Source: a virus (taxonomy: Duplodnaviria > Caudoviricetes). Taken from it: a DNA stretch of 64,000 nucleotides. The translations under genes were made by a program, and so were the position numbers. A model generated the notes under the pieces. It was given only the letters and a program-made list of their open reading frames with translations, ran no database searches and was not told the DNA's origin. The stretch spans positions 1-64,000 of IMG/VR virus record IMGVR_UViG_3300033485_000007; one strand, written 5' to 3'. Below, in pieces: positions 1 to 64,000 of this stretch; within the stretch, counting starts at the first letter, position 1, and every line of letters starts with the position of its first letter.

Positions 1-240
1 TCGCTCAGGGCCTCGCTCAGTGACTCGCTCAGGGCCTCGCTCAGTGCCTCGCTCAGTGCCTCGCTCAGTGACTCGCTCAGGGCCTCGCTCAGTGCCTCGC
101 TCAGTGCCTCGCTCAGTGACTCGCTCTGGGCCTCGCTCAGTGACTCGCTCTGGGACTCGCTCAGTGACTCGCTCTGGGCCTCGCTCAGTGACTCGCTCTG
201 GGCCTCGCTCAGTGACTCGCTCTGGGACTCGCTCTGGGAC
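1..240. repeat. 12-bp tandem repeat, 20 units, TCGCTC(A/T)G(G/T)G(C/A)C
   Basis: Read directly; coding repeat of the ORF above. Confidence 0.95.
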
Positions 241-444
241 TCTGGGTGGACCGCGTTTTACTTAGCCCCGATCAGAGCCGGGGTAGTGAATGTTAGCGAG
301 GAGAACCGTACTAGACTCGAGGCATTCGCGAGTCTAGCCGATTCTGCTTTCGCGGTCTGGGTTATTCCTGGACACGTGATCCTTCTTGAAAAGCCCAAAT
401 CCGTAAAGGTTATCGAAGGAAGACTTGCCGATTTGTCGTGGTAG
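1..444 (+). CDS. 5'-truncated DUF6745-like protein with S-L-[R/S/W]-[A/D] tetrapeptide repeats
   Basis: Frame +1 is open from base 1 to TAG at 442-444: (SLRA/SLSD/SLWD)x20 then SGWTAFY...LADSAFAVWVIPGHVILLEKP...EGRL, resembling the GW.AFY / WW....VILSERP / GRLH pattern of DUF6745 proteins. Absent from the ORF track because its start lies outside the window. Confidence 0.75.
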   Translation, partial: SLRASLSDSLRASLSASLSASLSDSLRASLSASLSASLSDSLWASLSDSLWDSLSDSLWASLSDSLWASLSDSLWDSLWDSGWTAFYLAPIRAGVVNVSEENRTRLEAFASLADSAFAVWVIPGHVILLEKPKSVKVIEGRLADLSW

Positions 445-478
445 TACTCGAGAATAGAAAAGCTAGGTAACTCTGCGG

Positions 479-507
479 TTGACTATCACCGGCACCGGTG
501 ATAGTGT
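479..507 (+). promoter_or_regulatory. sigma70-type promoter overlaid by an 11-bp inverted repeat (putative operator)
   Basis: TTGACT(479-484)-N17-TAGTGT(502-507); ACTATCACCGG-CA-CCGGTGATAGT at 482-505. Confidence 0.6.
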
Positions 508-537
508 CGAGCTCATCACTGATAACATGAGGCCCAC

Positions 538-702
538 ATGACATTGCGCGACATTGAAAAGTGGACAACAATATGTTCTGTAATCGGATGCGTGTCAACG
601 ACGTGTGGGTTTATCTACCTTGGCCATTGGTATTTCGCGGCAGTTACTGCTGTAGTTAGTGCCTCGGTAGCGGTTACGATTGGGTATGAGGTATGGAGAT
701 GA
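538..702 (+). CDS. small membrane protein (54 aa, two hydrophobic segments)
   Basis: MTLRDIEKWTTICSVIGCVSTTCGFIYLGHWYFAAVTAVVSASVAVTIGYEVWR; ATGA-coupled to a 15-codon ORF (699-746) that is ATGA-coupled to rtcB. Confidence 0.55.
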   Translation: MTLRDIEKWTTICSVIGCVSTTCGFIYLGHWYFAAVTAVVSASVAVTIGYEVWR

Positions 703-742
703 CAACTCTTGATCAGATTATGTCTGAAAATGGAAACGCAGT

Positions 743-1858
743 ATGATCACAATGCGCGGTAAGTACAACACGGCTAACGTCATGATTGACGAGATTGACG
801 CGACAACCAAGGATCAGATTCAGGGATTTCTCAACCACCCGGCCTTCGGTAATACGTACATCGCAATCATGCCGGACTGCCACGCTGGCAAAGGCGCCGT
901 CGTTGGCTTCACGATGAAACTCAACAACTACATCATCCCGAACATTGTCGGTGTCGATATCGGGTGCGGCATGCTTGCGGCGAACTTCGGTAACGTGAGC
1001 GTCGACGCTGAGGCACTGGACGCGTTCGTTAAGGCGAATGTTCCGGCTGGGTTCAATCTGCACAACAATCCAGTTTGTGAACCTAGCGATGAGGTTAAGT
1101 CTCTGGCGGCGCGCATTGGCGCAGACGTGGACAAGGTTGCTCGCGCAGTCGGAACGCTAGGCGGCGGGAACCATTTCATTGAAGCCGGTCGAGATTCATG
1201 TGGAAACGTGTGGGTTACGATTCATTCGGGAAGCCGCAACTTAGGGCTACGAGTGGCGAATTACCACCAGGGCATAGCGAAGGATGAGCTTGCAAAGTAC
1301 TTCATTCGTGACACATGCAAGGACCTGGAATTTCTACTCGTCAATAGCGACGCTGGTGCCGACTATCTAGAAGACGTTTCGATTGCTCAAAATTACGCGT
1401 CACTGAACCGTCAACAGATGATGCGTGCAATCTCTGGGTTCATCGGGAAGCCGGTATCGAAGATCGAATCGGTTCACAACTTCATCGGTGAAGATGGCAT
1501 CATCCGAAAGGGGGCTACGTCGGCGCGATACGGTGAGCGTGTTCTTATCCCGTTCAACATGCGCGACGGTATAGCCATATGCACCGGACTCGGGTCGAGC
1601 AAATACAACTGCTCAGCGCCGCACGGTGCCGGACGAATCATGTCGCGAACGCAGGCTAAGAAAACGATAGACCCGAGTCATTTCGCTGACGATATGCGAG
1701 CCGCTGGTGTATACACGACAACGGCAAACGCGTCAACGATTGATGAGGCCCCAGAGGTCTACAAGCCAATGGACTCGATTCTTGAGAACATCAATGAAAC
1801 GGTCACTGTCGACGATATGATCCGTCCGTTTTATTCGTTCAAGGCCGGCGGTGACTGA
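743..1858 (+). CDS. rtcB: RtcB RNA 2',3'-cyclic/3'-phosphate-5'-OH ligase
   Basis: MPDCHAG, GVDIGCG, GTLGGGNHFIE, HSGSR, HN, RKGA, SAPHGAGR and DEAP..YK motifs. Confidence 0.95.
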   Translation: MITMRGKYNTANVMIDEIDATTKDQIQGFLNHPAFGNTYIAIMPDCHAGKGAVVGFTMKLNNYIIPNIVGVDIGCGMLAANFGNVSVDAEALDAFVKANVPAGFNLHNNPVCEPSDEVKSLAARIGADVDKVARAVGTLGGGNHFIEAGRDSCGNVWVTIHSGSRNLGLRVANYHQGIAKDELAKYFIRDTCKDLEFLLVNSDAGADYLEDVSIAQNYASLNRQQMMRAISGFIGKPVSKIESVHNFIGEDGIIRKGATSARYGERVLIPFNMRDGIAICTGLGSSKYNCSAPHGAGRIMSRTQAKKTIDPSHFADDMRAAGVYTTTANASTIDEAPEVYKPMDSILENINETVTVDDMIRPFYSFKAGGD

Positions 1859-1859
1859 G

Positions 1860-1887
1860 TTGACTCGCACTTGGCGGGTTGTATAAT
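1860..1887 (+). promoter_or_regulatory. sigma70-type promoter, leaderless transcript for denV
   Basis: TTGACT-N16-TATAAT, 6 nt upstream of ATG 1894, no SD. Confidence 0.65.
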
Positions 1888-1893
1888 AGACCG

Positions 1894-2307
1894 ATGACTC
1901 GCATCAACATCGGCGTCCACCCGTCTGAAATATGTGACCAGCATCTAGTGGCGGAGTATCGTGAACTTCCCCGTCTATGGGGTCTAGATTCGCGCCAGAA
2001 ACCGCCTACTCGATTCAAGCTTGGGACGGGGCACGTCCTGTTCTGCGCTCAGTATCAGGGCACCTTAGCTGACAGATACACGGCCTTGGTCGGTGAGATG
2101 CGGCGTCGCGGTTTCAGGGTGAGCTACCCGGACCCGCCCCCGGGCGCGATAGGTGGCAAGCGAATGAGCGATAACGAGATCCAGGAGGCGAGACCTATTG
2201 TGATGGAACGGTTGCGAGAGAAACATGCGACGATGAAGAGGCCTCCGCGGTGGACTGCTGCCAATGATTCGACCGCGAAATCGACTTGGTACGAAACCCA
2301 GACCTGA
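1894..2307 (+). CDS. denV: pyrimidine-dimer DNA glycosylase / T4 endonuclease V homolog
   Basis: MTRIN..DQHLVAEYRELPR...F.LGTGHV.F...EM.RRGF; catalytic Thr2 and Glu retained. Confidence 0.92.
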   Translation: MTRINIGVHPSEICDQHLVAEYRELPRLWGLDSRQKPPTRFKLGTGHVLFCAQYQGTLADRYTALVGEMRRRGFRVSYPDPPPGAIGGKRMSDNEIQEARPIVMERLREKHATMKRPPRWTAANDSTAKSTWYETQT

Positions 2308-2357
2308 AACCGAAGAGACTCGACGAGTGCATGGTGTGCGAGATTTAGAGGAAAACA

Positions 2358-3233
2358 ATGACAGGTGACCAACTAATCGGATTGCTCGGCGCGTACAACG
2401 ATGGTGACCGAGAAAGGTTCCGAGGGATAGCGCAACAGGCAATCTGTGGCCTGAGAGGCGAACGCGACAAGGAGCGGGCTAGACAGATACTCGCCGCCTG
2501 CAACGATGATGCTAGCGGTGTTCTGTTGCGCACGCTTGGCCCAAAAGACAGTGGACTCGTGTATCAGTTGCCGCCGGTTGATCTTGATAAGCTCCATCTG
2601 TCCGCGCCGCTAAAGGGCGAACTGGGCTCGATTGTTGGTGAGCGGTCAAAGCTCGACGTGTTGGAGCGCCACAGCATCCCGCCACGGTCCAAGATACTGC
2701 TACATGGACCGCCAGGGAATGGGAAGACATCGATTGCGGCTGGGTTAGCAAAGGCAGCGCGATTACCAGGTTTCGGCGCGTTACTATCGCAAGCTCGAGA
2801 CGGTTTTCTTGGCGCAACATCGGCTCATTTGCATAAGATTTTCCAAGTAGTTGCCACCGGTTGCTGCGCGTTGCTGTTTCTCGATGAGTTCGACGCGCTG
2901 GCAACGGCTCGATTCGACGCGAAAGAGGGCGCAGGTCGAGAACAAAACGCAATCACGTCGTCGATTCTCCAGATGCTCGACAATAGACCGCAGGGCATCG
3001 TGGTCGCCGCAACGAATCGGCTCGATATGCTGGACGGGGCGATTCTACGGCGTTTCGACGTTACGATAGAAGTACCTAGCCCAAGCAGGGAAGCGGCCGA
3101 TCTGTTTTGCTCGTCCGTATTCGACCGTCACAACATGGCTCGCGATGGGTTCGAACCGCCCGACGTGAGCTCATTTGCGGCGGTTGAGCGAGATGCCGTG
3201 GGCTACATTCGCAAGGTGATACTCGGCTCGTGA
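2358..3233 (+). CDS. AAA+ ATPase (IetA-like architecture)
   Basis: Walker A GPPGNGKT, Walker B LFLDEFD, ATN..D.LD.AI.RRFD; short helical N-domain. Confidence 0.85.
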   Translation: MTGDQLIGLLGAYNDGDRERFRGIAQQAICGLRGERDKERARQILAACNDDASGVLLRTLGPKDSGLVYQLPPVDLDKLHLSAPLKGELGSIVGERSKLDVLERHSIPPRSKILLHGPPGNGKTSIAAGLAKAARLPGFGALLSQARDGFLGATSAHLHKIFQVVATGCCALLFLDEFDALATARFDAKEGAGREQNAITSSILQMLDNRPQGIVVAATNRLDMLDGAILRRFDVTIEVPSPSREAADLFCSSVFDRHNMARDGFEPPDVSSFAAVERDAVGYIRKVILGS

Positions 3234-3303
3234 CGGGTTGCGCGCGTGGAAAAGTGTGCTAAATCTAGTGAATGTCGACCGAATCCACCAAAGTAGGCGC
3301 CGC

Positions 3304-4116
3304 ATGAAACAGAATTGGCTTGGTGACATCGAGCACCTGGAACGATTTGAGCCGTTTATTGACCACGATAGCGTTACTCAGCTCAAGGATTACTTCCGGC
3401 TAGGAGGCCTAGCTAGGTTCGAAAAGAGCCCGCTAGCCACTCAGCTCTACCGCGCTGAAATGTACGCGTCGAACATCGCTCCATGCCTCTATTGCGGTGG
3501 CACTCGTCACTCGGAAGACCCAAGTCTGGACGTAGGTGGCGCCGGATTCATCATGATGCTGTCATCCCTCACACCGACGATGCTTTCCAGGGTCAAGCGC
3601 GAGATAGGTCGCGAGGCAGCGTCAACTATTCAGTTGACCGATGGCGTAGACTGCCCGGTGTGCAACAAGACTGGGTGGGTGGTAACCAGTCGACGAAAGA
3701 GCGGCGGCGAGCAACTGACAGCCAAACCAAACGGGATGGCTAGCCCTGGCATGACGCACGACAGCGACATTGACGTTGCGCTAGGAACATGTGCTTTCGT
3801 TGCTCGGATCATTGACAAAGCCGACGTGCTTTTCCCGATGACCACAACGGTCCTCGCATCGTGTTTCGGTCCGGTGAATTACGGGTCCATTGGCGTGTGG
3901 CACCTGACCCCAGCTGGCAAGACGCTGCTTCGTCGTAACTCGACCTACAAAGATGAGGTGTTGTTTTTTGTTGGCCTAAAGAACGAGGCCGAGGCTAAGT
4001 GCGACAAGACACTATCGGCTCAGCTAAAAGCGGCGGAGACCCAAGCGTCCGCCGCAATCGACGCTGCATACAAGGCATGGAACGCCGCTCTATTCGTACA
4101 CAGGTGTGGTATATGA
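3304..4116 (+). CDS. hypothetical protein with CxxC...CxxC zinc motif
   Basis: CLYCGG and CPVCNKTG; start uncertain (3238 or 3304). Confidence 0.65.
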   Translation: MKQNWLGDIEHLERFEPFIDHDSVTQLKDYFRLGGLARFEKSPLATQLYRAEMYASNIAPCLYCGGTRHSEDPSLDVGGAGFIMMLSSLTPTMLSRVKREIGREAASTIQLTDGVDCPVCNKTGWVVTSRRKSGGEQLTAKPNGMASPGMTHDSDIDVALGTCAFVARIIDKADVLFPMTTTVLASCFGPVNYGSIGVWHLTPAGKTLLRRNSTYKDEVLFFVGLKNEAEAKCDKTLSAQLKAAETQASAAIDAAYKAWNAALFVHRCGI

Positions 4117-4517
4117 CAACCGATCGCGAGTATTCCCCATCGGACGCCGCGGATGCTGTTCTCGGGTGGAAAGGCCGGTTCCGCGGCAAGAGACTGATCA
4201 GGAAGGTGCTCGCCAAAGAGAAGCGAACAGGTCGGCAGATATTCAAGCGCTCGGTCGCTCCGAACGGAAGAACGGCTTACCTGATTACGCGGGCAGTAAT
4301 AGCAAATGAATTCCCAGATTTGTTGAAGCCGACGGTCGAAAGCCTAATGAACGATATACGGCTAAGGATGGATGAGCTAGAAAACAGCATCTCGAAAACC
4401 GTCGCAACTGAGGTAAATAAACACATGTCATCGTGCGTACGGCAGAATTCACTGCTCAGGGTCGAGCTCAAGCGGCTATCAGACGACATGGACGAAAGGA
4501 TACGAAAACTGAGGTAA
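4113..4517 (+). CDS. hypothetical protein, basic N-half (possible DNA binding) and coiled-coil C-half
   Basis: ATGA overlap with upstream stop; composition. Confidence 0.6.
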   Translation: MTTDREYSPSDAADAVLGWKGRFRGKRLIRKVLAKEKRTGRQIFKRSVAPNGRTAYLITRAVIANEFPDLLKPTVESLMNDIRLRMDELENSISKTVATEVNKHMSSCVRQNSLLRVELKRLSDDMDERIRKLR

Positions 4518-4810
4518 AGTTACAGTGTGACTATACCGAAATCGATGATGTGGGGACAAATGTCCCATGTTAGACCCGAGAATCCGCTCTAAGAATGAGG
4601 GCCCTTGGAGGGGGAGTAAGAGGGGGTGGCCGTCTGGGTTAGTCTCGCTCCTCATCTCTATCACGTCGTCGCTCTTCAGTGAGTCATCGAATCATGCCAT
4701 TCATTGGTTTCGATAACACGACAGTTTCCCACCCAGTCCATCGCGTTGGCCTGTACAGCAGGTTGGGCGTCGAGCAAACAAGCTAGCTACCGAGCCGCCT
4801 ACGGGTCATC

Positions 4811-5332
4811 GGTGGCGCTCGATACAGCGTCAGTTCCCAGTAGCACGACCGGTCACAGTCCGGTATGGGCGGCTCAAGTAGCCGAACGATGCCAGTCGCG
4901 CTCGGGTTTTACCGCCGCGGCTACTTTTACCCGCCGTACTCGAAAGTGGCCCACGTTGGCCGACCTGGATTCGTTCAGGTAGTTGGGCGGATTTTTGCTG
5001 TCACCGTGTCAGACTTACGAGTCCCCGTAAGCGCCGAGTAACGTCGGTCCTGATTGGGTTCAGGGAGCACGGTGCCGCTCTATCACACCCGTCGCGCCTC
5101 TCAACGATGCGAAATTCGATGGGTTTTTGGATTGGTGGCTGAGTGGCCTAAAGCTCTCGGTTGCTAACCGAGCTCTCGGGAAACCGCGACGGACGTTCGA
5201 ATCGTCCCCAATCCGCGACATGTCAGCGCGACCGAATCGGTCCGGTAAGGCCGTCAACGTCAGGGGCTGACTCAAGCATCGCGAAACGGTTACCGCCAAG
5301 TAGCGATGTGGACTCGACTGGGTAGCGCCACC
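4811..5332 (+). ncRNA. candidate large structured RNA enclosing tRNA-Ser (minimum boundaries)
   Basis: No credible ORF in 4518-5348. Three nested long-range helices: 4811-4819/5324-5332 (9 bp), 4892-4898/5315-5321 (7 bp), 4951-4956/5306-5311 (6 bp, one G-U). Many local hairpins, including a UUCG loop near 4969. Confidence 0.7.
5129..5215 (+). tRNA. tRNA-Ser(GCU), class II, 3'-CCA not encoded
   Basis: Acceptor GGATTGG/CCAATCC, D arm GCT..AGC, anticodon stem CTCGG-TT GCT AA-CCGAG, long variable arm with GAAA loop, T arm GGACG-TTCGAAT-CGTCC, discriminator G followed by CGA. Confidence 0.95.
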
Positions 5333-5348
5333 TAAAGCGCAACAACAC

Positions 5349-5531
5349 ATGAAACGCCCACCAGCAGGGATAGAGATAACGGTCAACCGTGAGATATCGC
5401 AGCCGATTATCGAAGACGCTACCGTTGGCGTGGGCAGCATCGTGACGCTAGCGGGATTCGGGCTCGACGACGATGCCGAGTTCGAGGTCGTGTGGATAGG
5501 CGTCGACAGGATACGCGTCAGGGCTAGGTAG
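5349..5531 (+). CDS. hypothetical protein
   Basis: 60-aa ORF in operon orientation. Confidence 0.5.
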   Translation: MKRPPAGIEITVNREISQPIIEDATVGVGSIVTLAGFGLDDDAEFEVVWIGVDRIRVRAR

Positions 5532-5537
5532 CGACGC

Positions 5538-5566
5538 TTGACACTGTTCGTGCAGCGTGCTATTAG
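5538..5566 (+). promoter_or_regulatory. sigma70-type promoter, leaderless
   Basis: TTGACA-N17-TATTAG, 6 nt before ATG 5573. Confidence 0.55.
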
Positions 5567-5572
5567 CCGCGT

Positions 5573-5809
5573 ATGGACAGAGTTCGCATCACAGAAGCGG
5601 CGAAAAAGGTCATTGACGCAATCAGAACCAGGGACACGGACTACACGAGCCCGTCTGCTACCGACGCTGGCAAATCACCATGGCGACTGTTCCTTAACGG
5701 TCACGAGGTCGGCACGGTTGACGCTCACGTTGGCCCGAACATCGTGTCGTATCGTACTGGCGGCGTAGAGGTTACACTGATTCGGGCTAGTATCGTTAAG
5801 GCGGACTAA
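5573..5809 (+). CDS. hypothetical protein
   Basis: 78 aa; TAATG coupling to next ORF. Confidence 0.55.
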   Translation: MDRVRITEAAKKVIDAIRTRDTDYTSPSATDAGKSPWRLFLNGHEVGTVDAHVGPNIVSYRTGGVEVTLIRASIVKAD

Positions 5810-6012
5810 TGCAAGATAGCGAACCAGCTAACTACTGTGCGCTCTACCGGACCAGTGACGGCAAGACATACGCCTTTACCGGCGACGAGAACGCTGCCGG
5901 TCGAACTGGCGTGGTTGTGAATAGCTCGAGTGTCGTCCATATTGACGACACGGACTTCGACAAGATGGTTCGCGCGTTGGCTGATGATGGGCGAATGGTT
6001 GAGTGTGGGTGA
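5809..6012 (+). CDS. hypothetical protein
   Basis: 67 aa; coupled start. Confidence 0.5.
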   Translation: MQDSEPANYCALYRTSDGKTYAFTGDENAAGRTGVVVNSSSVVHIDDTDFDKMVRALADDGRMVECG

Positions 6013-6042
6013 GCGGTTGCATTCCAGTGTAAGTTGAACGTT

Positions 6043-6555
6043 ATGCCGACTGAACGACCGAATACAGCTAAGGCCGACGAAATCCTCGACAGGCGAGACC
6101 ACGTGTGGGAGCTCCGTGTCGATGGGAATACCGTGCGTGAGATTGCTGCGCGTCTCAAGGTCAGTGTCGGAACGATACATAGTGACCTGGCCGCGGTCAG
6201 GGCTGAGCTAGACGAGAACAACAAATACCGCGCTGAAGCCGAAAGGGCTGTTGGCGCAAGCAGACTAGACCGAGTGGCAAAGGCGCTGCTTGGTGCTATT
6301 GCCGTTGCCCCTGTAGACAAAGAAGGCAATCTTGACGCGTCCGCGCTCGCTACGGTGGCGAACGCAGTGGCTAGGGTAGAAGAGCGCCGGGCTAAGCTAC
6401 TCGGCCTCGACGCGGCCACCAAGACCGAACTAACGGGCGCCGAGGGTGGCCCGCTCAAGGTAGACGCCCGTGACTTACTCCTCGCAAAACTCTCTGCGCT
6501 CACGGCTGGAGAGGCTACCGAAGGACAGGCTCCGGCGGATACTGACGCAGCTTAG
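6043..6555 (+). CDS. terS: terminase small subunit
   Basis: N-terminal HTH (TVREIAARLKVSVGTIHSDL), LLGLDA.TK.ELTG..GGPL motif, directly upstream of terL. Confidence 0.75.
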   Translation: MPTERPNTAKADEILDRRDHVWELRVDGNTVREIAARLKVSVGTIHSDLAAVRAELDENNKYRAEAERAVGASRLDRVAKALLGAIAVAPVDKEGNLDASALATVANAVARVEERRAKLLGLDAATKTELTGAEGGPLKVDARDLLLAKLSALTAGEATEGQAPADTDAA

Positions 6556-7825
6556 CGACGACGAAGCTCGACAGGTTCAGTACCTGTGGGAGCTTTGGCG
6601 GCGTCCCGGGCAAGCTCCGCCTGCGAATAACTGGTCGACCTGGCTTATCCTGGCTGGGCGCGGGTTCGGTAAGACTCGAGTTGGCGCCGAGTGGGTCAGA
6701 TACTTAGCCGAGAACAAGTTGGCTGACCGCATCGCGATCGTTGCCCGAACCGCTTCCGATCATGTCAAGACGACAATTGAGGGCGAGTCGGGTATTTTAG
6801 CGGTTTCTCCGCCATGGTTCAAGCCGCGATACATCCCCAGCAAGTGCCAGTTGATATGGCCAAACGGCGTAATCGCTCACACGTACACAGCGGATGAGCC
6901 GGATAACCTTCGCGGTCCACAGCATAGCGCAGCATGGTGCGACGAGCTGGCCGCGTGGAGATACCCAGACGCATGGGACCAACTTCAGTTCGGTTTGCGC
7001 CTTGGCAGTAATCCCCGCGCGGTCGTAACAACCACGCCTCGACCAACGAAGCTAATCAAGGAGCTTCTCGCGTCGCCAACCACCGCGGTAACGCGCGGCT
7101 CGACGTACGACAACAAGGCCAACTTAGCCCCGACCTTCCTCGAGAAGATTGTCGCCAAGTACGAGGGGACGCGACTCGGGCAACAGGAGCTATACGGGAC
7201 GGTTCTCGACGACAATCCAGGGGCCCTATGGAAGCGCAATGCAATTGAGACGGCGAGGGTCCGGGAGCACCCTAGACTGGTCCGTATCGTTATCGCGATA
7301 GACCCGGCTGTTTCGACGAACGACAAGTCAGACGACACCGGGCTGGGCGTTGCCGGGCTCGGGAACGACGGAGAGGTCTACGTGCTAGAGGACGCTACCA
7401 TGCGCATGGCTAGCCCCAACGAATGGGGTAGGCGCGCTGTAGAGTTGTTTGACAAGTACCAAGCTGACCGTATCGTGGCCGAGCGCAATCAAGGCGGCGA
7501 CCTTGTTGAGTCGAACATCAGGGCCCAGCGTGCTCACCTACCGATTACCACAGTCCATGCGACACGAGGTAAAGCGCTAAGGGCTGAGCCAGTGTCCTCC
7601 CTATACGAACAGGGAAAGGTACACCACGTTGGGTGCCTACCTGAGCTCGAGGACGAAATGTGCGACTGGAACCCGACCGTTCCAAATCAGAAATCTCCGA
7701 ACAGGATAGACTGGTTGGTTTACGCGGTTACTGAGTTACTTCCAAGGCTCAACTTGCCACCGGAAGAGGAACTCGATCTTGATGTCTCAAGGATGCTAAA
7801 GCATCACAATTCGGCCTTAGCATGA
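6470..7825 (+). CDS. terL: terminase large subunit (Terminase_6 type)
   Basis: LAGRGFGKT, LRGPQ...W.DE.A.W, TTTP, nuclease IAIDPA..DDTG; start uncertain. Confidence 0.95.
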   Translation: MTYSSQNSLRSRLERLPKDRLRRILTQLSDDEARQVQYLWELWRRPGQAPPANNWSTWLILAGRGFGKTRVGAEWVRYLAENKLADRIAIVARTASDHVKTTIEGESGILAVSPPWFKPRYIPSKCQLIWPNGVIAHTYTADEPDNLRGPQHSAAWCDELAAWRYPDAWDQLQFGLRLGSNPRAVVTTTPRPTKLIKELLASPTTAVTRGSTYDNKANLAPTFLEKIVAKYEGTRLGQQELYGTVLDDNPGALWKRNAIETARVREHPRLVRIVIAIDPAVSTNDKSDDTGLGVAGLGNDGEVYVLEDATMRMASPNEWGRRAVELFDKYQADRIVAERNQGGDLVESNIRAQRAHLPITTVHATRGKALRAEPVSSLYEQGKVHHVGCLPELEDEMCDWNPTVPNQKSPNRIDWLVYAVTELLPRLNLPPEEELDLDVSRMLKHHNSALA

Positions 7826-7998
7826 AAGTCTCCGCTGACCATCCGCTAGTCGTGACCTATCACGATTATGAGCGCCCGTCACCCAGCTCGCTGCGAATGC
7901 TACACTCCGTAGCCGGCGAGGTTGATTACGAGGCGGAGCAAGCGGTCGAATCAGTCTGCAACCAGTTCATTGAGGCCTACATTCCTGGCCGAAAGTAG
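7822..7998 (+). CDS. hypothetical protein (58 aa)
   Basis: ATGA overlap with terL stop; fills the gap to the portal. Confidence 0.5.
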   Translation: MKVSADHPLVVTYHDYERPSPSSLRMLHSVAGEVDYEAEQAVESVCNQFIEAYIPGRK

Positions 7999-8004
7999 GT
8001 TCAT

Positions 8005-9606
8005 ATGCGCTGGCCATTCACCAGACGACAGAGCGCGTTCGAGCGCGAATTGGCCGAGGTTAAGGCACTGCCCGAGACCTCGGTTCTAGCTACTGGCATC
8101 GAGACGCTGTACGGCCACGACCTGACGCCCATGGCGCCCCCAGTGGTCCCGCCCGCCCCGGAAGCAAACGACCAATCGATATTCGCTCGCCCGCCGCAGA
8201 TTGATAAGTTCCCCGTAATCATCGGGGCGAATCTAACCGCTCAATACGTATCTAGCGCGTTCCGACTGTGCAATAGCGGGTGGCGATACCAATACGTTGA
8301 CCTGCTTGATGAGCTACTCGAGAACGACCCGGACGCTCGCGCCGTGGTCCGCGCTAGAATCCTTGGGGTCGCATGCGGGCGATACACGGTAGAGCCGGCT
8401 GACCTTGGTGAGAATGCTACGGATGCCGAGCGCGACCTGGCTAAGTCGATTGCCGGGCAGTTCGATATCGAGTTCAAAAACATCCCATTCCTTCGTCAGC
8501 GCCTCCAGCAATTAGCTTGGGCCGACTGGTATGGCCTGAGCGGGCTCGAAATCAAATGGGAGCACCCAGCGGCTAACAAGTGGGAGATTGCCGGGCTTAG
8601 CTTCATCCATTCCCGGCGCATCAACCTGACGAATCCGACTTCGTGGGACGTGTACATTTACGACCAAGGCCTAGTCGGTCCTGGTAGCGAGTACATGGGC
8701 CCGACCGTCGGCGTTTACGGTCTGCCGGTTTCGAAATACCCGAACAAGTTTGTTATCCACTCACCGAGTCTGAGTGGCCAATACCCGACCCGCGACGGGG
8801 AGGGTAGGTACGTAGCGTTCTTCTTGCTGATGAAGCGGATGGTAACGCGATGCTCTGCGCAGGACTTCGAGCGCACGGTTAGACCGTGGGTGGTCGGCTA
8901 CTTTAACCGCAAGCTTCAAGAGGGACACGACGTCCCGCTCGCTGACAAGCTAGACATTGCCCTGTTAGAGGCCGCTCTTGGGGCGCTGGGAGCCGGCTCG
9001 ATGAACTCGGCGGCCCTGCCTAACTCGGTCAAGATAGAGCTCCTCAAGGCCGCTGCGGCGATGTCCGCAACAGAGTTCCTGAGCTTCCTCAACAAGTCAA
9101 TCGCCAAGGCCCTGCTTGGCCAGGCGTTCACGACTGAGCCGGGTGCGAATGGTAATCTGGCGACAGCTGAGGTAGCTGACAAAAACACCTCGAAGATTCT
9201 CGAGTACTCGGTCGGGGCGTTATGTGACACGCTGCGCGAAAGCCTGGCTGTCCCGTGGCTCCAGCTCAATCACCCGGGAGTCCAAAGACGATTCGCGCCT
9301 CGCGTTATCGGAAACGTTAGCGACCTGCCTTCGCCTGAGAAGCTAATGGAGATGGCGGCTGCTGGTGCTCGAATCGACATGCCAATCGATATCGATGACC
9401 TTGCCGCTCGCACTCACCTGAAGGTTCTCGAGAAGGACGACACGGTTGGTCGGCGCACGCGCATCGTATCCGAAAAGGCCGGACCTAACCCATCTGAAAA
9501 TGGTGAACCGGTCGAGGCCAAGCCCGCTGGCAAACTAGTGCCAATCAACAAGAAGGCGCCGAATACGGCTGCCCAAGACAATTCGAAGACCAAGGACAGC
9601 CTATAA
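8005..9606 (+). CDS. portal protein (DUF935 / Mu gp29-like)
   Basis: Position after terL; LENDP..RAV...R, GY.G.EI.W-like and G.LATAEV motifs. Confidence 0.85.
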   Translation: MRWPFTRRQSAFERELAEVKALPETSVLATGIETLYGHDLTPMAPPVVPPAPEANDQSIFARPPQIDKFPVIIGANLTAQYVSSAFRLCNSGWRYQYVDLLDELLENDPDARAVVRARILGVACGRYTVEPADLGENATDAERDLAKSIAGQFDIEFKNIPFLRQRLQQLAWADWYGLSGLEIKWEHPAANKWEIAGLSFIHSRRINLTNPTSWDVYIYDQGLVGPGSEYMGPTVGVYGLPVSKYPNKFVIHSPSLSGQYPTRDGEGRYVAFFLLMKRMVTRCSAQDFERTVRPWVVGYFNRKLQEGHDVPLADKLDIALLEAALGALGAGSMNSAALPNSVKIELLKAAAAMSATEFLSFLNKSIAKALLGQAFTTEPGANGNLATAEVADKNTSKILEYSVGALCDTLRESLAVPWLQLNHPGVQRRFAPRVIGNVSDLPSPEKLMEMAAAGARIDMPIDIDDLAARTHLKVLEKDDTVGRRTRIVSEKAGPNPSENGEPVEAKPAGKLVPINKKAPNTAAQDNSKTKDSL

Positions 9607-10337
9607 TGACTTCCGCTATCTCCACTCGTACCGCCGCACAGCTCCAAGTCCCCGACGTCCACGTTACCGATTATCTCGCTAATATCGCAGTTGCTGCGAG
9701 TGAGATTACGGCCCTCCAGGCAGGAACCGCATACTACCAAGTGCGCGGAGTGGTACTGGCCAATGTCGCGAATCTAGCGGCATTCACAGTTGCTCAAAAC
9801 GGGGTCACGTACGCCGCTGGAGACGTGGTTCTCCTGGCCAACCAAACCACGGCGGCCCAAAACGGTCCGTACGTTGTCGGCACGGTAGCTGGCACCGCGC
9901 CACTTACCCGCCCGACCTGGTGGACAGCGGCGAAGGTCATCCCCCAAGGAACGGTGTTCGAGGCTGGCCCTGAAGGCACACTGCTCGGTGGAGCGTCGTG
10001 GAAATGCACCTGTGCAAAGGGCGCTGTAGTCGACACCGATGACCCAGCGGTATATCCGCGCAAGGTCGGCGGCACTGCAACGCTGGTCGCGGGGACCGTT
10101 ACGCTCGGCGCCACTCAGGGCCTATTCCTCAAGAGCACCACGACGTCACAGGTCCAACTCACGCGCAACACTGCCGATACGTGCACGCTGACCACGGGCG
10201 GATACGTCGCCCCGGTCGCGACTCGAGTAGCCGGCAAGGTTGGCACCGCTGAGATTGTCGTATTCGCGGCCGTTGCAGCGGGGACAATCAACGTAAGTGA
10301 CGTCTCAACCGTCGACTGGCTAGTAAGCAATTGGTAA
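9606..10337 (+). CDS. virion decoration/fiber-like protein
   Basis: GVTYAAGDVVLLANQTTAAQNGPYVV motif typical of head-fiber/decoration proteins. Confidence 0.6.
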   Translation: MTSAISTRTAAQLQVPDVHVTDYLANIAVAASEITALQAGTAYYQVRGVVLANVANLAAFTVAQNGVTYAAGDVVLLANQTTAAQNGPYVVGTVAGTAPLTRPTWWTAAKVIPQGTVFEAGPEGTLLGGASWKCTCAKGAVVDTDDPAVYPRKVGGTATLVAGTVTLGATQGLFLKSTTTSQVQLTRNTADTCTLTTGGYVAPVATRVAGKVGTAEIVVFAAVAAGTINVSDVSTVDWLVSNW

Positions 10338-10370
10338 CGGAATCGGGCTCGTTTTACTGGAGTAACACAC

Positions 10371-11000
10371 ATGAGACTTGGATCGATTGAAGCGAGCCCT
10401 AGAATCCTCCCACTAACGGCATCGTCGGTACTTCTTGCCACTGGAATCAAGACCGCGGTTGCCACCGCCGCATCCGGTGTGCTTTATGCCGGAGCCGCGA
10501 TCAACGGGACAACGGTGGTGGCCAATATAGCCTACCCGTCCCCGTCCGGTCTATCCGGCTGCGCCCAGTACCCGATCGCAGTGGCCAGTAACAGTGCCGG
10601 CTCATATGTGGCAAATTCTCTCATCGTGTTCACCGGGACGCGAGACGGCAAGCCGGCGACTAGTACTGCTACGGTCGTCGGGACCGGTGGCAACGCGACG
10701 TTCGTCGGTGACCAGCCGCTCGAGTCGTGCAGCTCGGTAACTATCGAGGCGCAGGCAAACACTTCCGGCCAGTGGACACTCGGCTGGAATGATATCGCGT
10801 GTCCGCTGCGAGGGGGGAACCTCGAGCCATTCCGGGTTTTACGTCCGACGTCAACCGGTAACGTCGTTGTGACGTGCGGCTCTGGCCACGATGCAACCAT
10901 CCCTGTTATCGCTGGTGACCCCGACGAGATTGTGGATATCACTCGAGTAAAGTTCTCCAGCGCATCGACGACCGTAACCACGATTAAGCTCTACGAATGA
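10371..11000 (+). CDS. putative virion structural protein
   Basis: Beta-rich Ala/Gly/Thr ORF in the head module. Confidence 0.5.
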   Translation: MRLGSIEASPRILPLTASSVLLATGIKTAVATAASGVLYAGAAINGTTVVANIAYPSPSGLSGCAQYPIAVASNSAGSYVANSLIVFTGTRDGKPATSTATVVGTGGNATFVGDQPLESCSSVTIEAQANTSGQWTLGWNDIACPLRGGNLEPFRVLRPTSTGNVVVTCGSGHDATIPVIAGDPDEIVDITRVKFSSASTTVTTIKLYE

Positions 11001-12808
11001 GCGCGCTAGATATTGGCACGGGTGACGTGCATATACCGGGAGCCGTTGGCACCGGGGAAGAGAACGCGAAAGTGGCAAAAACTATCGCTAAGACGCGCAA
11101 GGCTAGACGCGCTATCAAGAAAAAGAACAGGCCAGCTGTTGACGCTGCCAAGCCCGGGGTGTTTCGCTTTCGCTTGTCGCACCCGGACGGGTCAAGTACA
11201 TTTGTCCGTCACAAGCTGAGCGCGGAGCCAGAACCGGCGTACTTCGACAGCAACACCGGGCGATTCTATCACATCGTCCCAATCGATAAGACCTCAGCTC
11301 TATCGATTGGTGATGGCGAGGATAAACGAGTCTGGGTGCAGGTCGCTAGGACCGGATCGTGGGCGGGGCATCCACAGGGCGCGTTCCAGATTACAGAACA
11401 GACGCTCGACACGATGATTTCTAACTTCCACGGGCAAGGCTTCGGTCGTATCCCGTGGGACTTCGAGCATATTAGCGCGATGCCGGCCAATAGTGGGAAC
11501 CTTCCTAACACGGGAAAGCCGGCTCAAGGGTGGATTTACGACTTTCGACGAGAAGGCCAGAAGTTGTTTGCCCTGACCGAATGGAAGGGACTTGCCCGCG
11601 AGTACATCGAAGACGACCGATACCAGGGTGTGTCTCCAGTTATTGATTGGAACGGCAAGGACCGGGTTAGCGGTAAGCCAATCGGCGCGATGATAACGTC
11701 GGTGGCGCTCACCCAGTGGCCATTTATCTCTGGCATGTCTCAGCCAATCGCCGCAAGCATCGACGGCGCTTCCGATGCCACCAACGGAATTATGACACTT
11801 ACCGAAATCACTGATGGCCAGGCGCTAAGTTCTGCCTATGGCTGCCATTCTGCGCTGGCCATGCTGCCACAGCTCAAGTCCGTGTTTGGGCTTCACGAAC
11901 TATCTCCGGCGCGCGACGTGTCGAGCTATCTTGGGTTGCTCCGGCAACATCTGGACGCGACCGGCGGCGACGGGATGGCAACCCACGAAGGTGTCGAGCT
12001 ATCCAAGTACTTCGCCCCGCTGCGCACGATTACGAACGCGCACGCTGGGATGGACTGGTACGCAATCCTCGACATCATCGACGAGCTCATGGACGCGTAT
12101 CTGGATCAGCATGGGCTACCAGACTTCGAGGAAACGCACGGGCCTATCCCCGGCACCGAAGCAACCGCCGTCGCTACGGCAGCGAGCACAGAAGGAACAG
12201 TAATGAGTGAACCTGTAGTTACGGCTACGGTAGAAGCGGTCGCGACTGAGGTTGTGCCCGCTGTTGCCGAGCCTGTCATTGAAGCGGCTGTTGTCACGGC
12301 TGCAAGTGCCGTCAGTGAGCCATCCCCCGAGCTCGCGGCTCTCACGCTCAAGGTCGCCGAGCTTAGCGCATCGGTGTCGGCCCTGTCCGCAGAGCGAGAC
12401 GCGCTCAGGGAAAAGGCCCATGTAGCTGACGAGAGTGCGCTGGCGTCCGAGGTCGACGCGGCAATCCTGACGTACAAGGACACCAAGGGATTGTCCGAAG
12501 AACTTCGCCCCCACCTGCTTTCGATGCTCAAGGCCACACCGGACGCGTTTCGGGCAACCTACCCAGCTGTCGAACCTGACAAGCAACACCTGTTGCTAAA
12601 CCTGACCGCTGGGCGAGTCGAAGCTGATACGCAAACCACTGTCCCTGTCGACGAAATCAAGCCTGACGAGAACGCGAGAATCATCGCTCTCGGCCTCTAC
12701 GGTCTCACCAACGAACTTCTGGCCAAGGAAGACGGGAAACTGTCACTTGGCGCTGCACAACTCAAGGCGGACTCGTTGCTCCGCGCGGCCCGAGCGGCCA
12801 TCAAGTAA
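10997..12808 (+). CDS. Mu I-like prohead protease with C-terminal scaffold
   Basis: PWDFEH, PAQGWI, A.EYI....Y..VSPV, SVALT..PFI..M.P; Ala/Glu-rich coiled-coil C-terminus; internal SD+ATG at 12203. Confidence 0.85.
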   Translation: MSALDIGTGDVHIPGAVGTGEENAKVAKTIAKTRKARRAIKKKNRPAVDAAKPGVFRFRLSHPDGSSTFVRHKLSAEPEPAYFDSNTGRFYHIVPIDKTSALSIGDGEDKRVWVQVARTGSWAGHPQGAFQITEQTLDTMISNFHGQGFGRIPWDFEHISAMPANSGNLPNTGKPAQGWIYDFRREGQKLFALTEWKGLAREYIEDDRYQGVSPVIDWNGKDRVSGKPIGAMITSVALTQWPFISGMSQPIAASIDGASDATNGIMTLTEITDGQALSSAYGCHSALAMLPQLKSVFGLHELSPARDVSSYLGLLRQHLDATGGDGMATHEGVELSKYFAPLRTITNAHAGMDWYAILDIIDELMDAYLDQHGLPDFEETHGPIPGTEATAVATAASTEGTVMSEPVVTATVEAVATEVVPAVAEPVIEAAVVTAASAVSEPSPELAALTLKVAELSASVSALSAERDALREKAHVADESALASEVDAAILTYKDTKGLSEELRPHLLSMLKATPDAFRATYPAVEPDKQHLLLNLTAGRVEADTQTTVPVDEIKPDENARIIALGLYGLTNELLAKEDGKLSLGAAQLKADSLLRAARAAIK

Positions 12809-12823
12809 GGATCAAACAAGAAC

Positions 12824-13267
12824 ATGGCACTCACTAACGTTCAGGTTGCCGAAGCGCCCGATACCAACTCCATCGCGGTCTACAACACCTCGACCACGAC
12901 CGACATCCCGGCGTATCGAGCCGTTATCGTCGACGCGTCGAACATTCTCGATAACGCGCTGACGAAGAACCAAATCGCAGTTACGCTCCCTACCGATACG
13001 ACCAACCCGTCGGTTATCATCGGCTTTACCCGCACCATTATCCCAGCCAGCGGAAGTGGTCGAATGATTCCAGTCGGCCCCGTTACGCTCGCGGTCTGCA
13101 AGGGCGCCGTTACTGGCGGAACGGTTGTCGATAACTCGGTAACATCCAGCTATACCGGCATGGTTGCCACGCACACCGCCGGCAAGAATCAATGCGGAAT
13201 CGCGCTCGCTACCGGAGCAGACGGTGACACCATCCCGGTTGTCCTCAGTGTCGCGGTGAACGCGTAA
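12824..13267 (+). CDS. capsid cement/decoration protein (DUF2190-like)
   Basis: Between protease and MCP; GIAL..ATGADGDTIPV.L motif. Confidence 0.7.
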   Translation: MALTNVQVAEAPDTNSIAVYNTSTTTDIPAYRAVIVDASNILDNALTKNQIAVTLPTDTTNPSVIIGFTRTIIPASGSGRMIPVGPVTLAVCKGAVTGGTVVDNSVTSSYTGMVATHTAGKNQCGIALATGADGDTIPVVLSVAVNA

Positions 13268-13302
13268 TCGCATCCCAGACTTTTATCGGAGATTTATCAC
13301 AC

Positions 13303-14613
13303 ATGACCGACCACAACATCGTCCCGCTTACTCACGCGGTCGTCGCTCCCGGGCAGTCCCTGAGCGCCCAACCCACGCACATCGACATCACCTCGGGGCA
13401 TCTATTTGACGGCGCTGGTAACTCTGCGGGTCGATGGATTCCGCGAGACGACAGCGCAACGGCTGACCAGAACAAGGCCCTTGCTGCCTATGCCGCGTCC
13501 CGGACCGCTCGAGCTACCGCATGCAGCATTGCCTCGAACGGGTTTTCAACGAATCGTGACCTCGTTCTTCAGCAGGCTCGCGACGTAATTGCGCTCTCGT
13601 CCGCCGATGAGTCCACGCGCGCTCAGGCTCTTGATATCGGCACCGCCGACGTCCACATCCCGTCCGCTCTCCCGAACTTCATCAGCGGCTACAAGAACGA
13701 AGGCCCCGTCGCCGACATTTTTAGTCCTCCGCTGATTGTCGCGAAGAACACGGACAAGTACTACCAATACGACAAGGCTGACGCGTACCAACGCGCCATC
13801 CCGATGCTCGGTGCCGGTGGGACGCAGACGATGGAAGTCGTTCCGCGGTTCGCTTCGACCCAATACACGACGGTGCAACGCGCTATTGGCGGATTCGTGA
13901 CGACTGAGGTTGAGGCGAATCAAGACTCCGCGCTACGCCTCAAGCAGGGAACGCTTCGCCGTATGGTGAATTCCGCTCTCATGGAGCGAGAGATTCGCGT
14001 CGCCTCGATGGCTCGCACGTCCGGTAACTGGAACAGCGCGACCACGCTCGCGTCTGGATACCAATGGAACGGTGGGGCGAATAGCGATCCAGTCAAGGAC
14101 TTCAACACCGCGCAAGAGGCGAGTTACGGCAAGATTTCTGGCGCCATCATCCCAGAGCACATCTGGAATGCGATGCGCAGGAATCCGGCGGTGCGCTCGT
14201 ACTACACGTACAGCGGCTCGGCTCCTGGTATGGTCAGTGAGGAGCAACTTGTCTCGCTCTTGCAGCTCCCGACCATCTACGTTGCTCGGATGAAGTACAT
14301 CGACTCGACCGGTGCGCTCAAATACATCTGGGGTAACGACGCTGTATTGTTCCGCAGCCCGGAGCAAATTCCCCCGATGGATCAAGAGGACGTTGCGACT
14401 TCGTACACGTTCCGCTGGAGCATGGGTGGCCTCAATGTCCCCGACGTCAGCTCGAATGGTGTCAATGGTCTTGGTAACGGGTTCATTGTCCGCCAGTTCT
14501 ACAATCAGTACCGCGGCCCGCTCGGTGGGTCGCAAATGGTCCTGACGCACGCAGATGCGGAGAAGATGACCTCCGCATTCATCGGTAACCTGCTCATCAA
14601 CGCTTACCAGTAA
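13303..14613 (+). CDS. major capsid protein with ~105-aa N-terminal extension
   Basis: DVH...L.N...GYKN..VAD.F.P motif; E.RVA; S.S.DP..D; position and size. Confidence 0.85.
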   Translation: MTDHNIVPLTHAVVAPGQSLSAQPTHIDITSGHLFDGAGNSAGRWIPRDDSATADQNKALAAYAASRTARATACSIASNGFSTNRDLVLQQARDVIALSSADESTRAQALDIGTADVHIPSALPNFISGYKNEGPVADIFSPPLIVAKNTDKYYQYDKADAYQRAIPMLGAGGTQTMEVVPRFASTQYTTVQRAIGGFVTTEVEANQDSALRLKQGTLRRMVNSALMEREIRVASMARTSGNWNSATTLASGYQWNGGANSDPVKDFNTAQEASYGKISGAIIPEHIWNAMRRNPAVRSYYTYSGSAPGMVSEEQLVSLLQLPTIYVARMKYIDSTGALKYIWGNDAVLFRSPEQIPPMDQEDVATSYTFRWSMGGLNVPDVSSNGVNGLGNGFIVRQFYNQYRGPLGGSQMVLTHADAEKMTSAFIGNLLINAYQ

Positions 14614-14622
14614 TCGACAGAT

Positions 14623-14652
14623 GGGGCCGGAGTAGCGCTCGGCCCCTGTTTC
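14623..14652 (+). terminator. intrinsic terminator after MCP
   Basis: GGGGCCG-N10-CGGCCCC followed by TGTTTC. Confidence 0.65.
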
Positions 14653-14694
14653 GTTAGCGAGGGCGATATCTCGCAGTCCCAGGAGAACAATTCA

Positions 14695-15120
14695 ATGGCA
14701 CAGATTCAACCGCAAGAGACCGCGCGACCTAAGACGCTCAAGATTCGCATGAAGCCCGGTCAGGGCAAGATGCTCATTGGGCGCCGATGGCGGCTATCGA
14801 ATGGCGAACTGACTGACAAGCTACCATCGGATTCGCAAGAGCGGATGAACCCCGAGGACGAGTGGCTCGAGGCTCGCGAGATTGACGAAAACGGGATCCC
14901 GAGCGAAGGTCCAATTGCTGAGGTAACCGAGTCCGCTGTCCGTAAGATGCTCGATGCGCGCGGGAAGCCTTCGCGCGTGATTGATGGCTATCGTATGGTC
15001 AAGTACCAAGGCCAACTCACAAATAACGAAAACGGTGAACAGGTCCGTACCAGGACCGAGTTCTCACCAGCGGCCCAACAGGGCGCATTCGACGACGCCA
15101 CGTTCGAAATTGTCAACTAA
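14695..15120 (+). CDS. hypothetical protein (head completion region)
   Basis: SD AGGAG, 141 aa. Confidence 0.6.
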   Translation: MAQIQPQETARPKTLKIRMKPGQGKMLIGRRWRLSNGELTDKLPSDSQERMNPEDEWLEAREIDENGIPSEGPIAEVTESAVRKMLDARGKPSRVIDGYRMVKYQGQLTNNENGEQVRTRTEFSPAAQQGAFDDATFEIVN

Positions 15121-15126
15121 CAGCCC

Positions 15127-15615
15127 ATGACCACCCCGCTAATAACAGCATCGGACCTGAGAAACGCGCTGTCGCCGTCAACGTACATGGCGCTTTTCGA
15201 CGACGAGCAATGCGGGAGCACTGTCGAAGTTGACGCGTCTGGGCCCGTACTGCTCGTCCTGCGACGGGCCCACATCAAGTGCATAACCTGGCTTGGAGCC
15301 AATTACACCAAGATACCGGACGGCACCGACACGAACATATCGGACCTGCTTGTTGATGCGGAGCTAAACTACGCAATCGCGCTGGCTTACGACCGCCACC
15401 CGGAATACGTCAGGGCGTACGGTGAGGAACCAAAACGCAAGGCGGCTTGGGACCAGGCCGAGCTAACGATGATGCGCGTACAAGAGGCGGTGCTTAAGTT
15501 CGTCGACCTTCCTGACATGGAAGAGCCGCAAAACGTTGGCGGTGTTGTTGTCGATGGCGGGCAGCGCGTATTCCTTACTGCAAACGACGGAACGGTGAAC
15601 GGCGGGGATTTCTAA
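15127..15615 (+). CDS. head-tail adaptor (DUF1320 / Mu gp36-like)
   Basis: Synteny; IT..DL..ALS..Y..LFDD helical pattern. Confidence 0.6.
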   Translation: MTTPLITASDLRNALSPSTYMALFDDEQCGSTVEVDASGPVLLVLRRAHIKCITWLGANYTKIPDGTDTNISDLLVDAELNYAIALAYDRHPEYVRAYGEEPKRKAAWDQAELTMMRVQEAVLKFVDLPDMEEPQNVGGVVVDGGQRVFLTANDGTVNGGDF

Positions 15616-16341
15616 ATGGCTGACAGGCTCGGAAATCTAGCTCTACCAGTCGAGATAACCGAGCCCGCTGGCGACCCGTTAAGGGAGACGCTTGGCTCGT
15701 ATCTACAGGCCGCAATACGTTATTACTGCGCCGATGCGTGGGCGGCAATTGGCGGTCGAGATAACGACCCATGCGCACGAGTTGAGACTAACGACCCGAA
15801 CGACAACACGTTCCACACGAGCTCGCTTCCTTGTCTTTGCTTATACCGCGACGACCGTAACCGCAAGGTGGTCTATCTCGGTAACGATACGTCGTATCGC
15901 GAGGCTAACATCGTTCTGCTCTGGATACCACCCACGGCCGTCCAGGAGCACAAGGCGCGTCGCGAGTCGTTCTTCAACGCGGTTGAGGGCGCCATCGTTC
16001 TCGGCCTCTCACGCGGTAGAGTTCCGACGTGGATTGCCGCTGGTGACACGGACCCGGTTTCACAATATCGCGGCTCGCATATCGGTAACCAGCTCGGTCT
16101 GATGAAGCCAGTGCATCACGGTGACATCCGTTTCGACGACTTCACGCTCACTATCGAAATGCTCGGCGCTCCACCGCGCAAGTACCCTGCACTTCGTGGG
16201 ATGCTGACGATTCACGAGCAGCTTATCCTTGACCCGTCACTCGGTAACGTAACGGCCGCAATTGGCCCGCTTACCGTTGGCGGCTCCACGCTTAGCGTAA
16301 ATGGCGTCCCATGGTCCACCCTAATCGACCCGATACCATAA
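15616..16341 (+). CDS. putative tail terminator/neck protein
   Basis: Synteny; LPCLCLYR motif. Confidence 0.5.
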   Translation: MADRLGNLALPVEITEPAGDPLRETLGSYLQAAIRYYCADAWAAIGGRDNDPCARVETNDPNDNTFHTSSLPCLCLYRDDRNRKVVYLGNDTSYREANIVLLWIPPTAVQEHKARRESFFNAVEGAIVLGLSRGRVPTWIAAGDTDPVSQYRGSHIGNQLGLMKPVHHGDIRFDDFTLTIEMLGAPPRKYPALRGMLTIHEQLILDPSLGNVTAAIGPLTVGGSTLSVNGVPWSTLIDPIP

Positions 16342-16550
16342 TGACCAAGCGCAAAACCAACATCAAGTACGAGCGACCGTATCCGCCGCGACGCCACGAA
16401 GATTCGAACTTTCGCGGCCTCCATCTCGACGACGAGAACCAAGCGACGGTATCGACCGTGCTCGGTATCGACCGCGCGCGCAAAATCGGCACCTCGGACG
16501 TCCTGTGTCTGATGGCGCGAGTTCATACGGCTCACAATGCTCTGGGTTGA
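16341..16550 (+). CDS. small basic hypothetical protein
   Basis: TAATG coupling; 69 aa. Confidence 0.45.
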   Translation: MTKRKTNIKYERPYPPRRHEDSNFRGLHLDDENQATVSTVLGIDRARKIGTSDVLCLMARVHTAHNALG

Positions 16551-16653
16551 GTTCGATAAGTTCGCCTGGACAGGACTAAGCAGCGGGACGCCAGCTTTGG
16601 TACTGCTGTTCCTATGCGCCGGGTTCTGGTTGACCGTATTTATTTTCCGATGA
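16537..16653 (+). CDS. 38-aa single-TM peptide
   Basis: MLWVEFDKFAWTGLSSGTPALVLLFLCAGFWLTVFIFR fills the gap to 16655. Confidence 0.4.
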   Translation: MLWVEFDKFAWTGLSSGTPALVLLFLCAGFWLTVFIFR

Positions 16654-16654
16654 C

Positions 16655-17206
16655 ATGATCGACTTTAAAATCGACACAACCGAGTTGCACCGGAAGATAA
16701 CCGCGTCGCTGCCAGCAATCGAGCGGGACATGATGCGAGCGGTCAATTCCGCGTCCAAGACGTATGTCGACAAGGCGAAACAGGGCGAGTTCAAAGACCA
16801 GACTGGCCAGCTTCGGAATAGCATTAGCTACGTGATGATCGGTTGGCAAAACCGAGGCTATTACAACAAGGTGATGGCCGCGACGCCGTACGCGCTGTTT
16901 GTTGAGGAGCCTACGAAGCCGCATTGGATTTACCCCAAGGCTGGGTACAACGCTCCCGTGTCGTCACTCATGCCTGGCCAGACTAGGCGAGGTCGAGGCC
17001 CCGGGCCGCATATGCACACGGTCGGCGGAGGTCACGCCTTGCGGTGGAAAGACGCTGGCGGCAACGAGCACTTCGCTTCACGAGTTTACCACCCCGGCAC
17101 CGCTGGGTTTCACTACATGCAACGCGCCGGGGAATGGGCGCGAATCAAACTCATACAAGAATTGCACGGTAATTTCGTTACCTTGCGCTCAGTTTGGACT
17201 CAATAA
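16655..17206 (+). CDS. virion morphogenesis / HK97 gp10-like neck protein
   Basis: TGQLRNSI, YA.FVEE.T.PH, RV.HPGT motifs. Confidence 0.7.
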   Translation: MIDFKIDTTELHRKITASLPAIERDMMRAVNSASKTYVDKAKQGEFKDQTGQLRNSISYVMIGWQNRGYYNKVMAATPYALFVEEPTKPHWIYPKAGYNAPVSSLMPGQTRRGRGPGPHMHTVGGGHALRWKDAGGNEHFASRVYHPGTAGFHYMQRAGEWARIKLIQELHGNFVTLRSVWTQ

Positions 17207-17703
17207 TGATTGCGCCAAAAACACTATTACTCGTCGCAAATCCCTGGGCGGCTATCGATAGCGAGGGACGCCCGTGTGGCGCCTGCCGTCGTGACCCGGT
17301 GGAAGATAATGCTGCGCTCGGCCACATCGGGGCTCGCCTTGAAGCTGATCTAATCCGTCCGGGTTCGGTCCGTAAGATTGGCAAGCGTGAGCAAATCACC
17401 GAGCAACCTGTCTATGACAGACGATGGGTATTTGATCCAAATCCGGTCAAGCTCCCCAACACGGCGTACTACCGTGACCGCGCAGGCAAGGCTCCATACG
17501 AGCTGTTCCCGTCCGACGAAAAGACCGCGCGCTATCTCGGCTACAAGAGCTTCACGTCCGTCGCCGACCTAATCGAGGCGCATCGCAAGCTACGCGTTGC
17601 CGAGTTCGACGCACAACACGGCGCGGGCTCGTGGCAAGAGCTCGAAGACGCGCGCAACCCCAAGACTCCCACCGCACCGGCAACGGCCAAGAGCGGCAAA
17701 TAA
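17206..17703 (+). CDS. Mu gp38/DUF2635-like protein preceding sheath
   Basis: VKLPNTAYYRDR motif and position. Confidence 0.55.
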   Translation: MIAPKTLLLVANPWAAIDSEGRPCGACRRDPVEDNAALGHIGARLEADLIRPGSVRKIGKREQITEQPVYDRRWVFDPNPVKLPNTAYYRDRAGKAPYELFPSDEKTARYLGYKSFTSVADLIEAHRKLRVAEFDAQHGAGSWQELEDARNPKTPTAPATAKSGK

Positions 17704-17724
17704 CAACCCTTTGGAGGGCTTTAG

Positions 17725-19224
17725 ATGGCTTCCTCAATTGTCATTCTCGGCTGGACTTCCGACGATAAAGTCCCCGGCGCGTATCGTGAGACGGTATTTG
17801 GTACCGGTCGACTCAGTGTCGGCGCGTACCCCGTCAAGCTGCTGATTACAGGCACCAAGCTCGCGACTGGCTCGGCTGTTGTCGACCAGGACATCGTGCC
17901 TATTTACTCGACCGCAGATGCGAACACGAAGCTCGGCGCAAAGAGCACGGCCAAGCGTCAGGCGAACGGAGCGCTCAATATCCCAGGCGTCAACCTTTAC
18001 GCCGCGCCTCCCGCTGTTGCCGGTGGAGCCGTTGCTGCTACCGCGAGCGTTGTCATCGGCGGAAGCTGGACAACCTCTGGCGCCATCAAGTTCCGAATCG
18101 GCGGCGATTACTTCGAAGTCCCTGTTGGAGCGACTCAGGTCGCCACGGATGCCGGCACAACGTTCCGCACCGAATGCAACGCGCTCCCAGATGGTCTCGT
18201 TACCGCATCCGGTTCAACTGCAACGTCGACGATTACAGCCAACAACCTTGGCACGCAGGGGAATACGGTTCTCGTCTATTGGGACCTCTCCGAGGCTCCA
18301 GTCGGGCTAACCGTCGCTGTTACCGGCGGAACCGCTCTGCATGACCGTCTGGTGCCGCTTTCAGGTGGGACTGGCACCGAGAGCCTGGCTAACGTAATCG
18401 CGCTTCTCAAAGCCGATGTGTACGACTACATCGCGGTCGCTCAGGTCGACGCAACCAACGTTGGGCTCGTCGAAGCTCACATGGGTTCCGAGGCTGGCCC
18501 GACTATCTCGTATCTCGAGCACGCCATCGTTGCCAATACCGGGACGCTTGTCGCGGCTAGCTCTATTTCGCAGACCACGCTCAATGACTATCGGTCGTGC
18601 GTTCTCTGGTACGAAAACAGCGAGACGCACCCGTCGGAGCTCGCTGCTAGCGTCGGCGCTATCCGAGCCGTGACTGAGCCGAGCTCGCCGAATTTCAACT
18701 ACGACGACTACCCGGTCCCTGGCGCAATCCCTCAGGTTTACGCCGCGGACAAGGCTCTCCATGCGACTCTCAAGTCGGCACTCAATAGCGGGCTTACGCC
18801 ACTGACCGAAAAGAACGGCGTGGTCACAATCGTTCGCGGAATCGTCTCGCACTGCCTAAACGGTTCGTCTCCCGACTACCGTTGCCTCGACTGGGGAGAC
18901 GCAATCGTTCCCGACCGAATCAGTAAAGAGCTCGGCGCGGAGTGGGTCGGAATCTTCAAGCCAGCCAACCCGTACGTCGGACCAGATGCGGTCGGTTCGG
19001 AAGCGGACCCGCCAGAAGGTGTTGGGACGCCTGGACGATGGAAGTCGTCGGTGTACGGAATTCTCAAAGAATCCGAGCGAGCCAACTGGCTCCAGGATGT
19101 TGACGCGAACCTGCCCGATGTCGAGTACGACAACGACCGAGCGGCCCTCGTGTGCGCAGTGCCTGTTGTGGTTCGTAAGCAGCAACACGCCATCGGTATC
19201 AGCGTTCGACAACAGGCCGCGTAA
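17725..19224 (+). CDS. contractile tail sheath (Mu gpL-like)
   Basis: KVPGAY.E..F, L.SGLTPL, TIVR...S, 499 aa. Confidence 0.88.
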   Translation: MASSIVILGWTSDDKVPGAYRETVFGTGRLSVGAYPVKLLITGTKLATGSAVVDQDIVPIYSTADANTKLGAKSTAKRQANGALNIPGVNLYAAPPAVAGGAVAATASVVIGGSWTTSGAIKFRIGGDYFEVPVGATQVATDAGTTFRTECNALPDGLVTASGSTATSTITANNLGTQGNTVLVYWDLSEAPVGLTVAVTGGTALHDRLVPLSGGTGTESLANVIALLKADVYDYIAVAQVDATNVGLVEAHMGSEAGPTISYLEHAIVANTGTLVAASSISQTTLNDYRSCVLWYENSETHPSELAASVGAIRAVTEPSSPNFNYDDYPVPGAIPQVYAADKALHATLKSALNSGLTPLTEKNGVVTIVRGIVSHCLNGSSPDYRCLDWGDAIVPDRISKELGAEWVGIFKPANPYVGPDAVGSEADPPEGVGTPGRWKSSVYGILKESERANWLQDVDANLPDVEYDNDRAALVCAVPVVVRKQQHAIGISVRQQAA

Positions 19225-19232
19225 GGAATCAC

Positions 19233-19616
19233 ATGGCAGACATCATCAAACCAGCCAATATCTACGTCGACGGTAGCAAGGTAGCGACCGCTACCAGTAT
19301 CGAGACGACGATTGACGCGCCTGGCGAGCTACAGATTACAGCCGAGGGCGTCATCGGTCGCGCCCAGGGTGTTGCAACGAGCAAGATCACGCTCAACACC
19401 ATCACCACGTTCGGCGGAAAGTCCAACACGCAAAAGTTGCTCACCGCGATGCTCAACAACACGCCAATTAAGATCACGATTGGTGTTCAAGACGGCAAGA
19501 TTCGTGAGTACAAAGAAATGTACTGTCACTCGGAAAAGTTCAGCTCCGACTTTGCTACCGGCAAAGCAACGGGGTCGTACGACTTCGAGGGTGGCAAACC
19601 AACCCTAACCGGGTAA
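19233..19616 (+). CDS. tail tube protein
   Basis: 127-aa beta protein directly after sheath. Confidence 0.75.
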   Translation: MADIIKPANIYVDGSKVATATSIETTIDAPGELQITAEGVIGRAQGVATSKITLNTITTFGGKSNTQKLLTAMLNNTPIKITIGVQDGKIREYKEMYCHSEKFSSDFATGKATGSYDFEGGKPTLTG

Positions 19617-19728
19617 GACTCCTGCTGGGACTGGCTTCGATTGGACGCCATAAGATGACGCGCGCTTCGTCGTCACCAATCACCTACCTGACCGCCGCTG
19701 ACGGTCGCCTCTTCAAAAAGGTAATGTC

Positions 19729-20418
19729 ATGCGGTTTAATCAGATTCCGGAACATCTCACCAGTGGCTTTCGTGCGCTCAAGATCATTGAGCTCCCGTTG
19801 ACCACGCAGCCCCACGGCATCCAGGCAGACACGCCTGAGCAGCAAGAGGCAAGAGGTGGGACTGAACCGGTCAAGGTTATGGTGGGTCTTCGCGCTCTCA
19901 CTCCGGGTGAGCGCGCGGACGTGCTAGCCTCTGCTCACGCTTATGCGGTGAGAAAGGGTGCTAGTGGGGACGTGGAGCAAGGCGCTGGATACAGCCAAGC
20001 ATTGGCGGTCTACACAGTTGCAGCGGCCACGATCGATCCGGACTCGGACCGTCGTCGGCCGCTTCTTTTTTTTGGCGATACTCTAGAGGATGCGGCAAAC
20101 ACGATCCGCTCTTCGCCATTGATGACGGACGATATAGTCCTGTACCTGCGCGAAAGACAGGAATCCTGGCAAGATGAAGTGAACCCACAGGCTCTTACTG
20201 TGAAAGATAGCGAGCTGTACGACATCGCTAGGAAGGCTGCAGAAAGCGCTGATTTTTTGCACTTTATGCGGCCGGCGCTGCTGATAGCCTTAACTCGTAC
20301 TTTGGCGAGTCTGCTGTTAACATCTCTCGAGGACAGCTCTACTATCATCTCTGCCTCTCAAATGGTTGGAGAAAACTCGAGCGAGAGTCCCAAGAAAAAG
20401 CCGAAAAAAAGTGACTAG
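19729..20418 (+). CDS. tail assembly chaperone; probable -1 frameshift at T TTT TTG (20253-20259) giving an alternative product ending 20414
   Basis: Position after tube; both 0 and -1 frames open for ~54 codons after the slippery site. Confidence 0.7.
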   Translation: MRFNQIPEHLTSGFRALKIIELPLTTQPHGIQADTPEQQEARGGTEPVKVMVGLRALTPGERADVLASAHAYAVRKGASGDVEQGAGYSQALAVYTVAAATIDPDSDRRRPLLFFGDTLEDAANTIRSSPLMTDDIVLYLRERQESWQDEVNPQALTVKDSELYDIARKAAESADFLHFMRPALLIALTRTLASLLLTSLEDSSTIISASQMVGENSSESPKKKPKKSD

Positions 20419-20424
20419 CCCCGC

Positions 20425-20928
20425 TCAACCAAGCAGCCCTAACGACTTGTTTGTGACAGCAAACTCGCCATGAAGCTCGATAGCGGAGATGTCGTAAGCG
20501 TGGGCGGCCTCTTCTGGTGTCGAGTAGATGCCAATATACTTTCCATTTCCGTTGACACAGATGTCAGCTTGCCACCTTTTGCTAGCACCGTGCCATGACA
20601 CGCCTTTGAAACCGCTCTTGTTGTCCGTTCGTACGCCGACATTTGTGTTATTCTGGCCCTGCGTGCAGATGCGTAGATTCGATTTCTGGTTGTCTAGCGT
20701 GTTGCGATTCCGGTGGTCAACCTTCTCACCCGGTTTCGCAACCATAATATATCGGTGCATGCTAATCATGTGCCGCTTCTCGCCTTTTTTACGTGGCGAC
20801 ATTCTCGCGGCGTAGTAAGATTTTGCAGACTGGTTCCACATTGCGTACCACTTGTACGCATTCAGCCTCTCGAAATCCTCATCGTCTACGAGAGCAAACT
20901 GTCCCTGGGTTAGCTTGATACGTTTCAC
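20425..20928 (-). mobile_element. HNH-AP2 free-standing homing endonuclease, copy 1
   Basis: VDHRNRNTLDNQKSNLR HNH motif; AP2 SGFKGVSW....W.A.I....G.Y....EAA.AYD; GTG start at 20928. Confidence 0.9.
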
Positions 20929-20934
20929 GCGCGA

Positions 20935-20963
20935 ACCATACCACGCTGCCAGCAAGTCGTCAA
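20935..20963 (-). promoter_or_regulatory. leaderless sigma70 promoter of HNH-AP2 copy 1
   Basis: TTGACG-N17-TATGGT, 6 nt before GTG. Confidence 0.65.
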
Positions 20964-21065
20964 GTCGCGCGCCACTCGGGCTAGATTCAGAATAGATCAG
21001 TCGCGCCCAACATCACGCCTTCGTTGCCATTTGCGCGACTGATCTTCACCTTGAGAATGGATTCT

Positions 21066-21617
21066 ATGTCTGCCTTCTCTCAGTTAACTGAGCACGTCTC
21101 GGTGCCGCCCCGCAAAACAGTCGTTATCCGTGCCGAGCACTGGGCTTCGACTTTCGGTGACGCGCCCGCCAACCCGATCAAAGTGGGCCTTCGTCTCCTG
21201 TCTATCGAAGACCAGGAGACCATCCGCCAGGTCGCGAACAAGGCCGCCCTCGACGCGATTAACGCCGACCTTGACGCCCAGATTGCGGCTCACAACGCCG
21301 TGTTAGTCACGACGGTAGCGCGCGCGATATGCAGTGCGAAAGATGCGCGGCGAGGTCACGACTTCTTCTCGTCACCCGATGATCTCCTTCCCATCGCGTT
21401 AACAGAATCGTCACTAAAGTGGCTATTTGACGAGGTTGAAAAACTAACGGTCGAATGCTCGCCAATCTTTTCCGAGGCTGACGATAACGACGTTGCGGAC
21501 GTCTGTGCGGCCCTTAGCGATGGCGCGTTGAACCGCCTGACCGAATCTGACCCGGTAAAAGCCGCGAGGGTAAGACGGTACTTAGACTTTGTTTTGACAG
21601 AACTTGACGAAACTTAA
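21066..21617 (+). CDS. second tail assembly chaperone-like protein
   Basis: KVGLRLLS matches MVGLRALT of 19729; precedes tape measure. Confidence 0.55.
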   Translation: MSAFSQLTEHVSVPPRKTVVIRAEHWASTFGDAPANPIKVGLRLLSIEDQETIRQVANKAALDAINADLDAQIAAHNAVLVTTVARAICSAKDARRGHDFFSSPDDLLPIALTESSLKWLFDEVEKLTVECSPIFSEADDNDVADVCAALSDGALNRLTESDPVKAARVRRYLDFVLTELDET

Positions 21618-21620
21618 CCC

Positions 21621-23939
21621 ATGGCCAACGATATCGTAGTTAGAGTCGGCGCGGTACTGGACCGCTCATTCGATGTCGTCATGGGCGAGGTCGAAAAGAA
21701 GGCCGAGCGGGCCCGGCGGGCAATTGGGAGAGGGGCAGCGGGGGCACAGTCTCCTATTATCGGGCTTGATAAATCGTCTCTTGATTCATTTAGGAACATC
21801 GAGACGCACGCGAGGCGCCATAGCTCTAAGCTCCGCGCTCTATTACAGGAACAGGTAAAGGCTAACGCCGCCGCTGCCGCACAGCGTGTTATTGATAATC
21901 AGCGCGCCATGGCGGCCGAGGAGCGGGCCGAGCAGGCGCACCAGCTCAGGATTGGTCGCGCGCGTGCACAGTCAGCTGAACGGTCGATGCGAGAGACGGT
22001 CGTCGCCGCAAGAAAAAGAGAGCGAGAAATAGACCGGTTTGCGACGCGCACAAGCCACCGCGCGACGCGATTCTTCTTCCCGCCGCCCGAAGGTGCCTTG
22101 GGCTACGCTAAGCGCACTGCGCTCGATATATCGCGCGGGGCGGGGGTCGACTTTTCGCTCTCGTCTGGCATCGGCAAGGCCCGTGAACGCGAGGCTGCCG
22201 CGGTCGCACTAAGCAACCAAGGGTGGAATCCAGACACCAAGTTCGAGGACAGAATCAGCGCAACCGAGCTTCGGGCCACCGCGAAGGCCCAAGCGGCGCG
22301 TCTTGGCCTCAAGGGCGAGGAAGACGTGATGGCGGCCATGACCAAATTCACCGATGTGACCGGTGATTTGGCGACAGCCAAGGCCGTTATCGGCGACATT
22401 GGGCTTCTGGCTCGTGCTTCGGGCACAAATCTTGAGGAAGCGGCATCGGCTGCGGCGGACATGAGCGCTCAGCTACCCGATTCGATGGACTTGGAGACCC
22501 GTCGGGCCGCGATGCAGAAACTCCTGAACGTTGCGGCGATGGGTGGCAAGCGTGGCGCGGTCGAAATGAAGGACCTTGCGCGCTATATGCCTAAAATTGT
22601 GTCGTCTGCTGGCTCATTTGCTGGTGATCCACAGGACGCAATGGTCAAATTGATGGCCATTTCTCAGGTATCGCGCCGTTATGGCGGAGCGCCGAACGCC
22701 GCTGTGGCATCCACGTCCGTCGCGGCGATGGTTAACACGCTAAAAACCCCTGCTCGCGTCAATCAGTTCAAGGCGCACGGCGTAAACGTCTACGATGAGC
22801 AGGGAAAGCTTCGCGACATACAGGCGATCATCAAAGAATCGATTGTAGCCGCCAAAAACCCGGTCGAATTCAAGAAAATGTGGGCAAACGTGCAGGGCGC
22901 CCGCGCGGTTGAGGGCTTCCGGACGATTTATCAGAAGGCGGGCGGCGGAAAGTCTGGTCTAGAGGCGATCAACGCCGAATTTGCCAAGTTCACCGCGGCC
23001 CTAGACCCCGAAGCTCAGAAAAAGATGCTAGCCGAGGTCACCGGGACCACGGAAGCGACCGCTAACCGATTCCAGCAGAAATTGGACGAGGTTACCGAGC
23101 GTATGGGCAACACTTTGCTTCCGACGCTTGAGAAACTTGCACCAACGGTACTCCAGTTGACCGACGCGTTCGCGAAAGCGGTAGCGTGGGCCACTGAAAA
23201 CCCCGGCAAGGCAATCACCGCGGCAATCGTTGCGTCAATTGCTAGGGCCGGCCTTGAATCTGGAATCCGAATGCTCATCGACCGCGCCGCGACCGCGATG
23301 CTCGGCGGCGGCGCCGGCCAGGTTGCTGGCGGCGTAATTCGCGGAGGGGCTCCCGGTGCAATAGGTCGAGCTGGCTCAGCTGTTGGCGGTGCCCTGTCTG
23401 GTGGCATGGGACCGGTTGCGAATACGATCGGTGTCATCGGTGTCGCAGCGGCATCGTTCACCATCACGAGTGCGATTCTCAACTCGACCAACACTACCGT
23501 TCAGGAGTCACGATTTCGACAAGCCACGTCCGGTAACGACATCGTGTCCAGCTTTCAGAAGCAGTACGCGGAAGCGAAAACCGACGAGGAGCGGGCGGCA
23601 ATAAAGAAGCGAGCCTTGTACAATATCGAACAAGACGAGTCTTCGCGCGGTCCAATGGACAAGTTGTTCGGTAACTCGGACATCTATTTCAAAACGGTTA
23701 AGGCCGTGGAAGACGCCGCTCGTGAATCCGATGCAGCCCGTCAACGCGGCACCGAACAGCAGCAGTATCAGCAGTCCACTGGTCAATCTACGCTCGCTAG
23801 TGACATCTCGATAGCGGTCGCGAAGGAATTGACCGGCGTAATGCAGAAAACGCTGACCGTGCGCGTCACGAATACGGACGAGTTCAAGTTCTCGAACATT
23901 GTCGGAGGCGGGACCAGTGAAGAGCCGCCGAGGTTCTAA
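21621..23939 (+). CDS. tail tape measure protein
   Basis: 772 aa, Ala-rich helical; minor-tail domain (GK.GAVEMKDLA.Y). Confidence 0.85.
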   Translation: MANDIVVRVGAVLDRSFDVVMGEVEKKAERARRAIGRGAAGAQSPIIGLDKSSLDSFRNIETHARRHSSKLRALLQEQVKANAAAAAQRVIDNQRAMAAEERAEQAHQLRIGRARAQSAERSMRETVVAARKREREIDRFATRTSHRATRFFFPPPEGALGYAKRTALDISRGAGVDFSLSSGIGKAREREAAAVALSNQGWNPDTKFEDRISATELRATAKAQAARLGLKGEEDVMAAMTKFTDVTGDLATAKAVIGDIGLLARASGTNLEEAASAAADMSAQLPDSMDLETRRAAMQKLLNVAAMGGKRGAVEMKDLARYMPKIVSSAGSFAGDPQDAMVKLMAISQVSRRYGGAPNAAVASTSVAAMVNTLKTPARVNQFKAHGVNVYDEQGKLRDIQAIIKESIVAAKNPVEFKKMWANVQGARAVEGFRTIYQKAGGGKSGLEAINAEFAKFTAALDPEAQKKMLAEVTGTTEATANRFQQKLDEVTERMGNTLLPTLEKLAPTVLQLTDAFAKAVAWATENPGKAITAAIVASIARAGLESGIRMLIDRAATAMLGGGAGQVAGGVIRGGAPGAIGRAGSAVGGALSGGMGPVANTIGVIGVAAASFTITSAILNSTNTTVQESRFRQATSGNDIVSSFQKQYAEAKTDEERAAIKKRALYNIEQDESSRGPMDKLFGNSDIYFKTVKAVEDAARESDAARQRGTEQQQYQQSTGQSTLASDISIAVAKELTGVMQKTLTVRVTNTDEFKFSNIVGGGTSEEPPRF

Positions 23940-23941
23940 CC

Positions 23942-24841
23942 ATGGCCTACGCAGCATCACGAGTAACCAAAGCGTGCTCTTTCGATGGCGTTCGATTCCC
24001 TGTCCTGTCCTGTCGGGTCAAGGGAGCAATGCGCAATCACGAGCACGTCTACCCGCATAGTCCAGGGGCGGCAATTGAAAAGCTCGGGCGCGACCTCTAC
24101 AAGATAGAGATTGTCCCGTGCTTCCAGGATAATCTAATCCCACCCGAGTACGAGGGGATTTGGCCGCAACGTCTATCGCACTTGCGCGAGAAGTTCGACG
24201 CGGGCAAGACCGCTGACCTCATCCTGCCAACGGTCGGCAAGATGCGCGCGATGGCGACTAGCTGGGAACAGGAATTTAACCCGGCCAAGTCGCTATCGGG
24301 CGAGTCGGTAACATGGCAGTTCGTTGAGGACCAGGAAAATGCGCGACTGCTAGCGGCATCGTTCACATCTTCGAAGGGCCTATCGCAAGCGGTCACGTCC
24401 TTCAAAATTGCCGGCAACTCGCTAAACCCGAAGCCGTCGCTTTGGGACATGGCTGCCGGCGCAATTGATATCGTCCTGTCGTACAAGGGACAAATCGAGC
24501 TGTACTCCGCTCTGGTCGAGTCGAAGCTTCAGTCCGCAATATCGATGTTTGGCTCGCTATCTGACCAGGCCTCGGCTCTATCCGACCCGAGAAACGCATT
24601 CGCACTCGAAGCGTTGACAGAGCTATGGGCACAGACCATGGCGTTTTACAAGGACCAGAAGCAGACTGGACTTGTTTTCAAGTTCAAGAGAACGCCGCGG
24701 GATATGGACATCGGCCAGGTCTCGGTCTGGTTATACGGCGACAGCGAGATGGCGAGCGACCTGCTTTCTCTTAACGCATTCGTTGACCCTTACGCGATTC
24801 CTTACGGAACGAACGTTCGATACTACGAAGTCAAGTTGTAA
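23942..24841 (+). CDS. Mu gp43-like DNA circularization N-terminal domain protein
   Basis: CSFDGVRFPV, HEH.YP, E.LGR motifs; position. Confidence 0.75.
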   Translation: MAYAASRVTKACSFDGVRFPVLSCRVKGAMRNHEHVYPHSPGAAIEKLGRDLYKIEIVPCFQDNLIPPEYEGIWPQRLSHLREKFDAGKTADLILPTVGKMRAMATSWEQEFNPAKSLSGESVTWQFVEDQENARLLAASFTSSKGLSQAVTSFKIAGNSLNPKPSLWDMAAGAIDIVLSYKGQIELYSALVESKLQSAISMFGSLSDQASALSDPRNAFALEALTELWAQTMAFYKDQKQTGLVFKFKRTPRDMDIGQVSVWLYGDSEMASDLLSLNAFVDPYAIPYGTNVRYYEVKL

Positions 24842-26169
24842 TGACCATCGTAAACGCAAATACCGAGCTCGGCAGCGATGACGATATTGTCAAGCTGTAC
24901 ATTAACGGTAGCATAACCAAGTACACGAAATACAACGTGACGCTTGGCATCATGGCGCAACCGTCGACGTTCTCGGTTTCGCTCGGGTCTGGCGATGTGG
25001 CGGGTGAGTTACTCAAAAAGATGACCCCGCGTAGTCTTGTCGAGCTCTACGTGGGGCCGACTCGTGTGCAGTGGGGCATCGTCGAGGACGTGTCCGCGTC
25101 ATCGGGCGGTGGCGCTACCGAGGTAACGCTATCCGGTCGCGACTGGATTACGCCGCTCGTCAAGACCTACGTCCGTGCTGAGAAATCGTTCGGGGTCGCG
25201 ACGTACTACGACCTGACTCGCCAGGTGTTGGACATCTGCGGGCTCGCGGACAGGCCCCTCGACGGCAACAACGACGTTGCAAGGCAGAAGGCGACGCGCT
25301 CCGTCAAGGTCAAGGCCGAGCCCGCTACGGACGTCGTGGAGCAACTGGAGACCAACGCCGTCACGCGCCCTGGTACCAAAATCGTATACAACCGCATCGT
25401 CGCTAAGCTCGGTCAGACCTGGTGGGATTTTCTCAAGAGCCAATACAAGCAGGTCGGTCTCTATCTCTGGGCGACACCAGACGGCGGATTCGTTCTCGCC
25501 AGGCCCACCGCAAAGCAACGTCCGCTTTACTACATCCGCCACGGCAGAGGAATAACACGCGACCAGTGCAACATCACCTCGCTACCCTACCAAAACAAGA
25601 CAAGCGGGCGCCACTCCAAGTGCACCGTTATGTCGCGGGTTGGTGGGAAGAAGGGGCGCGGGCAGGTCTACGGTGATTGGGTAGACGCTGAGATGGTTAG
25701 CTACGGTTTCGCGGACGAAATCGTAATTCACGACAATGACTGCAAGACCGTCGCTGCCTGCGAGTACTTAGCGAAACGCACGCTAGCCGAGGAGCGCCGG
25801 GCCAATTGCTCCATCACCGTCACCGTTAGCGGTCACACGACACCCAGCCTGCTCGATAGCGGGCAGATGGTCGTGTGGATGCCCGACACGATGGTGACAT
25901 TACGGAGCGAGGAATACGGTTTTGAAGACGATTTCTACATCGAGGAAGTGACGTTCTCGCGTGGTCCGCAAACGACTACGACACTCAAGCTAATGCGTAA
26001 ACTCGACCTGATTTACCTCGGCGAGTCCAATCCCGACGACGAGCTGCATAACCAAGACGCAACTCAGCGCGCTAGAGCAGTCGACCTTCGCGTCGGTAGC
26101 TCAGCGGCAACCGACTCCTCTGCCCCTGGTGATATCCCGGTAGGCGAACTTACCCCCATATCGAGCTAG
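24841..26169 (+). CDS. baseplate hub (Mu gp44/gpD-like)
   Basis: TLSGRD....L.D-like, G.T.W.FL, LW.TPDG.FV motifs. Confidence 0.8.
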   Translation: MTIVNANTELGSDDDIVKLYINGSITKYTKYNVTLGIMAQPSTFSVSLGSGDVAGELLKKMTPRSLVELYVGPTRVQWGIVEDVSASSGGGATEVTLSGRDWITPLVKTYVRAEKSFGVATYYDLTRQVLDICGLADRPLDGNNDVARQKATRSVKVKAEPATDVVEQLETNAVTRPGTKIVYNRIVAKLGQTWWDFLKSQYKQVGLYLWATPDGGFVLARPTAKQRPLYYIRHGRGITRDQCNITSLPYQNKTSGRHSKCTVMSRVGGKKGRGQVYGDWVDAEMVSYGFADEIVIHDNDCKTVAACEYLAKRTLAEERRANCSITVTVSGHTTPSLLDSGQMVVWMPDTMVTLRSEEYGFEDDFYIEEVTFSRGPQTTTTLKLMRKLDLIYLGESNPDDELHNQDATQRARAVDLRVGSSAATDSSAPGDIPVGELTPISS

Positions 26170-26172
26170 CTC

Positions 26173-28533
26173 ATGCCCCTAAGCACCACCGAACTTAAGC
26201 AATCTCTCACCACTCTGGCGCAAGCGGCCGTTAAGGGTATCTCTACCGCGACCGGTGGCGCACCCCCTCCCGGTGGCCCACAAGGTGTTTTCGACGTCTC
26301 CAACAACGGCTTAGAGTGGAAGCCGACCGTTCGTGTCATCGCCGGCTCAGGAACGCTCTTCTCTGTCGTTGATGGGGAAGCTACCATCACCGCGGCCAAC
26401 CTAGGCACGGTCGAGTACGCGACACAGGCCATATTCCGCGCGTCGCCAGTACCAGCCGACGGGGCCGTGTTCCGTATCGTGTCGCCACCCGGAGAATATC
26501 GCTACTCGACATCCTCGGGCGCTGGTTGGGCTGATGATGGCGACACGATTCTAAAGCCCGATTCGATTCCACTTGGTTCAAACGGGCGCGCGTTTTCGAC
26601 CCGCGCATCGGAGCACGCAGCAACGTTCACGGCCGCGCGCGCGATGAAGGGGTTGTACGGTCGCGCTAAGCACGTGCATATCGAGAGTCACACGACGTTC
26701 GGTGACGGTGGCGGTGGGGTTTTCGACGTCAAGGCCATCGGGGCTTACGTTGACGACGATGGCACAACGCTCGTCGCGGCCAGCTCGGCTCTGATCCGAC
26801 GGGACATCACCGGAGCTGTCGACCCGCGATGGTTTGGCGCAGACGGTCGATATGTTTCTGGCGCAACACCCGACTCTACTGCGGCATTTATCGCGGCACT
26901 GGCTTATTGCGCGGCCGACCCGAATAATAGACCGCTGCGCATTCGACGCGGAACGTATCTCATTACAGATGAGCTAGATATCGTTTCCCATATGACGATC
27001 AAGGGCGAGGGATACGGGTCTAGAATCTGGTTCAACGCGCCAACGAAAACGCTGTTCACATTCGGTCGACTTGCGGCGTGTTGGGCTGTTACGCTGCGTA
27101 ACTTCGTAATTACCGGCCCAACATCATGCGGTTTTGCCGCTCTTGAGGTTGTTGATTCACTGCTCGATTTCGACATAAAAATCAAAGTGGCCGGCGGTTT
27201 CAGCTACGGATTTTATGGGCAGCAGGTAGGCGGACTTGGCGCGGCTGTTCAGTGGGGGACGCTCCACCTAGGCACGATGTTAAATTGGGGCGGCCCATGC
27301 CCAGGGAATTACATCTACCTCGATGGGTATTTCAACGCGTGTCACATTATCTCCCATACATCCCACGTTCCGGGTATTGCCGTCCACTTAATCGGCGGGA
27401 CACCGGGGACTGGCCATGGGCATTACAGTTCGATCACGGGCACCGCACAAGGCTGCGGACAAGGATTCTTGCTTGATGCTTGCGATGGGACCCGCTTTAT
27501 CGATTGGTATGACGAAGGTAATACTACCAATAGCAAGATTCAAAATTCTTACCGCGTCCGACTGACAAGCGGCGCCGGTGATATAGTCCTGCAAGACACA
27601 GACGGGATCCGCGCCGAATCATGGCTCGGAGTGGTGACCTCAACCGACGGTGTGAATAAGCGCCGTGAAAATGTCTCATCGTGGATGGGGGTCAACCCGG
27701 TAATTCGCGAGAACGCTTCGGAAATTACGCTAGGTGGATATTGGCAGACGACAACGGGTGCCACGGTAAATCCAGCAGCCTTCGCTGTTGACGACCCTCC
27801 AAATCTGTTGTTAAACGGCGACTTTTCCAGGTGGCGATCAGCCGCCGATCAGCAAATTGTAGGATTTACGGGCAACTATAAAGCTACACGTTGCGGAGAT
27901 GGGCAGACCGACACGGCCCGAACATTGCTTTGTGCAAACAGTGCAATCATCGAGAACCCGACAGGGGACGTCACCTACCCGCTTGGTTTATACGGAAACG
28001 TGACCGGCCCGCTCCCGGCTCATTTGATCGGATGCAGTGCGACTGTGCTTTTCAAAGCCAAGGTGATCACAGGTCCGGGATTTGGCTTTGCGCTCTACGA
28101 CACCACGTCCTCGTCGCTAGGAGCGACATCGTACGGGTCCATGCTGTGCGAAGATGGATGGACCGTCCACTCGGCGACGTGTGAAATAACATCGGCGATG
28201 ATCACTAACGGCATCCGGGTTGCTGTTGGCGCGGTAAACGGCTCGCAGATCCGTCTGTCCGAGATGCACGTTTCTATTTCGTCTACTGCGCCGAGATATT
28301 TCACTAGATGCAGCGAGCGCCTTGATAAAAAGGCCCGCCTTGGTCTCAATGGGTTGCTGGATGTTCTGGTAACAGAAGTCCCAGCCGGAGCAAACGATCC
28401 AATATGGTCGCAACCGTGGCAGGTGGGTGATTTCGCCAGACTAGTGACACCAACCGTAGAGGTAACAGGTGTCCGTATTGGGTGGATTCGCTCAACGGCA
28501 TCATGGTTACCGGTTGACATGGGGACGGTATAG
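26173..28533 (+). CDS. tailspike / putative polysaccharide depolymerase
   Basis: DGGGGVF and V.P.WFGADG....DST.AF.AAL motifs of pectate-lyase-like beta-helix spikes; C-terminal LL.NGDFS carbohydrate-binding-like module. Confidence 0.75.
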   Translation: MPLSTTELKQSLTTLAQAAVKGISTATGGAPPPGGPQGVFDVSNNGLEWKPTVRVIAGSGTLFSVVDGEATITAANLGTVEYATQAIFRASPVPADGAVFRIVSPPGEYRYSTSSGAGWADDGDTILKPDSIPLGSNGRAFSTRASEHAATFTAARAMKGLYGRAKHVHIESHTTFGDGGGGVFDVKAIGAYVDDDGTTLVAASSALIRRDITGAVDPRWFGADGRYVSGATPDSTAAFIAALAYCAADPNNRPLRIRRGTYLITDELDIVSHMTIKGEGYGSRIWFNAPTKTLFTFGRLAACWAVTLRNFVITGPTSCGFAALEVVDSLLDFDIKIKVAGGFSYGFYGQQVGGLGAAVQWGTLHLGTMLNWGGPCPGNYIYLDGYFNACHIISHTSHVPGIAVHLIGGTPGTGHGHYSSITGTAQGCGQGFLLDACDGTRFIDWYDEGNTTNSKIQNSYRVRLTSGAGDIVLQDTDGIRAESWLGVVTSTDGVNKRRENVSSWMGVNPVIRENASEITLGGYWQTTTGATVNPAAFAVDDPPNLLLNGDFSRWRSAADQQIVGFTGNYKATRCGDGQTDTARTLLCANSAIIENPTGDVTYPLGLYGNVTGPLPAHLIGCSATVLFKAKVITGPGFGFALYDTTSSSLGATSYGSMLCEDGWTVHSATCEITSAMITNGIRVAVGAVNGSQIRLSEMHVSISSTAPRYFTRCSERLDKKARLGLNGLLDVLVTEVPAGANDPIWSQPWQVGDFARLVTPTVEVTGVRIGWIRSTASWLPVDMGTV

Positions 28534-29210
28534 TGATGCCAGCGATCGGATTAGGTTTGGGTCTGGGTTTATTACGGAGCGGAAGGTTTAGCACTCCGCA
28601 ATTAAACGCGCGGTTACTCAATATTTACGGTGCTGGACTCACAGATCTCTGGACGGGTGACGGTGTTGTGTTCAATGGATCGGAACAGGCAACGGGTTGG
28701 GTCGGCGGCGTAAACGCACAAGCATTTACGCTTTTCGGGACAACGTACTATAACAAGACTTGCGTAAATGGTCGCGTTGGAATCCTGTCGCCCGCAGCGA
28801 CGATAAAGGGGTTTCTACACGCTACGCTGCCCGCGTCGAAAAGTTTAGTCGTCGTTGCTGGTATGCCAGCGTTGCCGTCCGCAGCACAGCATGAACTAGC
28901 TCTGGTAGATGGAGTAACCGGCCCGGATGCGTCGCTGTTGGTCACGGCTGGATCAAGCACCTGGTATGCGTCCGGGTGGACACAGTATCGAGACGGCGTA
29001 GCCACAAACGCGCTTGCGACAGGGATCCATGTGTACCAAGCCGATAAAGCCGCAAACACTACAGTTGGGCTCAGGGTCGGCGGGTGGACTGGAGCAGACA
29101 CCGCATACCCTGGAGAGATACTGGCGGTGATGGCCTTATCTGTCGTGCCGACAGCAGAGCAAAGGGTATTACATACCGCTAACTTTAAGTCCTACTACGC
29201 AATCCCCTAG
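28533..29210 (+). CDS. tail-associated protein (lectin-like fold possible)
   Basis: M..IGLGLGL start common to fiber-associated proteins; beta-rich. Confidence 0.5.
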   Translation: MMPAIGLGLGLGLLRSGRFSTPQLNARLLNIYGAGLTDLWTGDGVVFNGSEQATGWVGGVNAQAFTLFGTTYYNKTCVNGRVGILSPAATIKGFLHATLPASKSLVVVAGMPALPSAAQHELALVDGVTGPDASLLVTAGSSTWYASGWTQYRDGVATNALATGIHVYQADKAANTTVGLRVGGWTGADTAYPGEILAVMALSVVPTAEQRVLHTANFKSYYAIP

Positions 29211-29213
29211 CCC

Positions 29214-29624
29214 ATGACCGCCCCACTCCCATCAGGACGCCGCCCGTACCTTCCGGCGGCGCCCTACTATGACGGTAAAACCCGCGATTGGTTGTTGGAC
29301 TCCAATGACCAGTATCGCGGGATTCACCCGAACGATGAAGGGATGGCGATGTCGTTTGCGATGGCCAAGGGCGAGTGCAGCGCGGCACCCGACGTTGGCA
29401 ATTCGCTGGGCGACATCCCATACGTCACCGCTGACGATATCGCGGCGCAAATCGAGACGCTTGTCTTGACCGCTTATCCTTGCTCCCGGTTAATCGCCGA
29501 GGGCAAGGTGAGGATAGACTCGATACAACACGAAGTGCGCAACGAAGATAACGGCTTAGCGGTCGTCGTGAACTACACGAATCTCGATACGTCATCGCGC
29601 GGAACCGCAAACTGGTACACGTAA
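29214..29624 (+). CDS. baseplate wedge subunit (Mu gp46/gp25-like)
   Basis: Precedes baseplate J; GNSL..I; L...L...V.I pattern. Confidence 0.65.
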   Translation: MTAPLPSGRRPYLPAAPYYDGKTRDWLLDSNDQYRGIHPNDEGMAMSFAMAKGECSAAPDVGNSLGDIPYVTADDIAAQIETLVLTAYPCSRLIAEGKVRIDSIQHEVRNEDNGLAVVVNYTNLDTSSRGTANWYT

Positions 29625-29625
29625 A

Positions 29626-31125
29626 ATGGTCGACCTAGTTGTAAAATCCAGGGAAGAGTGGCGCGATTACTGGCTGAGGTGCTATGCGAATCGCAACCCA
29701 GACGCCGACGTTGGTCCGGGTAGCTATCCGTGGCTACGCGCGTCGGTGCAAGCCGAAACGCTGACGATTCTGTCGGCGGATGCGCTAGCAATTTCCGACT
29801 CCATCCCGCTCGATAATATGACGGGCAGCCAGCTTGACGCCAAATACGGTGACAAGTTGCCGCGTAACCTGGAGACGAATGCGTCGGGCTATATCACTGT
29901 TTCGACGGGAAGCGCAGGGTCTGCAATTGTCATCGGTGACCCACTCGTCCATGCGTCGACGCGCAACCAGTACGAGGTCACATCCGCCAGCGCAACATTC
30001 ACCAATGGCCAGCAGATTGCTGTCGAATCGGTTGACCCAGGCGTTGGTCAAAACCTGACACCGGGCGAGGTCCTGCAATGGGTGTCGCCACGACCTGGAT
30101 GCTACTCGACGGCGGTTGTTTTTCAGGCGCCAGACGGGAACGGCCTCATTGGCGGACGCGCGGTTGAGTCGGACGACGAGTACCGTGAGCGAATCCGAGA
30201 CTTCAATGCGTCGCCGATTGGTCACGGTAACGAGGGCGATGTGCTCGCGCTAGTTGAGAGCAGCCGAGAGCACGGTGTACCGGTAGAGAAATGCTTCGTC
30301 TACCCAGCTGCGCTCGCTCCTGGTTCTTTATCGTACGTATTCACGGTCAAGCGTGACAACTACTGGGAGTCGCGACAGCCATCTAGCGCGCAGATTACCG
30401 ACGTTTTCGCGTATCTCACCGGGAAACTCCCCGGCGATTTCTCGATAGTACCCGCCGCGCTATACACCACTGATTGCACCGTCGATATGGCCGTCACCAT
30501 CGACCCGCGTTACGGTCAGTGGTCAGACTTCGCGCCTTGGCCGGCATACTACGCGCGCACCGCTGGACAGCTAGTTGTTGGCACGGTAACGAGCGCTACG
30601 GCGTTCCAAATTGTAACCGATGACGCGGACTATACCGGTGTGACGGCGCCTGTGGTCGGAAACACGATTGCTGTGTTCGATTTCGCTCTTGGTGTTTTCC
30701 GAAAGAAAAAGTTCCTCACGGTTTCCGGCACCGGTCCGTGGACGATTACGTGCGACACGACGGCGAATCAATCGGACACGACGTACGCTCCGTACGCGAA
30801 CCAAGCCATCTCACCGTGGTTCGACGCAATAAACTCGGTAGCGACAGAGGTCGGGCAACACGTTGCTAGCCTCGGGCCAAGCGAGAATGTGGTAACATCA
30901 TCGCTACCAGAAGACGGGACGCGTATGGCACGCCAACCGAAGGCGTACCCGGACCAGTGGGACAATCATCTGACCGATGCCGTTGCGTACCGAGTTAAGA
31001 CAAACGTCCCGAGCGCCGCTTCGTGCTCGCTACTCGCCGCCACACCGTCCACGCCAAATCTAGGGTCGATTACCGTTAATTCGATTCTATCACTCGTTGA
31101 CCTTGCTATCTACCCAACACCATAA
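29626..31125 (+). CDS. baseplate J-like (Mu gp47)
   Basis: G..LD, A.G.ITV, GGRA.ESDDEYRERI, GNEGD. Confidence 0.88.
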   Translation: MVDLVVKSREEWRDYWLRCYANRNPDADVGPGSYPWLRASVQAETLTILSADALAISDSIPLDNMTGSQLDAKYGDKLPRNLETNASGYITVSTGSAGSAIVIGDPLVHASTRNQYEVTSASATFTNGQQIAVESVDPGVGQNLTPGEVLQWVSPRPGCYSTAVVFQAPDGNGLIGGRAVESDDEYRERIRDFNASPIGHGNEGDVLALVESSREHGVPVEKCFVYPAALAPGSLSYVFTVKRDNYWESRQPSSAQITDVFAYLTGKLPGDFSIVPAALYTTDCTVDMAVTIDPRYGQWSDFAPWPAYYARTAGQLVVGTVTSATAFQIVTDDADYTGVTAPVVGNTIAVFDFALGVFRKKKFLTVSGTGPWTITCDTTANQSDTTYAPYANQAISPWFDAINSVATEVGQHVASLGPSENVVTSSLPEDGTRMARQPKAYPDQWDNHLTDAVAYRVKTNVPSAASCSLLAATPSTPNLGSITVNSILSLVDLAIYPTP

Positions 31126-31634
31126 TGACATCACCAGCATATCCAGTTTTTGAGGGCGACGGTGGAGCAAATACACCGAAGCGGCCCACGGCATCGGTTG
31201 ACCTTGGTGGGTTAGACTTCGTGGATTCAGTGAAGAATCCACCAAAAGACCGCGAGAGATTGGCCGCGTCCGACTACATGCAGGCAACAATGAGCCTTGA
31301 GCGCGTCGCGCGGATGTTGCCTGTGCTCATCGCGGATGTCACCGGAGAAACCGGAACGCCATCCACTGATACGGTTATCTCGGTCAACGACGCATTGACC
31401 ACGGTCAACGTTGTTACGACTGAGATTGGAACTGGCAAATATCGGGTCACGTACCCGACTGGTAAATTGCCGACAGCGAACTGTTCGCCAGTTGCACAGG
31501 TGATCAAATCTAGCGGGGCAATCGCTAGCGTTGAGGTGAATGCCTACACCGCGACTACTGTCGACGTGTGGGCATATGATTTCGCTGGTTCGTTAAGCGC
31601 GAACTCGGTTCAGTTTAAATTACTGGTATACTAA
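31125..31634 (+). CDS. baseplate/tail-associated hypothetical protein
   Basis: TAATG coupling; GTGKYRVTYP motif. Confidence 0.55.
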   Translation: MTSPAYPVFEGDGGANTPKRPTASVDLGGLDFVDSVKNPPKDRERLAASDYMQATMSLERVARMLPVLIADVTGETGTPSTDTVISVNDALTTVNVVTTEIGTGKYRVTYPTGKLPTANCSPVAQVIKSSGAIASVEVNAYTATTVDVWAYDFAGSLSANSVQFKLLVY

Positions 31635-33226
31635 TGTCCCAATGGTCAAACTTTGCTCCGTTCGGCGAGTTCGCGTTTAGCGGCACGGACTCCGAAAGCG
31701 AGAAAATCTACAACGCGCAAACCAAGGCCCTTGGCCCAGCGTTTGAGGGCGCGGTCGGAGAGGCTGAGACCTACGCGGATAGCATGTGCTTTGGCGCCGC
31801 TAGATTGCAGCTACAGGCCGCCGGAGCACAGGACGACCCAACGCAGGTTAGTTACCTAATTGACGCGCTAGAGAGCGACTGGCGCGTGTTCTCGGCCCCG
31901 GGCGCGACGATTGGGGAGAGGCGGGCCGCTCTAGCTTTCGCAATGGCGAGCGCGACCGGCTCGTTTACGGCGGCGGTAACAGCTGGGCTAACGGTTTTGC
32001 TCGGGTCGCTATTCGTCCATTTCCGCCCAATGGACCGTGATATTCTGGACGAGGTGTCATCAAACACGACGTTCCCGATTCATTCGCCGCCGGTCGGCAC
32101 GGCAATCAAGTCGATAGTCATCACCACGGCGATTATGCCCGGCGTGTTAACCGTCAATTACACCCGCGTAATCGACGACGGCAACGGCATATTCCCGGGC
32201 GAACAGGTCGTGGTAAATCCGGGTGTCAATGGCATGGAGGATGTTGTCGAGGTCACCGCGTCAACACCGACGACGTTTACGGCGACCTTCACGCTGCCGC
32301 AAGACGCCAATATACCAGCGCGCACCGGTCCGTATACGCGGTGGACGTCGAACCAACGTCACTCGCTCGTGGTTGTTGACGAGTCGGTTCTGACAAATAA
32401 TACGCTGCTCGTTAGGACCCACGAGTACATGCGTCGCGTAATGCCATCCGTTTCGACGTGGATTGTCTGCGCCGAGACCATCCCGGGTGTCGTTGGGCCG
32501 TTCACCGTCGGCCAAGGCCTTATCGGCCAAACGCCGCTCGGCGAAGACCCGTCCTCAGTTTGGGCTGATACTCGCAAAACCGACTTTCTCCCGGTGCAGG
32601 ACTTTGACGGGGCGTATTTGGTTATGCCGCTCACCGAAGACGGCACAAATTACGGCGTCGCCGGCGGGTCACTGGCCACGATTGGCTCGCCAACATACAC
32701 CTCGGAAGGACTTGTGTTCGATGGCGTTAACGACTTCGGAGCGATCGACCAAGCTTCAACCCCGACCACATATACTATTGTTTTTCACGCTAAGTTCCCT
32801 GTTATAACTACCGGCTTATTCCCCGTTGTATTTTACAGCACCGACCCGGAAATTGAACCAGCCGGCGGCGTTAGCATTAGCCGCACACTGTATTGGCAAT
32901 GTATCACAAACGATGGCGTAGAATCGGCCGCATCCGCTATCACGTCTGGTTCTTTGTGGCATACGTTTTCGATCGTTAAGGACGGGATGACCCGTAAATT
33001 CTATGTGGATGGTGCACTGGTCCACACCTCGACACTAGCATCTAGCGCCACCGGCTCATGGATTAAGCTCGGCGGCGGGAGTGACACAGCAACCAAAGCA
33101 CAAATGACAATCCGCAATCTAGTTTCGTACTCAAGCGCCCTGAGTGATGCGAATCGCGCACTAGTTGAGGCGTGGTCTGCAAACAACGGGATTCTCGTCG
33201 AGGTCCCACTCGCCCCAGGACCATAA
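31634..33226 (+). CDS. Mu gp48-like wedge protein fused to a LamG/concanavalin-like domain
   Basis: L..LE.DW...PGAT..ERRAAL N-half; C-half FDGVND, WHTF.IV.DG..RKFYVDG. Confidence 0.7.
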   Translation: MSQWSNFAPFGEFAFSGTDSESEKIYNAQTKALGPAFEGAVGEAETYADSMCFGAARLQLQAAGAQDDPTQVSYLIDALESDWRVFSAPGATIGERRAALAFAMASATGSFTAAVTAGLTVLLGSLFVHFRPMDRDILDEVSSNTTFPIHSPPVGTAIKSIVITTAIMPGVLTVNYTRVIDDGNGIFPGEQVVVNPGVNGMEDVVEVTASTPTTFTATFTLPQDANIPARTGPYTRWTSNQRHSLVVVDESVLTNNTLLVRTHEYMRRVMPSVSTWIVCAETIPGVVGPFTVGQGLIGQTPLGEDPSSVWADTRKTDFLPVQDFDGAYLVMPLTEDGTNYGVAGGSLATIGSPTYTSEGLVFDGVNDFGAIDQASTPTTYTIVFHAKFPVITTGLFPVVFYSTDPEIEPAGGVSISRTLYWQCITNDGVESAASAITSGSLWHTFSIVKDGMTRKFYVDGALVHTSTLASSATGSWIKLGGGSDTATKAQMTIRNLVSYSSALSDANRALVEAWSANNGILVEVPLAPGP

Positions 33227-33229
33227 AAC

Positions 33230-34267
33230 ATGTCACATTTCGCTTATATCCGAGGCTCTCTAGGTTCCTGGGCAACAGGGACCGCTGTAACTCAGGCCGA
33301 GTTCTGGCAAATGGACCAGAACATGTACCGCGCTATCAACGGTGACGCTGGAGGTAGCTGGGCCCCGTCATCCGCTATCGTTATTGGTGGAAGCGGGCTC
33401 ACCGTGAGCGGTCCGTTTGCTACGTCCGGGAATACCACAATAGGTGACGCTGCTGGCGATACACTGACCGTAAATGCGGTGTCTTATTTTTCTGACGGCG
33501 TTACCATGGGCAGCGACTCGGCTGATTTGCTACGGGTAAATGCCTCCGCGACATTTGCGGCCGGTGTTATCGTTGGTGTATACTCATCCGATGTGCTTAC
33601 CGTTAACTCAACGTCGTCATTCTCTAATGACGTGACAATTGGATCCGACTCAACCGATACGTTAACCGTTAATTCTACGGTTGATGTGAAAAATAACGCA
33701 ACCATCGGGGCTGATGGAACGGATATACTGACGGTTAATTCGGCGGCTACGTTCGTTAATGATGTCGCGATTGGGTCTAGCTCCGGAGACACACTTACTG
33801 TTACGGCTACAACGACATTTAACGAGTCTGTCACGCTTGGGTCCGGAGCTGGCGACGATATGGTCGTCAACGCTACCGCGCTGTTTAACAACGGCGTCAC
33901 GCTTGGCTCGTCATCGACTGATGCTCTTACCGTTGCTGCGACGACTACATTTAACGGACCAGTAACGGCCGCCAACTCGATGTGGCGCGATACATACGAG
34001 CTGATTTCACTTGTCGACGATGCGCAGACGCGCAACGAGACGACGGCAAATTCGCTTATCGTGTCGAATCTAAACGGCGCAAATCGCGTCATAACACTGA
34101 CGGCTACCGGAGGATTTTCAAACATCGTAAAGCATGTCGCGAACTCGGCTCCGGCATATCAGTTAACGGTGGTGGACAGCTCTAGCGGTAGGACATTGGG
34201 CGTGTTGGCGGTTGGACAGGGGATACGCGTGCTTATGGTAGCTGGCAGTTGGTACAGCGCCGGGTAA
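33230..34267 (+). CDS. tail fiber protein with eight 22-aa repeats
   Basis: Repeats VT(I/L)G....D.LTVN(A/S)...F... seen in translation. Confidence 0.75.
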   Translation: MSHFAYIRGSLGSWATGTAVTQAEFWQMDQNMYRAINGDAGGSWAPSSAIVIGGSGLTVSGPFATSGNTTIGDAAGDTLTVNAVSYFSDGVTMGSDSADLLRVNASATFAAGVIVGVYSSDVLTVNSTSSFSNDVTIGSDSTDTLTVNSTVDVKNNATIGADGTDILTVNSAATFVNDVAIGSSSGDTLTVTATTTFNESVTLGSGAGDDMVVNATALFNNGVTLGSSSTDALTVAATTTFNGPVTAANSMWRDTYELISLVDDAQTRNETTANSLIVSNLNGANRVITLTATGGFSNIVKHVANSAPAYQLTVVDSSSGRTLGVLAVGQGIRVLMVAGSWYSAG

Positions 34268-34275
34268 CCAATCGG

Positions 34276-35635
34276 TTACATGCCGGGTCTTCGCGCAATC
34301 GCTAACAGTGCGAGCTCCCATATCACAGCGAGACACACGGACACTTGGACCGGATGACTTGCGCCAGATAGACGAACGGCGACACCGATTAGCGCCGGGA
34401 TTGCGATGTGAACAATAAGTCGGTTCATTTCATTTCTCCTCTTTCAATCTGCATTCCGAGTTCGAGTTCCGTAATTCTATTCGCCTGATACAGGGAATAA
34501 TTCTCCAGCTTCCGAACATCTCTCCTTAGCTCCGCAACGACCAGAATCAGCGCGTCAATGTCGCCGTCAATATCCGCAACGTCGTTGACTAGCGTGTTTA
34601 TGCTTGACTCGGTTGTCATGGATGCACCAAACGCACAAGGTGGCTCCGCGCCTCCAGTAACTCGTCAATGAGGCTGTCGATAGCATCGACGTCAATCGTA
34701 CACATCGCGATTCGACCGGCGTTATCGCGCACGCTGATACCGGCAACGCCCCCGCTAGCGCCGACGGATGCGCCGGGACGCGTATCCTCCTCAACGGCGC
34801 GCTCGTGGGCGGTTCGGATTTCGTGCAATAGAGCTTGATGTGTCATTCGTCCTCCAGTAGCATGTCAGCGATTGATTCGTAGTGGCGGTCACGGGCGGCG
34901 CGAAGTTCGATTACACGTTCGCGCTCGGATTCTGACATATCAACTCGGTCGTAAAATCGCGTCTTCGTCCAAGGTGGATAGTCAACCGCATCATCAACGC
35001 GATTGCGGGTGAGCATGTCCAGCGTGTCGTTGATTGTCGCTACCGGGAAGGCCAGTCCGACGATTCGACGCGTTCGCCAGCTCGATTCTTCAGCGGTCAG
35101 CCCGAATCCACGCGACGCAGACTCGGGCGTCACCGTTGACCATGTTCCAAGTTCAGAAGACCAGCTCACGGTTCCCTCAGGTCGACTACAGCAACGCTGT
35201 CAAGCGCGCCATCCAATAGGTCGAGCGAGATTTCAGCGGCCAGCCTAACGTCACCTGGGTCGCGCAGGGACACGTCTGGCACGTTGACCTGGTGCCGTCC
35301 GTAGACGGCGTGGTAGAGTTCGACGGTTGGCAGACCGTCCATTGGGTCGGTGGATATTGTAATTTGATTCATTTGGCTGGTCCTGGTTTGGTGAGTTTCT
35401 TGAGCTCGTCGACAACGTGTCGCAACATTCCTGCGCGTCTGTTCGCAAGTATCAGTGCACCACGAGCCTTGCGACCTTCTCCGTGCCACACGGATGCCGA
35501 GTATCCGTTCTCGCCACGTCCGCGCTTTGTCATCTCGACGGCTAGCCGCTCAAGTCCAGGTAACTCGGAGCGCTGCTTACGTAGGTCTTTGCGCGCGCGC
35601 TCAAGCATCCATTTTGCAATTACCGGGTCAAGCAT
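34276..35635 (-). other. six translationally coupled small hypothetical ORFs (34276-34428, 34425-34619, 34616-34846, 34843-35169, 35166-35372, 35369-35635)
   Basis: Consecutive ATGA/GTGA overlaps; the last translated ORF (34276-34428) has two hydrophobic segments. Confidence 0.65.
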
Positions 35636-35694
35636 CTGATTACCTAGCGTGAAACAGGCGAGCCATGTAGCTTCACATGGCTCGCCTTAGTTGA

Positions 35695-35982
35695 TTAACC
35701 GGAACCGTAACCGTAACCGGAACCGTCACCGTAACCGGAACCGGAACCGTAACCGGAACCGTCACCGTAACCGTAACCGGAACCGGAACCGGAACCGTCA
35801 CCGTAACCGGAACCGGAACCGTAACCGGAACCGTCACCGTAACCGTAACCGGAACCGGAACCGGAACCGGAACCGTAACCGGAACCGGAACCGGAACCGT
35901 CACCGTCACCGTAACCGGAACCGGAACTAATTGCAACTTCAGTGATGGCGAAGTCGGACTGATCTAGTACTAACCAGATCAT
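35695..35982 (-). CDS. Gly-rich (GSGYGDG)n low-complexity protein
   Basis: ATGA-coupled to the upstream gene; MIWLVLDQSDFAITEVAISS then G-[SYD] dipeptide repeats. Confidence 0.7.
   Translation of the reverse strand: MIWLVLDQSDFAITEVAISSGSGYGDGDGSGSGSGYGSGSGSGSGYGYGDGSGYGSGSGYGDGSGSGSGYGYGDGSGYGSGSGYGDGSGYGYGSG
35698..35927. repeat. 6-bp tandem repeat ACCG(T/G)(A/C), ~38 units
   Basis: Read directly. Confidence 0.95.
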
Positions 35983-36353
35983 TTCCCTGGCTCCGCAGCT
36001 GGCTCCGCACGTAGAGATTGCATGGCAACTGCGGAGCAGTATAGGATTCCGCAAACCTCGGTCATTTCTGCCGGCTGCGACATTTCGGCGGAAAACTTTC
36101 GGTCGAATTTTTGGGTCAACCCAAATTCTGCGATATCTGGCAGAGTGAACCGACTGGACCAGCTCCACATCTGTCGAGCGCGAAGCAACGTTACGTTGCG
36201 GCCATCTTTTGCCTGGATGAATCCACACATTACCCCCTGTTCTCGAGAGCGAACGATTGCGTACTTGAGACCGTCAAGCGCAGCTGGCTTCGACACGGAA
36301 TCCGCGCGAATGTAGCTGGTGTTGTTGAGTGTGATTGTCTCTAGATTTTCCAT
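35979..36353 (-). CDS. DUF6948-like protein
   Basis: Y.IVRS...GV..G.......V.L..AR.MW.W....TL...A..G pattern; SD GGAG before ATG 36353. Confidence 0.75.
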   Translation of the reverse strand: MENLETITLNNTSYIRADSVSKPAALDGLKYAIVRSREQGVMCGFIQAKDGRNVTLLRARQMWSWSSRFTLPDIAEFGLTQKFDRKFSAEMSQPAEMTEVCGILYCSAVAMQSLRAEPAAEPGK

Positions 36354-36728
36354 TTGTTCTCCATACACTGACACCCGGAAATCCCGCCACAGCGTTACCT
36401 GTGTTCGGGCTTTGGGCCTCTCTACCTCGGGGTGCGGGTTCCGCTGTCCTCTAGCGGTTTCCATTTGGTGGCGTCTTTAGGTTCCGTCTTGCCCCGCTGT
36501 TTGTATCCCGCTGCGATGCGGCCCGATTTCTATCCCGGAGGAACCGGCGTCGTGATGACAGGTTTCAATCTATCAGAAACGCGTCACCGTGCAAGATGAT
36601 TTTGCGTTGTCGAGTACTATTTCGTAAACGCCAAGTCCTGTCGGTAACTTAGGCGACCTGAGTGCATACGCCAGCGGACTGAACTTTGGCAGGTCGACAT
36701 GGTGCCGCGGCTCCGGTTTCGCATCTCA

Positions 36729-36863
36729 TCACGCCCTCGCTTTTAGGGTCGCCACCAATCGTGCCATCCGTCGCGCTGCCGCCATAGCCTGACGTTCGGC
36801 GGACTCGACCGTGAGTTGCTTGGTGAGGTTGCTGGCGTTGGCTTTTTTGGTTGTCGTGGTCAT
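36729..36863 (-). CDS. small basic helical protein
   Basis: MTTTTKKANA...ARRMARLVATLKARA. Confidence 0.45.
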   Translation of the reverse strand: MTTTTKKANASNLTKQLTVESAERQAMAAARRMARLVATLKARA

Positions 36864-36947
36864 GCTAGATGCTACTGCAAGCCGCGTGCTAGACTCGACA
36901 AGAAAGTGACGGCTCATGATTACAGTAGGTTACGGAGACCGGTGGCG

Positions 36948-37070
36948 CTAATGGGTGGGTAAATTCTGACTTGGATACCCGGGGCAGTTACCCATTGATA
37001 GGCTGTTCAGTGTTGAACTCGCTGGCGTGCCTATCCCAAGGTCGATTCCGATGATGGTTTCGATGGTCAT
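36948..37070 (-). pseudogene. possible truncated RNase H-fold (RuvC-like) gene remnant
   Basis: Good SD (AAGGA) then MTIETIIGIDLG, stop after 40 codons. Confidence 0.3.
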
Positions 37071-37079
37071 TGGTTCCTT

Positions 37080-37835
37080 TCAAAACATCGACAACTGGCG
37101 GGCATCGCTCATGGGCGGCTCTCGCGCGATCGGTTCGTCATCGTTCGTCCAAATCGCCTCTTTGCACTCTTTGCCGCCCGAGTTACGAACAGCCGCGCAT
37201 GTTGCTAGGTGGCGAAACGGCAACCAATCCGCCCCTTCCCGCTCGCAGACGATCACCTGTCCGCGTCGCGAACGACACCATTGCGCAAGATGCGTGTAAT
37301 CGGTTGGGTGTTCACGCCCAGCCCAGTAATGCTGCGCTAGGTTTTTGTACAGCGGGTCAACGAAGTGCGTGCATTCGATGTTTGGAAGTTCGGCGTATGT
37401 GCCGTTAATCACCTCCCAATGCTTAATCGAGTCGACTTGAGATGCAACCTTCTCGCGCCACTTGGCACACCAAAGGCCGTCGTTCTGGCCGTTTTTCCAG
37501 GACGTTAGAGTCTTGCGAAATGGTGACGTGTTGACGCAGCAACTAAGGAACAGTCGGGCTTCGTTGCTCACGTCAAGTGTATCGATGCTCTGTCCGGGTT
37601 CCATGAGCGGCAGACGCATGATGTCTTCAGGGCTTGACTTGATTAGATATGACCAAATCGTTGTTACCCTTGGATCAATGTCGCAAAGAATTACCTTCAG
37701 TTCCGGGTAATTTAGCGGGTACCCGGCGCCGCCACATTGCGAGTCTTCGATCGTGTCGTAGCGCGGGTTCGGGTACAGCTTAGCCGAGCGCGCCTTCGAG
37801 CCAAAGTACTTAAAGAACGGGGATAGCGCGGTCAT
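37080..37835 (-). CDS. D12-class DNA adenine methyltransferase-like protein with degenerate motifs
   Basis: PFFKYFGSK; EDSQCGGAG in place of EPFAGS; FVDPLY in place of DPPY. Confidence 0.75.
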   Translation of the reverse strand: MTALSPFFKYFGSKARSAKLYPNPRYDTIEDSQCGGAGYPLNYPELKVILCDIDPRVTTIWSYLIKSSPEDIMRLPLMEPGQSIDTLDVSNEARLFLSCCVNTSPFRKTLTSWKNGQNDGLWCAKWREKVASQVDSIKHWEVINGTYAELPNIECTHFVDPLYKNLAQHYWAGREHPTDYTHLAQWCRSRRGQVIVCEREGADWLPFRHLATCAAVRNSGGKECKEAIWTNDDEPIAREPPMSDARQLSMF

Positions 37836-38860
37836 CTCAACCCACGCCGCCCACATTCCTCACGCGATAGCGGCGCAAGGTTGGCTTCGATTTCGGATTG
37901 GGTTGGCAGGGTGACTTTCGCAAACCAGCACTCGTCACAAAGGTCCGGATGCTCATCGTCTGCGCCATCGCAGTAGCCGCACTGTCGCTTGCATTCACAA
38001 CAGACAAACATCGGATCATCCGCGTCCGTCCACCCGTCGCAAACCTCAACCATCCAGGCGTGTGGACAGTCGGCCGTGGCGTCGGGGTCGCGGTTTGCGT
38101 GGTAGAGTACCTCGAATGGGTCGGTGTTGGCGGTCATACTCCACCAGTCTCAATGAGCCTCATCGCGGCGACGTGCCGTCCGACATAAGTCTCGACTACG
38201 TTGATTGCAATTCCTCTGGTCTCGTACGAGCCATCGACAGGGTTCTTCCCAATTCCAGGCCCGGTGATAACGGCTCGCCATGTGTCCGGGTCAACCAACG
38301 TCAGCACGGCGCAGGAATAGTCGCCGTGACTAGCATCGCTACGATACATCCCATGAGACCAGTCGAGTTTGAGTTGCGCTGTTTTTGTCATCGTTTTATC
38401 CCTAGAACCTGCGCCGTCGTCTGCTGCTCAATCGCTGACACTCGTTCCGCCGCCACGTATTGTGCAACGATGTCGAGAAGGAATGCGGCCTTGATTGTGA
38501 ATTCGTCACCTTTCGCGTTTCGCATAATTGCGTCTCCGCTGAAATCGCTGCTGATGTTGGCACAGTTTCCGTATCCGTCTCGGTAATGTTGCATGGGCCC
38601 TCTAACGTCGCAAGCCCCTGCGCTTTCGCGTGAGGGGCCGGGTGTAATTGCACTCAGCAAACGGGAACGTAGTCGCTACTGGTCTGACGACCCCGTACTG
38701 AGTTGATGATCCAGCGGGCTCCGCCGGCGGCAACGGCCGCTTCATTTGCTAGGTCGTCGTCCTCATGTGTCGACTCGGGGCTAGCTCCCGATTTCGGCGT
38801 TGCGTTGTATCCGCCGCGGTCTACGATCACGTTCTCTGAAGTAAAAACTTGGCTGGTCAT
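37832..38860 (-). other. four small hypothetical ORFs (37832-38137 Cys-rich, 38134-38391, 38388-38594, 38654-38860)
   Basis: Coupled starts/stops and SDs. Confidence 0.6.
38598..38646 (-). repeat. element A copy 1: GCCCC..GNRA..GGGGC hairpin + TTG(C/G)G(A/G)CGTTAGAG
   Basis: Also at 48775-48820 and 50861-50908. Confidence 0.8.
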
Positions 38861-38864
38861 CTTC

Positions 38865-38915
38865 GTTTCTCCCTGCTGACAACCTAAGCATGTGCTATCA
38901 GTCTACCGAGCGCAA
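38865..38915 (-). promoter_or_regulatory. element B copy 1: promoter TTGCGC-N17-CATGCT followed by TAGG(T/G)TGTCAG..GGGAGAAAC leader/SD
   Basis: Near-identical copies at 49295-49344 and 51186-51232. Confidence 0.8.
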
Positions 38916-38967
38916 TCTGAAAACGCAACAAGCGAGTCGGTAGTTCCACGGTCCGGACCGCTACTGT

Positions 38968-39471
38968 TCACTTGAGCAGCCCAAGAGACGCGTTGGTGAC
39001 CGCGAACTCACTGTTATACCTTAACGCTGCTGTATCGTAAGCACGCGCGGCAGATTCGATTATTGAGTAGAGACCTAGAAACTTTTGCTTCCCGTTGACC
39101 TTAATGTAAGCTCGCCATTTTTTCATTTGCTTATCCCAGCATACTCCCTTGAAACCGCTTGTGTTTTCCGGGCTTATACCGGAATTAGCGGCGTTTTGTC
39201 TTCGTGAGCACAGGCGCAAACTCGATTTCTGATTGTCGCGCGTATTGTGTTTGATGTGGTCAACGGACTCTCCGTCTTTGGCATTCATGACCTCCCGGTG
39301 CATGTAAATTCTACGCTTCTCACCTCCATCGGCTTTTTTCGAGTTCCTCACCGCGTAGTACGATTTTGTGGACGGACACCACTTCGAGTGCCACTTGTGA
39401 AGAATTAATTCATCATAATCCTCATCGTCAACAAGCGCTACTTGTCCTTGAGTCAACGGTATAGTTTTCAT
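38968..39471 (-). mobile_element. HNH-AP2 free-standing homing endonuclease, copy 2
   Basis: VDHIKHNTRDNQKSSLR plus AP2 domain; same 168-codon length as copy 1. Confidence 0.9.
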
Positions 39472-39479
39472 ATCGCGCG

Positions 39480-39548
39480 ATATTAGCACAGACCAGAGCG
39501 CAAGTCAATCAGGCGTGGTTTGACAGGTGGCATAGTTCGTGCTATACT
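39480..39548. promoter_or_regulatory. back-to-back divergent sigma70 promoters
   Basis: - strand TTGACT(39508-39503)-N17-TAATAT; + strand TTGACA(39520-39525)-N17-TATACT(39543-39548), ATG 6 nt later. Confidence 0.75.
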
Positions 39549-39554
39549 CCGACC

Positions 39555-39863
39555 ATGTTTATGAGCCCTGGCAAAATTGTCAAACGCGACGAGCTTAAGC
39601 GGCTCGCTGTTCTAAAGCGTCAAACCGGAGAAATCCTCCGCATCTCGCTCGACCGCGCAACCGATAGCGACGGTGAGGCGTTCCATTTTGTGTCTCTCCG
39701 ACCATGGCATCCGGTGGGTCCTGATCGCCACCAGCCAGCCTCGTTCACGATTGCAGTCCTCGCCGACGAGCTCCCGGCCATTCGTGACGCTATCACCGCC
39801 GCCATCGACCTTATTCCCGCCCACGAGACCGTCACCGAGCCGCCGCTCGAAAGCGCTTCCTGA
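39555..39863 (+). CDS. PC4/YdbC-like ssDNA-binding protein
   Basis: E.LRISL......FVSLR.W.........I......EL..I..AI pattern. Confidence 0.6.
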   Translation: MFMSPGKIVKRDELKRLAVLKRQTGEILRISLDRATDSDGEAFHFVSLRPWHPVGPDRHQPASFTIAVLADELPAIRDAITAAIDLIPAHETVTEPPLESAS

Positions 39864-40618
39864 TGCCACCCACAACCCGCAATGGTCTACTCTTCGACAT
39901 CGGCACCGTCGTGCACACGGCATACGATGATGAGGGCTGGCTCGGCGTACGAATCGACGGGTTTGGAGAAGAAGATGCAGGACTAGGTGATTCCGAGTTG
40001 CAGACACCTTTCGGTTTCACCTCGCGACCAGTAGATCAGACCGCAGAGGGCGGATGCGACGCAACCTACGCCCATGCTGGCAACTCGGAGTCGTTCGCTT
40101 GGTTCGGAACAGATCGTCGTTACTCCGCCAAGTGCCCGCCGCTTTACCAAGGCAGCTCAGCGCACTGGGCATCCGACGGCCAATTCCTCCTGCTTGACAC
40201 CGAAAAGCACACGACGACGCTGTACGTTCCGCGTGGAAATCTAGCTCACGTGGTCACAGTTGGCGAGGACGCGAATGCGCAGGCCGTTATCAATCTCCAG
40301 CACCAAAACGGGTCGTACGTCACAATCAACGATGACGGCGTTACCGTTCGCGGTATCGGCGACGGTTTTATAAACGTCAACGGCAGCAAGGTCGCGCTCA
40401 ACGGTGAGGTCACGACAACTGCATCGCTAACCGTTGGCGGGGTCGCTGGACTTCCCGTAGCGATGGCAATACCGCTAGCGACGGCGATTACGGCAGCTGC
40501 CGCGGCATTCTCGGGTGGTGGCGCGCCAGCAACGCAAACACAAGTGCAGGTTGCGTTGACGGCCATCGCGCTAGCTCTCAACACCGTGGCCAAGTCCCAA
40601 ATGCTGGCGACCGTCTAG
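39863..40618 (+). CDS. baseplate central spike (Mu gp45-like)
   Basis: Q.PFGFTSRP, D.R......L..G......DG, beta-repeat region. Confidence 0.8.
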   Translation: MPPTTRNGLLFDIGTVVHTAYDDEGWLGVRIDGFGEEDAGLGDSELQTPFGFTSRPVDQTAEGGCDATYAHAGNSESFAWFGTDRRYSAKCPPLYQGSSAHWASDGQFLLLDTEKHTTTLYVPRGNLAHVVTVGEDANAQAVINLQHQNGSYVTINDDGVTVRGIGDGFINVNGSKVALNGEVTTTASLTVGGVAGLPVAMAIPLATAITAAAAAFSGGGAPATQTQVQVALTAIALALNTVAKSQMLATV

Positions 40619-40619
40619 C

Positions 40620-40979
40620 ATGACGACCAAGTGCCAGTTCCCGCCGGTACCGATTCCTGGGCTAGTTCCGCCTGCGATACCGATACCGACGCTACCGACG
40701 ATTCCAGGCCCGCCGCCTGTCCCTGTGATTGGCGGTTTTCCGTTGCCTGGAGTTCCGTTGCCGACCATCCCCGGTCTCGTGCCGCCGTCGATACCAATCC
40801 CAGCTCTACCGACCATCCCGTCGCCTCCACCGGTACCAACCATTGGCGGCGTTGCTCTGCCAGGGGTTCCCTCGGTGTCAATCCCTGGATTGGTTACCCC
40901 AACGATACCAATCCCAGCTCTACCGACCATCCCCATCCCGACCGCCAACATCTGCCCGCTTGACGAGACCCCCCCATAA
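40620..40979 (+). CDS. Pro-rich repeat protein (2.5 x 38 aa), Cys at each end
   Basis: IPGLV(P/T)P.IPIP.LPTIP repeats 114 bp apart. Confidence 0.7.
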   Translation: MTTKCQFPPVPIPGLVPPAIPIPTLPTIPGPPPVPVIGGFPLPGVPLPTIPGLVPPSIPIPALPTIPSPPPVPTIGGVALPGVPSVSIPGLVTPTIPIPALPTIPIPTANICPLDETPP

Positions 40980-41692
40980 TGACGAATTCCGTTACATTTA
41001 CGCAAGGCTCGACGCCATCAGCGGCATCTTTCTCGTGCGCAGCTGGTGAGGATTTGACGATTACGATAACGATGCTGACGTCGGCTGGCGCGACTCGCGA
41101 TTGCTCCGGTGGTCACATGACGTTTTCGTTTGGCCGCACCGGTCACCCTAGCACGCCGATTACCGTCACTGTTGCTGGGCAGACGAATGGTGTCCACACC
41201 GTTTCGGTGCCATCGGCGTCCACCAGGCTGCTCGACGGTCAATACGCGTGTGATGCATGGTTCACTCCTGCCGTGGGTGCGCCCGAGCGTGCCACCCAAA
41301 ACTCTAGGCTAGAAATCACCCAGTCAATCGGCTCAGGCGACACGGAGCTAGAGGGGTGGTCTACCTGGACCGAGACCGACCAAAGCGCAGTGTCAGGCTC
41401 GTATCTTGACCTGCCACTACCGGATGAAGTTAACACATACGTATACGAAATGCAGCTCACGCTCAGGGGCGCCGTACATACCGGTTGGTATACGCGATTT
41501 CGAATGGTGGCCGGCGCTACGGTTGTGGCTGAAGCAACCGCCCCTGAATACGTCCGGACCGGTTCTCAATACTCGACGGCAACCTATACGATTGAAACAA
41601 TTGGTGGATTGAAGTACCTGCGGTTTACTCTCGGTGGCGTCACTGAGACGCTCACGACCAAGATTGTCCGCTACCGAACGAGGCGCATCTAA
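40979..41692 (+). CDS. putative virion protein (BppU-N/Ig-like N-domain)
   Basis: GEDLTITITM...D.SG..M.FS...G...V....T..L.G.Y..D.W pattern. Confidence 0.5.
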   Translation: MTNSVTFTQGSTPSAASFSCAAGEDLTITITMLTSAGATRDCSGGHMTFSFGRTGHPSTPITVTVAGQTNGVHTVSVPSASTRLLDGQYACDAWFTPAVGAPERATQNSRLEITQSIGSGDTELEGWSTWTETDQSAVSGSYLDLPLPDEVNTYVYEMQLTLRGAVHTGWYTRFRMVAGATVVAEATAPEYVRTGSQYSTATYTIETIGGLKYLRFTLGGVTETLTTKIVRYRTRRI

Positions 41693-42261
41693 TGGCAACA
41701 ATTTTCACGATAATCACCTTCATTCAGCTTAACCAAGCCGCAATCGTGGCGATTCAGCAGGCGGTATTCTTCGCGCTGTCGTCACTGTTCCAGATCCTGA
41801 AAATGCCCAGAACTAGCAAGTTTTTCGGTACGTTCGCTGTCGATGGCGGTCGATTGATTCGATGGGTTGGAGGACTCGGCATCGCGAGTAAGCCCAAGTC
41901 GTGGCTTGAGCTTGTCGCGAAGATGGCCAGTAAGCTCAAAGCAAACGCAGCGCTCCTACTGATTGCAATCGGGTTCGTTGCGTGCGTTGCGACAAAACCA
42001 GCCACGCCAACCACGGTCGAGATTGCCACAGCCGCCGTTAACCTAACCGACGAAGCGTTGGCTGTCGCTATCCAAGCCGACCCGACTCGCGAATGGTTGC
42101 CTGAAATTATCGCGGTCGAGCGAACCATGAATGCGATTCGATGTCGTGGCGACGTTTGCGACACGCTCCCTGCTCTGCAACTTGTGGCGACAACGACCCA
42201 ATGTGAAAAGTGCTTCGAACTCGTCGCCGCCGCAAAGGATGCCTTATCATGTCCGCAATAA
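41692..42261 (+). CDS. holin-like N-half with an embedded lipoprotein signal (spanin-like candidate)
   Basis: Hydrophobic N-terminus; internal MASKLKANAALLLIAIGFVAC from ATG 41923; Cys-rich C-terminus. Confidence 0.45.
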   Translation: MATIFTIITFIQLNQAAIVAIQQAVFFALSSLFQILKMPRTSKFFGTFAVDGGRLIRWVGGLGIASKPKSWLELVAKMASKLKANAALLLIAIGFVACVATKPATPTTVEIATAAVNLTDEALAVAIQADPTREWLPEIIAVERTMNAIRCRGDVCDTLPALQLVATTTQCEKCFELVAAAKDALSCPQ

Positions 42262-42425
42262 GCCACGTTACCGCCATTCTTCGCGCAATCGAAATCCTTG
42301 AGCCGCTCGTTACGCAAACGGTCGAATGGATCCAGGGTGGCGTGAAGCCCGAGTTCATGTCCACGCTGCCGCCCGTTGCGCGCTCGCGAATCGCATATAA
42401 CGCGACACGAGCCGGGCTCAAGTAG
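42249..42425 (+). CDS. small hypothetical protein (lysis region)
   Basis: 58 aa, amphipathic helix. Confidence 0.45.
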   Translation: MSAISHVTAILRAIEILEPLVTQTVEWIQGGVKPEFMSTLPPVARSRIAYNATRAGLK

Positions 42426-42509
42426 TGCCGTCTTACGATTTGGATATCGAAATATTACGCGAGCCGACTGACGTGTTTGCTCGCGTGTTTGCGGTTGGGT
42501 TGGGAATCA

Positions 42510-43112
42510 ATGACATATCGAGAACTGCCACCGAAGCTGACGCCGCTGAGCTATGCGGGAATAATCAATTCGATGCTCCTGGTCTGGGAGCAAACCGGAA
42601 CCAATCCAGAGCGTAAAACTTGCCGTTTAGCGGCCGCCCAGATTGCCATCGAATCCGGTCTTTCGTCTTGCCTAAACTACAACATATCAGGAATCAAGGC
42701 GCGACCTAATAACGGCAAGACTCACTGGCAGTATTTCAAGACCACCGAGCGATTTTCACCCGTACAGGTTGTCGCCGCGGAGAAGCTTGGACCCGGTTTG
42801 GTTGAGGTAATCGGTAACGATGGCGACAAGATCAAGGTGTGGATTAAGCCTAAGCATCCGTACTGTTGTTTCCGTGCGTTCGAGACCTTGAACGACGCAA
42901 TGCTCGATCATCTACTTACTCTCAAAAACAAATTCCCTAACGGATGGTTGGGTCTGCTAACCGGAGACGCTGGTAAGTTCGCTCACGGGCTGAAAATTGA
43001 CGGGTATTACACAGCAAAAGAGTCCGATTACGATTCTGGTCTGGAGTGGCGACTAAAGCAGGAGCTAGCCAGTGTTTCCGATGAGCACCTGGTTTGGGGA
43101 GACGTGATCTAA
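42510..43112 (+). CDS. endolysin, GH73 glucosaminidase-like
   Basis: AQIAIESG, YNISGIK, FRAF, GYYTA....Y motifs. Confidence 0.8.
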   Translation: MTYRELPPKLTPLSYAGIINSMLLVWEQTGTNPERKTCRLAAAQIAIESGLSSCLNYNISGIKARPNNGKTHWQYFKTTERFSPVQVVAAEKLGPGLVEVIGNDGDKIKVWIKPKHPYCCFRAFETLNDAMLDHLLTLKNKFPNGWLGLLTGDAGKFAHGLKIDGYYTAKESDYDSGLEWRLKQELASVSDEHLVWGDVI

Positions 43113-43462
43113 TGACCGACCCTATCGTTGAGCGCGAGACCGGGAAAGACCACGACGCGGCATTTCTGGCGCGTCTCTATCTCGAGGCCGACCGCGTATC
43201 GTCCCTATTGTCGGACGTCGTGCGACACTTAAAGGGCAAGGTGGACGGTCTGGGCGTCGATATCGCCCAGTCACAAGCGTTCGAAAAGAGGGCCGCGGAA
43301 GCGTTCAATTCGATAGCCGAAACTCAAAAAGAGCACGGCCTGTTCCTGCGAAAAATTGACGCTAACCAATCGCTTATCATCCGCGAGCTCAAACTCCAGG
43401 GTCAGCGCATCACCGAGCTTGAGCGCGACAGATTTCCACCCATGTTCCCGGCGGCTGAATAA
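43112..43462 (+). CDS. coiled-coil hypothetical protein
   Basis: TAATG coupling. Confidence 0.6.
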   Translation: MTDPIVERETGKDHDAAFLARLYLEADRVSSLLSDVVRHLKGKVDGLGVDIAQSQAFEKRAAEAFNSIAETQKEHGLFLRKIDANQSLIIRELKLQGQRITELERDRFPPMFPAAE

Positions 43463-43935
43463 TGTCTATCCGCGATACTCACCGAAGCCGGTCGTCGCCC
43501 AATCTCAATGTCCACCAAACGCTTCACGACTCAGACGCGCGTGACCTAGCGCAGCTCGCGTTTGACGGGGCGGTTGAGGCACAGGTTAGAGTACGCGAGA
43601 TTGAAAAGAAAGCGGAGTCAGCGGCAAAGGCGGCAGAGGAAAAGGCAAGTGCCGCGCTACTGAGCACCGCCGTCGTGCAGGGCCAATTTAAGACAATCAT
43701 AGCTCTATTGTCGGCTATTAGCGTACTCCTAATTGGGGTCGGCAGTTGGCTTATCCTTCGCGTTGACAGCCAGGCCGATCGCGCCCGTGAATCTGCCTCT
43801 GTCGCTGCCGTGCAGGCTGTGCAAGCGTCAGACAGGCGCTTCGACGCTCGGCTGGACCAGGTTGCTAGAGACGCAGCCAGAGAAGCGCTCAGGCTCCGTG
43901 ACGAGCAGACGATCGGAATGGTCGTGAAGCGGTAG
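43462..43935 (+). CDS. single-TM coiled-coil protein (lysis accessory/spanin-like candidate)
   Basis: TM IIALLSAISVLLIGVGSWLIL flanked by coiled coils. Confidence 0.55.
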   Translation: MSIRDTHRSRSSPNLNVHQTLHDSDARDLAQLAFDGAVEAQVRVREIEKKAESAAKAAEEKASAALLSTAVVQGQFKTIIALLSAISVLLIGVGSWLILRVDSQADRARESASVAAVQAVQASDRRFDARLDQVARDAAREALRLRDEQTIGMVVKR

Positions 43936-43951
43936 AGAAAATGTTGAACTT

Positions 43952-43989
43952 GCCCGGTGCACCTAAGGTGTTACCGGGCTTTTTCGTTT
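43952..43989 (+). terminator. intrinsic terminator between convergent operons
   Basis: GCCCGGT-N14-ACCGGGC-TTTTTCGTTT. Confidence 0.8.
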
Positions 43990-43991
43990 GC

Positions 43992-45326
43992 CTATCGTCC
44001 ATTAGCCAGAATAGACAACAAGACATATCGATCGTTCAGAGATTGGTCATCAGTAACAAGCTCGAGTAATTCTCGAAGCTTTATGCCAACAGCTGGTCCA
44101 GGTCCTATCTCAAGTGTGGACATGACATCCAGACCGGTGACAGCCAACTGAGTTGTTGTCGTCACAATTGGTGTATAGGCGCCCATTGATGCGATTCGTT
44201 CTGTTAGCCAGTCTAGGTAACCATTTGGCAGCCCAGGCGCACGCGATACGCCCTTCCCGACACAATCCGCCCTGGCTAACGAGATGATGTCCGAAACATT
44301 GTCGAGTCCGACCTTTCGAGCCCATCTACGAATTGAGGCAGGTGACTTGAGCTCGGGCACCAGATGGTAGCGCACCAAATGCACAATACGTTCTCGGTCT
44401 TCATTCGAGAATTTGAGTCTTCGTAGTATCGCGTCCGCTACATCGGCCCCGGTCTTTTCGTGATCATAAAATGTTGGCTCTCCTGTGACCGGATGCGTTC
44501 CCTTCGTATCGGGCTTAGCGACATCGTGAAGCATTGCCGCGAGTCGCAAGTGCTGCTCTTTAGGAGTTGCATCCGTTACGCGCATGGTATGATCCCAAAC
44601 ATCAAACTCGTGATACTTGTTCTGTTCACATCCGATCATTGGCAGCATCTCTGGCAATACTTGCGCGAGCATGTCCGATCCCAGAAGGATGCCAAGGAAA
44701 CGAGACGGGAGTGGGGAAAGCAATCCCTTAACAAGTTCCACCCGTACGCGTTCAGCGGCAACGCTTAATCGGCAACGCTCAATTGCCTCAAAAGTTTTTG
44801 AGCCGATACTAAACCCGAGTACCGCTGCAAATCTGACAGCTCGTAAGGCCCGCAATGTATCTTCGTTCAGCCTGGAATCTGCGTCGCCGACCGCATGTAC
44901 AACTTTGCGCGCAATGTCATCGACTCCGCCAAACGGATCAACAACCTCACCGCTCAAAGGGTCGTGGGCAATTGCATTGATTGTGAAGTCGCGACGACTT
45001 AGGTCAATCTTGATGCTATCTGAAAACTGTACGCTATCCGGTCGGCGTCCGTCGGAATAGTGGCCATCAACGCGGTAGGTTGTCACCTCGAAGCTTTCTC
45101 CGTCAAGGATGACCGTAACCGTGCCGTGATCTATCCCAGTATCAACGACTCTGGCGAACAGGTTAGCTACCTGCACTGGTAGAGCGTTCGTCGCTATATC
45201 CCAATCGTTCGGGGCGCGTCCGATAATAGAATCACGGATAGCGCCACCGACTAGGTACGCTTCGAATCCAGCGTTGTTTAGCACGCGGCAGATTGATATC
45301 GCGTTTTCTGTCGGGTGGATGTTCAC
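43992..45326 (-). CDS. cca: class II tRNA nucleotidyltransferase (CCA-adding type) with HD domain
   Basis: YLVGGAIRD..D.D, flexible loop Y.DGRRP, RRDFTINA, EDxxR (EDTLR), H....LHD; no poly(A)-polymerase signature seen. Confidence 0.9.
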   Translation of the reverse strand: MNIHPTENAISICRVLNNAGFEAYLVGGAIRDSIIGRAPNDWDIATNALPVQVANLFARVVDTGIDHGTVTVILDGESFEVTTYRVDGHYSDGRRPDSVQFSDSIKIDLSRRDFTINAIAHDPLSGEVVDPFGGVDDIARKVVHAVGDADSRLNEDTLRALRAVRFAAVLGFSIGSKTFEAIERCRLSVAAERVRVELVKGLLSPLPSRFLGILLGSDMLAQVLPEMLPMIGCEQNKYHEFDVWDHTMRVTDATPKEQHLRLAAMLHDVAKPDTKGTHPVTGEPTFYDHEKTGADVADAILRRLKFSNEDRERIVHLVRYHLVPELKSPASIRRWARKVGLDNVSDIISLARADCVGKGVSRAPGLPNGYLDWLTERIASMGAYTPIVTTTTQLAVTGLDVMSTLEIGPGPAVGIKLRELLELVTDDQSLNDRYVLLSILANGR

Positions 45327-46417
45327 GATATGGCCTCCGACATGATCTCAACGCAATCTCTGTCGATTGCTTCGATGTCTGGTGACTTTGGCAGGGCGCT
45401 TGTCTTCGCTGCTTCCTCGAGTTTCGAATCTTCCGCAGATGCCCAGTCACGAAGCTGTTCATACGTCCAAGCTCCGCCGCGTATTGCCAGTAGCTCATCA
45501 GCGTCTGGACGCTTAACGATTACCTTACCGGTCTCGAGAATCTCACGACACATACGGATTAGACGCACCAAATGCATCGCGTGCTTCGTGTCGTACCCGT
45601 GTTTTGCCTCTAGCTCGGCACGAGCAGGATTGCGGGTTGCTTTCCACGTTTGGTAATTGTTCCATTCGCGAAGTTTACCCGAGTAGCGCCTCTCCATATC
45701 GAGTAGATAAATGAAGTTATCGGAAAAACCAAGCGTTCGTGCTGCGCCTTGCCAGAGCTCGGAGTTGCTTGAAATCTCTAGTTCTGCTAGATGTGAGGAC
45801 ATTTTCTGAAGGATAGACTCACGAATGTCCCTCGGTAGGTCGTCGAGGAAGTTGGCGCTCCATGAATCCATCTTCTGGCGGATTGCTGACTCTGCCGCGG
45901 CAAGCTGATCGTGTGGGACGAGTGATCGCTCTGGTAATCCAAATTCAGTTCTGGACGGTTGTGCCAACGGTGGTGTTTTTATCCACCTGTAATGTGTGTC
46001 GATTCTCTTCAATTGAGAAGCCGCATAACCCGAAAACGTGTGCTTCACTCGACGAGTCAAGAACATTTGTCGCATAGCCAATAGCCGTTCGCCGTATTTG
46101 GAAACTTGTAGCCTATCCGATTCGTCAACAAACAGAATCTCGATAACGTTTGGGTTGCACTGTGACGCCAGGCTGACGAACTTCTTTAGGCAGAACACAG
46201 TCAAATCGGGCGCGTTGCATACCACCTGATCGAACCGATGCAGGCCACCTAGGTAGTATTCCCGAGGTGCAATCGCTACCCCGCGAACGTCATGGTCACT
46301 AGAAGGCAGAGCGGTGCCGTACGCGTGGCTTCCGTGGGTGCACAGGAAAATTGTTCGTTCTGGAATCCACTTCAGATTTCCAGAGTATTGTGACCAGTCA
46401 AATGTGTTTTGTTGCAT
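45323..46417 (-). CDS. rlaP: RlaP-like Pol-beta superfamily nucleotidyltransferase
   Basis: HGSHAYGT..SSD.DVRGV, NPN.IE.LF, GYDTKHAMHLVRL, L.AIR.G. Confidence 0.88.
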   Translation of the reverse strand: MQQNTFDWSQYSGNLKWIPERTIFLCTHGSHAYGTALPSSDHDVRGVAIAPREYYLGGLHRFDQVVCNAPDLTVFCLKKFVSLASQCNPNVIEILFVDESDRLQVSKYGERLLAMRQMFLTRRVKHTFSGYAASQLKRIDTHYRWIKTPPLAQPSRTEFGLPERSLVPHDQLAAAESAIRQKMDSWSANFLDDLPRDIRESILQKMSSHLAELEISSNSELWQGAARTLGFSDNFIYLLDMERRYSGKLREWNNYQTWKATRNPARAELEAKHGYDTKHAMHLVRLIRMCREILETGKVIVKRPDADELLAIRGGAWTYEQLRDWASAEDSKLEEAAKTSALPKSPDIEAIDRDCVEIMSEAIS

Positions 46418-46431
46418 TGTGTCTCAACTTA

Positions 46432-46800
46432 TCAAATACACGAAAACGGAATCCATCTGACCGTAAACCCTTTGCGCTCCAAAAACGCGCGCATACGGCA
46501 GGCCCCAACTGGGTTAACAGAATGAATATCAATCGTTTCTGGAAGCTTGGCGACGCGCTTCGGTTTCGCGAGCATCAACCCGCACGCATCGAGACCCGTG
46601 GCCTCTAGTCCCTGGTACAGTGACCGGCAATCGAAATCGTTCAGGTCATGGTCGAGTGACACGCCCTCGAACCGAGCGTACTTGTCGTTATCGAGCGCGT
46701 CTGTGAACTGGTCAATCGTATACACGTGCACCAGCTCACCAGGGTAGAGCGATTCGTAGTGGTCGTGTCGGAATTTGTTGTCGTCTAGGAAAAGTCTCAT
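46432..46800 (-). CDS. cyclic-phosphate-processing receiver (cREC) domain protein
   Basis: LFLDD, SLDHDL, TG.D, I.IHS.NP.G...M; ATGA-coupled start. Confidence 0.85.
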   Translation of the reverse strand: MRLFLDDNKFRHDHYESLYPGELVHVYTIDQFTDALDNDKYARFEGVSLDHDLNDFDCRSLYQGLEATGLDACGLMLAKPKRVAKLPETIDIHSVNPVGACRMRAFLERKGFTVRWIPFSCI

Positions 46801-48774
46801 TCGAACCAATGGCCTCCATCACCGTCAACGCCAATCTCAGTCACCGCGCCAAGGTGAATACAGTTTCCGGATTCAAGAGTCAATAGACTATAAGTGCCAT
46901 CAATGCGATGGAACCTCATCCAAGTCGAGCCGTCGGATAATGGCTCGAGAAGCCGAATCACGGTATTGCGCGGAACATCAAACAGTGGAATTCGTTTCAT
47001 GGCTCGAATCCTGGCTGTAGCTTGTAAGGCAGCGAGACGACCTTCCAGTATCGGTCGTAGATCGGACCTGCGAGTTCGTTTAGCGGTCGCGCTATCTGTT
47101 CAAGTTTCTCCCGGTTAATTGCTACCGGTATTGGCAGAAACTTCTCAGCTGGATAGTCGCGGCAAAAGTTGTCAGTTTCTACTATTGCGAAATTTGTCAT
47201 GTCTCACCCTCAATAGCACACCCGTACGCCTTCATAACCTCGACGTACCGCTTGGTGATGAGCGCCCTAGCCTGCTGTGGCGTCATAATTACCGTCCGCT
47301 CGGACGCGACCGAGAGGTAGCCATCCGACGTGAGCATATTATATCGCTCTGGCTCTTCGCTCGAGTACTCGACCTTCCCGCACGTCGCGCACCTGACGTG
47401 ACCTGGATAGTGATGAGAACTGTACGGGTCGTCGTCAGTGGACGATTTCTCGTGGTAAATGAATATATGCGGGCAGCATGACCGAACCTTGGCGGTAGCG
47501 GCACTTTTCCTGGCCGCGGATTCCTTTGACTGTGCAATCGTCATATCGTCAGTAACGACAATCGCATTCGCCGTCTCAAGCTCCAGCAACGCGTCACGGA
47601 GCTTTTCTGGTGGCCAGGAGACGATGATTGACAACTCCCGTAACGTCTCCAGCTCGCGCGCCTTACGATGCCACGCTTCGGTTGTTTCCCGTACAGCCTT
47701 ATTGACCGCGACGAGGTCGCGTTCCTTGTTTTTGAGTTCGACTGATAATCCGCTGATATCAGCCGTGCAATTGTCCAATGCCTGTTCGATTGTCGTCATT
47801 TTAAATACACTAACTAATCCGCAATTGACTCGATTGATAGGTCGATCGTCTCTATCGATGACCCGCAGTCCAGTTCGGTGAATTCTGGATATTTCGCGCG
47901 AATGAACGCGGATAGGTTGCAGTCGCACGAATAGTTGCCCTCGGAGAACATGTACACGGCACTCTCGTGAGGGTACGCGTAACCGAAATCATACTCAATT
48001 TCATACACCTTACTGTCGTATTGAAGGTTTAGTCTGGCGACTGTACGCAGTCGAGTGTCGGTCCCCTCATACAGAGCGTAGGCCAGCTCGCGGGCTGACA
48101 GCTCGACCTCTAGCGCCCGGAGCCTAAACAGGTATGCAACCCGATCCTCTGCGGTATCAAACCAGTAATACCCACCGCTGAGCCCGTGTTTCGCCGCGTG
48201 TTCTGGATTGAAGAACCCGCCCCACGTGTGAATCACGTATTCGTATTTTTCAGACATAACAAGTCCTATCGGTAATTTGTCGCACTCGCCTCTCGCCTCA
48301 AGCCACCCCTAACCCGTGTGGCTTTTTCGAGTTTGTTAGATCGATTTACTGACGCTCAACCCGTGTTTCTCGGCAACTTCGGACAGTACGGATTCAGCCT
48401 GCTCACTGGTCAATTCCAGCGCCTCGATCACGGCCAACATACTGCGCACTGCGCCTTTGTGTTGTATTGCTCGTGTCTTCGGGCTTGATTTTGCAACATC
48501 AGCAAGCGTTTCCTTTGATTCCATAATAGTCCTCTCTAACGACTCATGGCATAGTCGGCTAAAATAACACGTGCATCCTCAACGGATTCGTGCGCAATCA
48601 CGTCGCCCGTTGATGCGCGCCATCGGTATTCTGGGTGTAGCGCTGCCATCGTAGACGCCACTCGACAGGCAGTGTCCATGTCGCTCAAACAGAATGTTGG
48701 CAGTTCGGCGTCTACGGACCATTGTCCCGACGCTCCACTCGACATGATGTAAATTTTGGAATTGTCCATGTGCG

Positions 48775-48820
48775 CCTCTCTAACGCCCCAAGCCCCGCCT
48801 TGTTTCAGAGCGGGGCGTGT
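48775..48820 (-). repeat. element A copy 2
   Basis: 23 bp identical to copy 3 (GCCTCTCTAACGCCCCAAGCCCC on +). Confidence 0.8.
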
Positions 48821-49294
48821 GAGCGAATTGGTCAGTTGTCGATCCAGGGCGTCACGTCTCGTAGCATTGCAGCGTCACACTCGGCTTTGGCCCGGTCACG
48901 GCGCCTTCCGACCGTGAGCTCTGCGCCTTGAGCGCGAACCTTGATCGCGTAGATAGGAGTCCCGCGGTCGTCGAAAAGCTCGACTACCTCTACGGTGGGT
49001 GGGTAGATCGGGAGCATTGGTAGGCCGCCCGAGTGTGTAGACGCCATCAGAACGTGCATCCTTTCGCGCCGACGCCTGGCACAGTGATTTGCGCGGTGGC
49101 CTGGTGTTCGCGAGCGCCAGTCTCGGACGCTCGCCACGTGATGAGGTACGCGGCATCGCCGGGCTGTACATTGTAGTCGACCGCGCGACGGGGGTACTCC
49201 TTGGCGGCTTTTCGCAGCGCTGACGTTGCGTTGGCGGCTTCGATCGTCGCGAACATGTTTCCGTGCTCGTAGATTTCGAAGGTCTTCATGATGT

Positions 49295-49380
49295 TTCTCC
49301 CTGGCTGACACCCTAAGCATGATTCATTACGTGCCGGCACGCAACCTCATTCGACACGACTCCCTAAAATAGTTTCAAGT
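49295..49380 (-). promoter_or_regulatory. element B copy 2
   Basis: TTGCGT-N17-CATGCT with palindrome GTGCCGGCAC; upstream block shared with copy 3. Confidence 0.8.
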
Positions 49381-50411
49381 AGCTGGATTCGCAGGCGGAT
49401 TAGCGAGCGACCTCAGCCGAGCCTAATCGTCGTCCCGTCCGGGTGCTCTAGCCACAGGTCGAGCCCGCGCTTGCCGGCGTCCCACTGGACGTGGACCGCC
49501 CAATCCTCAACGTTCGGCGCGGTGTAGCGATCGAGCAGTCGCAAAAATTCCAGGCGGGCACGCTCGGCTATTCTCCGCGCAGCGTCAATGAAAACGACGC
49601 CGCATCCTCGATGCTGATCCGTGTGTTGCTCTGGCGAAAACCATCTATTCGCACACGCGGCATTGACGTGCACCGCGACGTAACTTAGCTCGGCGAACAA
49701 TAGGGCACGTTGCGCAGTAGTGGGCGTTTCGCCGAACGTCACTCGAGTAAATGGGTCGTTGCCTAATTCAGTGAGTGGCATAAAACATCAATTCCGATCT
49801 GTCTCTTCGCTTCGTTGCCATTCAGCGCCGGTTGGCACTAGCCATGTCATCGACAATAGGAGCAGGCCCGAGTCCGCTGAATTCTCGCGTGCACTTTTTG
49901 TTTCTCAAGTGCCGAACTTTTTTGTCCGACGAAGCGCCGGGAGGAATACTGCCGAACAGTCTACAGCGTCCTACGGATGTTAGGTAGCAACATTTGTGGG
50001 TTTCTGTTTCGCAATAGATCAACGTTCGCAGCCATTGCGGCTGGGTATATTTGACTGGATCGCTCACTTCTCCAACGCCTCCCGTCCCGCCTTCGATTCG
50101 ATGTACAAAACGTACCGAAAGTACCGCGTTTTCAGCGATTCGAGCCACTCGTAACCGGGTGATTTGTGTATTCCGCAAGTAAAGCCGACGTCATTCTCGC
50201 ATTCGCACGTATGTTTGGCCCTGACGCGGTTTCTGCAATAAGCTTCAATTGCAGCTCGGCGCGACAGAAATCTTCTGTTGACCAATGGGACCGAGTACAC
50301 TGTGGCAGTAGATTTGGTCACGAGCATTTTAGAGCCTCCCGTCCCGCCCTCAGCATCGCGGCAAAGACGGCTGCCCACTCGCGCTCGGTTATGTCGGTCA
50401 TGATTCTCCTA

Positions 50412-50494
50412 TTGGTGCGTCAGTCTGTAGCACACTAGGAATCCCCACCGCGGGACTCACTCGAGTTCGACACCGCGGTAAGTGGGCGGGTTCG
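50412..50494 (-). repeat. element C copy 1: 83-bp structured leader repeat
   Basis: Imperfect direct repeat of 52275-52357. Confidence 0.8.
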
Positions 50495-50860
50495 TTACCA
50501 GCGCTCGCCACTGCCACGAGCAACGATCGTGTCACCGAATTCATCGCGCATCCCCTGTAGCGCGGACGCAGCATCGGGGTATCGTCGGTGTAGCCCATTG
50601 CGCAGCGGAACCGTGTGATATCCCTTGCGCAAAGCGCAAACTGCCGCGTATGCAATACGCGCCTGAAGCGCGTCCGCCAATAGGCGTCGCTCGGTGCGAC
50701 GATACGAGAGGTCCTGATCGTGGCGCTCTCGCGTACCAAGCGGGTGCCACGCCTTCGCTTCACGGTGTCCGCGCTGAAACGCGGACACCGTAGCAACAGC
50801 TGCGTCATATGCGTCACGTCTCGCGATTTCGATTTCCTTGAGTGTTACCATTTTCTCCTG

Positions 50861-50908
50861 CCTCTCTAACGCCCCAAGCCCCTCGGCTCTCGCGGAGGGG
50901 CGGGTGGA
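50861..50908 (-). repeat. element A copy 3
   Basis: GCCCCTC-CGC-GAGA-GCC-GAGGGGC-TTGGGGCGTTAGAGAGG. Confidence 0.8.
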
Positions 50909-51185
50909 TTCACGCTAAATCATCCTCGGTCAGCTCGTACGTGGGAGCCCCGACGTACCTCTCCGTCTCGCTCTCAGCGACATGCGCATACAGGTGCTGA
51001 CCCACCTCGTACCCGTCAGCCGCGCTAAGACCCGCTGCTAGAATCTCCATGCGGTCGCGAACCTCGGCGAGTGCCTCCTCGTCGGAGTCGGCCTCAAATT
51101 CCTCGTCGTCGTGGTCGGGCCACGCATCGGCGGCGCTAGCTGGGTTTCCGTCGTAGATAGTGTATTTGTACGTCGTCATGATTTG

Positions 51186-51268
51186 TTTCTCCCTGACAAC
51201 CTAAGCATGATGTATCCCGTGCCGGCACGCAACTGTTATCGACACGACTCCAGAAAATAGTTTCAAGC
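51186..51268 (-). promoter_or_regulatory. element B copy 3
   Basis: TTGCGT-N17-CATGCT with GTGCCGGCAC. Confidence 0.8.
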
Positions 51269-52274
51269 GGCGGGATTTGCTTGGGTTTTTGCTATCGCCT
51301 CAAGGATCACGTCCACCGCGTCACCGTCCGCCATCCGTCGCCATCTCCTATCCTCCAGCACGGCGCACAGTTCGCACGGCGCGAGTCCGCCGCGCTCGTG
51401 GAGCCGCTCTAGCGTCTGTCCGTGGTTGCGCTGCGCCTGAGCCTCGTGAGGCGCCACCAGTGACCACGGGACTGACCGGGGGCAGCCAAGCGACTCGAGG
51501 GCGTCGACTTCTTGACGGGTGTAGGGCCAGAGGATTTGGAATTGACTGGGTGTGCTCATTTGACCGGCGCCTCCTGTCCCACCATCAGCATCTCGGCAAC
51601 AACGGCCCGTCCGCGGTCGGTGATGTTGACCGGAGACGTAGAGCGGCCCTCGTCCTCGCTGTGCTCGATGGTTACGATCTTTGCGCGTTCGAGGCGCGTC
51701 ATACTCTGGAATGGCTGTCCGCTCGGGCAGTCACTGAGGTGGCATTGAGGCACCGCAACGAGTGTCACGAGTCGCGATAGGTCTGCGTCGGTTAGCATTT
51801 CTCTCCGCCTTTCAACTGGGCCTTGACACCGGCCCTAATCGTCGCGCTGAACAAATCGAACAGTTCCCGCTTGGCTTCGTCTGGATCAAACGGGCTAAGC
51901 TTGTTCCACAAGTCGTCCGGGATAGCGTAGTAGCTTTTTACCTTGAACATTCGGCACACGACACGCATTAGCTTCCTGAATAGCTTGTGCGGGTACATGA
52001 TCGGGAACGCTGCCGGCTGCTTCAACGCCAGCTCTTGAATGTAATCGAGTTCGATGTTTTTTGCTTTTTCTCGGTCGAAATGCTCGATAATTACCCCAGC
52101 CGGCGTTTCGCAATCCTCGCACGGGGTAGCTAGCGTTAGTACGTATTTGCCTTTGTTCGGGGCCGGAATCCAGAACTGAATATCATTAATCGTGCATCCG
52201 CACTCACACATTTTGCACGTCCTTTGATGTAAAGCGAGACAGGTCGTCGTCGGTTGTGTCGGTCATGTTTCGCC

Positions 52275-52357
52275 TTGGCGCGTCAGTCTGTAGTATCCTA
52301 GGTATCTCCACCGCTGGATTCGCTCGAATCCGACACCGCGGCAAGTGTGCGGGTTCG
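52275..52357 (-). repeat. element C copy 2
   Basis: Same length as copy 1; both precede ATG ACC GAC A(T/C)A ACC GA. Confidence 0.8.
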
Positions 52358-52523
52358 CATCCGTTGCGGTTGCGTCGGCGCTCAAAGGCACGCACATCGT
52401 CAGCCGTGGCCAGCGTGTAGGTTTTGCCATGGCACCGTGGACACCTCTCACGGTAGCGCTCATACGGCCCGCACGGAGCGTCCCAGTACCCGGTCGAGCA
52501 GCATGGCAGCTTGTCGCCTATGT

Positions 52524-53489
52524 TCATAGTTCCCTCACATTGCCTGAGGTGCAATACCCACACGGTGGGCTAATGAAACACGTGCATTTATCAGGGTCGA
52601 AATCCTCTTTTCCGTCGTCTTCCTCTTCCTTTTTCTCAAGCTCTCGCATGCGGTCGCTGGCCTCCGATTCCGATGACCCATCATCGATATCCCACCACGA
52701 CGATCGGGCCACAAGTCCGTCGCTACGGGTCATGACGGCCTGTAGCGATTTGCCGTTCCGGCTCCGATTGGTGACCATTTCGTATGTGAGTGACGCCGGT
52801 TTCTCGCCGATATGATTCGTTGCGCTCAGTCTCGCAATCTCCGCCCCTGCCGCCGCAAGCTTCGCCTTTAACCCATCAATCGTTTCGCGCGTCATCGCCT
52901 CACTGCCCTGCGTCGTGGTCTCGGTTGGCTGTTTGACGTTGAGCGCCCGGAGCCGACAGACCTCCTCGATCGCTTCAGACGTAGCGCGGCGAGAGCCGGT
53001 CAGGTCGCGTTCTAGGGACTCGATTCGGTAGACTGATGCCTTTTTGAAAGCCCGCAAAACCTCATCAAGTTCCTTGGAGTGCTGCTGCTCACCGAGGATT
53101 CGTTCGCGCGCCCACGCCCACCGCTCGTCGCCGAGGAAGCGCTCGAGGTCGAGGTCTTTAGCGAGAGTGTCAATAATACCATCACACTGTGACTTAATTC
53201 CCCGGTAATCGCGCCAGTCCGCGTCGCTTCTCTCTTTCAGTTCTTGGATTCTATTCGTTAGTCGTTCCCGCTCCAGGCGAGCGTTATTACGCAACTCCTC
53301 AATCGTCCTGCGCTGCGCCTCAAGCTTTTCCTCGAGGCCGCTTCGGTGTTTATCCGTCCGACACTGCGCGTAAAGCCTCGCCCTCTCGCTAACCCGCGCG
53401 TCGTCAGCCTCCTGCGCTAGCGTGTGAATCGACGGCAGGGCGCGAATACCCGCGAGCGTTTCGGTTGCTAGGTTGAGTAGTCTTTTCAC
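52524..53489 (-). CDS. coiled-coil protein with C-terminal CxC..xPPCxxC motif
   Basis: CTCFISPPCGYC. Confidence 0.65.
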   Translation of the reverse strand: MKRLLNLATETLAGIRALPSIHTLAQEADDARVSERARLYAQCRTDKHRSGLEEKLEAQRRTIEELRNNARLERERLTNRIQELKERSDADWRDYRGIKSQCDGIIDTLAKDLDLERFLGDERWAWARERILGEQQHSKELDEVLRAFKKASVYRIESLERDLTGSRRATSEAIEEVCRLRALNVKQPTETTTQGSEAMTRETIDGLKAKLAAAGAEIARLSATNHIGEKPASLTYEMVTNRSRNGKSLQAVMTRSDGLVARSSWWDIDDGSSESEASDRMRELEKKEEEDDGKEDFDPDKCTCFISPPCGYCTSGNVREL

Positions 53490-53680
53490 TTCGTCTTATC
53501 TCCTTTGTCGATGGCCTCAAGTGCCACCCTGACCAACTCGCATTTCGTCACCGCTGGCAGCTCGACCACGTGACGCAAACCGGCGCGATACGCCTCCGCC
53601 CGTCGCATGTGCCGCCGTTTCGATTTCAGCGCGCGGTCTAGTTTTGTCTCGAGGGATTGAATGATTTCGGTGACGGTCAT
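53486..53680 (-). CDS. hypothetical protein
   Basis: Coupled ORF. Confidence 0.55.
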   Translation of the reverse strand: MTVTEIIQSLETKLDRALKSKRRHMRRAEAYRAGLRHVVELPAVTKCELVRVALEAIDKGDKTK

Positions 53681-54087
53681 AAATATTCCAACTCAATATC
53701 CCGCTCAAACATGCCCTGTTGCCCGACGATTGGCACGGGTCGCACTCGTCGCGGATTGGTGACGCACCAGTGGTAGTAGCCGGGCATTGCCCACCGTGAC
53801 GGGCTGTCGCGTACGCAATCAACAACGTCGACCACGCCGATAACGTGACCGCGGAGAGCTGCGTCCCGCGGCGGAATCGAGACCGGCGAAAACAGGCTAC
53901 CAACGGCACACGCAATGAACTCGTCAATCTCGTCCAGCTTGACCGCCTTGAGCTGTTTGCGCGACACGTGGACGGCGAGCGGACCGCGGTGTTTCGTGGC
54001 TCGCGAACGGTTTTCGATGTCCTTGCATTCGGAGGCGAAATCGAAGAACGACCAAGCCCAAGGCTCGTGAACTGTGAGGATTTTCAT
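53677..54087 (-). CDS. ASCH domain protein
   Basis: LTV.EPWAW....KDIENRS..T.HRGPLA.H; G.VIG.V...DCV; PVP..GQQG.F. Confidence 0.9.
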   Translation of the reverse strand: MKILTVHEPWAWSFFDFASECKDIENRSRATKHRGPLAVHVSRKQLKAVKLDEIDEFIACAVGSLFSPVSIPPRDAALRGHVIGVVDVVDCVRDSPSRWAMPGYYHWCVTNPRRVRPVPIVGQQGMFERDIELEYL

Positions 54088-55094
54088 TACCACTTATCCC
54101 CCGGCATCATCCGCACATTCAGCCGCGCTGGCCATCCACCGCATTCGGTCGTGTCCTTCGAAACGCGCGTCTTGCCATTGCCGCTATCGACTTCGATTTG
54201 TTTCACGAAAACCGGCACGTTCGCCGATTTGCACTGGTCGATAATCGAGTCGAACCAGGCGACATCCGACGGTCGGCGACCGGGGCCTGACTCCGTTCCG
54301 ACAACGATCCAATCGAGCCCCCATTCCCATGTTCCTCCGGTCGAAGGAACCTTAGGATCAGGATGCTGCAACCGCTCGCCGTTATTCGCAACAAGCGTTG
54401 GCTTGAGATACTTGCGGATATCGAGCCCCGAAAGCAACGGCTCAGCACTGATCCACCGTACGGCAGCCGGGCAGCGGAGTAGGTACGGAATTCGCTCGTC
54501 TGCGGCCGCCTGGTTTTCGACGGAGACGCCGACGTGGACGTTTGGTAGGGGCCACTTGAGACCGTCGACCATGTTTCGAAGTTTCCAGAACTTCGCATCA
54601 TGGTCCTCGTCGCTGCCGTCGGCGAGTTCCGCGGAAGACAGCGAGCAAAGCGTGTCGCCGATGAAGTCTCCGTGTTCGGCTGTCTCCGACCGAATCCACT
54701 CGTAAAACTCCACCATGCGCTCGGCGCGCTTGGTCAAGATCTGGAAAGTATGCTGCGGACACGATGCGATTACACCGTAGACTGCGGCGATTTGTTCGAA
54801 TGAAAGCGACTCGTGGAATAAATCCGACATCGAATTTACGAAGACGAGCGACGGTTTTTTCCAGTGCAACGGGGCCGCGAGCATCTCCGGAATGAAGCGG
54901 ACCTCACCGGACCATTTACCGTCGCGAATCAATCCGTGATACGGCTGACCTTCGCCACAGAACCGCGCCGCCATGCGTTCGGCAAAGCAATTTTTACAGC
55001 CGCTCGAAACCTTCGAGCATCCGCGGATCGCGTTCCACGTGTAGCCAGGCGTCCCAGCTTCGGATCTCGTCCATTCAATCGATGTTTTAGCCAT
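54087..55094 (-). CDS. DUF5131 (Gp37/Gp68) protein
   Basis: TSIEWT, TWN...GC.KVS.GC.NCFAE, FVNSMSDLFH, HTFQILTKR, GVSVENQ, W.SAEPLL. Confidence 0.92.
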   Translation of the reverse strand: MAKTSIEWTRSEAGTPGYTWNAIRGCSKVSSGCKNCFAERMAARFCGEGQPYHGLIRDGKWSGEVRFIPEMLAAPLHWKKPSLVFVNSMSDLFHESLSFEQIAAVYGVIASCPQHTFQILTKRAERMVEFYEWIRSETAEHGDFIGDTLCSLSSAELADGSDEDHDAKFWKLRNMVDGLKWPLPNVHVGVSVENQAAADERIPYLLRCPAAVRWISAEPLLSGLDIRKYLKPTLVANNGERLQHPDPKVPSTGGTWEWGLDWIVVGTESGPGRRPSDVAWFDSIIDQCKSANVPVFVKQIEVDSGNGKTRVSKDTTECGGWPARLNVRMMPGDKW

Positions 55095-57069
55095 TTGCTG
55101 TCACCTCCGTGTTGCGCTTCTTGATTTCATCAGCCCGATACAGTGACCACATGAGACACGATATGAAGTCGGTAATTTCGTCGGTCATTGCCGATCCGGC
55201 GGGCGCCATGTGATAAAAGTCGACAAGTAAAACGCGCTCGCCATCTGACGAAACACCAACGGTTGACGTCCATTTGCCAGGAGGCTTCTCGCGTGCCGAT
55301 GCGGTCGCTTGGTGGCGGCCTAGTTTTCCATTCACTCGGCCCGAATCGTCGAGCGTGAATACCACCGACGGCGTTGCCCCATCCGGGTTTGCGCACGTCC
55401 AGGTTCCGACAACTTTCGGGAACGAAAACATGTTGTATTTCATGAAGCTCATATTAGTAAACCACTGGTTTGTGTGCTGAGCAGAATCCGGAACCGTCAC
55501 TAGGCAACCCTCCATACGCGGCAAGTTCGCATTGAGTGGACGATCCCTCGTCAGGGTCACCTGGGAACCACGAGCACGTCTTGCACCGCTTGACCACCGC
55601 CACCTCGACGAACCCGTCACGCGGCACACCAGAAATCTTGGCGGTCTCGAGATGGCCGGCAACGTCCATGCGTAGCGAGTTTCGGTGGAGTCTGTCTAGC
55701 GCGGATTGTTGGATGTAGATGGTCATTTTGACAGCTCCTCAAGCAACCTCTGTGATTGTAGCCTGATGCTTGGGCTAATTTCAAAGTCGTCGGCCGTGGA
55801 AATGCGCTCAACGAACGCGCGAAGCTTCTGCTCCGCTTCAGTCCGCTTGCCAAGCAATGCCGACAATTCCGTGACCGCTTGCGACAGGCTGGCACTCAAC
55901 GCCTCCGCCGCAATCCGTCGCGCGGTTTCGGATTGGAGATGATCGAGCGGAGCGAAACGTTTGTGCTCCACTGTAGCAAGCAGACTGTCAAAATTAAGCA
56001 CCTGAGACGGGACCACGCGTGTCTTTTCTGTCTTTACTGACCCGGAAAACTGTAGGCAATTTACAGATTCGAAACTCACCCAAACATCCCGCGACTCGTC
56101 ACGCTTCTCGCTCGCAACCGGCAAGAGCTCATAGTCGCACGTGTGGTCACATCCAAGTCCTTTCCACCGTTCACGCTCGAAATCATCATCGGGCTCGTCG
56201 CGCCTGTCACATTCAGTGGCGCGCTTGAGCGGGACGAGGGCCCCGTACTCAATCCGATCGGTACTTTCCGCCCAGGTGTCATCAAGCGCCAGGTCAATCC
56301 ATTCCTGAGCCGACGACTCCGCCTCCGTCAGCGTATCGTGCTCCTCGAATTCGCCGTCGATTCCTAGGCTGTAGTATCTATTGGTCATCGTCTTCCTCTT
56401 CGTTTCTTCCGTACCCGTAGTCGCGCTCTTCCTCGCGCTCACGTTCCATTTCCGCGTCAATACAACCTGGTGCGCACCTCTCAGGAGCCACCGCGTGGCA
56501 TCCGGGACAGACACGAGCAAGCATGTCGGTGTCGCGCTTCTCGAGTAGCGCGCGCATTAATTCGTAATCGGACTCGCGGAGTTCAACGGTCGCACCGGCT
56601 ATCTCGACCTGTCCAATTGTCGGGTTTTCGGCGGTATAGGTCACGCCGCCACCAGCAGCCTTTGCGACCTTGTTCGCCTCATTGGCCATCAGTCGATACC
56701 AAAGACGCGTGCCCATGGTATCGGCCTGCTTCGCGAATTCGTTGTAACCAACGACAAGGGCCGTTAGAGCTATCGCGTTGTGTTGCTCTTCGCTCATGAC
56801 TTTTCCTTAACCACCGCATACGGATTCCGCTGCGGTTTGCCTTCTTTTATCGCCGCTTGCCCAGCGACGTAGCCTTCGGACCAGATGTCGGCGAGCTTCG
56901 CCTTCAACTCGAGATACGCCGCGGCGGGCACGAATTCTTCGAGGCCATCATCGGGATCCGTATCGACCTCGACGTGCAGGTAGGAGCCCATTTCGCGCAC
57001 CTCTTCAAGGTCGTCGCTGTCAACGAAGATGGACTCCGGATGCGCTTTCATAGCAGGGTCAGTCGACAT
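55087..57069 (-). other. five hypothetical ORFs (55087-~55455, 55454-55726, 55723-56388, 56378-56797, 56794-57069)
   Basis: Coupled, co-oriented ORFs; starts approximate. Confidence 0.55.
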
Positions 57070-57655
57070 ATTGCACCTCGCTATCGGCTAGCGACGGGTT
57101 TGCCACAACTGCCTTTAAGATCGAATCAATGCATCCGCTGCAAACCGTGAAGCCTTGTTTGCCGTACTTTAGTAGACGACGCACGGTCGATTTAGCATGC
57201 GTTACCTTATGAATAGCTAGTCTTTTGCGCCCGAGGTCGTAGAGCGTGAAATCGCCAAAAATAAGACGCTCCGAGTCGTAAGCGGTCTGACATATCGTGA
57301 AATCGAACGAATCGATCACGTCAGCCGCTGAACCGTAGGCTACCTTGAGAAACTGGATTACCCGAGCCTTTCCGTTGATTTCGAACGTGAACCCTCGGTA
57401 GAAATCAGTGTCAGCTGTTTGTTTAGCGCCTTTACCGAGCAGCGTCGCGGTCGACTCGTCCAATTGCGAGAAACTCGCAAAGCCGACGTCAAAATCTGAG
57501 TCCTGCGGTTGGCCGATAATGAGCCGACGAACCGAACCGCCAACAAGGAACGGGCCATTGGGAGTGACACCAATACGGGTAGCCACTGATGAAAGTTCCT
57601 CTAGGGAGAGTCCGTATCTGTCGGTAAATTCAACCGCGTTTATCGCCTGTGTCAT
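57059..57655 (-). CDS. minimal CCA/poly(A)-polymerase-head-like nucleotidyltransferase
   Basis: FLVGGSVRR....DSDFD, FDFTICQ, R.LKY..QGF. Confidence 0.75.
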   Translation of the reverse strand: MTQAINAVEFTDRYGLSLEELSSVATRIGVTPNGPFLVGGSVRRLIIGQPQDSDFDVGFASFSQLDESTATLLGKGAKQTADTDFYRGFTFEINGKARVIQFLKVAYGSAADVIDSFDFTICQTAYDSERLIFGDFTLYDLGRKRLAIHKVTHAKSTVRRLLKYGKQGFTVCSGCIDSILKAVVANPSLADSEVQYVD

Positions 57656-58260
57656 AGAAGATCAATCAGCTTTCCGAACAGCTCAAGCGTCTCTCTCGAG
57701 AAATCCTGGCCTTCGTCATTGTTGGCGATTGACTCGCATAGCTCCCTCGCCGCAACGCGTACCGGATCGAGTCCAGCACGGTCGATGACGGCTAGTAGGT
57801 CTGCGCTAAACGCAACGACACCGGTTCCACTTGGTGCGGTAATAGCTATTACGTTGCCGTGTGTATTTGTAACGCGAAAACCGTCATCCTCAACGACTGC
57901 TCCATCGTCAGCCCACGCACTTCCAGGCGCTAACTGTTGCATCTCAACTTCTCCTGTCACCATATCTAGCGCGAATCGTCATCCGGCGCAACCGAAATCG
58001 TCAATGCACTCTTGAAGCCGAACTTGCCGCCTATCGACCACCAATACGACCTCGGCCAGGTACCCGCACCACGTCATCGGCGCCTTGCGGTCGTCTTCTC
58101 GTCCTGGCTCGCGGCACAGGCTTCGGCACCGTCGATGGGCTCCAGGCGTGACGCAGTGCTGGCCGAGTTCGCTTGGATGTACCAACGTTAGCGAGTGGCG
58201 ACCATTCCGACCTTTGCCGCCAATCGTCGCCGTGCCGTCTGTTTTATGAAAGCTCGCCAT
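57652..58260 (-). other. two hypothetical ORFs (57652-57963, 57979-58260)
   Basis: Co-oriented ORFs. Confidence 0.5.
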
Positions 58261-58447
58261 AGAAATTCGCCGCTCCGATTGGGTCAGATATCTCAACGAT
58301 TCGCCTAGCCAGTTCACGACGACGCATCTTGGTCGGTTTGTCTATACCGCACCACCTGGCGAGTCGTAACAGCTCACGGTACGGACAATTCGACAAGCGG
58401 TAGGCAACCGAGTCAGCCAGCCGCCTGTCGATTCCGCTCGAGTTCAT
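58244..58447 (-). CDS. Rho-N/HeH-like small protein
   Basis: ELLRLARWCGI..PTKMRRRELARRI resembles EL..LA...GI....KM.K.EL...I. Confidence 0.5.
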   Translation of the reverse strand: MNSSGIDRRLADSVAYRLSNCPYRELLRLARWCGIDKPTKMRRRELARRIVEISDPIGAANFYGELS

Positions 58448-59094
58448 CCGGGTTGTTTTAGCGCGGCGGTCAATTGGGCGCGCTCGTCGGTAGTCCATGA
58501 GAACTTTGAGAGCGTCGACGCTGGATATGTAGCGCGTCCTTCATCGTTAAGTTTCCCAATGGCTTCCAGATGATCAGCGAGATTCCCGGCCGGTCTCTCG
58601 ATTGCCGCCTGAGCCTGGCTCGTTTGCTTGGGCTGTTTAGTGTCTGCGGTCTTAACGAGTCTACGCTCTTTCGGCTTCCGCTTCGGCAATTTGATGGTAA
58701 CGGACATGTCGCCGTCAATGTCTGGCGAACCGAGAACGCGAACCGCGTCGCACATCGCTCCCTTTGCGCCGCCCGGGTCTCGGTCGCGCTCGATGCACCA
58801 GGACACGCGCTTTCCAATCCATGCCTTCAGGACCTTGCCGAACATAGCCTTGAGGCAATCCCCGTTGGTCTTGTTGAGTTTGAACTGCATCGGCGTCTCG
58901 ACAAATGTCAGGATACCGGCGGGCTTATCAACTCCGTCGTCATCTGGAAGCGCTTCTAGGTCGTAATCCTTGATCGTTAGCGTTGGCTTATCAGTGCCAA
59001 ACAACGGCACGAATAGTCCAGATTTCAAGAATCGACCTGGGAACATTTCGTCCCAACACGTCGGTTTCGGTAGCATTTTTCGTTCAATCGCCAT
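58444..59094 (-). CDS. putative ssDNA-binding/annealing partner of the exonuclease
   Basis: FLKS..., TLTIK, L.F.E....LNKTN...L..MFG....W.GK.V pattern typical of proteins adjacent to phage exonucleases. Confidence 0.55.
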   Translation of the reverse strand: MAIERKMLPKPTCWDEMFPGRFLKSGLFVPLFGTDKPTLTIKDYDLEALPDDDGVDKPAGILTFVETPMQFKLNKTNGDCLKAMFGKVLKAWIGKRVSWCIERDRDPGGAKGAMCDAVRVLGSPDIDGDMSVTIKLPKRKPKERRLVKTADTKQPKQTSQAQAAIERPAGNLADHLEAIGKLNDEGRATYPASTLSKFSWTTDERAQLTAALKQPG

Positions 59095-60022
59095 CGGTAT
59101 TGTCCTTTGAGAAGTCCAGCTCCTCGTCTAATCCGTCTTCTGAATCGTGTCTAGCGAACTTGGGGATTTGGTACTTTAGTCGAACCTCGTTTGCCATTCC
59201 GGGGAAATCGTTATGAGCAATCGCGACCTTCAACTTCATCAGCCATTCCTGGTAATTGATCCGCCCCTCCTGAAGGTCCTCCTCGTCGAGCTCAAAAACG
59301 ATCGAATCGTGGATGTCACAAGACTCAACGGCGAGCACCAGCGTTTCCGGGTCGTCTTCGATATCGAATAGCGTGCGAAGTGCGTCGGCGTACCATGCCA
59401 TCCTGGAGTGGTACTGGAGCTTGGCAGCCTCGTGAAAGAATTTACCTGGTGAGATATCGCGAGCCGTTTTCAGGTCGCCGAATGACGGACGCCATCCGTC
59501 AGGAAGTTTGTCACCTGGCTTGACACGCTTCCCGTTGAGTCTACGAAGCCAGTCTATACGGCCCTTGCATAGGATGCCTGTTTCTCGGTCGACCCAAACG
59601 AGTACCACTTCCGTTTCGACGTCGCTGATTGCCTCGCGTGACCGTGGCTCCGCGTGAATCTCGTGCCGAATAGCGACCGCTTTGTTGTAGTCGTCGAGCT
59701 GGACGATTGTTTTACCAGGATTCGCCGCAACAAACGCGTTCCAATCGTCCCCGCGACGCGGCGACATCTTTGTCTTGCCGTCCTCGTCTGGCTTTGAGCG
59801 CTTGGTCCAGGGCACAAACTCGCGCGCGAACCGGTCTGGCTCGAGAACCGCGGCGTGTCCAGTCGTTCCGAGCGCGAGCGCCTTAGTGGCTCGCTTTGGG
59901 CACCGCTTATAGTGTTTTAGCGACTTGTTGATAAACGACAGTCTCGACACGTTCACCGCGTCGATTTGCTCGTACGCGTCAGGCGCTATCTCGTCTCTGT
60001 AGTACAGACCGATTCCAATCAT
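59084..60022 (-). CDS. PD-(D/E)XK exonuclease VIII-like (DUF3799)
   Basis: LGT..H..VLEP, E..L.W, CKGRID, DLKT, Y..R.AWY. Confidence 0.88.
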   Translation of the reverse strand: MIGIGLYYRDEIAPDAYEQIDAVNVSRLSFINKSLKHYKRCPKRATKALALGTTGHAAVLEPDRFAREFVPWTKRSKPDEDGKTKMSPRRGDDWNAFVAANPGKTIVQLDDYNKAVAIRHEIHAEPRSREAISDVETEVVLVWVDRETGILCKGRIDWLRRLNGKRVKPGDKLPDGWRPSFGDLKTARDISPGKFFHEAAKLQYHSRMAWYADALRTLFDIEDDPETLVLAVESCDIHDSIVFELDEEDLQEGRINYQEWLMKLKVAIAHNDFPGMANEVRLKYQIPKFARHDSEDGLDEELDFSKDNTDGD

Positions 60023-60023
60023 G

Positions 60024-60179
60024 CTACAATCTCCTTAAATCGTCACTTCCGCAACTAGGACACGTCACCTGATAGCACTCACAGCGCGCCGTGTCGAGTT
60101 CAGCAAACTCGGCAAAGCACGTCTGACATTCGAGCGTTAGATCATCCTCTGGCGGGTCGTAGTCGCCAGCGCCACGCAT
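60024..60179 (-). CDS. FmdB-like zinc-ribbon protein (51 aa)
   Basis: LECQTCFAEF...TCPSCGSDDLRRL; below the ORF-track length cutoff. Confidence 0.65.
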   Translation of the reverse strand: MRGAGDYDPPEDDLTLECQTCFAEFAELDTARCECYQVTCPSCGSDDLRRL

Positions 60180-60180
60180 T

Positions 60181-60381
60181 CTATCGGTGCGCACTGCCGA
60201 CCGCCTCCTGAGCGTCTAGGGCGAGCTTCCCGATGGCTTGGGCGCGCGGTATGTCGCCGCTATCGAGAGCCAGCAGAGCCGCCGTGGCGAGTCCGCGAGC
60301 AATGCACTCGGCCTGGAAAAGATCTGTGTGAATCAGGGCAAGCATTTGTTCGTATGCTATTTGGGCTTGGGATGGAGTCAT
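60181..60381 (-). CDS. hypothetical protein
   Basis: SD GAGGA. Confidence 0.55.
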   Translation of the reverse strand: MTPSQAQIAYEQMLALIHTDLFQAECIARGLATAALLALDSGDIPRAQAIGKLALDAQEAVGSAHR

Positions 60382-60885
60382 AATCCTCTACTCAGGAATC
60401 GTCTTTTGTTTGTGCCCAGTCACGGAGTCTAACCGTGTCAGTACGTCTGGGCTGGACCGGGCTTATCGCGCCCTTGCGTTACCGCTCTGACGCCAATCGT
60501 GGCCCCGGTACACGGCGGATGCGCCTCACGATTGGTTGTCTTAGTGTTACTGGCATAGCATTTGGTCCGTTTGGTTTTGGTCTGCTACCGGCGGGCGCAA
60601 CCCGCGCGCAATACCCAGCGTTACTCGATGCTGGTCATAAATCCTCTAGTGGTTCTTCCGGGCCATACCGCAGTCATCTCAGTCATCGCAATCCGTTGCC
60701 GATTGGACACCCGCCGGCACAATTGCCACGTGGTTGGCTTCGATTAATTTGGTTGGTATGTCAATGTTGGCGCAACCCTAAGGCATGGTTCCTCGCTTTC
60801 GTCTGGCAGCCTGTCACATTACAGGGCCCGGGAGAATGAACAATCAGCGTGGCCGATTACTCACTCTATCGGGCTCTGTATGGGC
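60382..60885 (-). ncRNA. candidate ~500-nt structured RNA / long leader
   Basis: No credible ORF on the operon strand. Helices 60493-60501/60527-60535 (9 bp), 60588-60595/60710-60717 (8 bp), 60653-60664/60825-60836 (11 of 12 bp), 60414-60419/60447-60452; GNRA loops; own promoter. Confidence 0.55.
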
Positions 60886-60889
60886 AATT

Positions 60890-60917
60890 ACTATAGCGCA
60901 ATCATGGCGGACGTCAA
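60890..60917 (-). promoter_or_regulatory. sigma70-type promoter
   Basis: TTGACG-N16-TATAGT. Confidence 0.65.
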
Positions 60918-61535
60918 CCTAAACTTGCTACGTCAACCTCTGATCCAATATCGAAGTCAGCCGATTCTTGTGTGACATCTCCGTCTGAGTCGCAAATAAT
61001 ATTCGTCATTACCTCGATCGTACAATCGTACGTAGCGAAAATTCTGCAACCAGGGTATCTACCAATAAGCTCGGCTAGGTCACGTTTGAATTCGAGTTCG
61101 ACCTGTTCCCTGGTTTTCATTTTGCCTCCGTAATCACACACTCGTCGATTCCCTCGCGAATTGAGAAGATATCGTACCCGAGTCGGGTCATCCTCAGAAA
61201 TACCTGAGCCGGCGTCAACAGCGTCTCCACTGGTCGCGTTGGCCGAACTCGTCGATAGGTGGACACGTCGCCAAGCATCCTATCGAACGACACCACGCGA
61301 TTCACGCGAGCACCACGCAAGCCTGAGCGAACACGTCCCGCGCGCTTGCACCAGACACGACAACGCGCTCGGTAGTGTCGTCGGTCTCTCGGTCGTACTC
61401 GGTTACGCGGATGTGTTTGCGACCGTTCTCGCCGGCCGAGAACGTGATCGTTTGACCTGGCCGTAGCGAGTCCAGGATCGCGAAGATTTGTTCGGCTTGC
61501 TGCGCCTTGAGTTCCGATAGTTGCTTGGTCAACAT
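60914..61535 (-). other. three small hypothetical ORFs (60914-61120, 61117-61320, 61302-61535)
   Basis: Coupled; preceded by a degenerate element-B promoter TTGCGC-N17-CACGCT (61560-61588). Confidence 0.55.
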
Positions 61536-61680
61536 CTGTGTCTCCTTGCTGATAGATACAGCGTGAAGCATTTCGCGTCGCGGCGCAAGGAGATTTTAAC
61601 TGGTGCGCGGATATAATCTCAACCTGTCGTATTTATTGGACTATCAGCGCTCCATTCTCAATTCGCGAATCCGGAACGCG

Positions 61681-62169
61681 TCACAGCTCCCGGGCTAACC
61701 GCCTCGCATCCCGCGCTCGCTTACGTGCCCATTCCGCTCCGCACGACACACCGCGTCCGCCAAGTGCCGCGTACGAGCACTCAAGCGAACTGGCGCGGTA
61801 GTATCGCGACAGCCACCGAAACGCGATGGTCTGCGATTCGACGGACGTGCCGCAGACCGAAGCCCATACCTCGGGATGTTCTGGCGCGCTGTGCAGTTGA
61901 ACAAGGCCCCTCGCGCGATGAGTTTTAGTCCGCTTGTCCCAGTCGCATTGACCAACTGGGCATCGACACTCTTGGACATCGCGCCGGAATGCGCTCTCGT
62001 GTTTCGCGTCGACCAAGAGAAACGCAGCAAGACCCGTATTCTCGCCCGCTATCGACTCGATAGCGGTCGCGATGTTGTCGAGCCGCGCGAATCTGTTCCT
62101 GTTGGATTCGTCGGAATCGTATGGCGACACCGGTTGCGAAATGAGCCAAAGTAGAATTGCGAGTTTCAT
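61681..62169 (-). CDS. lysozyme-like/lytic transglycosylase fold protein with hydrophobic N-terminus
   Basis: A.HES.F and GLVQL motifs; MKLAILLWLISQP signal-like start. Confidence 0.65.
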   Translation of the reverse strand: MKLAILLWLISQPVSPYDSDESNRNRFARLDNIATAIESIAGENTGLAAFLLVDAKHESAFRRDVQECRCPVGQCDWDKRTKTHRARGLVQLHSAPEHPEVWASVCGTSVESQTIAFRWLSRYYRASSLECSYAALGGRGVSCGAEWARKRARDARRLAREL

Positions 62170-62561
62170 CGTTTTGCCACCACATGGTTATGGGTTAGCC
62201 GCGCCATTGTCGGCCAATCGCCGCGCTCCCAGATTTCTTTCGCCTCACCCGTTAGAACTCTATCCGGAACATAGACACCAGTCCGTCGCATTGCGCCTGA
62301 TTTTGACTCACCGATATCGGTATAGCACACGCAATAATCGACGACTCTGGACAACTCGTCGCGCAGTTTGAGCCCAATCTCGCGACCTGTCCGGCCGCCA
62401 TACGATTCACAGTGCTCTGGTAGAGCCAACGGGTAAAGAGCATGGCTAGCTAGCGGGGCTTCACCGCGGAGAATTGAGTCTAGTAGGCAACACGCAAGAT
62501 ACCGTAACGCGTCTTCATTCCCCGCGTACGGACTCTCGATTAGAACCATATCGATTGTCAT
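62166..62561 (-). CDS. DUF7768-like protein
   Basis: VLIESPYAG...Y...C..DS..RGEAPLASH.LY. Confidence 0.7.
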   Translation of the reverse strand: MTIDMVLIESPYAGNEDALRYLACCLLDSILRGEAPLASHALYPLALPEHCESYGGRTGREIGLKLRDELSRVVDYCVCYTDIGESKSGAMRRTGVYVPDRVLTGEAKEIWERGDWPTMARLTHNHVVAKR

Positions 62562-63885
62562 GCCGCACCTACTACCGCACTTCGCCACCCGCCGCAACCG
62601 GGCGCGCCAATCGCACACGGTCGCCACTGTCCATCGACGTGAATCTCGAAATGCCCACCAGTCGGGGACACGCGAGCCTGAATCCAACTACCATCGGAGC
62701 ACGAGCGAATTTCGACCGTAGCTCCTCCAGATAGCACACGTAACATGTCAAGAAAACTTTCGCGTGTCATAATGTAGAAATTCTCCTTGCCGCGTCGAAT
62801 ACAAAGAACAGGACGGTTGCGGCTGCTATAGCCGACCCGATTATCGTTTCGGTCATTCGTCGTAGTCCATTCCGTAATCTGGTAGCTCGCTCGGCTTTAT
62901 CGTACCATCCTCAACGATGGCGATTAGGCAATCGAAAGAGCGACCTGGCCGAATGTTACGGCCTGGTGATATTCGTTTTGGGTTACGCCGCCTTGAATTC
63001 GCCAATCTGCTCGAACTTGCTGCCGTTCGAAGCCTTCCAAACGGACACATTAGCACACCCCTTGCCGACCGCAACCTCGACGTCCGCCTTGAGTTGCGCC
63101 GCTGCCATCGCTACGAGCTCCGGAACCGCATCGCCATCGAACGGTATGACCCAGCTGAAGGTGCCCCCGTGTCGATATTGCCGCTCGGGTGCGATGGCTG
63201 CCAGTTTCTTGACACGTCGCTGATACGTTAGCGCGCATACGCCGACGTCTCCATCGTCGTCAGATTGCTCAACCTTGGCGTGTACCTTGATGTAGTTATT
63301 AGCCATTTATTCCTCCGTAGCCTCTTTCGCGACCGGGATATAGTAGCGCGTTCCACGCTTCTGTCCAATGGAATTTGCGCCAATTCGACGCAATGACTTA
63401 CTTGTCACCTCGGTCGAAAGGTCGCAATCTTTCGCAAGCTTACCAACCGTGAGCGCGGAATCCTCGTCGTCGATTCCTGATAGCGCACGGCGGACGATGA
63501 CGTCAATGGTCGCGTCGTCGTACGGCTGCTCCACGATTGCGTCGGGGCAAACCGGCGCGTTGTCTTCCGCTGGCTCGACCCGTACATCGTCGATGAGTTC
63601 CGGATTGAGTTCCGGTTCCGCGTTGCCGATCGCCACATTGAATGCGTTCATCGCATCAATGTACGCCACCCACTCTGCACTTTGCGTGAGCTCAAACTTG
63701 GCAAGGCTGAGGCGTTTTGCGGCGTTAGAAATTTCGGATGCTGTTACTTGATTTTGGTTGGTCATGTTGTCTTCTATTCTCCAGTTGTTTACGATTCCAA
63801 TAGCATCGGCGACGCTGCGCGCCACTTCCACTCGTACGTTGTTTTTCTTTGCTTTTGCGTGCCAAGTGAGTTGCTCTTGGCTCAA
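62558..63885 (-). other. hypothetical ORFs (62558-62770, 62767-62856 single TM, 62983-63306, 63307-63885 with C-terminal wHTH-like segment)
   Basis: Co-oriented ORFs; LTVGKLAKDCDLSTEVTSKSLRRI in the last. Confidence 0.55.
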
Positions 63886-64000
63886 CTCCGTTTTGTCTTT
63901 AATCTCGATGAATCCGAGACCAGTCCATACGTCCGGCGTTCCAGCGCTAGCGGCGTGGAGAAAACCACCGTGACGAAGTGGAACAATTCCAGACTGAATC

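Follow-up and report, generated by a model that had tools for sequence, protein, structure and literature searches.

A phage genome fragment carries RNA-repair genes at two separate loci, plus one tRNA locus, beside structural and replication genes. Our favored reading, which we consider reasonably probable, is that these loci combine resealing of RNA by RtcB, a line of enzymes that rebuilds RNA 3' ends, and a replacement tRNA accompanied by an AbiF decoy. The window, i.e., the whole stretch of DNA analyzed, covers the initial 64 kb of a viral contig that is 76.6 kb long. CheckV estimated the completeness of this contig at 55%, which implies a full genome of ~140 kb with ~45% missing, and the contig is best explained as part of a large, uncultured, contractile-tailed, soil-type phage. 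The original prediction of a dispersed RNA-repair toolkit held for RtcB, a CCA-less tRNA and the cREC, RlaP and CCA genes, with catalytic motifs intact; but the ASCH protein that it also listed, without coordinates, was absent (no match to PF04266 or the ASCH-like PF12961 at E ≤ 1 in a profile search of the whole 76.6-kb contig), and the membership of an extra nucleotidyltransferase became doubtful. The claim that so much RNA-repair content is unusual in a phage this size is weak because the contig is estimated to be only 55% complete; moreover, homologs of RtcB, RlaP and the CCA enzyme were detected in 707, 419 and 405 of 50,697 phage records, respectively. The features are as follows.

743..1858, plus strand: RtcB RNA ligase, 371 aa (PF01139, E 7e-68; phrog_1075, E 1e-123 over residues 1-369)
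5088..5124, plus strand: orphan abiF-motif hairpin (RF03085, 34.8 bits, E 3e-4 in 1.2 kb)
5129..5215, plus strand: tRNA-Ser(GCU), variable arm long, no encoded 3' CCA (ARAGORN; Rfam RF00005, 53.8 bits)
43992..45326, minus strand: tRNA nucleotidyltransferase of class II, CCA-adding type, 444 aa, with an HD phosphohydrolase domain at the C terminus (PF01743, E 1e-38; PF12627; PF01966)
45323..46417, minus strand: RlaP-family Pol-beta nucleotidyltransferase, 364 aa (PF10127, E 7e-24; phrog_388, E 3e-63)
46432..46800, minus strand: cREC (cyclic-phosphate-processing receiver-like), ~122 aa from the ATG at 46800 (PF20274, E 5e-13; phrog_1479)
57059..57655, minus strand: minimal class II nucleotidyltransferase head and neck, 198 aa (phrog_1614/4400; precomputed PF26128)

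The assignment of rtcB at 743 was borne out by both profiles (230 bits for PF01139 against a curated cut-off of 27) and by a complete set of motifs: DIGCG (residues 72-76), GNHF (142-145), HSGSR (161-165), HN (245-246) and HGAGR (294-298). The metal-binding Asp, Cys and His residues and the guanylylated His (in HGAGR) are present and align to the solved Thermus homolog 2epg (TTHA1785). Enzymes of the RtcB family, which depend on GTP and Mn, join 5'-OH ends only to 3'-phosphate or 2',3'-cyclic-phosphate ends. Because of these substrates, the reading can be narrowed to metal-independent RNases, such as PrrC, colicins and HEPN enzymes, whereas RtcB would be unsuited to nucleases leaving 3'-OH/5'-phosphate ends, and the PARIS Toprim nuclease is expected to be one of these. 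Neither a 5'-phosphate RNA ligase nor a polynucleotide kinase was detected in the available 76.6 kb of the ~55%-complete genome.

The second repair locus was also correctly predicted. It lies 42 kb from RtcB on the same contig, where the cREC, RlaP and CCA/HD genes are co-oriented (46800-43992, minus strand) and form the last three genes of a probable early minus-strand operon. The RlaP family takes its name from a gene-neighborhood link to RNA ligases, but here no ligase lies within 10 kb of RlaP. The RlaP stop overlaps the start of the CCA gene (GTGA), and a gap of 14 nt separates the end of cREC from RlaP. RlaP scored 85 bits (cut-off 23), and its catalytic hGS and DxD motifs (HGSHAYG at 28 and SDHDVRG at 40) are invariant over 20 relatives; 3469 homologs were found, the closest with 85% identity. 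The CCA enzyme comprises a PolyA_pol head (133 bits for PF01743), an RNA-binding domain and an HD domain by profile search, matches the solved CCA-adding enzymes 6ibp and 1miv (E 8e-62), and retains GGAIRD at 27, DWD at 41-43, RRDFTINA at 111 and EDTLR at 155, while H246 and H267-D268 are kept in its HD domain (PF01966, E 1e-8, residues 241-328), a domain also found in CCA enzymes of the E. coli type. Among solved structures, its nearest homologs are genuine CCA-adding enzymes, and it may share their specificity rather than add A only, CC only or poly(A). cREC scored 50 bits (cut-off 27) and has its acidic pair (FLDDN at 7 and SLDHDL at 51; DD 9-10 and D53), and no HisKA or HATPase match, which would suggest a histidine-kinase partner, was found among the proteins scanned.

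Published work gives these families plausible roles. RlaP prefers damaged RNA ends and adds one or two NMPs to damaged RNA 3'-OH ends, thereby restoring aminoacylation of over-damaged tRNA (bioRxiv 10.64898/2025.12.29.696909). Removal of 2',3'-cyclic phosphate is an activity of the E. coli CCA enzyme's HD domain, as stated in PMC6961547 with reference to Yakunin 2004. For cREC, the predicted role is the resolution of cyclic phosphates (PMC7824862, PMC9503650); PMC9503650 describes the family as experimentally uncharacterized and groups it with processors of ADP-ribose derivatives.

We infer a counter-defense role with the following substrates and sequence of steps. RtcB would directly reseal RNAs that metal-independent RNases have cut to leave 2',3'-cyclic-phosphate and 5'-OH ends; the most plausible such RNAs are tRNAs broken in the anticodon loop. 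In the 3'-end line, a terminal cyclic phosphate or phosphate would be opened and removed by cREC, by the HD domain of the CCA enzyme, or by both; RlaP would then extend an over-trimmed 3'-OH end by one or two untemplated nucleotides, and the CCA-adding enzyme would rebuild C74-C75-A76. tRNA-Ser(GCU) might serve as a replacement tRNA, itself needing CCA addition, and the abiF-type hairpin on its 5' side, once freed by tRNA processing, could mimic an antitoxin by binding an AbiF-type HEPN RNase of the host. The proposal that the genes together cover anticodon breaks and acceptor-end damage fits profiles, motifs and published predictions as far as enzyme assignments and division of labor are concerned (PMC7824862, PMC9503650, bioRxiv 10.64898/2025.12.29.696909). 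However, the repair genes look like two pathways instead of one because RlaP products end in 3'-OH, which is incompatible with sealing by RtcB (Carruthers et al. 2025, bioRxiv 10.64898/2025.12.29.696909).

The expectation that these genes co-occur across related phages was supported for the RlaP-CCA pair but not for the full set. Among 11 relatives (RlaP identity ≥67% and downstream sequence present), the CCA gene directly follows RlaP in 10 (L017, L018, L021-L025, L028, L036 and G004; the exception is L026). The slot upstream of RlaP is variable: cREC occupies it here and is missing from the closest RlaP-CCA cassettes, where a Macro domain (L022, L023, L025 and L027) or unrelated genes take its place. 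RtcB, RlaP, the CCA enzyme and cREC did not occur together in any of 50 RlaP-bearing viral records; RtcB was within 5 kb of RlaP in three (G004, G031 and G037), and cREC adjoined RlaP or was within 2.3 kb of it in G030, G006 and G007. In the sole sizeable structural relative (G001, 58.6 kb, 47% capsid identity), searches for RtcB, RlaP and the CCA enzyme found none of the three.

The nearest carrier of the cassette is G004, an IMG/VR contig of 137.6 kb (86% complete), whose genes for RlaP (71% identical) and the CCA enzyme (56%) overlap and are ordered as in our contig. Prs-like, NAMPT and RtcB genes are present too. The cluster runs RtcB, one gene of unassigned function (548 aa), RlaP and CCA; RtcB lies 1.8 kb upstream of RlaP, and the cluster as a whole is 2.7 kb away from an array of 26 tRNAs (27 in total). 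It has neither cREC nor Macro and is otherwise an unrelated phage, with 11 of 129 proteins in common. Its RtcB is only 33% identical to that of our contig, against 71% for RlaP, meaning that RtcB and RlaP were acquired separately. Among cultured phages, Salmonella phage PVP-SE1 (Seunavirus, 146 kb) has a CCA enzyme (gp159), RlaP (gp166, 40% identical) and a cREC gene, but no RtcB; six small genes fill a 1.8-kb gap between CCA and RlaP, and cREC is 32 kb away.

A CCA-less tRNA at 5129 had been noted, and ARAGORN and RF00005 agree on it: its discriminator G5215 is followed by CGA instead of CCA, and it is the only tRNA gene in the available 76.6 kb. The abiF hairpin, which was missing from the original list, lies 4 nt 5' of this tRNA. 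Its score is ~2 bits under the Rfam gathering score of 37, but the full RF03085 model (positions 1-37) aligned, the 15-mer of the loop is exact, and the outer stem is paired at 6/6 positions. In 87 of 117 viral abiF-motif instances the outer stem is likewise fully paired, through 43 different arm sequences. The motif is expected to precede an abiF gene, but no match to PF07751 (AbiF, Abi_2) was found in the contig, and the hairpin is followed by the tRNA gene instead. Fusions of this kind between hairpin and tRNA were seen in at least 17 further viral contigs. In the AbiF/RCd22 type III-like toxin-antitoxin system, abiF-motif RNA binds the AbiF HEPN toxin and neutralizes it in trans (bioRxiv 10.1101/2025.04.15.648962). 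The phage hairpin resembles this motif, but it is a single copy, lacks an abiF gene, is fused to a tRNA gene and falls just under the Rfam threshold. Judged by sequence, it is a candidate antitoxin-RNA mimic and likely a decoy against a host suicide RNase. Mimicry of an antitoxin RNA by a phage has a proven precedent in the pseudo-ToxI of PhiTE (PMC3475682).

The further nucleotidyltransferase at 57059 had been described as having a CCA-enzyme head, and its predicted fold agrees with this. No Pfam family of the local library matched it above cut-off (the PolyA_pol head gave 13 bits only), but the invariant GG..R, DxD and FD residues are kept, and its AlphaFold model (pLDDT 93.8) matched heads of class II CCA-adding, A-adding and poly(A) polymerase enzymes with a Foldseek probability of 1.0; the top matches were CCA-adding enzymes (TMq 0.5-0.64). 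This suggests a class II CCA enzyme reduced to its head and neck. However, its family does not track RNA-repair genes: RtcB was present in none and RlaP in three of 39 records with this family, most of which are ~45-kb phages and proviruses devoid of RNA-repair genes. Three large records have a homolog within 3.5 kb of a CCA enzyme, one of them (L184) with the nucleotidyltransferase, RlaP and CCA in a row. Its place in the repair kit is doubtful.

It is conceivable, if rather improbable, that the genes serve housekeeping, with the CCA enzyme (perhaps together with RlaP) maturing CCA-less phage tRNAs and RtcB carrying out ordinary RNA processing or quality control in infection. The tRNA-Ser without CCA fits this, as do the tRNA array beside the G004 cluster, about half of whose tRNAs have no encoded CCA, and the PolyA_pol-head enzymes in 26 of the 50 RlaP-bearing viral records, which are mostly large and tRNA-rich. 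Yet the pair is in translational coupling with cREC or Macro, although tRNA maturation needs no processing of cyclic phosphate or ADP-ribose; RlaP favors damaged ends; the available 76.6 kb offer a single tRNA to mature; and bacteria generally have a CCA enzyme of their own. An improbable alternative is that there is no toolkit at all, but independently acquired accessory genes in a large mosaic genome that do not cooperate. The absence of the four-family set from the 50 RlaP-bearing records, the different histories of RtcB and RlaP-CCA, the distribution of the extra nucleotidyltransferase and the few proteins in common with G004 argue for it; the conserved RlaP-CCA coupling, the repeated occurrence of RtcB, cREC or Macro near RlaP in unrelated viral records and the proximity of the nucleotidyltransferase to CCA enzymes in the three large records argue against it.

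A conflict over NAD+ and ADP-ribose, in which the gene upstream of RlaP would degrade ADP-ribose-derived cyclic phosphates or strip ADP-ribose from RNA alongside phage NAD+ salvage genes, appears distinctly improbable. In its favor, Macro can replace cREC, cREC itself is classed with ADP-ribose-derivative processors, and both our contig and G004 encode NAMPT and a Prs-like protein (53-68% identical between the contigs). However, cREC or Macro is coupled to RlaP-CCA, with the NAMPT pair 20 kb off on the opposite strand, and no ADP-ribosyltransferase, KptA or sirtuin was found among the proteins scanned. The two readings are compatible, as de-ADP-ribosylation of RNA 3' ends prior to rebuilding would fit both.

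With regard to RNA repair, a close analogy is T4, to which PMC7824862 also refers, in which Pnkp heals the ends (kinase/phosphatase) of PrrC-cut tRNA-Lys and the ATP-dependent ligase Rnl1 seals them. The likeness would lie in phage-encoded repair of host-inflicted tRNA breaks as a counter-defense; sealing in our phage would instead be a one-step RtcB reaction, with a separate line for the acceptor end. The concept of counter-defense with phage RtcB, RlaP, cREC and CCA enzymes is already published, and it is the arrangement that is unusual here. The phage sets of Iyer et al. 2021 (PMC7824862) and Iyer et al. 2022 (PMC9503650) contain the same families and phage tRNAs, with the proposed purpose of repairing tRNAs cut by host RNase effectors and with RlaP predicted to restore lost nucleotides. 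In those sets, RlaP tracks ATP-grasp RNA ligases and cREC occurs with T4-like ligase, sirtuin or Nudix genes, whereas in our contig translational coupling ties RlaP to a CCA/HD enzyme, RtcB is remote and no ATP-dependent ligase was seen. The Pseudomonas RtcB-RlaP-RtcA operons (Carruthers et al. 2025, bioRxiv 10.64898/2025.12.29.696909) have a PF10127 RlaP with the same GS and DxD motifs, but the phage lacks RtcA and RtcR, and the neighbor of its RlaP is CCA/HD, not RtcB.

More tentatively, and with all its parts taken together somewhat unlikely, the loci may act as successive layers of protection from tRNA nucleases that are metal-independent, whether of the HEPN type or not: an abiF hairpin released by RNase P would block the toxin, the tRNA would replace the lost species, RtcB would reseal anticodon cuts, and a mobile RlaP-CCA/HD module would rebuild over-trimmed or modified acceptor ends with the help of a swappable end-cleaner (cREC for cyclic phosphate, Macro for ADP-ribose). 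If this is true, the hairpin-tRNA fusion would be a general, previously undescribed route by which phages make anti-Abi decoy RNAs.

At the end of an early minus-strand operon of the contig, convergent with the lysis genes, three genes form a compact cassette:

46800-46432, minus strand, cREC
46417-45323, minus strand, RlaP
45326-43992, minus strand, a 444-aa class II tRNA nucleotidyltransferase with an HD domain (CCA enzyme)

cREC ends 14 nt before RlaP, and the RlaP stop codon overlaps the GTG start of the CCA gene in the sequence GTGA. The CCA enzyme matched solved CCA-adding enzymes over its head and neck (E-value of 8e-62), and motifs A-D as well as the histidines and aspartate of the HD domain were present. 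Profiles, motifs and operon geometry thus confirmed the cREC-rlaP-cca group previously placed at 43992-46800, and profile or structure evidence showed that every gene given a coordinate in the original prediction was real. A PDB sequence search with RlaP gave no matches, a promoter and terminator scan of 43.3-49 kb found nothing above shuffled expectation, and an Atlas search with the 243-aa gene that precedes the cassette yielded no useful information.

RlaP neighborhoods were analyzed at the loci reached via JGI and IMG/VR scans. In IMG/VR, a single-sequence scan detected only relatives of at most 30% identity and an alignment query was needed; RlaP homologs number in the thousands, many of them 65-85% identical and located on 70-138-kb contigs. 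When RlaP was at least 67% identical and downstream sequence was present, the CCA gene was directly downstream in 10 of 11 JGI and IMG/VR loci, mostly overlapping RlaP or sitting a few bases off. Beyond this clade such adjacency was rare (within 10 kb in 2 of 26 records carrying both genes). The slot upstream of RlaP was variable: it was occupied by cREC in the window, by a Macro-domain gene overlapping the RlaP start in four loci, and otherwise by TnpB, a T5orf172 protein or unknown genes. Three more distant records have cREC either next to RlaP or no more than 2.3 kb from it, and two have Macro within 1.5 kb.

The nearest carrier of the cassette, a 137.6-kb IMG/VR contig (G004), has the gene order RtcB, a 548-aa unknown protein, RlaP, CCA and then an array of 26 tRNAs. 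Only 11 of 129 proteins are common to G004 and our contig, including RlaP (71% identity), the CCA enzyme (56%), NAMPT (68%) and a Prs-like protein (53%). Therefore, RlaP-CCA moves as a unit from one phage to another that is otherwise unrelated. For RtcB the identity between the two is only 33%, and this gene was acquired separately. The 548-aa protein (G004 20416-22062; L117:416-2062 in the corresponding locus) has no Pfam match and is a candidate RNA-repair component.

The viral contig itself (76,652 bp in IMG/VR, the window being its first 64 kb) lacks terminal repeats and has a GC content of 52-59%. CheckV completeness was estimated at 55%, implying a genome near 140 kb. Its genes are arranged as follows:

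6.4-34 kb, plus strand, terminase, portal, protease, major capsid, tail sheath and tape-measure genes
34-39 kb and 44-66 kb, minus strand, small early genes in two blocks
remainder of the contig, DnaN, N6/N4 methylase, the Prs-like protein with NAMPT, a sigma factor and DnaB

By sequence comparison, no close cultured phage is apparent: megablast with the 40-48 kb region had no matches among 50,697 phage records, and cultured relatives of the capsid protein are distant (at most 32% identity across part of its length). Only three structural relatives were found in IMG/VR, two of them tiny fragments. RtcB, RlaP and the CCA enzyme are accessory rather than part of the lineage core, because a search for these three genes detected none of them in a 58.6-kb structural relative whose capsid protein is 47% identical. 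With regard to the terminase, a 451-aa ORF (6470-7825, plus strand) matches large-terminase profiles by its C-terminal part only, and an overlapping ORF (6034-6555, plus strand) may supply the N-terminal part; the gene (6034-7825, plus strand) may be split, frameshifted or insertion-bearing. Three paralogous AP2/HNH homing-endonuclease-like genes (20425-20955 and 38968-39489 in the window, and 4073-4579 in L004, the contig part past 60 kb; all on the minus strand) are scattered over the structural and early regions, and one G004 locus matches all three.

RtcB (743-1858) scored 230 bits against PF01139, covered a phage RtcB profile end to end and had intact metal-binding and nucleophile motifs, bearing out the rtcB assignment at 743. 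RtcB joins 3'-phosphate or cyclic-phosphate ends to 5'-OH ends, as left by metal-independent RNases. On its 3' side (1879-3233, plus strand) are a DenV-like pyrimidine-dimer glycosylase and then a classical AAA ATPase; in three IMG/VR contigs (L011-L013), a distant RlaP is followed after ~0.8 kb by an AAA gene with 38% identity to this one.

RNA-repair content on this scale had been considered unusual for a phage of this size, a view which the database counts do not bear out. RtcB, RlaP and the CCA enzyme are each common in phages (homologs in 707, 419 and 405 of the 50,697 records, respectively), and the contig represents roughly half of a genome whose size class is expected to carry such genes. 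It is the combination that is rarer than each family singly. Among 50 RlaP-bearing IMG/VR records, PolyA_pol-head enzymes were present in 26, cREC in 10 and RtcB in 9, and none contained RtcB, a PolyA_pol-head enzyme and cREC together; three records had RtcB no more than 5 kb from RlaP. The cultured phage PVP-SE1 has CCA, RlaP and cREC as in the window but, unlike it, lacks RtcB, whereas in a Myrna-like mycobacteriophage only CCA and RlaP are present. Thus, co-occurrence in relatives held for the RlaP-CCA pair in close loci, but neither for the full set nor for the structural relative.

One further nucleotidyltransferase had been counted with the RNA-repair genes:

57059-57655, minus strand, extra NTase of 198 aa, a minimal NTase without the body and tail domains of CCA-type enzymes

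It had no match in the local Pfam library and none in a PDB sequence search. Its GG..R, DxD and FD residues were invariant over 35 homologs, and its structural model (pLDDT 93.8) had as best matches only class II CCA-adding, A-adding or poly(A) polymerase enzymes. The family occurs mainly in proviruses and viral records sized roughly 35-75 kb; of 39 records containing it, three had RlaP and none had RtcB. A few large records place a homolog at most 3.5 kb from a CCA enzyme, and one of them reads NTase, RlaP, CCA. Fold and residues are those of a class II head, as proposed, and we treat the protein as a probable RNA 3'-end nucleotidyltransferase, but do not count it as an established part of the set. 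In many jumbo-phage IMG/VR records (G017-G021, G024, G025, G044, G051 and G053), a short (~257-aa) second PolyA_pol-head protein is found beside the full-length CCA enzyme, which parallels the extra NTase. Searches with PF04266 and the related DUF3850 model PF12961 detected no ASCH protein, which had also been listed previously.

The CCA-less tRNA at 5129 was confirmed: a local scan with the Rfam tRNA model scored it at 53.8 bits, it reads as a tRNA-Ser(GCU) whose variable arm is long, and the next three bases are CGA; a whole-window Rfam scan at the gathering threshold had no matches and missed even this tRNA. The local scan also detected an abiF motif (RF03085; 5088-5124, plus strand) 4 nt ahead of the tRNA, which aligned to the full model at 34.8 bits, below the gathering score of 37. 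Abi_2 protein is absent from the contig, and the hairpin is therefore an orphan. Its 15-nt loop core was present in at least 117 viral contigs (L200-L316), and the six-base outer stem was fully paired in 87 of the 117, from 43 different arm sequences; when arms were swapped between loci as a control, only 15% had a fully paired outer stem. In 17 of the 117 a tRNA gene started 4-9 nt downstream on the same strand, tRNA-Arg(UCU) in 13 of these. In three contigs a tRNA ended 8 nt upstream of the hairpin, and in ten more a tRNA was within 300 nt. Among 40 ORFs downstream of the hairpin, only one encoded Abi_2 protein.

Previous studies showed that abiF-motif RNA directly binds the AbiF HEPN toxin and neutralizes it in cis and in trans (bioRxiv 10.1101/2025.04.15.648962), and mimicry of antitoxin RNA by a phage has a precedent in PhiTE (PMC3475682). 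An orphan abiF RNA in a cyanophage is already in print; we found no published description of an abiF hairpin-tRNA fusion. The fusion is consistent with the RNA-conflict theme, and we regard such a role as a hypothesis. A test for enrichment of RlaP in abiF-tRNA phages gave 4 of 30 against 0 of 20, and all four were large genomes; the difference is thus an effect of genome size that provides no evidence of linkage. MenT3-type NTase toxins extend tRNA-Ser ends (PMC11541572), but a specific link between them and the tRNA-Ser was dropped as unsupported, because a CCA enzyme does not remove extra nucleotides.

RtcB, cREC, RlaP, the CCA enzyme, the extra NTase and the tRNA had been interpreted together as a tRNA-repair counter-defense. 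This reading is reasonable, but the concept is already published, and the unity and rarity of the set were overstated. RlaP adds 1-2 nucleotides to RNA 3'-OH ends with a preference for damaged RNA, is required to recover aminoacylation after excess damage and, according to its authors, yields a 3'-OH product that RtcB cannot use (bioRxiv 10.64898/2025.12.29.696909). In the E. coli CCA enzyme, the HD domain is described as stripping 2',3'-cyclic phosphate (PMC6961547, citing Yakunin 2004), whereas opening of cyclic phosphate by cREC is a prediction only (PMC7824862, PMC9503650). Known chemistry and operon geometry are most economically read as two pathways, whose step order and substrates we infer. 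Internal RNA breaks would be sealed by RtcB. Acceptor ends would be cleaned by cREC and the HD domain, extended by RlaP, which would replace nucleotides lost beyond position 74 and out of reach of the CCA enzyme, and finished by the latter. The Macro alternative suggests that in some relatives the group cleaned off the blocked end is a different one, namely ADP-ribose or its phosphate. It also leaves room for a role of cREC in NAD+/ADP-ribose metabolism, beside the NAMPT pair of this contig (66927-69429, outside the window):

L004:6927-7739, plus strand, Prs-like phosphoribosyltransferase
L004:7957-9429, plus strand, NAMPT

This NAD+ salvage pair also occurs, 53-68% identical, in the otherwise unrelated G004 and near RlaP in two further loci (L186/L187), and may be a second counter-defense module, against NAD+ depletion. 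Downstream of a CxxCxxCC protein, a 180-aa calcineurin-like phosphoesterase (L004:10533-11075, contig 70533-71075, plus strand) is a possible end-healing candidate; such phosphoesterases are sometimes found in cREC/ligase neighborhoods.

The toolkit as such is of a known kind and leaves the basic picture unchanged. The new elements are modest: an RlaP-CCA/HD cassette that is conserved and takes the place of the RlaP-ligase link behind the family name, the alternation of cREC and Macro ahead of it, and an abiF hairpin joined to a phage tRNA. Counter-defense by phage RNA repair is strong on paper but has had few tests outside T4, and the contig, together with its relatives, provides a compact unit open to testing, in which coupled RlaP-CCA/HD is preceded by interchangeable cREC or Macro. 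The arrangement suggests that the natural partner of RlaP can be acceptor-end rebuilding rather than ligation, which would avoid the chemical incompatibility between RlaP and RtcB, and the cREC/Macro swap provides a handle on the predicted activity of cREC. If functional, the abiF hairpin-tRNA fusion would represent a class of RNA decoys overlooked by current annotation pipelines.

Follow-up and report, generated by a model that had tools for sequence, protein, structure and literature searches.

We propose, with about an even chance of being right, that the non-coding stretch in front of the recombination operon of this phage is a leader derived from a tRNA array, and that an anticodon-less mini-tRNA within it has been kept as a processing signal of the RNase P/RNase Z type. 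Our best reading of the sequence comparisons is that selection has maintained a long 5' hairpin (HP1), three blocks shared with one related phage (B1, B2 and B3) and the minihelix itself, which consists of an acceptor stem stacked on a T arm and would have outlasted all decoding tRNAs of the leader. The initial annotation had taken the stretch for a novel large structured RNA or ribozyme, or for a regulatory leader of the exonuclease/SSB genes; neither the tRNA genes that hold this position in related phages nor the conserved tRNA-derived minihelix at the ribosome-binding site had been noticed.

An IMG/VR virus record of 76.6 kb, rated ~55% complete, provided the window analysed here, which is its first 64 kb. 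Cultured phages offer only distant relatives of the capsid protein (partial matches of at most ~32% identity). According to Pfam, the phage encodes a set of RNA-repair proteins, and the leader fills a 536-base gap in the following gene order:

61141-60914, minus strand: 75-aa ORF upstream of the 536-base gap
60388-60384 and 60381-60379, minus strand: SD (GAGGA) and start codon of the first operon ORF (66 aa)
60381-60181, minus strand: 66-aa ORF, first of the operon, directly after the gap
Minus strand, after the 66-aa ORF and before the exonuclease: Zn-ribbon ORF
60022-59084, minus strand: DUF3799/PD-(D/E)XK exonuclease (PHROG "exonuclease VIII", 4e-47)
Minus strand, after the exonuclease in the recombination operon: 216-aa ORF
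43992-46809 and 743-1858: CCA-adding-type nucleotidyltransferase (43992-45326) with HD domain, RlaP, cREC and RtcB (Pfam)

The leader occupies an empty tRNA slot

Since no phage or viral contig matched the leader DNA (blastn in the case of INPHARED phages), relatives were gathered through the exonuclease, members of its clusters and the contigs encoding them, in a survey of 80 distant loci and 11 contig look-ups. Every close relative with upstream sequence carried tRNA genes on the operon strand just 5' of the operon, in what we refer to as the slot:

L214, L216 and L219 (exonuclease identity 78%): tRNA-Thr
L213 (74%): tRNA-His and tRNA-Met
L002 (59%): tRNA-Arg(CCU)
L212 (55%): tRNA-Trp and tRNA-Ile(UAU)
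L097 (53%): tRNA-Tyr

Among the distant exonuclease loci that were scanned (at most 35% identity, n = 34), 33 of 34 were devoid of tRNAs; the exception is a lone tRNA-Ile of L146, which lies ~5.4 kb upstream of the exonuclease and on the opposite strand. ARAGORN found no tRNA in the slot of the window, be it at default settings or relaxed down to 90%. With tRNAs in the slot of its relatives and none in that of the window, gene order places the leader in a tRNA slot of variable content that this phage leaves empty.

Elsewhere in the window, tRNA-Ser(GCU) (5129-5216) is located in a long ORF-poor stretch (4518-5348) that is dissimilar to the leader, and a search of the ORF-free stretch near this tRNA (4400-5700) and of the rest of the genome yielded no similarity to the leader. 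Another 407 bases without an ORF of at least 40 codons (simple gene map) lie at 47929-48335. A 50-kb Logan contig encoding the exonuclease P0005 shows two long gaps ahead of its operon. Just after their last slot tRNA, L212 (480-510) and L097 (192-222) share a different 31-base block (27/31 identical, ...TTGCTGACACATGGG...), and conserved leader blocks following tRNAs may be a general trait of this phage group. Inside the recombination operon of L213, ARAGORN made a tRNA-like call with a 2-base anticodon (7139-7224) overlapping a 104-aa ORF; this call could be spurious or mark a further tRNA relic.

A tRNA-like minihelix precedes the ribosome-binding site

The 3' end of the leader carries an element composed of the following parts:

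60413-60452, minus strand: tRNA-like minihelix of 40 nt, 6-bp acceptor plus T arm, ending 24 nt before the SD
60452-60447, minus strand: acceptor 5' strand GCCCAG, then 9 nt before the T arm
60437-60421, minus strand: T arm CACGG-UUAGACU-CCGUG, followed by a spacer A
60419-60414, minus strand: acceptor 3' strand CUGGGC, then the discriminator A (60413) and CAA

CCA, anticodon arm and D arm are all missing. The corresponding element of L002 consists of the acceptor 5' strand GCCACC, 46 nt, the T arm CCUGG-UGCGACU-CCAGG with no spacer behind it, the acceptor 3' strand GGUGGC and a GCCA tail. Its 6 and 5 bp stack contiguously, and those of the window are interrupted by an A-A mismatch (6 bp, mismatch, 5 bp). 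The acceptor starts at the same base relative to B3 in both phages.

Between the window and L002, five pairs were changed on both sides (three in the acceptor, two in the T stem) and none was broken, in a comparison of two sequences (three alignable) that is too small for covariation statistics. Acceptor pairs 4-6 read CG/AU/GC in the window, AU/CG/CG in L002 and GC/UG/GC in tRNA-Met of L213, all of them standard pairs; T-stem pairs 2-3 are AU/CG in the window versus CG/UA in L002. Both T loops (UUAGACU in the window, UGCGACU in L002) follow the pattern U..GACU, with U1 and A5 kept. The T arm and acceptor 3' strand of the window agree with the 3' part of the L213 tRNA-Met at 21 of 25 positions (p<0.005, shuffle test), and this tRNA has the same A7/A66 mismatch and discriminator A as the minihelix. 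Besides, the T arm by itself resembles that of tRNA-Thr in L214 (p=0.005, shuffle test).

Searched against 3.96 Mb of DNA from phages and bacteria, a strict structural descriptor of the element recovered all true tRNAs and matched only ~10 places other than tRNAs; given this rarity, two matches at the same base after B3 are not due to chance. In the window, the minimum free energy (MFE) structure of the 3' domain includes the minihelix. For L002, the MFE of the whole 342-nt stretch contains it too; in the 3' segment, it costs 1.7 kcal/mol more than the MFE and makes up ~30% of the ensemble. The Rfam tRNA model did not match at E<=10 within 60395-60520 or within L002 4100-4225, and ARAGORN at default called neither minihelix; odd models appeared only at thresholds of 70-80%, with the L002 element being read at 80% as a tRNA that lacks the D arm and whose anticodon loop has 8 nt. 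A tRNA or tRNA-like element abuts the SD in the window, L002 and L213 alike, and from their sequences the three look like a positional series that runs from a working tRNA-Met (L213) over a degenerate cloverleaf (L002) to a bare minihelix (window).

Conserved blocks shared with L002

Comparison of the minus strand of the window with the 356 nt following tRNA-Arg in L002 revealed three colinear blocks, in two phages whose neighbouring proteins are only ~59% identical. From 5' to 3', the leader contains:

60826-60874, minus strand: HP1, long 5' hairpin with base GCCCG/CGGGC and an inner stem of 15 bp, four of which are G-U/U-G, so that only the minus strand forms it well; part of the 5'-domain MFE
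60778-60825, minus strand: degenerate T-arm-like hairpin CCUGU-AAUGUG-ACAGG, then a relic junction of tRNA-like end, SD and AUG
60747-60773, minus strand: block B1, 22/27 identical to the sequence directly after the L002 tRNA-Arg
60562-60605, minus strand: block B2, 34/45 identical to L002 4061-4105
60476-60535, minus strand: window-only insertion with a 9-bp hairpin (60535-60493) and a GCG-GUAA-CGC tetraloop hairpin (60485-60476)
60450-60470, minus strand: block B3, CGCGAUAAGCCCGGUCCAGCC, 21/21 identical to L002 4114-4134 (28/31 with flanks; E = 5e-8)

At the nucleotide level, only B3 matches between the two loci in sequence that is clearly intergenic, and it is far better conserved than its surroundings; the other matches across the 10.9-kb L002 locus lie inside two genes (68-74% identity), apart from one 22-mer. 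B3 forms the 5' leader of the tRNA-like element, and its GGUCC (60458-60454) could pair with GGACC (60568-60564). B2 is made up of the hairpin GCGGGU-UGC-GCCCGC (60605-60591), predicted in both MFE structures (window and L002), and the tail ACGGACCAA (60570-60562). As for HP1, L002 possesses a hairpin with an identical GCCCG...CGGGC base and another interior just before its tRNA-Arg. Between B2 and B3, the window has ~82 extra bases relative to L002, which lacks this insertion and with it the 9-bp hairpin; both insertion hairpins appear in the MFE of the 3' domain.

Upstream of B1, positions 60807-60784 match L002 4206-4229, i.e. the end of the tRNA-like element, the SD and the start codon of that phage (83% over 24 nt, E = 0.04). 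The window carries a good SD (GAGGAA) and a 2-codon ORF, AUG CCU UAG, at 60778-60793. Its likeness to the real gene start in L002 suggests that this junction inside the leader is left over from a gene start that was displaced.

The blocks B1-B3 were found in two sequences only, the window and L002, and the 80 distant loci and 11 contigs of the exonuclease-guided survey held no third copy. They are absent from L213, which is closer to the window than L002 by its exonuclease; the blocks are therefore patchy and could be exchanged rather than selected. Searches of viral contigs with a 14-mer and a 20-mer of B3 and with patterns for B1 and B2 returned nothing real, and an 18-mer of B3 gave chance matches only, 32 in metagenome contigs and 33 in genome contigs, the latter inside unrelated bacterial sequence. 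B3 is not palindromic and is not repeated elsewhere in the phage genome. The 22-mer is a perfect match (window 55698-55719, L002 9720-9741) and possibly coding; located between the minus-strand ORFs 55087-55662 and 55723-56520 of the window and inside a called gene in L002, it may point to a wrongly set gene start or to another conserved block of non-coding DNA.

Promoter, strand and reading frames

The following signals and open frames were identified in and around the leader:

60917-60890, minus strand: sigma-70-type promoter TTGACG-16-TATAGT, 10/12 consensus matches, overlapping the stop codon of the 75-aa ORF
60722-60621, transcribed (minus) strand: 33-codon TTG ORF
60556-60479, transcribed (minus) strand: 25-codon ATG ORF
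60435-60839, opposite (plus) strand: 134-codon GTG ORF

The promoter is thus present as first described, and we found no terminator-like site between it and the operon ORFs. Promoters of the form TTGAC(G/T)-16-TA..(G/A)T stand at the equivalent place in L213 and L212, where they precede the tRNAs; the motif was not found ahead of the slot tRNAs in L214 and L216, and the slot of L002 has only a weaker one. The position from promoter to first ORF, the lack of a predicted terminator and the conserved nucleotide blocks lend partial support to the earlier idea of a regulatory leader for the exonuclease/SSB genes.

Doubts about the strand could be settled in favour of minus by the promoter, the T-loop motif, the ACCAA bias and the 15-bp wobble hairpin, since the four wobble pairs in the inner stem of HP1 fix the strand. 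ACCAAA and CCAAC repeats had been noted previously; ACCAA shows a strong over-representation confined to the transcribed strand (6 copies vs 0.7 in shuffles; none on the other strand), and this bias is seen in L002 too (4 vs 0.6). Both sequences contain loops of the GNRA type as well as strand-specific ACCAA and GGUAAC motifs. Of note, CGGUA(A) is found five times within the 356 nt of L002 3871-4226, against 0.15 expected, and GGUAAC/GUAAC motifs recur in the window leader too, often in predicted loops.

The initial statement that no ORF exceeds ~21 codons was too strict, as the sense ORFs of 33 and 25 codons exist, but its essence holds, for no ORF is credible or conserved: this applies to both sense frames and to the antisense frame of 134 codons. 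The product of the latter had no relatives at E<=0.01 among 5.8 billion proteins and no PHROG match, and no gene was called there.

Long-range helices and folding stability

The three helices first described, two of which had been proposed to form a pseudoknot or switch, exist in the window as written, but none is conserved in L002, the sole alignable relative, which leaves no conserved pseudoknot. The 9-bp stem (60535-60527/60501-60493) belongs to a segment absent from L002; for the 8-bp helix (8-9 bp, 60718-60710/60595-60588), the L002 partner is not complementary; and the 11-of-12-bp helix (60836-60825/60664-60653) has no counterpart there. The latter two also compete with features common to both phages, the 8-bp helix taking the 3' half of the B2 hairpin and the 11-of-12-bp helix the 3' base of HP1.

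When folding was compared with dinucleotide shuffles on both strands, the minus strand of the window was marginally more stable (z = -2.43, with 1 of 100 shuffles as good), the plus strand and the 3' half alone each reached z = -1.43, and the two strands of the homologous L002 stretch were no better than shuffles (z = +0.93 and +0.73). Further hairpins were assigned tentatively:

60615-60734, minus strand: middle part with hairpins M1 (60734-60709), M2 (60705-60689) and M4 (60634-60615)

L002 look-alikes of all three were recognised by hand comparison, those of M2 and M4 in hairpin matching as well. M4 has a 5-bp stem, four pairs of which are changed on both sides, and a 10-nt loop with UCG.GUAAC. 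The assignments are tentative because MAFFT does not reproduce the structure-guided alignment, either in the middle part or in the minihelix region. In a permutation test of position-matched hairpins, 5 were observed against the usual 2-3 (p about 0.03-0.06), a marginal result given that with just two sequences (n=2) unrelated hairpins also "covary". With its helices unconserved, the stability of the relative equal to that of shuffles and the middle part not unambiguously alignable, the notion of a novel large structured RNA or ribozyme found no support.

Comparison with known RNA families

Covariance-model searches with Rfam, as suggested at the outset, produced no meaningful match for the whole window at gathering score, for 60100-61200 at E<=10 or for two small sub-regions. 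GOLLD, ROOL and other large Rfam RNAs were set aside, for no covariance model matched even at E<=10 and L002 yielded its tRNA-Arg only. The same holds for a tRNA proper (RF00005), with neither a covariance nor a default ARAGORN match, and for a tmRNA, one-piece or permuted: ARAGORN called none at default and spurious permuted ones only at 70%, and acceptor strands only 27 nt apart further disfavour it. On the plus strand of B3, GGCUUAUCG resembles the P4/CR-V region of RNase P RNA, a likeness dismissed because neither strand matched the covariance model and the order of elements was wrong. A Y RNA (YrlA) acting with Ro was provisionally rejected for want of a TROVE match in the 76.6 kb of this ~55% complete record and of an Rfam match, and an attP or integration core for want of PF00589 or PF00239 matches in the same 76.6 kb. 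Finally, the leader is not a "mosaic of tRNA fragments", as only the minihelix is significantly tRNA-like.

Alternative explanations

We weighed, in this order, functionless decay, a large structured RNA, a DNA-level or mobile-cassette element and a hidden gene. The leader could be a decaying tRNA array that serves no function itself, its tRNAs having been deleted and only spacer and pseudo-tRNA debris being left, co-transcribed with the operon by chance. This we consider unlikely, if the least so of the alternatives. Slot tRNAs differ among relatives and are evidently exchangeable, the minihelix is plainly a tRNA from which the D and anticodon arms have been deleted, a relic SD, AUG and stop junction persists at 60807-60778, the L002 stretch is no more stable than shuffles and the middle part cannot be aligned reliably. 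Yet a block identical at 21 of 21 positions beside genes that are 68-74% identical in DNA is not what neutral decay leaves behind, nor are five stem pairs changed on both sides with none broken, or an acceptor register relative to B3 that the two phages share exactly. For the core, B3 and the compensatory pairs hence argue against decay, while for much of the 500 nt it may hold. Quite unlikely, in our view, is an independent, ornately folded non-coding RNA or ribozyme of ~450-500 nt, with long-range helices and functional throughout. It would suit a long, ORF-free and promoter-driven stretch whose transcribed strand folds with z = -2.4, the GNRA-type loops and strand-specific motifs in both sequences, and the look-alike hairpins M1, M2 and M4 that differ on both stem sides; GOLLD and ROOL RNAs, too, occur near phage tRNAs (PMC5737381). 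However, neither of these nor any other Rfam family matches, both long-range helices are absent from L002, whose folding is no better than that of shuffles, the window has its ~82-nt insertion, the two sequences are far apart in length and arrangement, the hairpin permutation test is weak and no terminator parts the stretch from the ORFs.

Still less probable is an element acting as DNA, such as a protein-binding or recombination site; the blocks would then be an origin, an operator, or what a small mobile cassette inserted at the 3' end of a tRNA has as its scar or att-like core. The shared segment of L002 is flanked by a direct repeat, UGGCGCCAAC, and lies between the 3' end of tRNA-Arg and a tRNA-like 3' end, both reading ...GGCGCCAAC; B1 in the window opens with GCGCCAAC, and the segment is patchy among relatives, being present in the window and L002 and absent from L213. 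Against this stand the lack of an integrase or resolvase in 76.6 kb (of a record 55% complete), a B3 that is neither palindromic nor repeated in the genome, and compensatory stem changes and a strand-specific motif bias that point to RNA. We regard a missed protein gene, either the 134-codon opposite-strand ORF (60435-60839) or a short sense ORF, as barely plausible. An open frame of 134 codons is unusual in non-coding DNA, and in each of the two phages an antisense start codon, from which GWTGLIA would be read, is found 15-18 nt ahead of B3; but there is no homologue or PHROG match, the two phages do not agree in the frames of B2 and B3, the identity of B3 at 21/21 bases leaves no synonymous variation and the L002 frame stops after 51 codons.

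Proposed mechanism

In our preferred reading, that of a tRNA-derived processing signal, the sigma-70-type promoter would start a transcript through the leader into the ORFs, and the minihelix, as its sequence and covariation suggest, would fold as the top half of a tRNA. Host RNase P would cut between A60453 and G60452, and a 3' tRNA-processing nuclease after A60413. These cuts would free an mRNA with a short, defined 5' end and release the upstream leader RNA of ~320-430 nt, with B3 terminating the released RNA at its 3' side and thereby forming a conserved 5' flank for the cut. Acceptor/T-arm minihelices are the minimal substrates of RNase P, 3' tRNA nucleases and CCA-adding enzymes, and by virtue of this shape a cutting signal that parts leader RNA from mRNA is the most likely job of the element. 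Against this reading counts the absence, from the window element, of a 3' RCCA, which aids substrate binding by bacterial RNase P. The missing CCA fits a phage with a CCA-adding enzyme of its own, which could complete the minihelix.

The released RNA might also be the actual product. Under this unlikely variant, the B1-B3 segment (~260-320 nt), bordered by a tRNA or its relic on the left and the mini-tRNA on the right, would belong to a rare family of phage non-coding RNAs that are excised by host tRNA-processing enzymes and have a job of their own, which would consist, e.g., in binding host or phage proteins via the ACCAA and GGUAAC repeats.

Relation to known systems

The closest parallels to the proposed processing signal are provided by the t-elements of plant mitochondria, degenerate tRNA-like folds that are cut to make mRNA ends in line with the tRNA punctuation model (PMC1920247). 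As in t-elements, a degenerate tRNA-like fold retains an acceptor-like stem and a T arm and sits at an mRNA border where other transcripts or relatives have real tRNAs (PMC1920247). In the window, the acceptor-like stem is stacked on a T arm whose loop holds U1 and A5, and the border is the place of tRNA-Met in L213 and of the tRNA-like element in L002. Cutting by RNase P and RNase Z to make mRNA ends would, by analogy, be shared as well; for the window element it is proposed. Unlike t-elements, the minihelix resides in a bacteriophage operon instead of an organelle and, at 40 nt, is without any anticodon or D arm; its T loop also departs from GGTTCRANYCC and reads GGUUAGACUCC.

In MALAT1 and MEN-beta, the 3' end of a long non-coding RNA is generated by an RNase P cut at an adjoining tRNA-like structure (mascRNA). 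The leader likewise places non-coding RNA directly ahead of a tRNA-like structure, and an RNase P-made 3' end would be a further likeness. On the other hand, MALAT1 is eukaryotic and nuclear, an mRNA follows the tRNA-like element in the window, and no triple-helix protection of the end is evident there.

GOLLD and ROOL are long non-coding RNAs of phages and prophages that are often encoded beside tRNA genes and possibly co-transcribed with them; our leader is similar in being a long non-coding phage stretch linked to a tRNA slot (PMC5737381). It differs in that neither covariance model matches the window at E<=10 and in that the leader, known from two members only, lacks conserved multistem junctions or pseudoknots. 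With phage tRNA genes (RF00005), the minihelix shares its descent and its slot (21/25 to the L213 tRNA-Met), whereas its lack of a D arm, an anticodon arm and CCA, by which it escapes the tRNA model and ARAGORN, means that it cannot decode. By analogy, our best reading is that the leader element would work like the t-element or mascRNA arrangement, rather than as a member of the tRNA, tmRNA, GOLLD, ROOL or Y-RNA families.

To our knowledge, minihelices of this type have not been formally described in phage operon leaders. The natural 40-nt minihelix, a CCA-adding enzyme and RNA-repair genes are united here in one phage, which makes it a test object. Should the B1-B3 segment be excised, it would constitute a bacterial-virus counterpart of MALAT1/mascRNA, in a phage endowed with RtcB, RlaP, cREC and a CCA-adding enzyme. 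Cutting of the minihelix, if real, would mean that phages keep the top half of a tRNA as pure punctuation after its decoding role has been lost, and would extend the organellar idea of "tRNA punctuation" to bacterial viruses. If true, this would account for the persistence of tRNA-like relics beside ribosome-binding sites.
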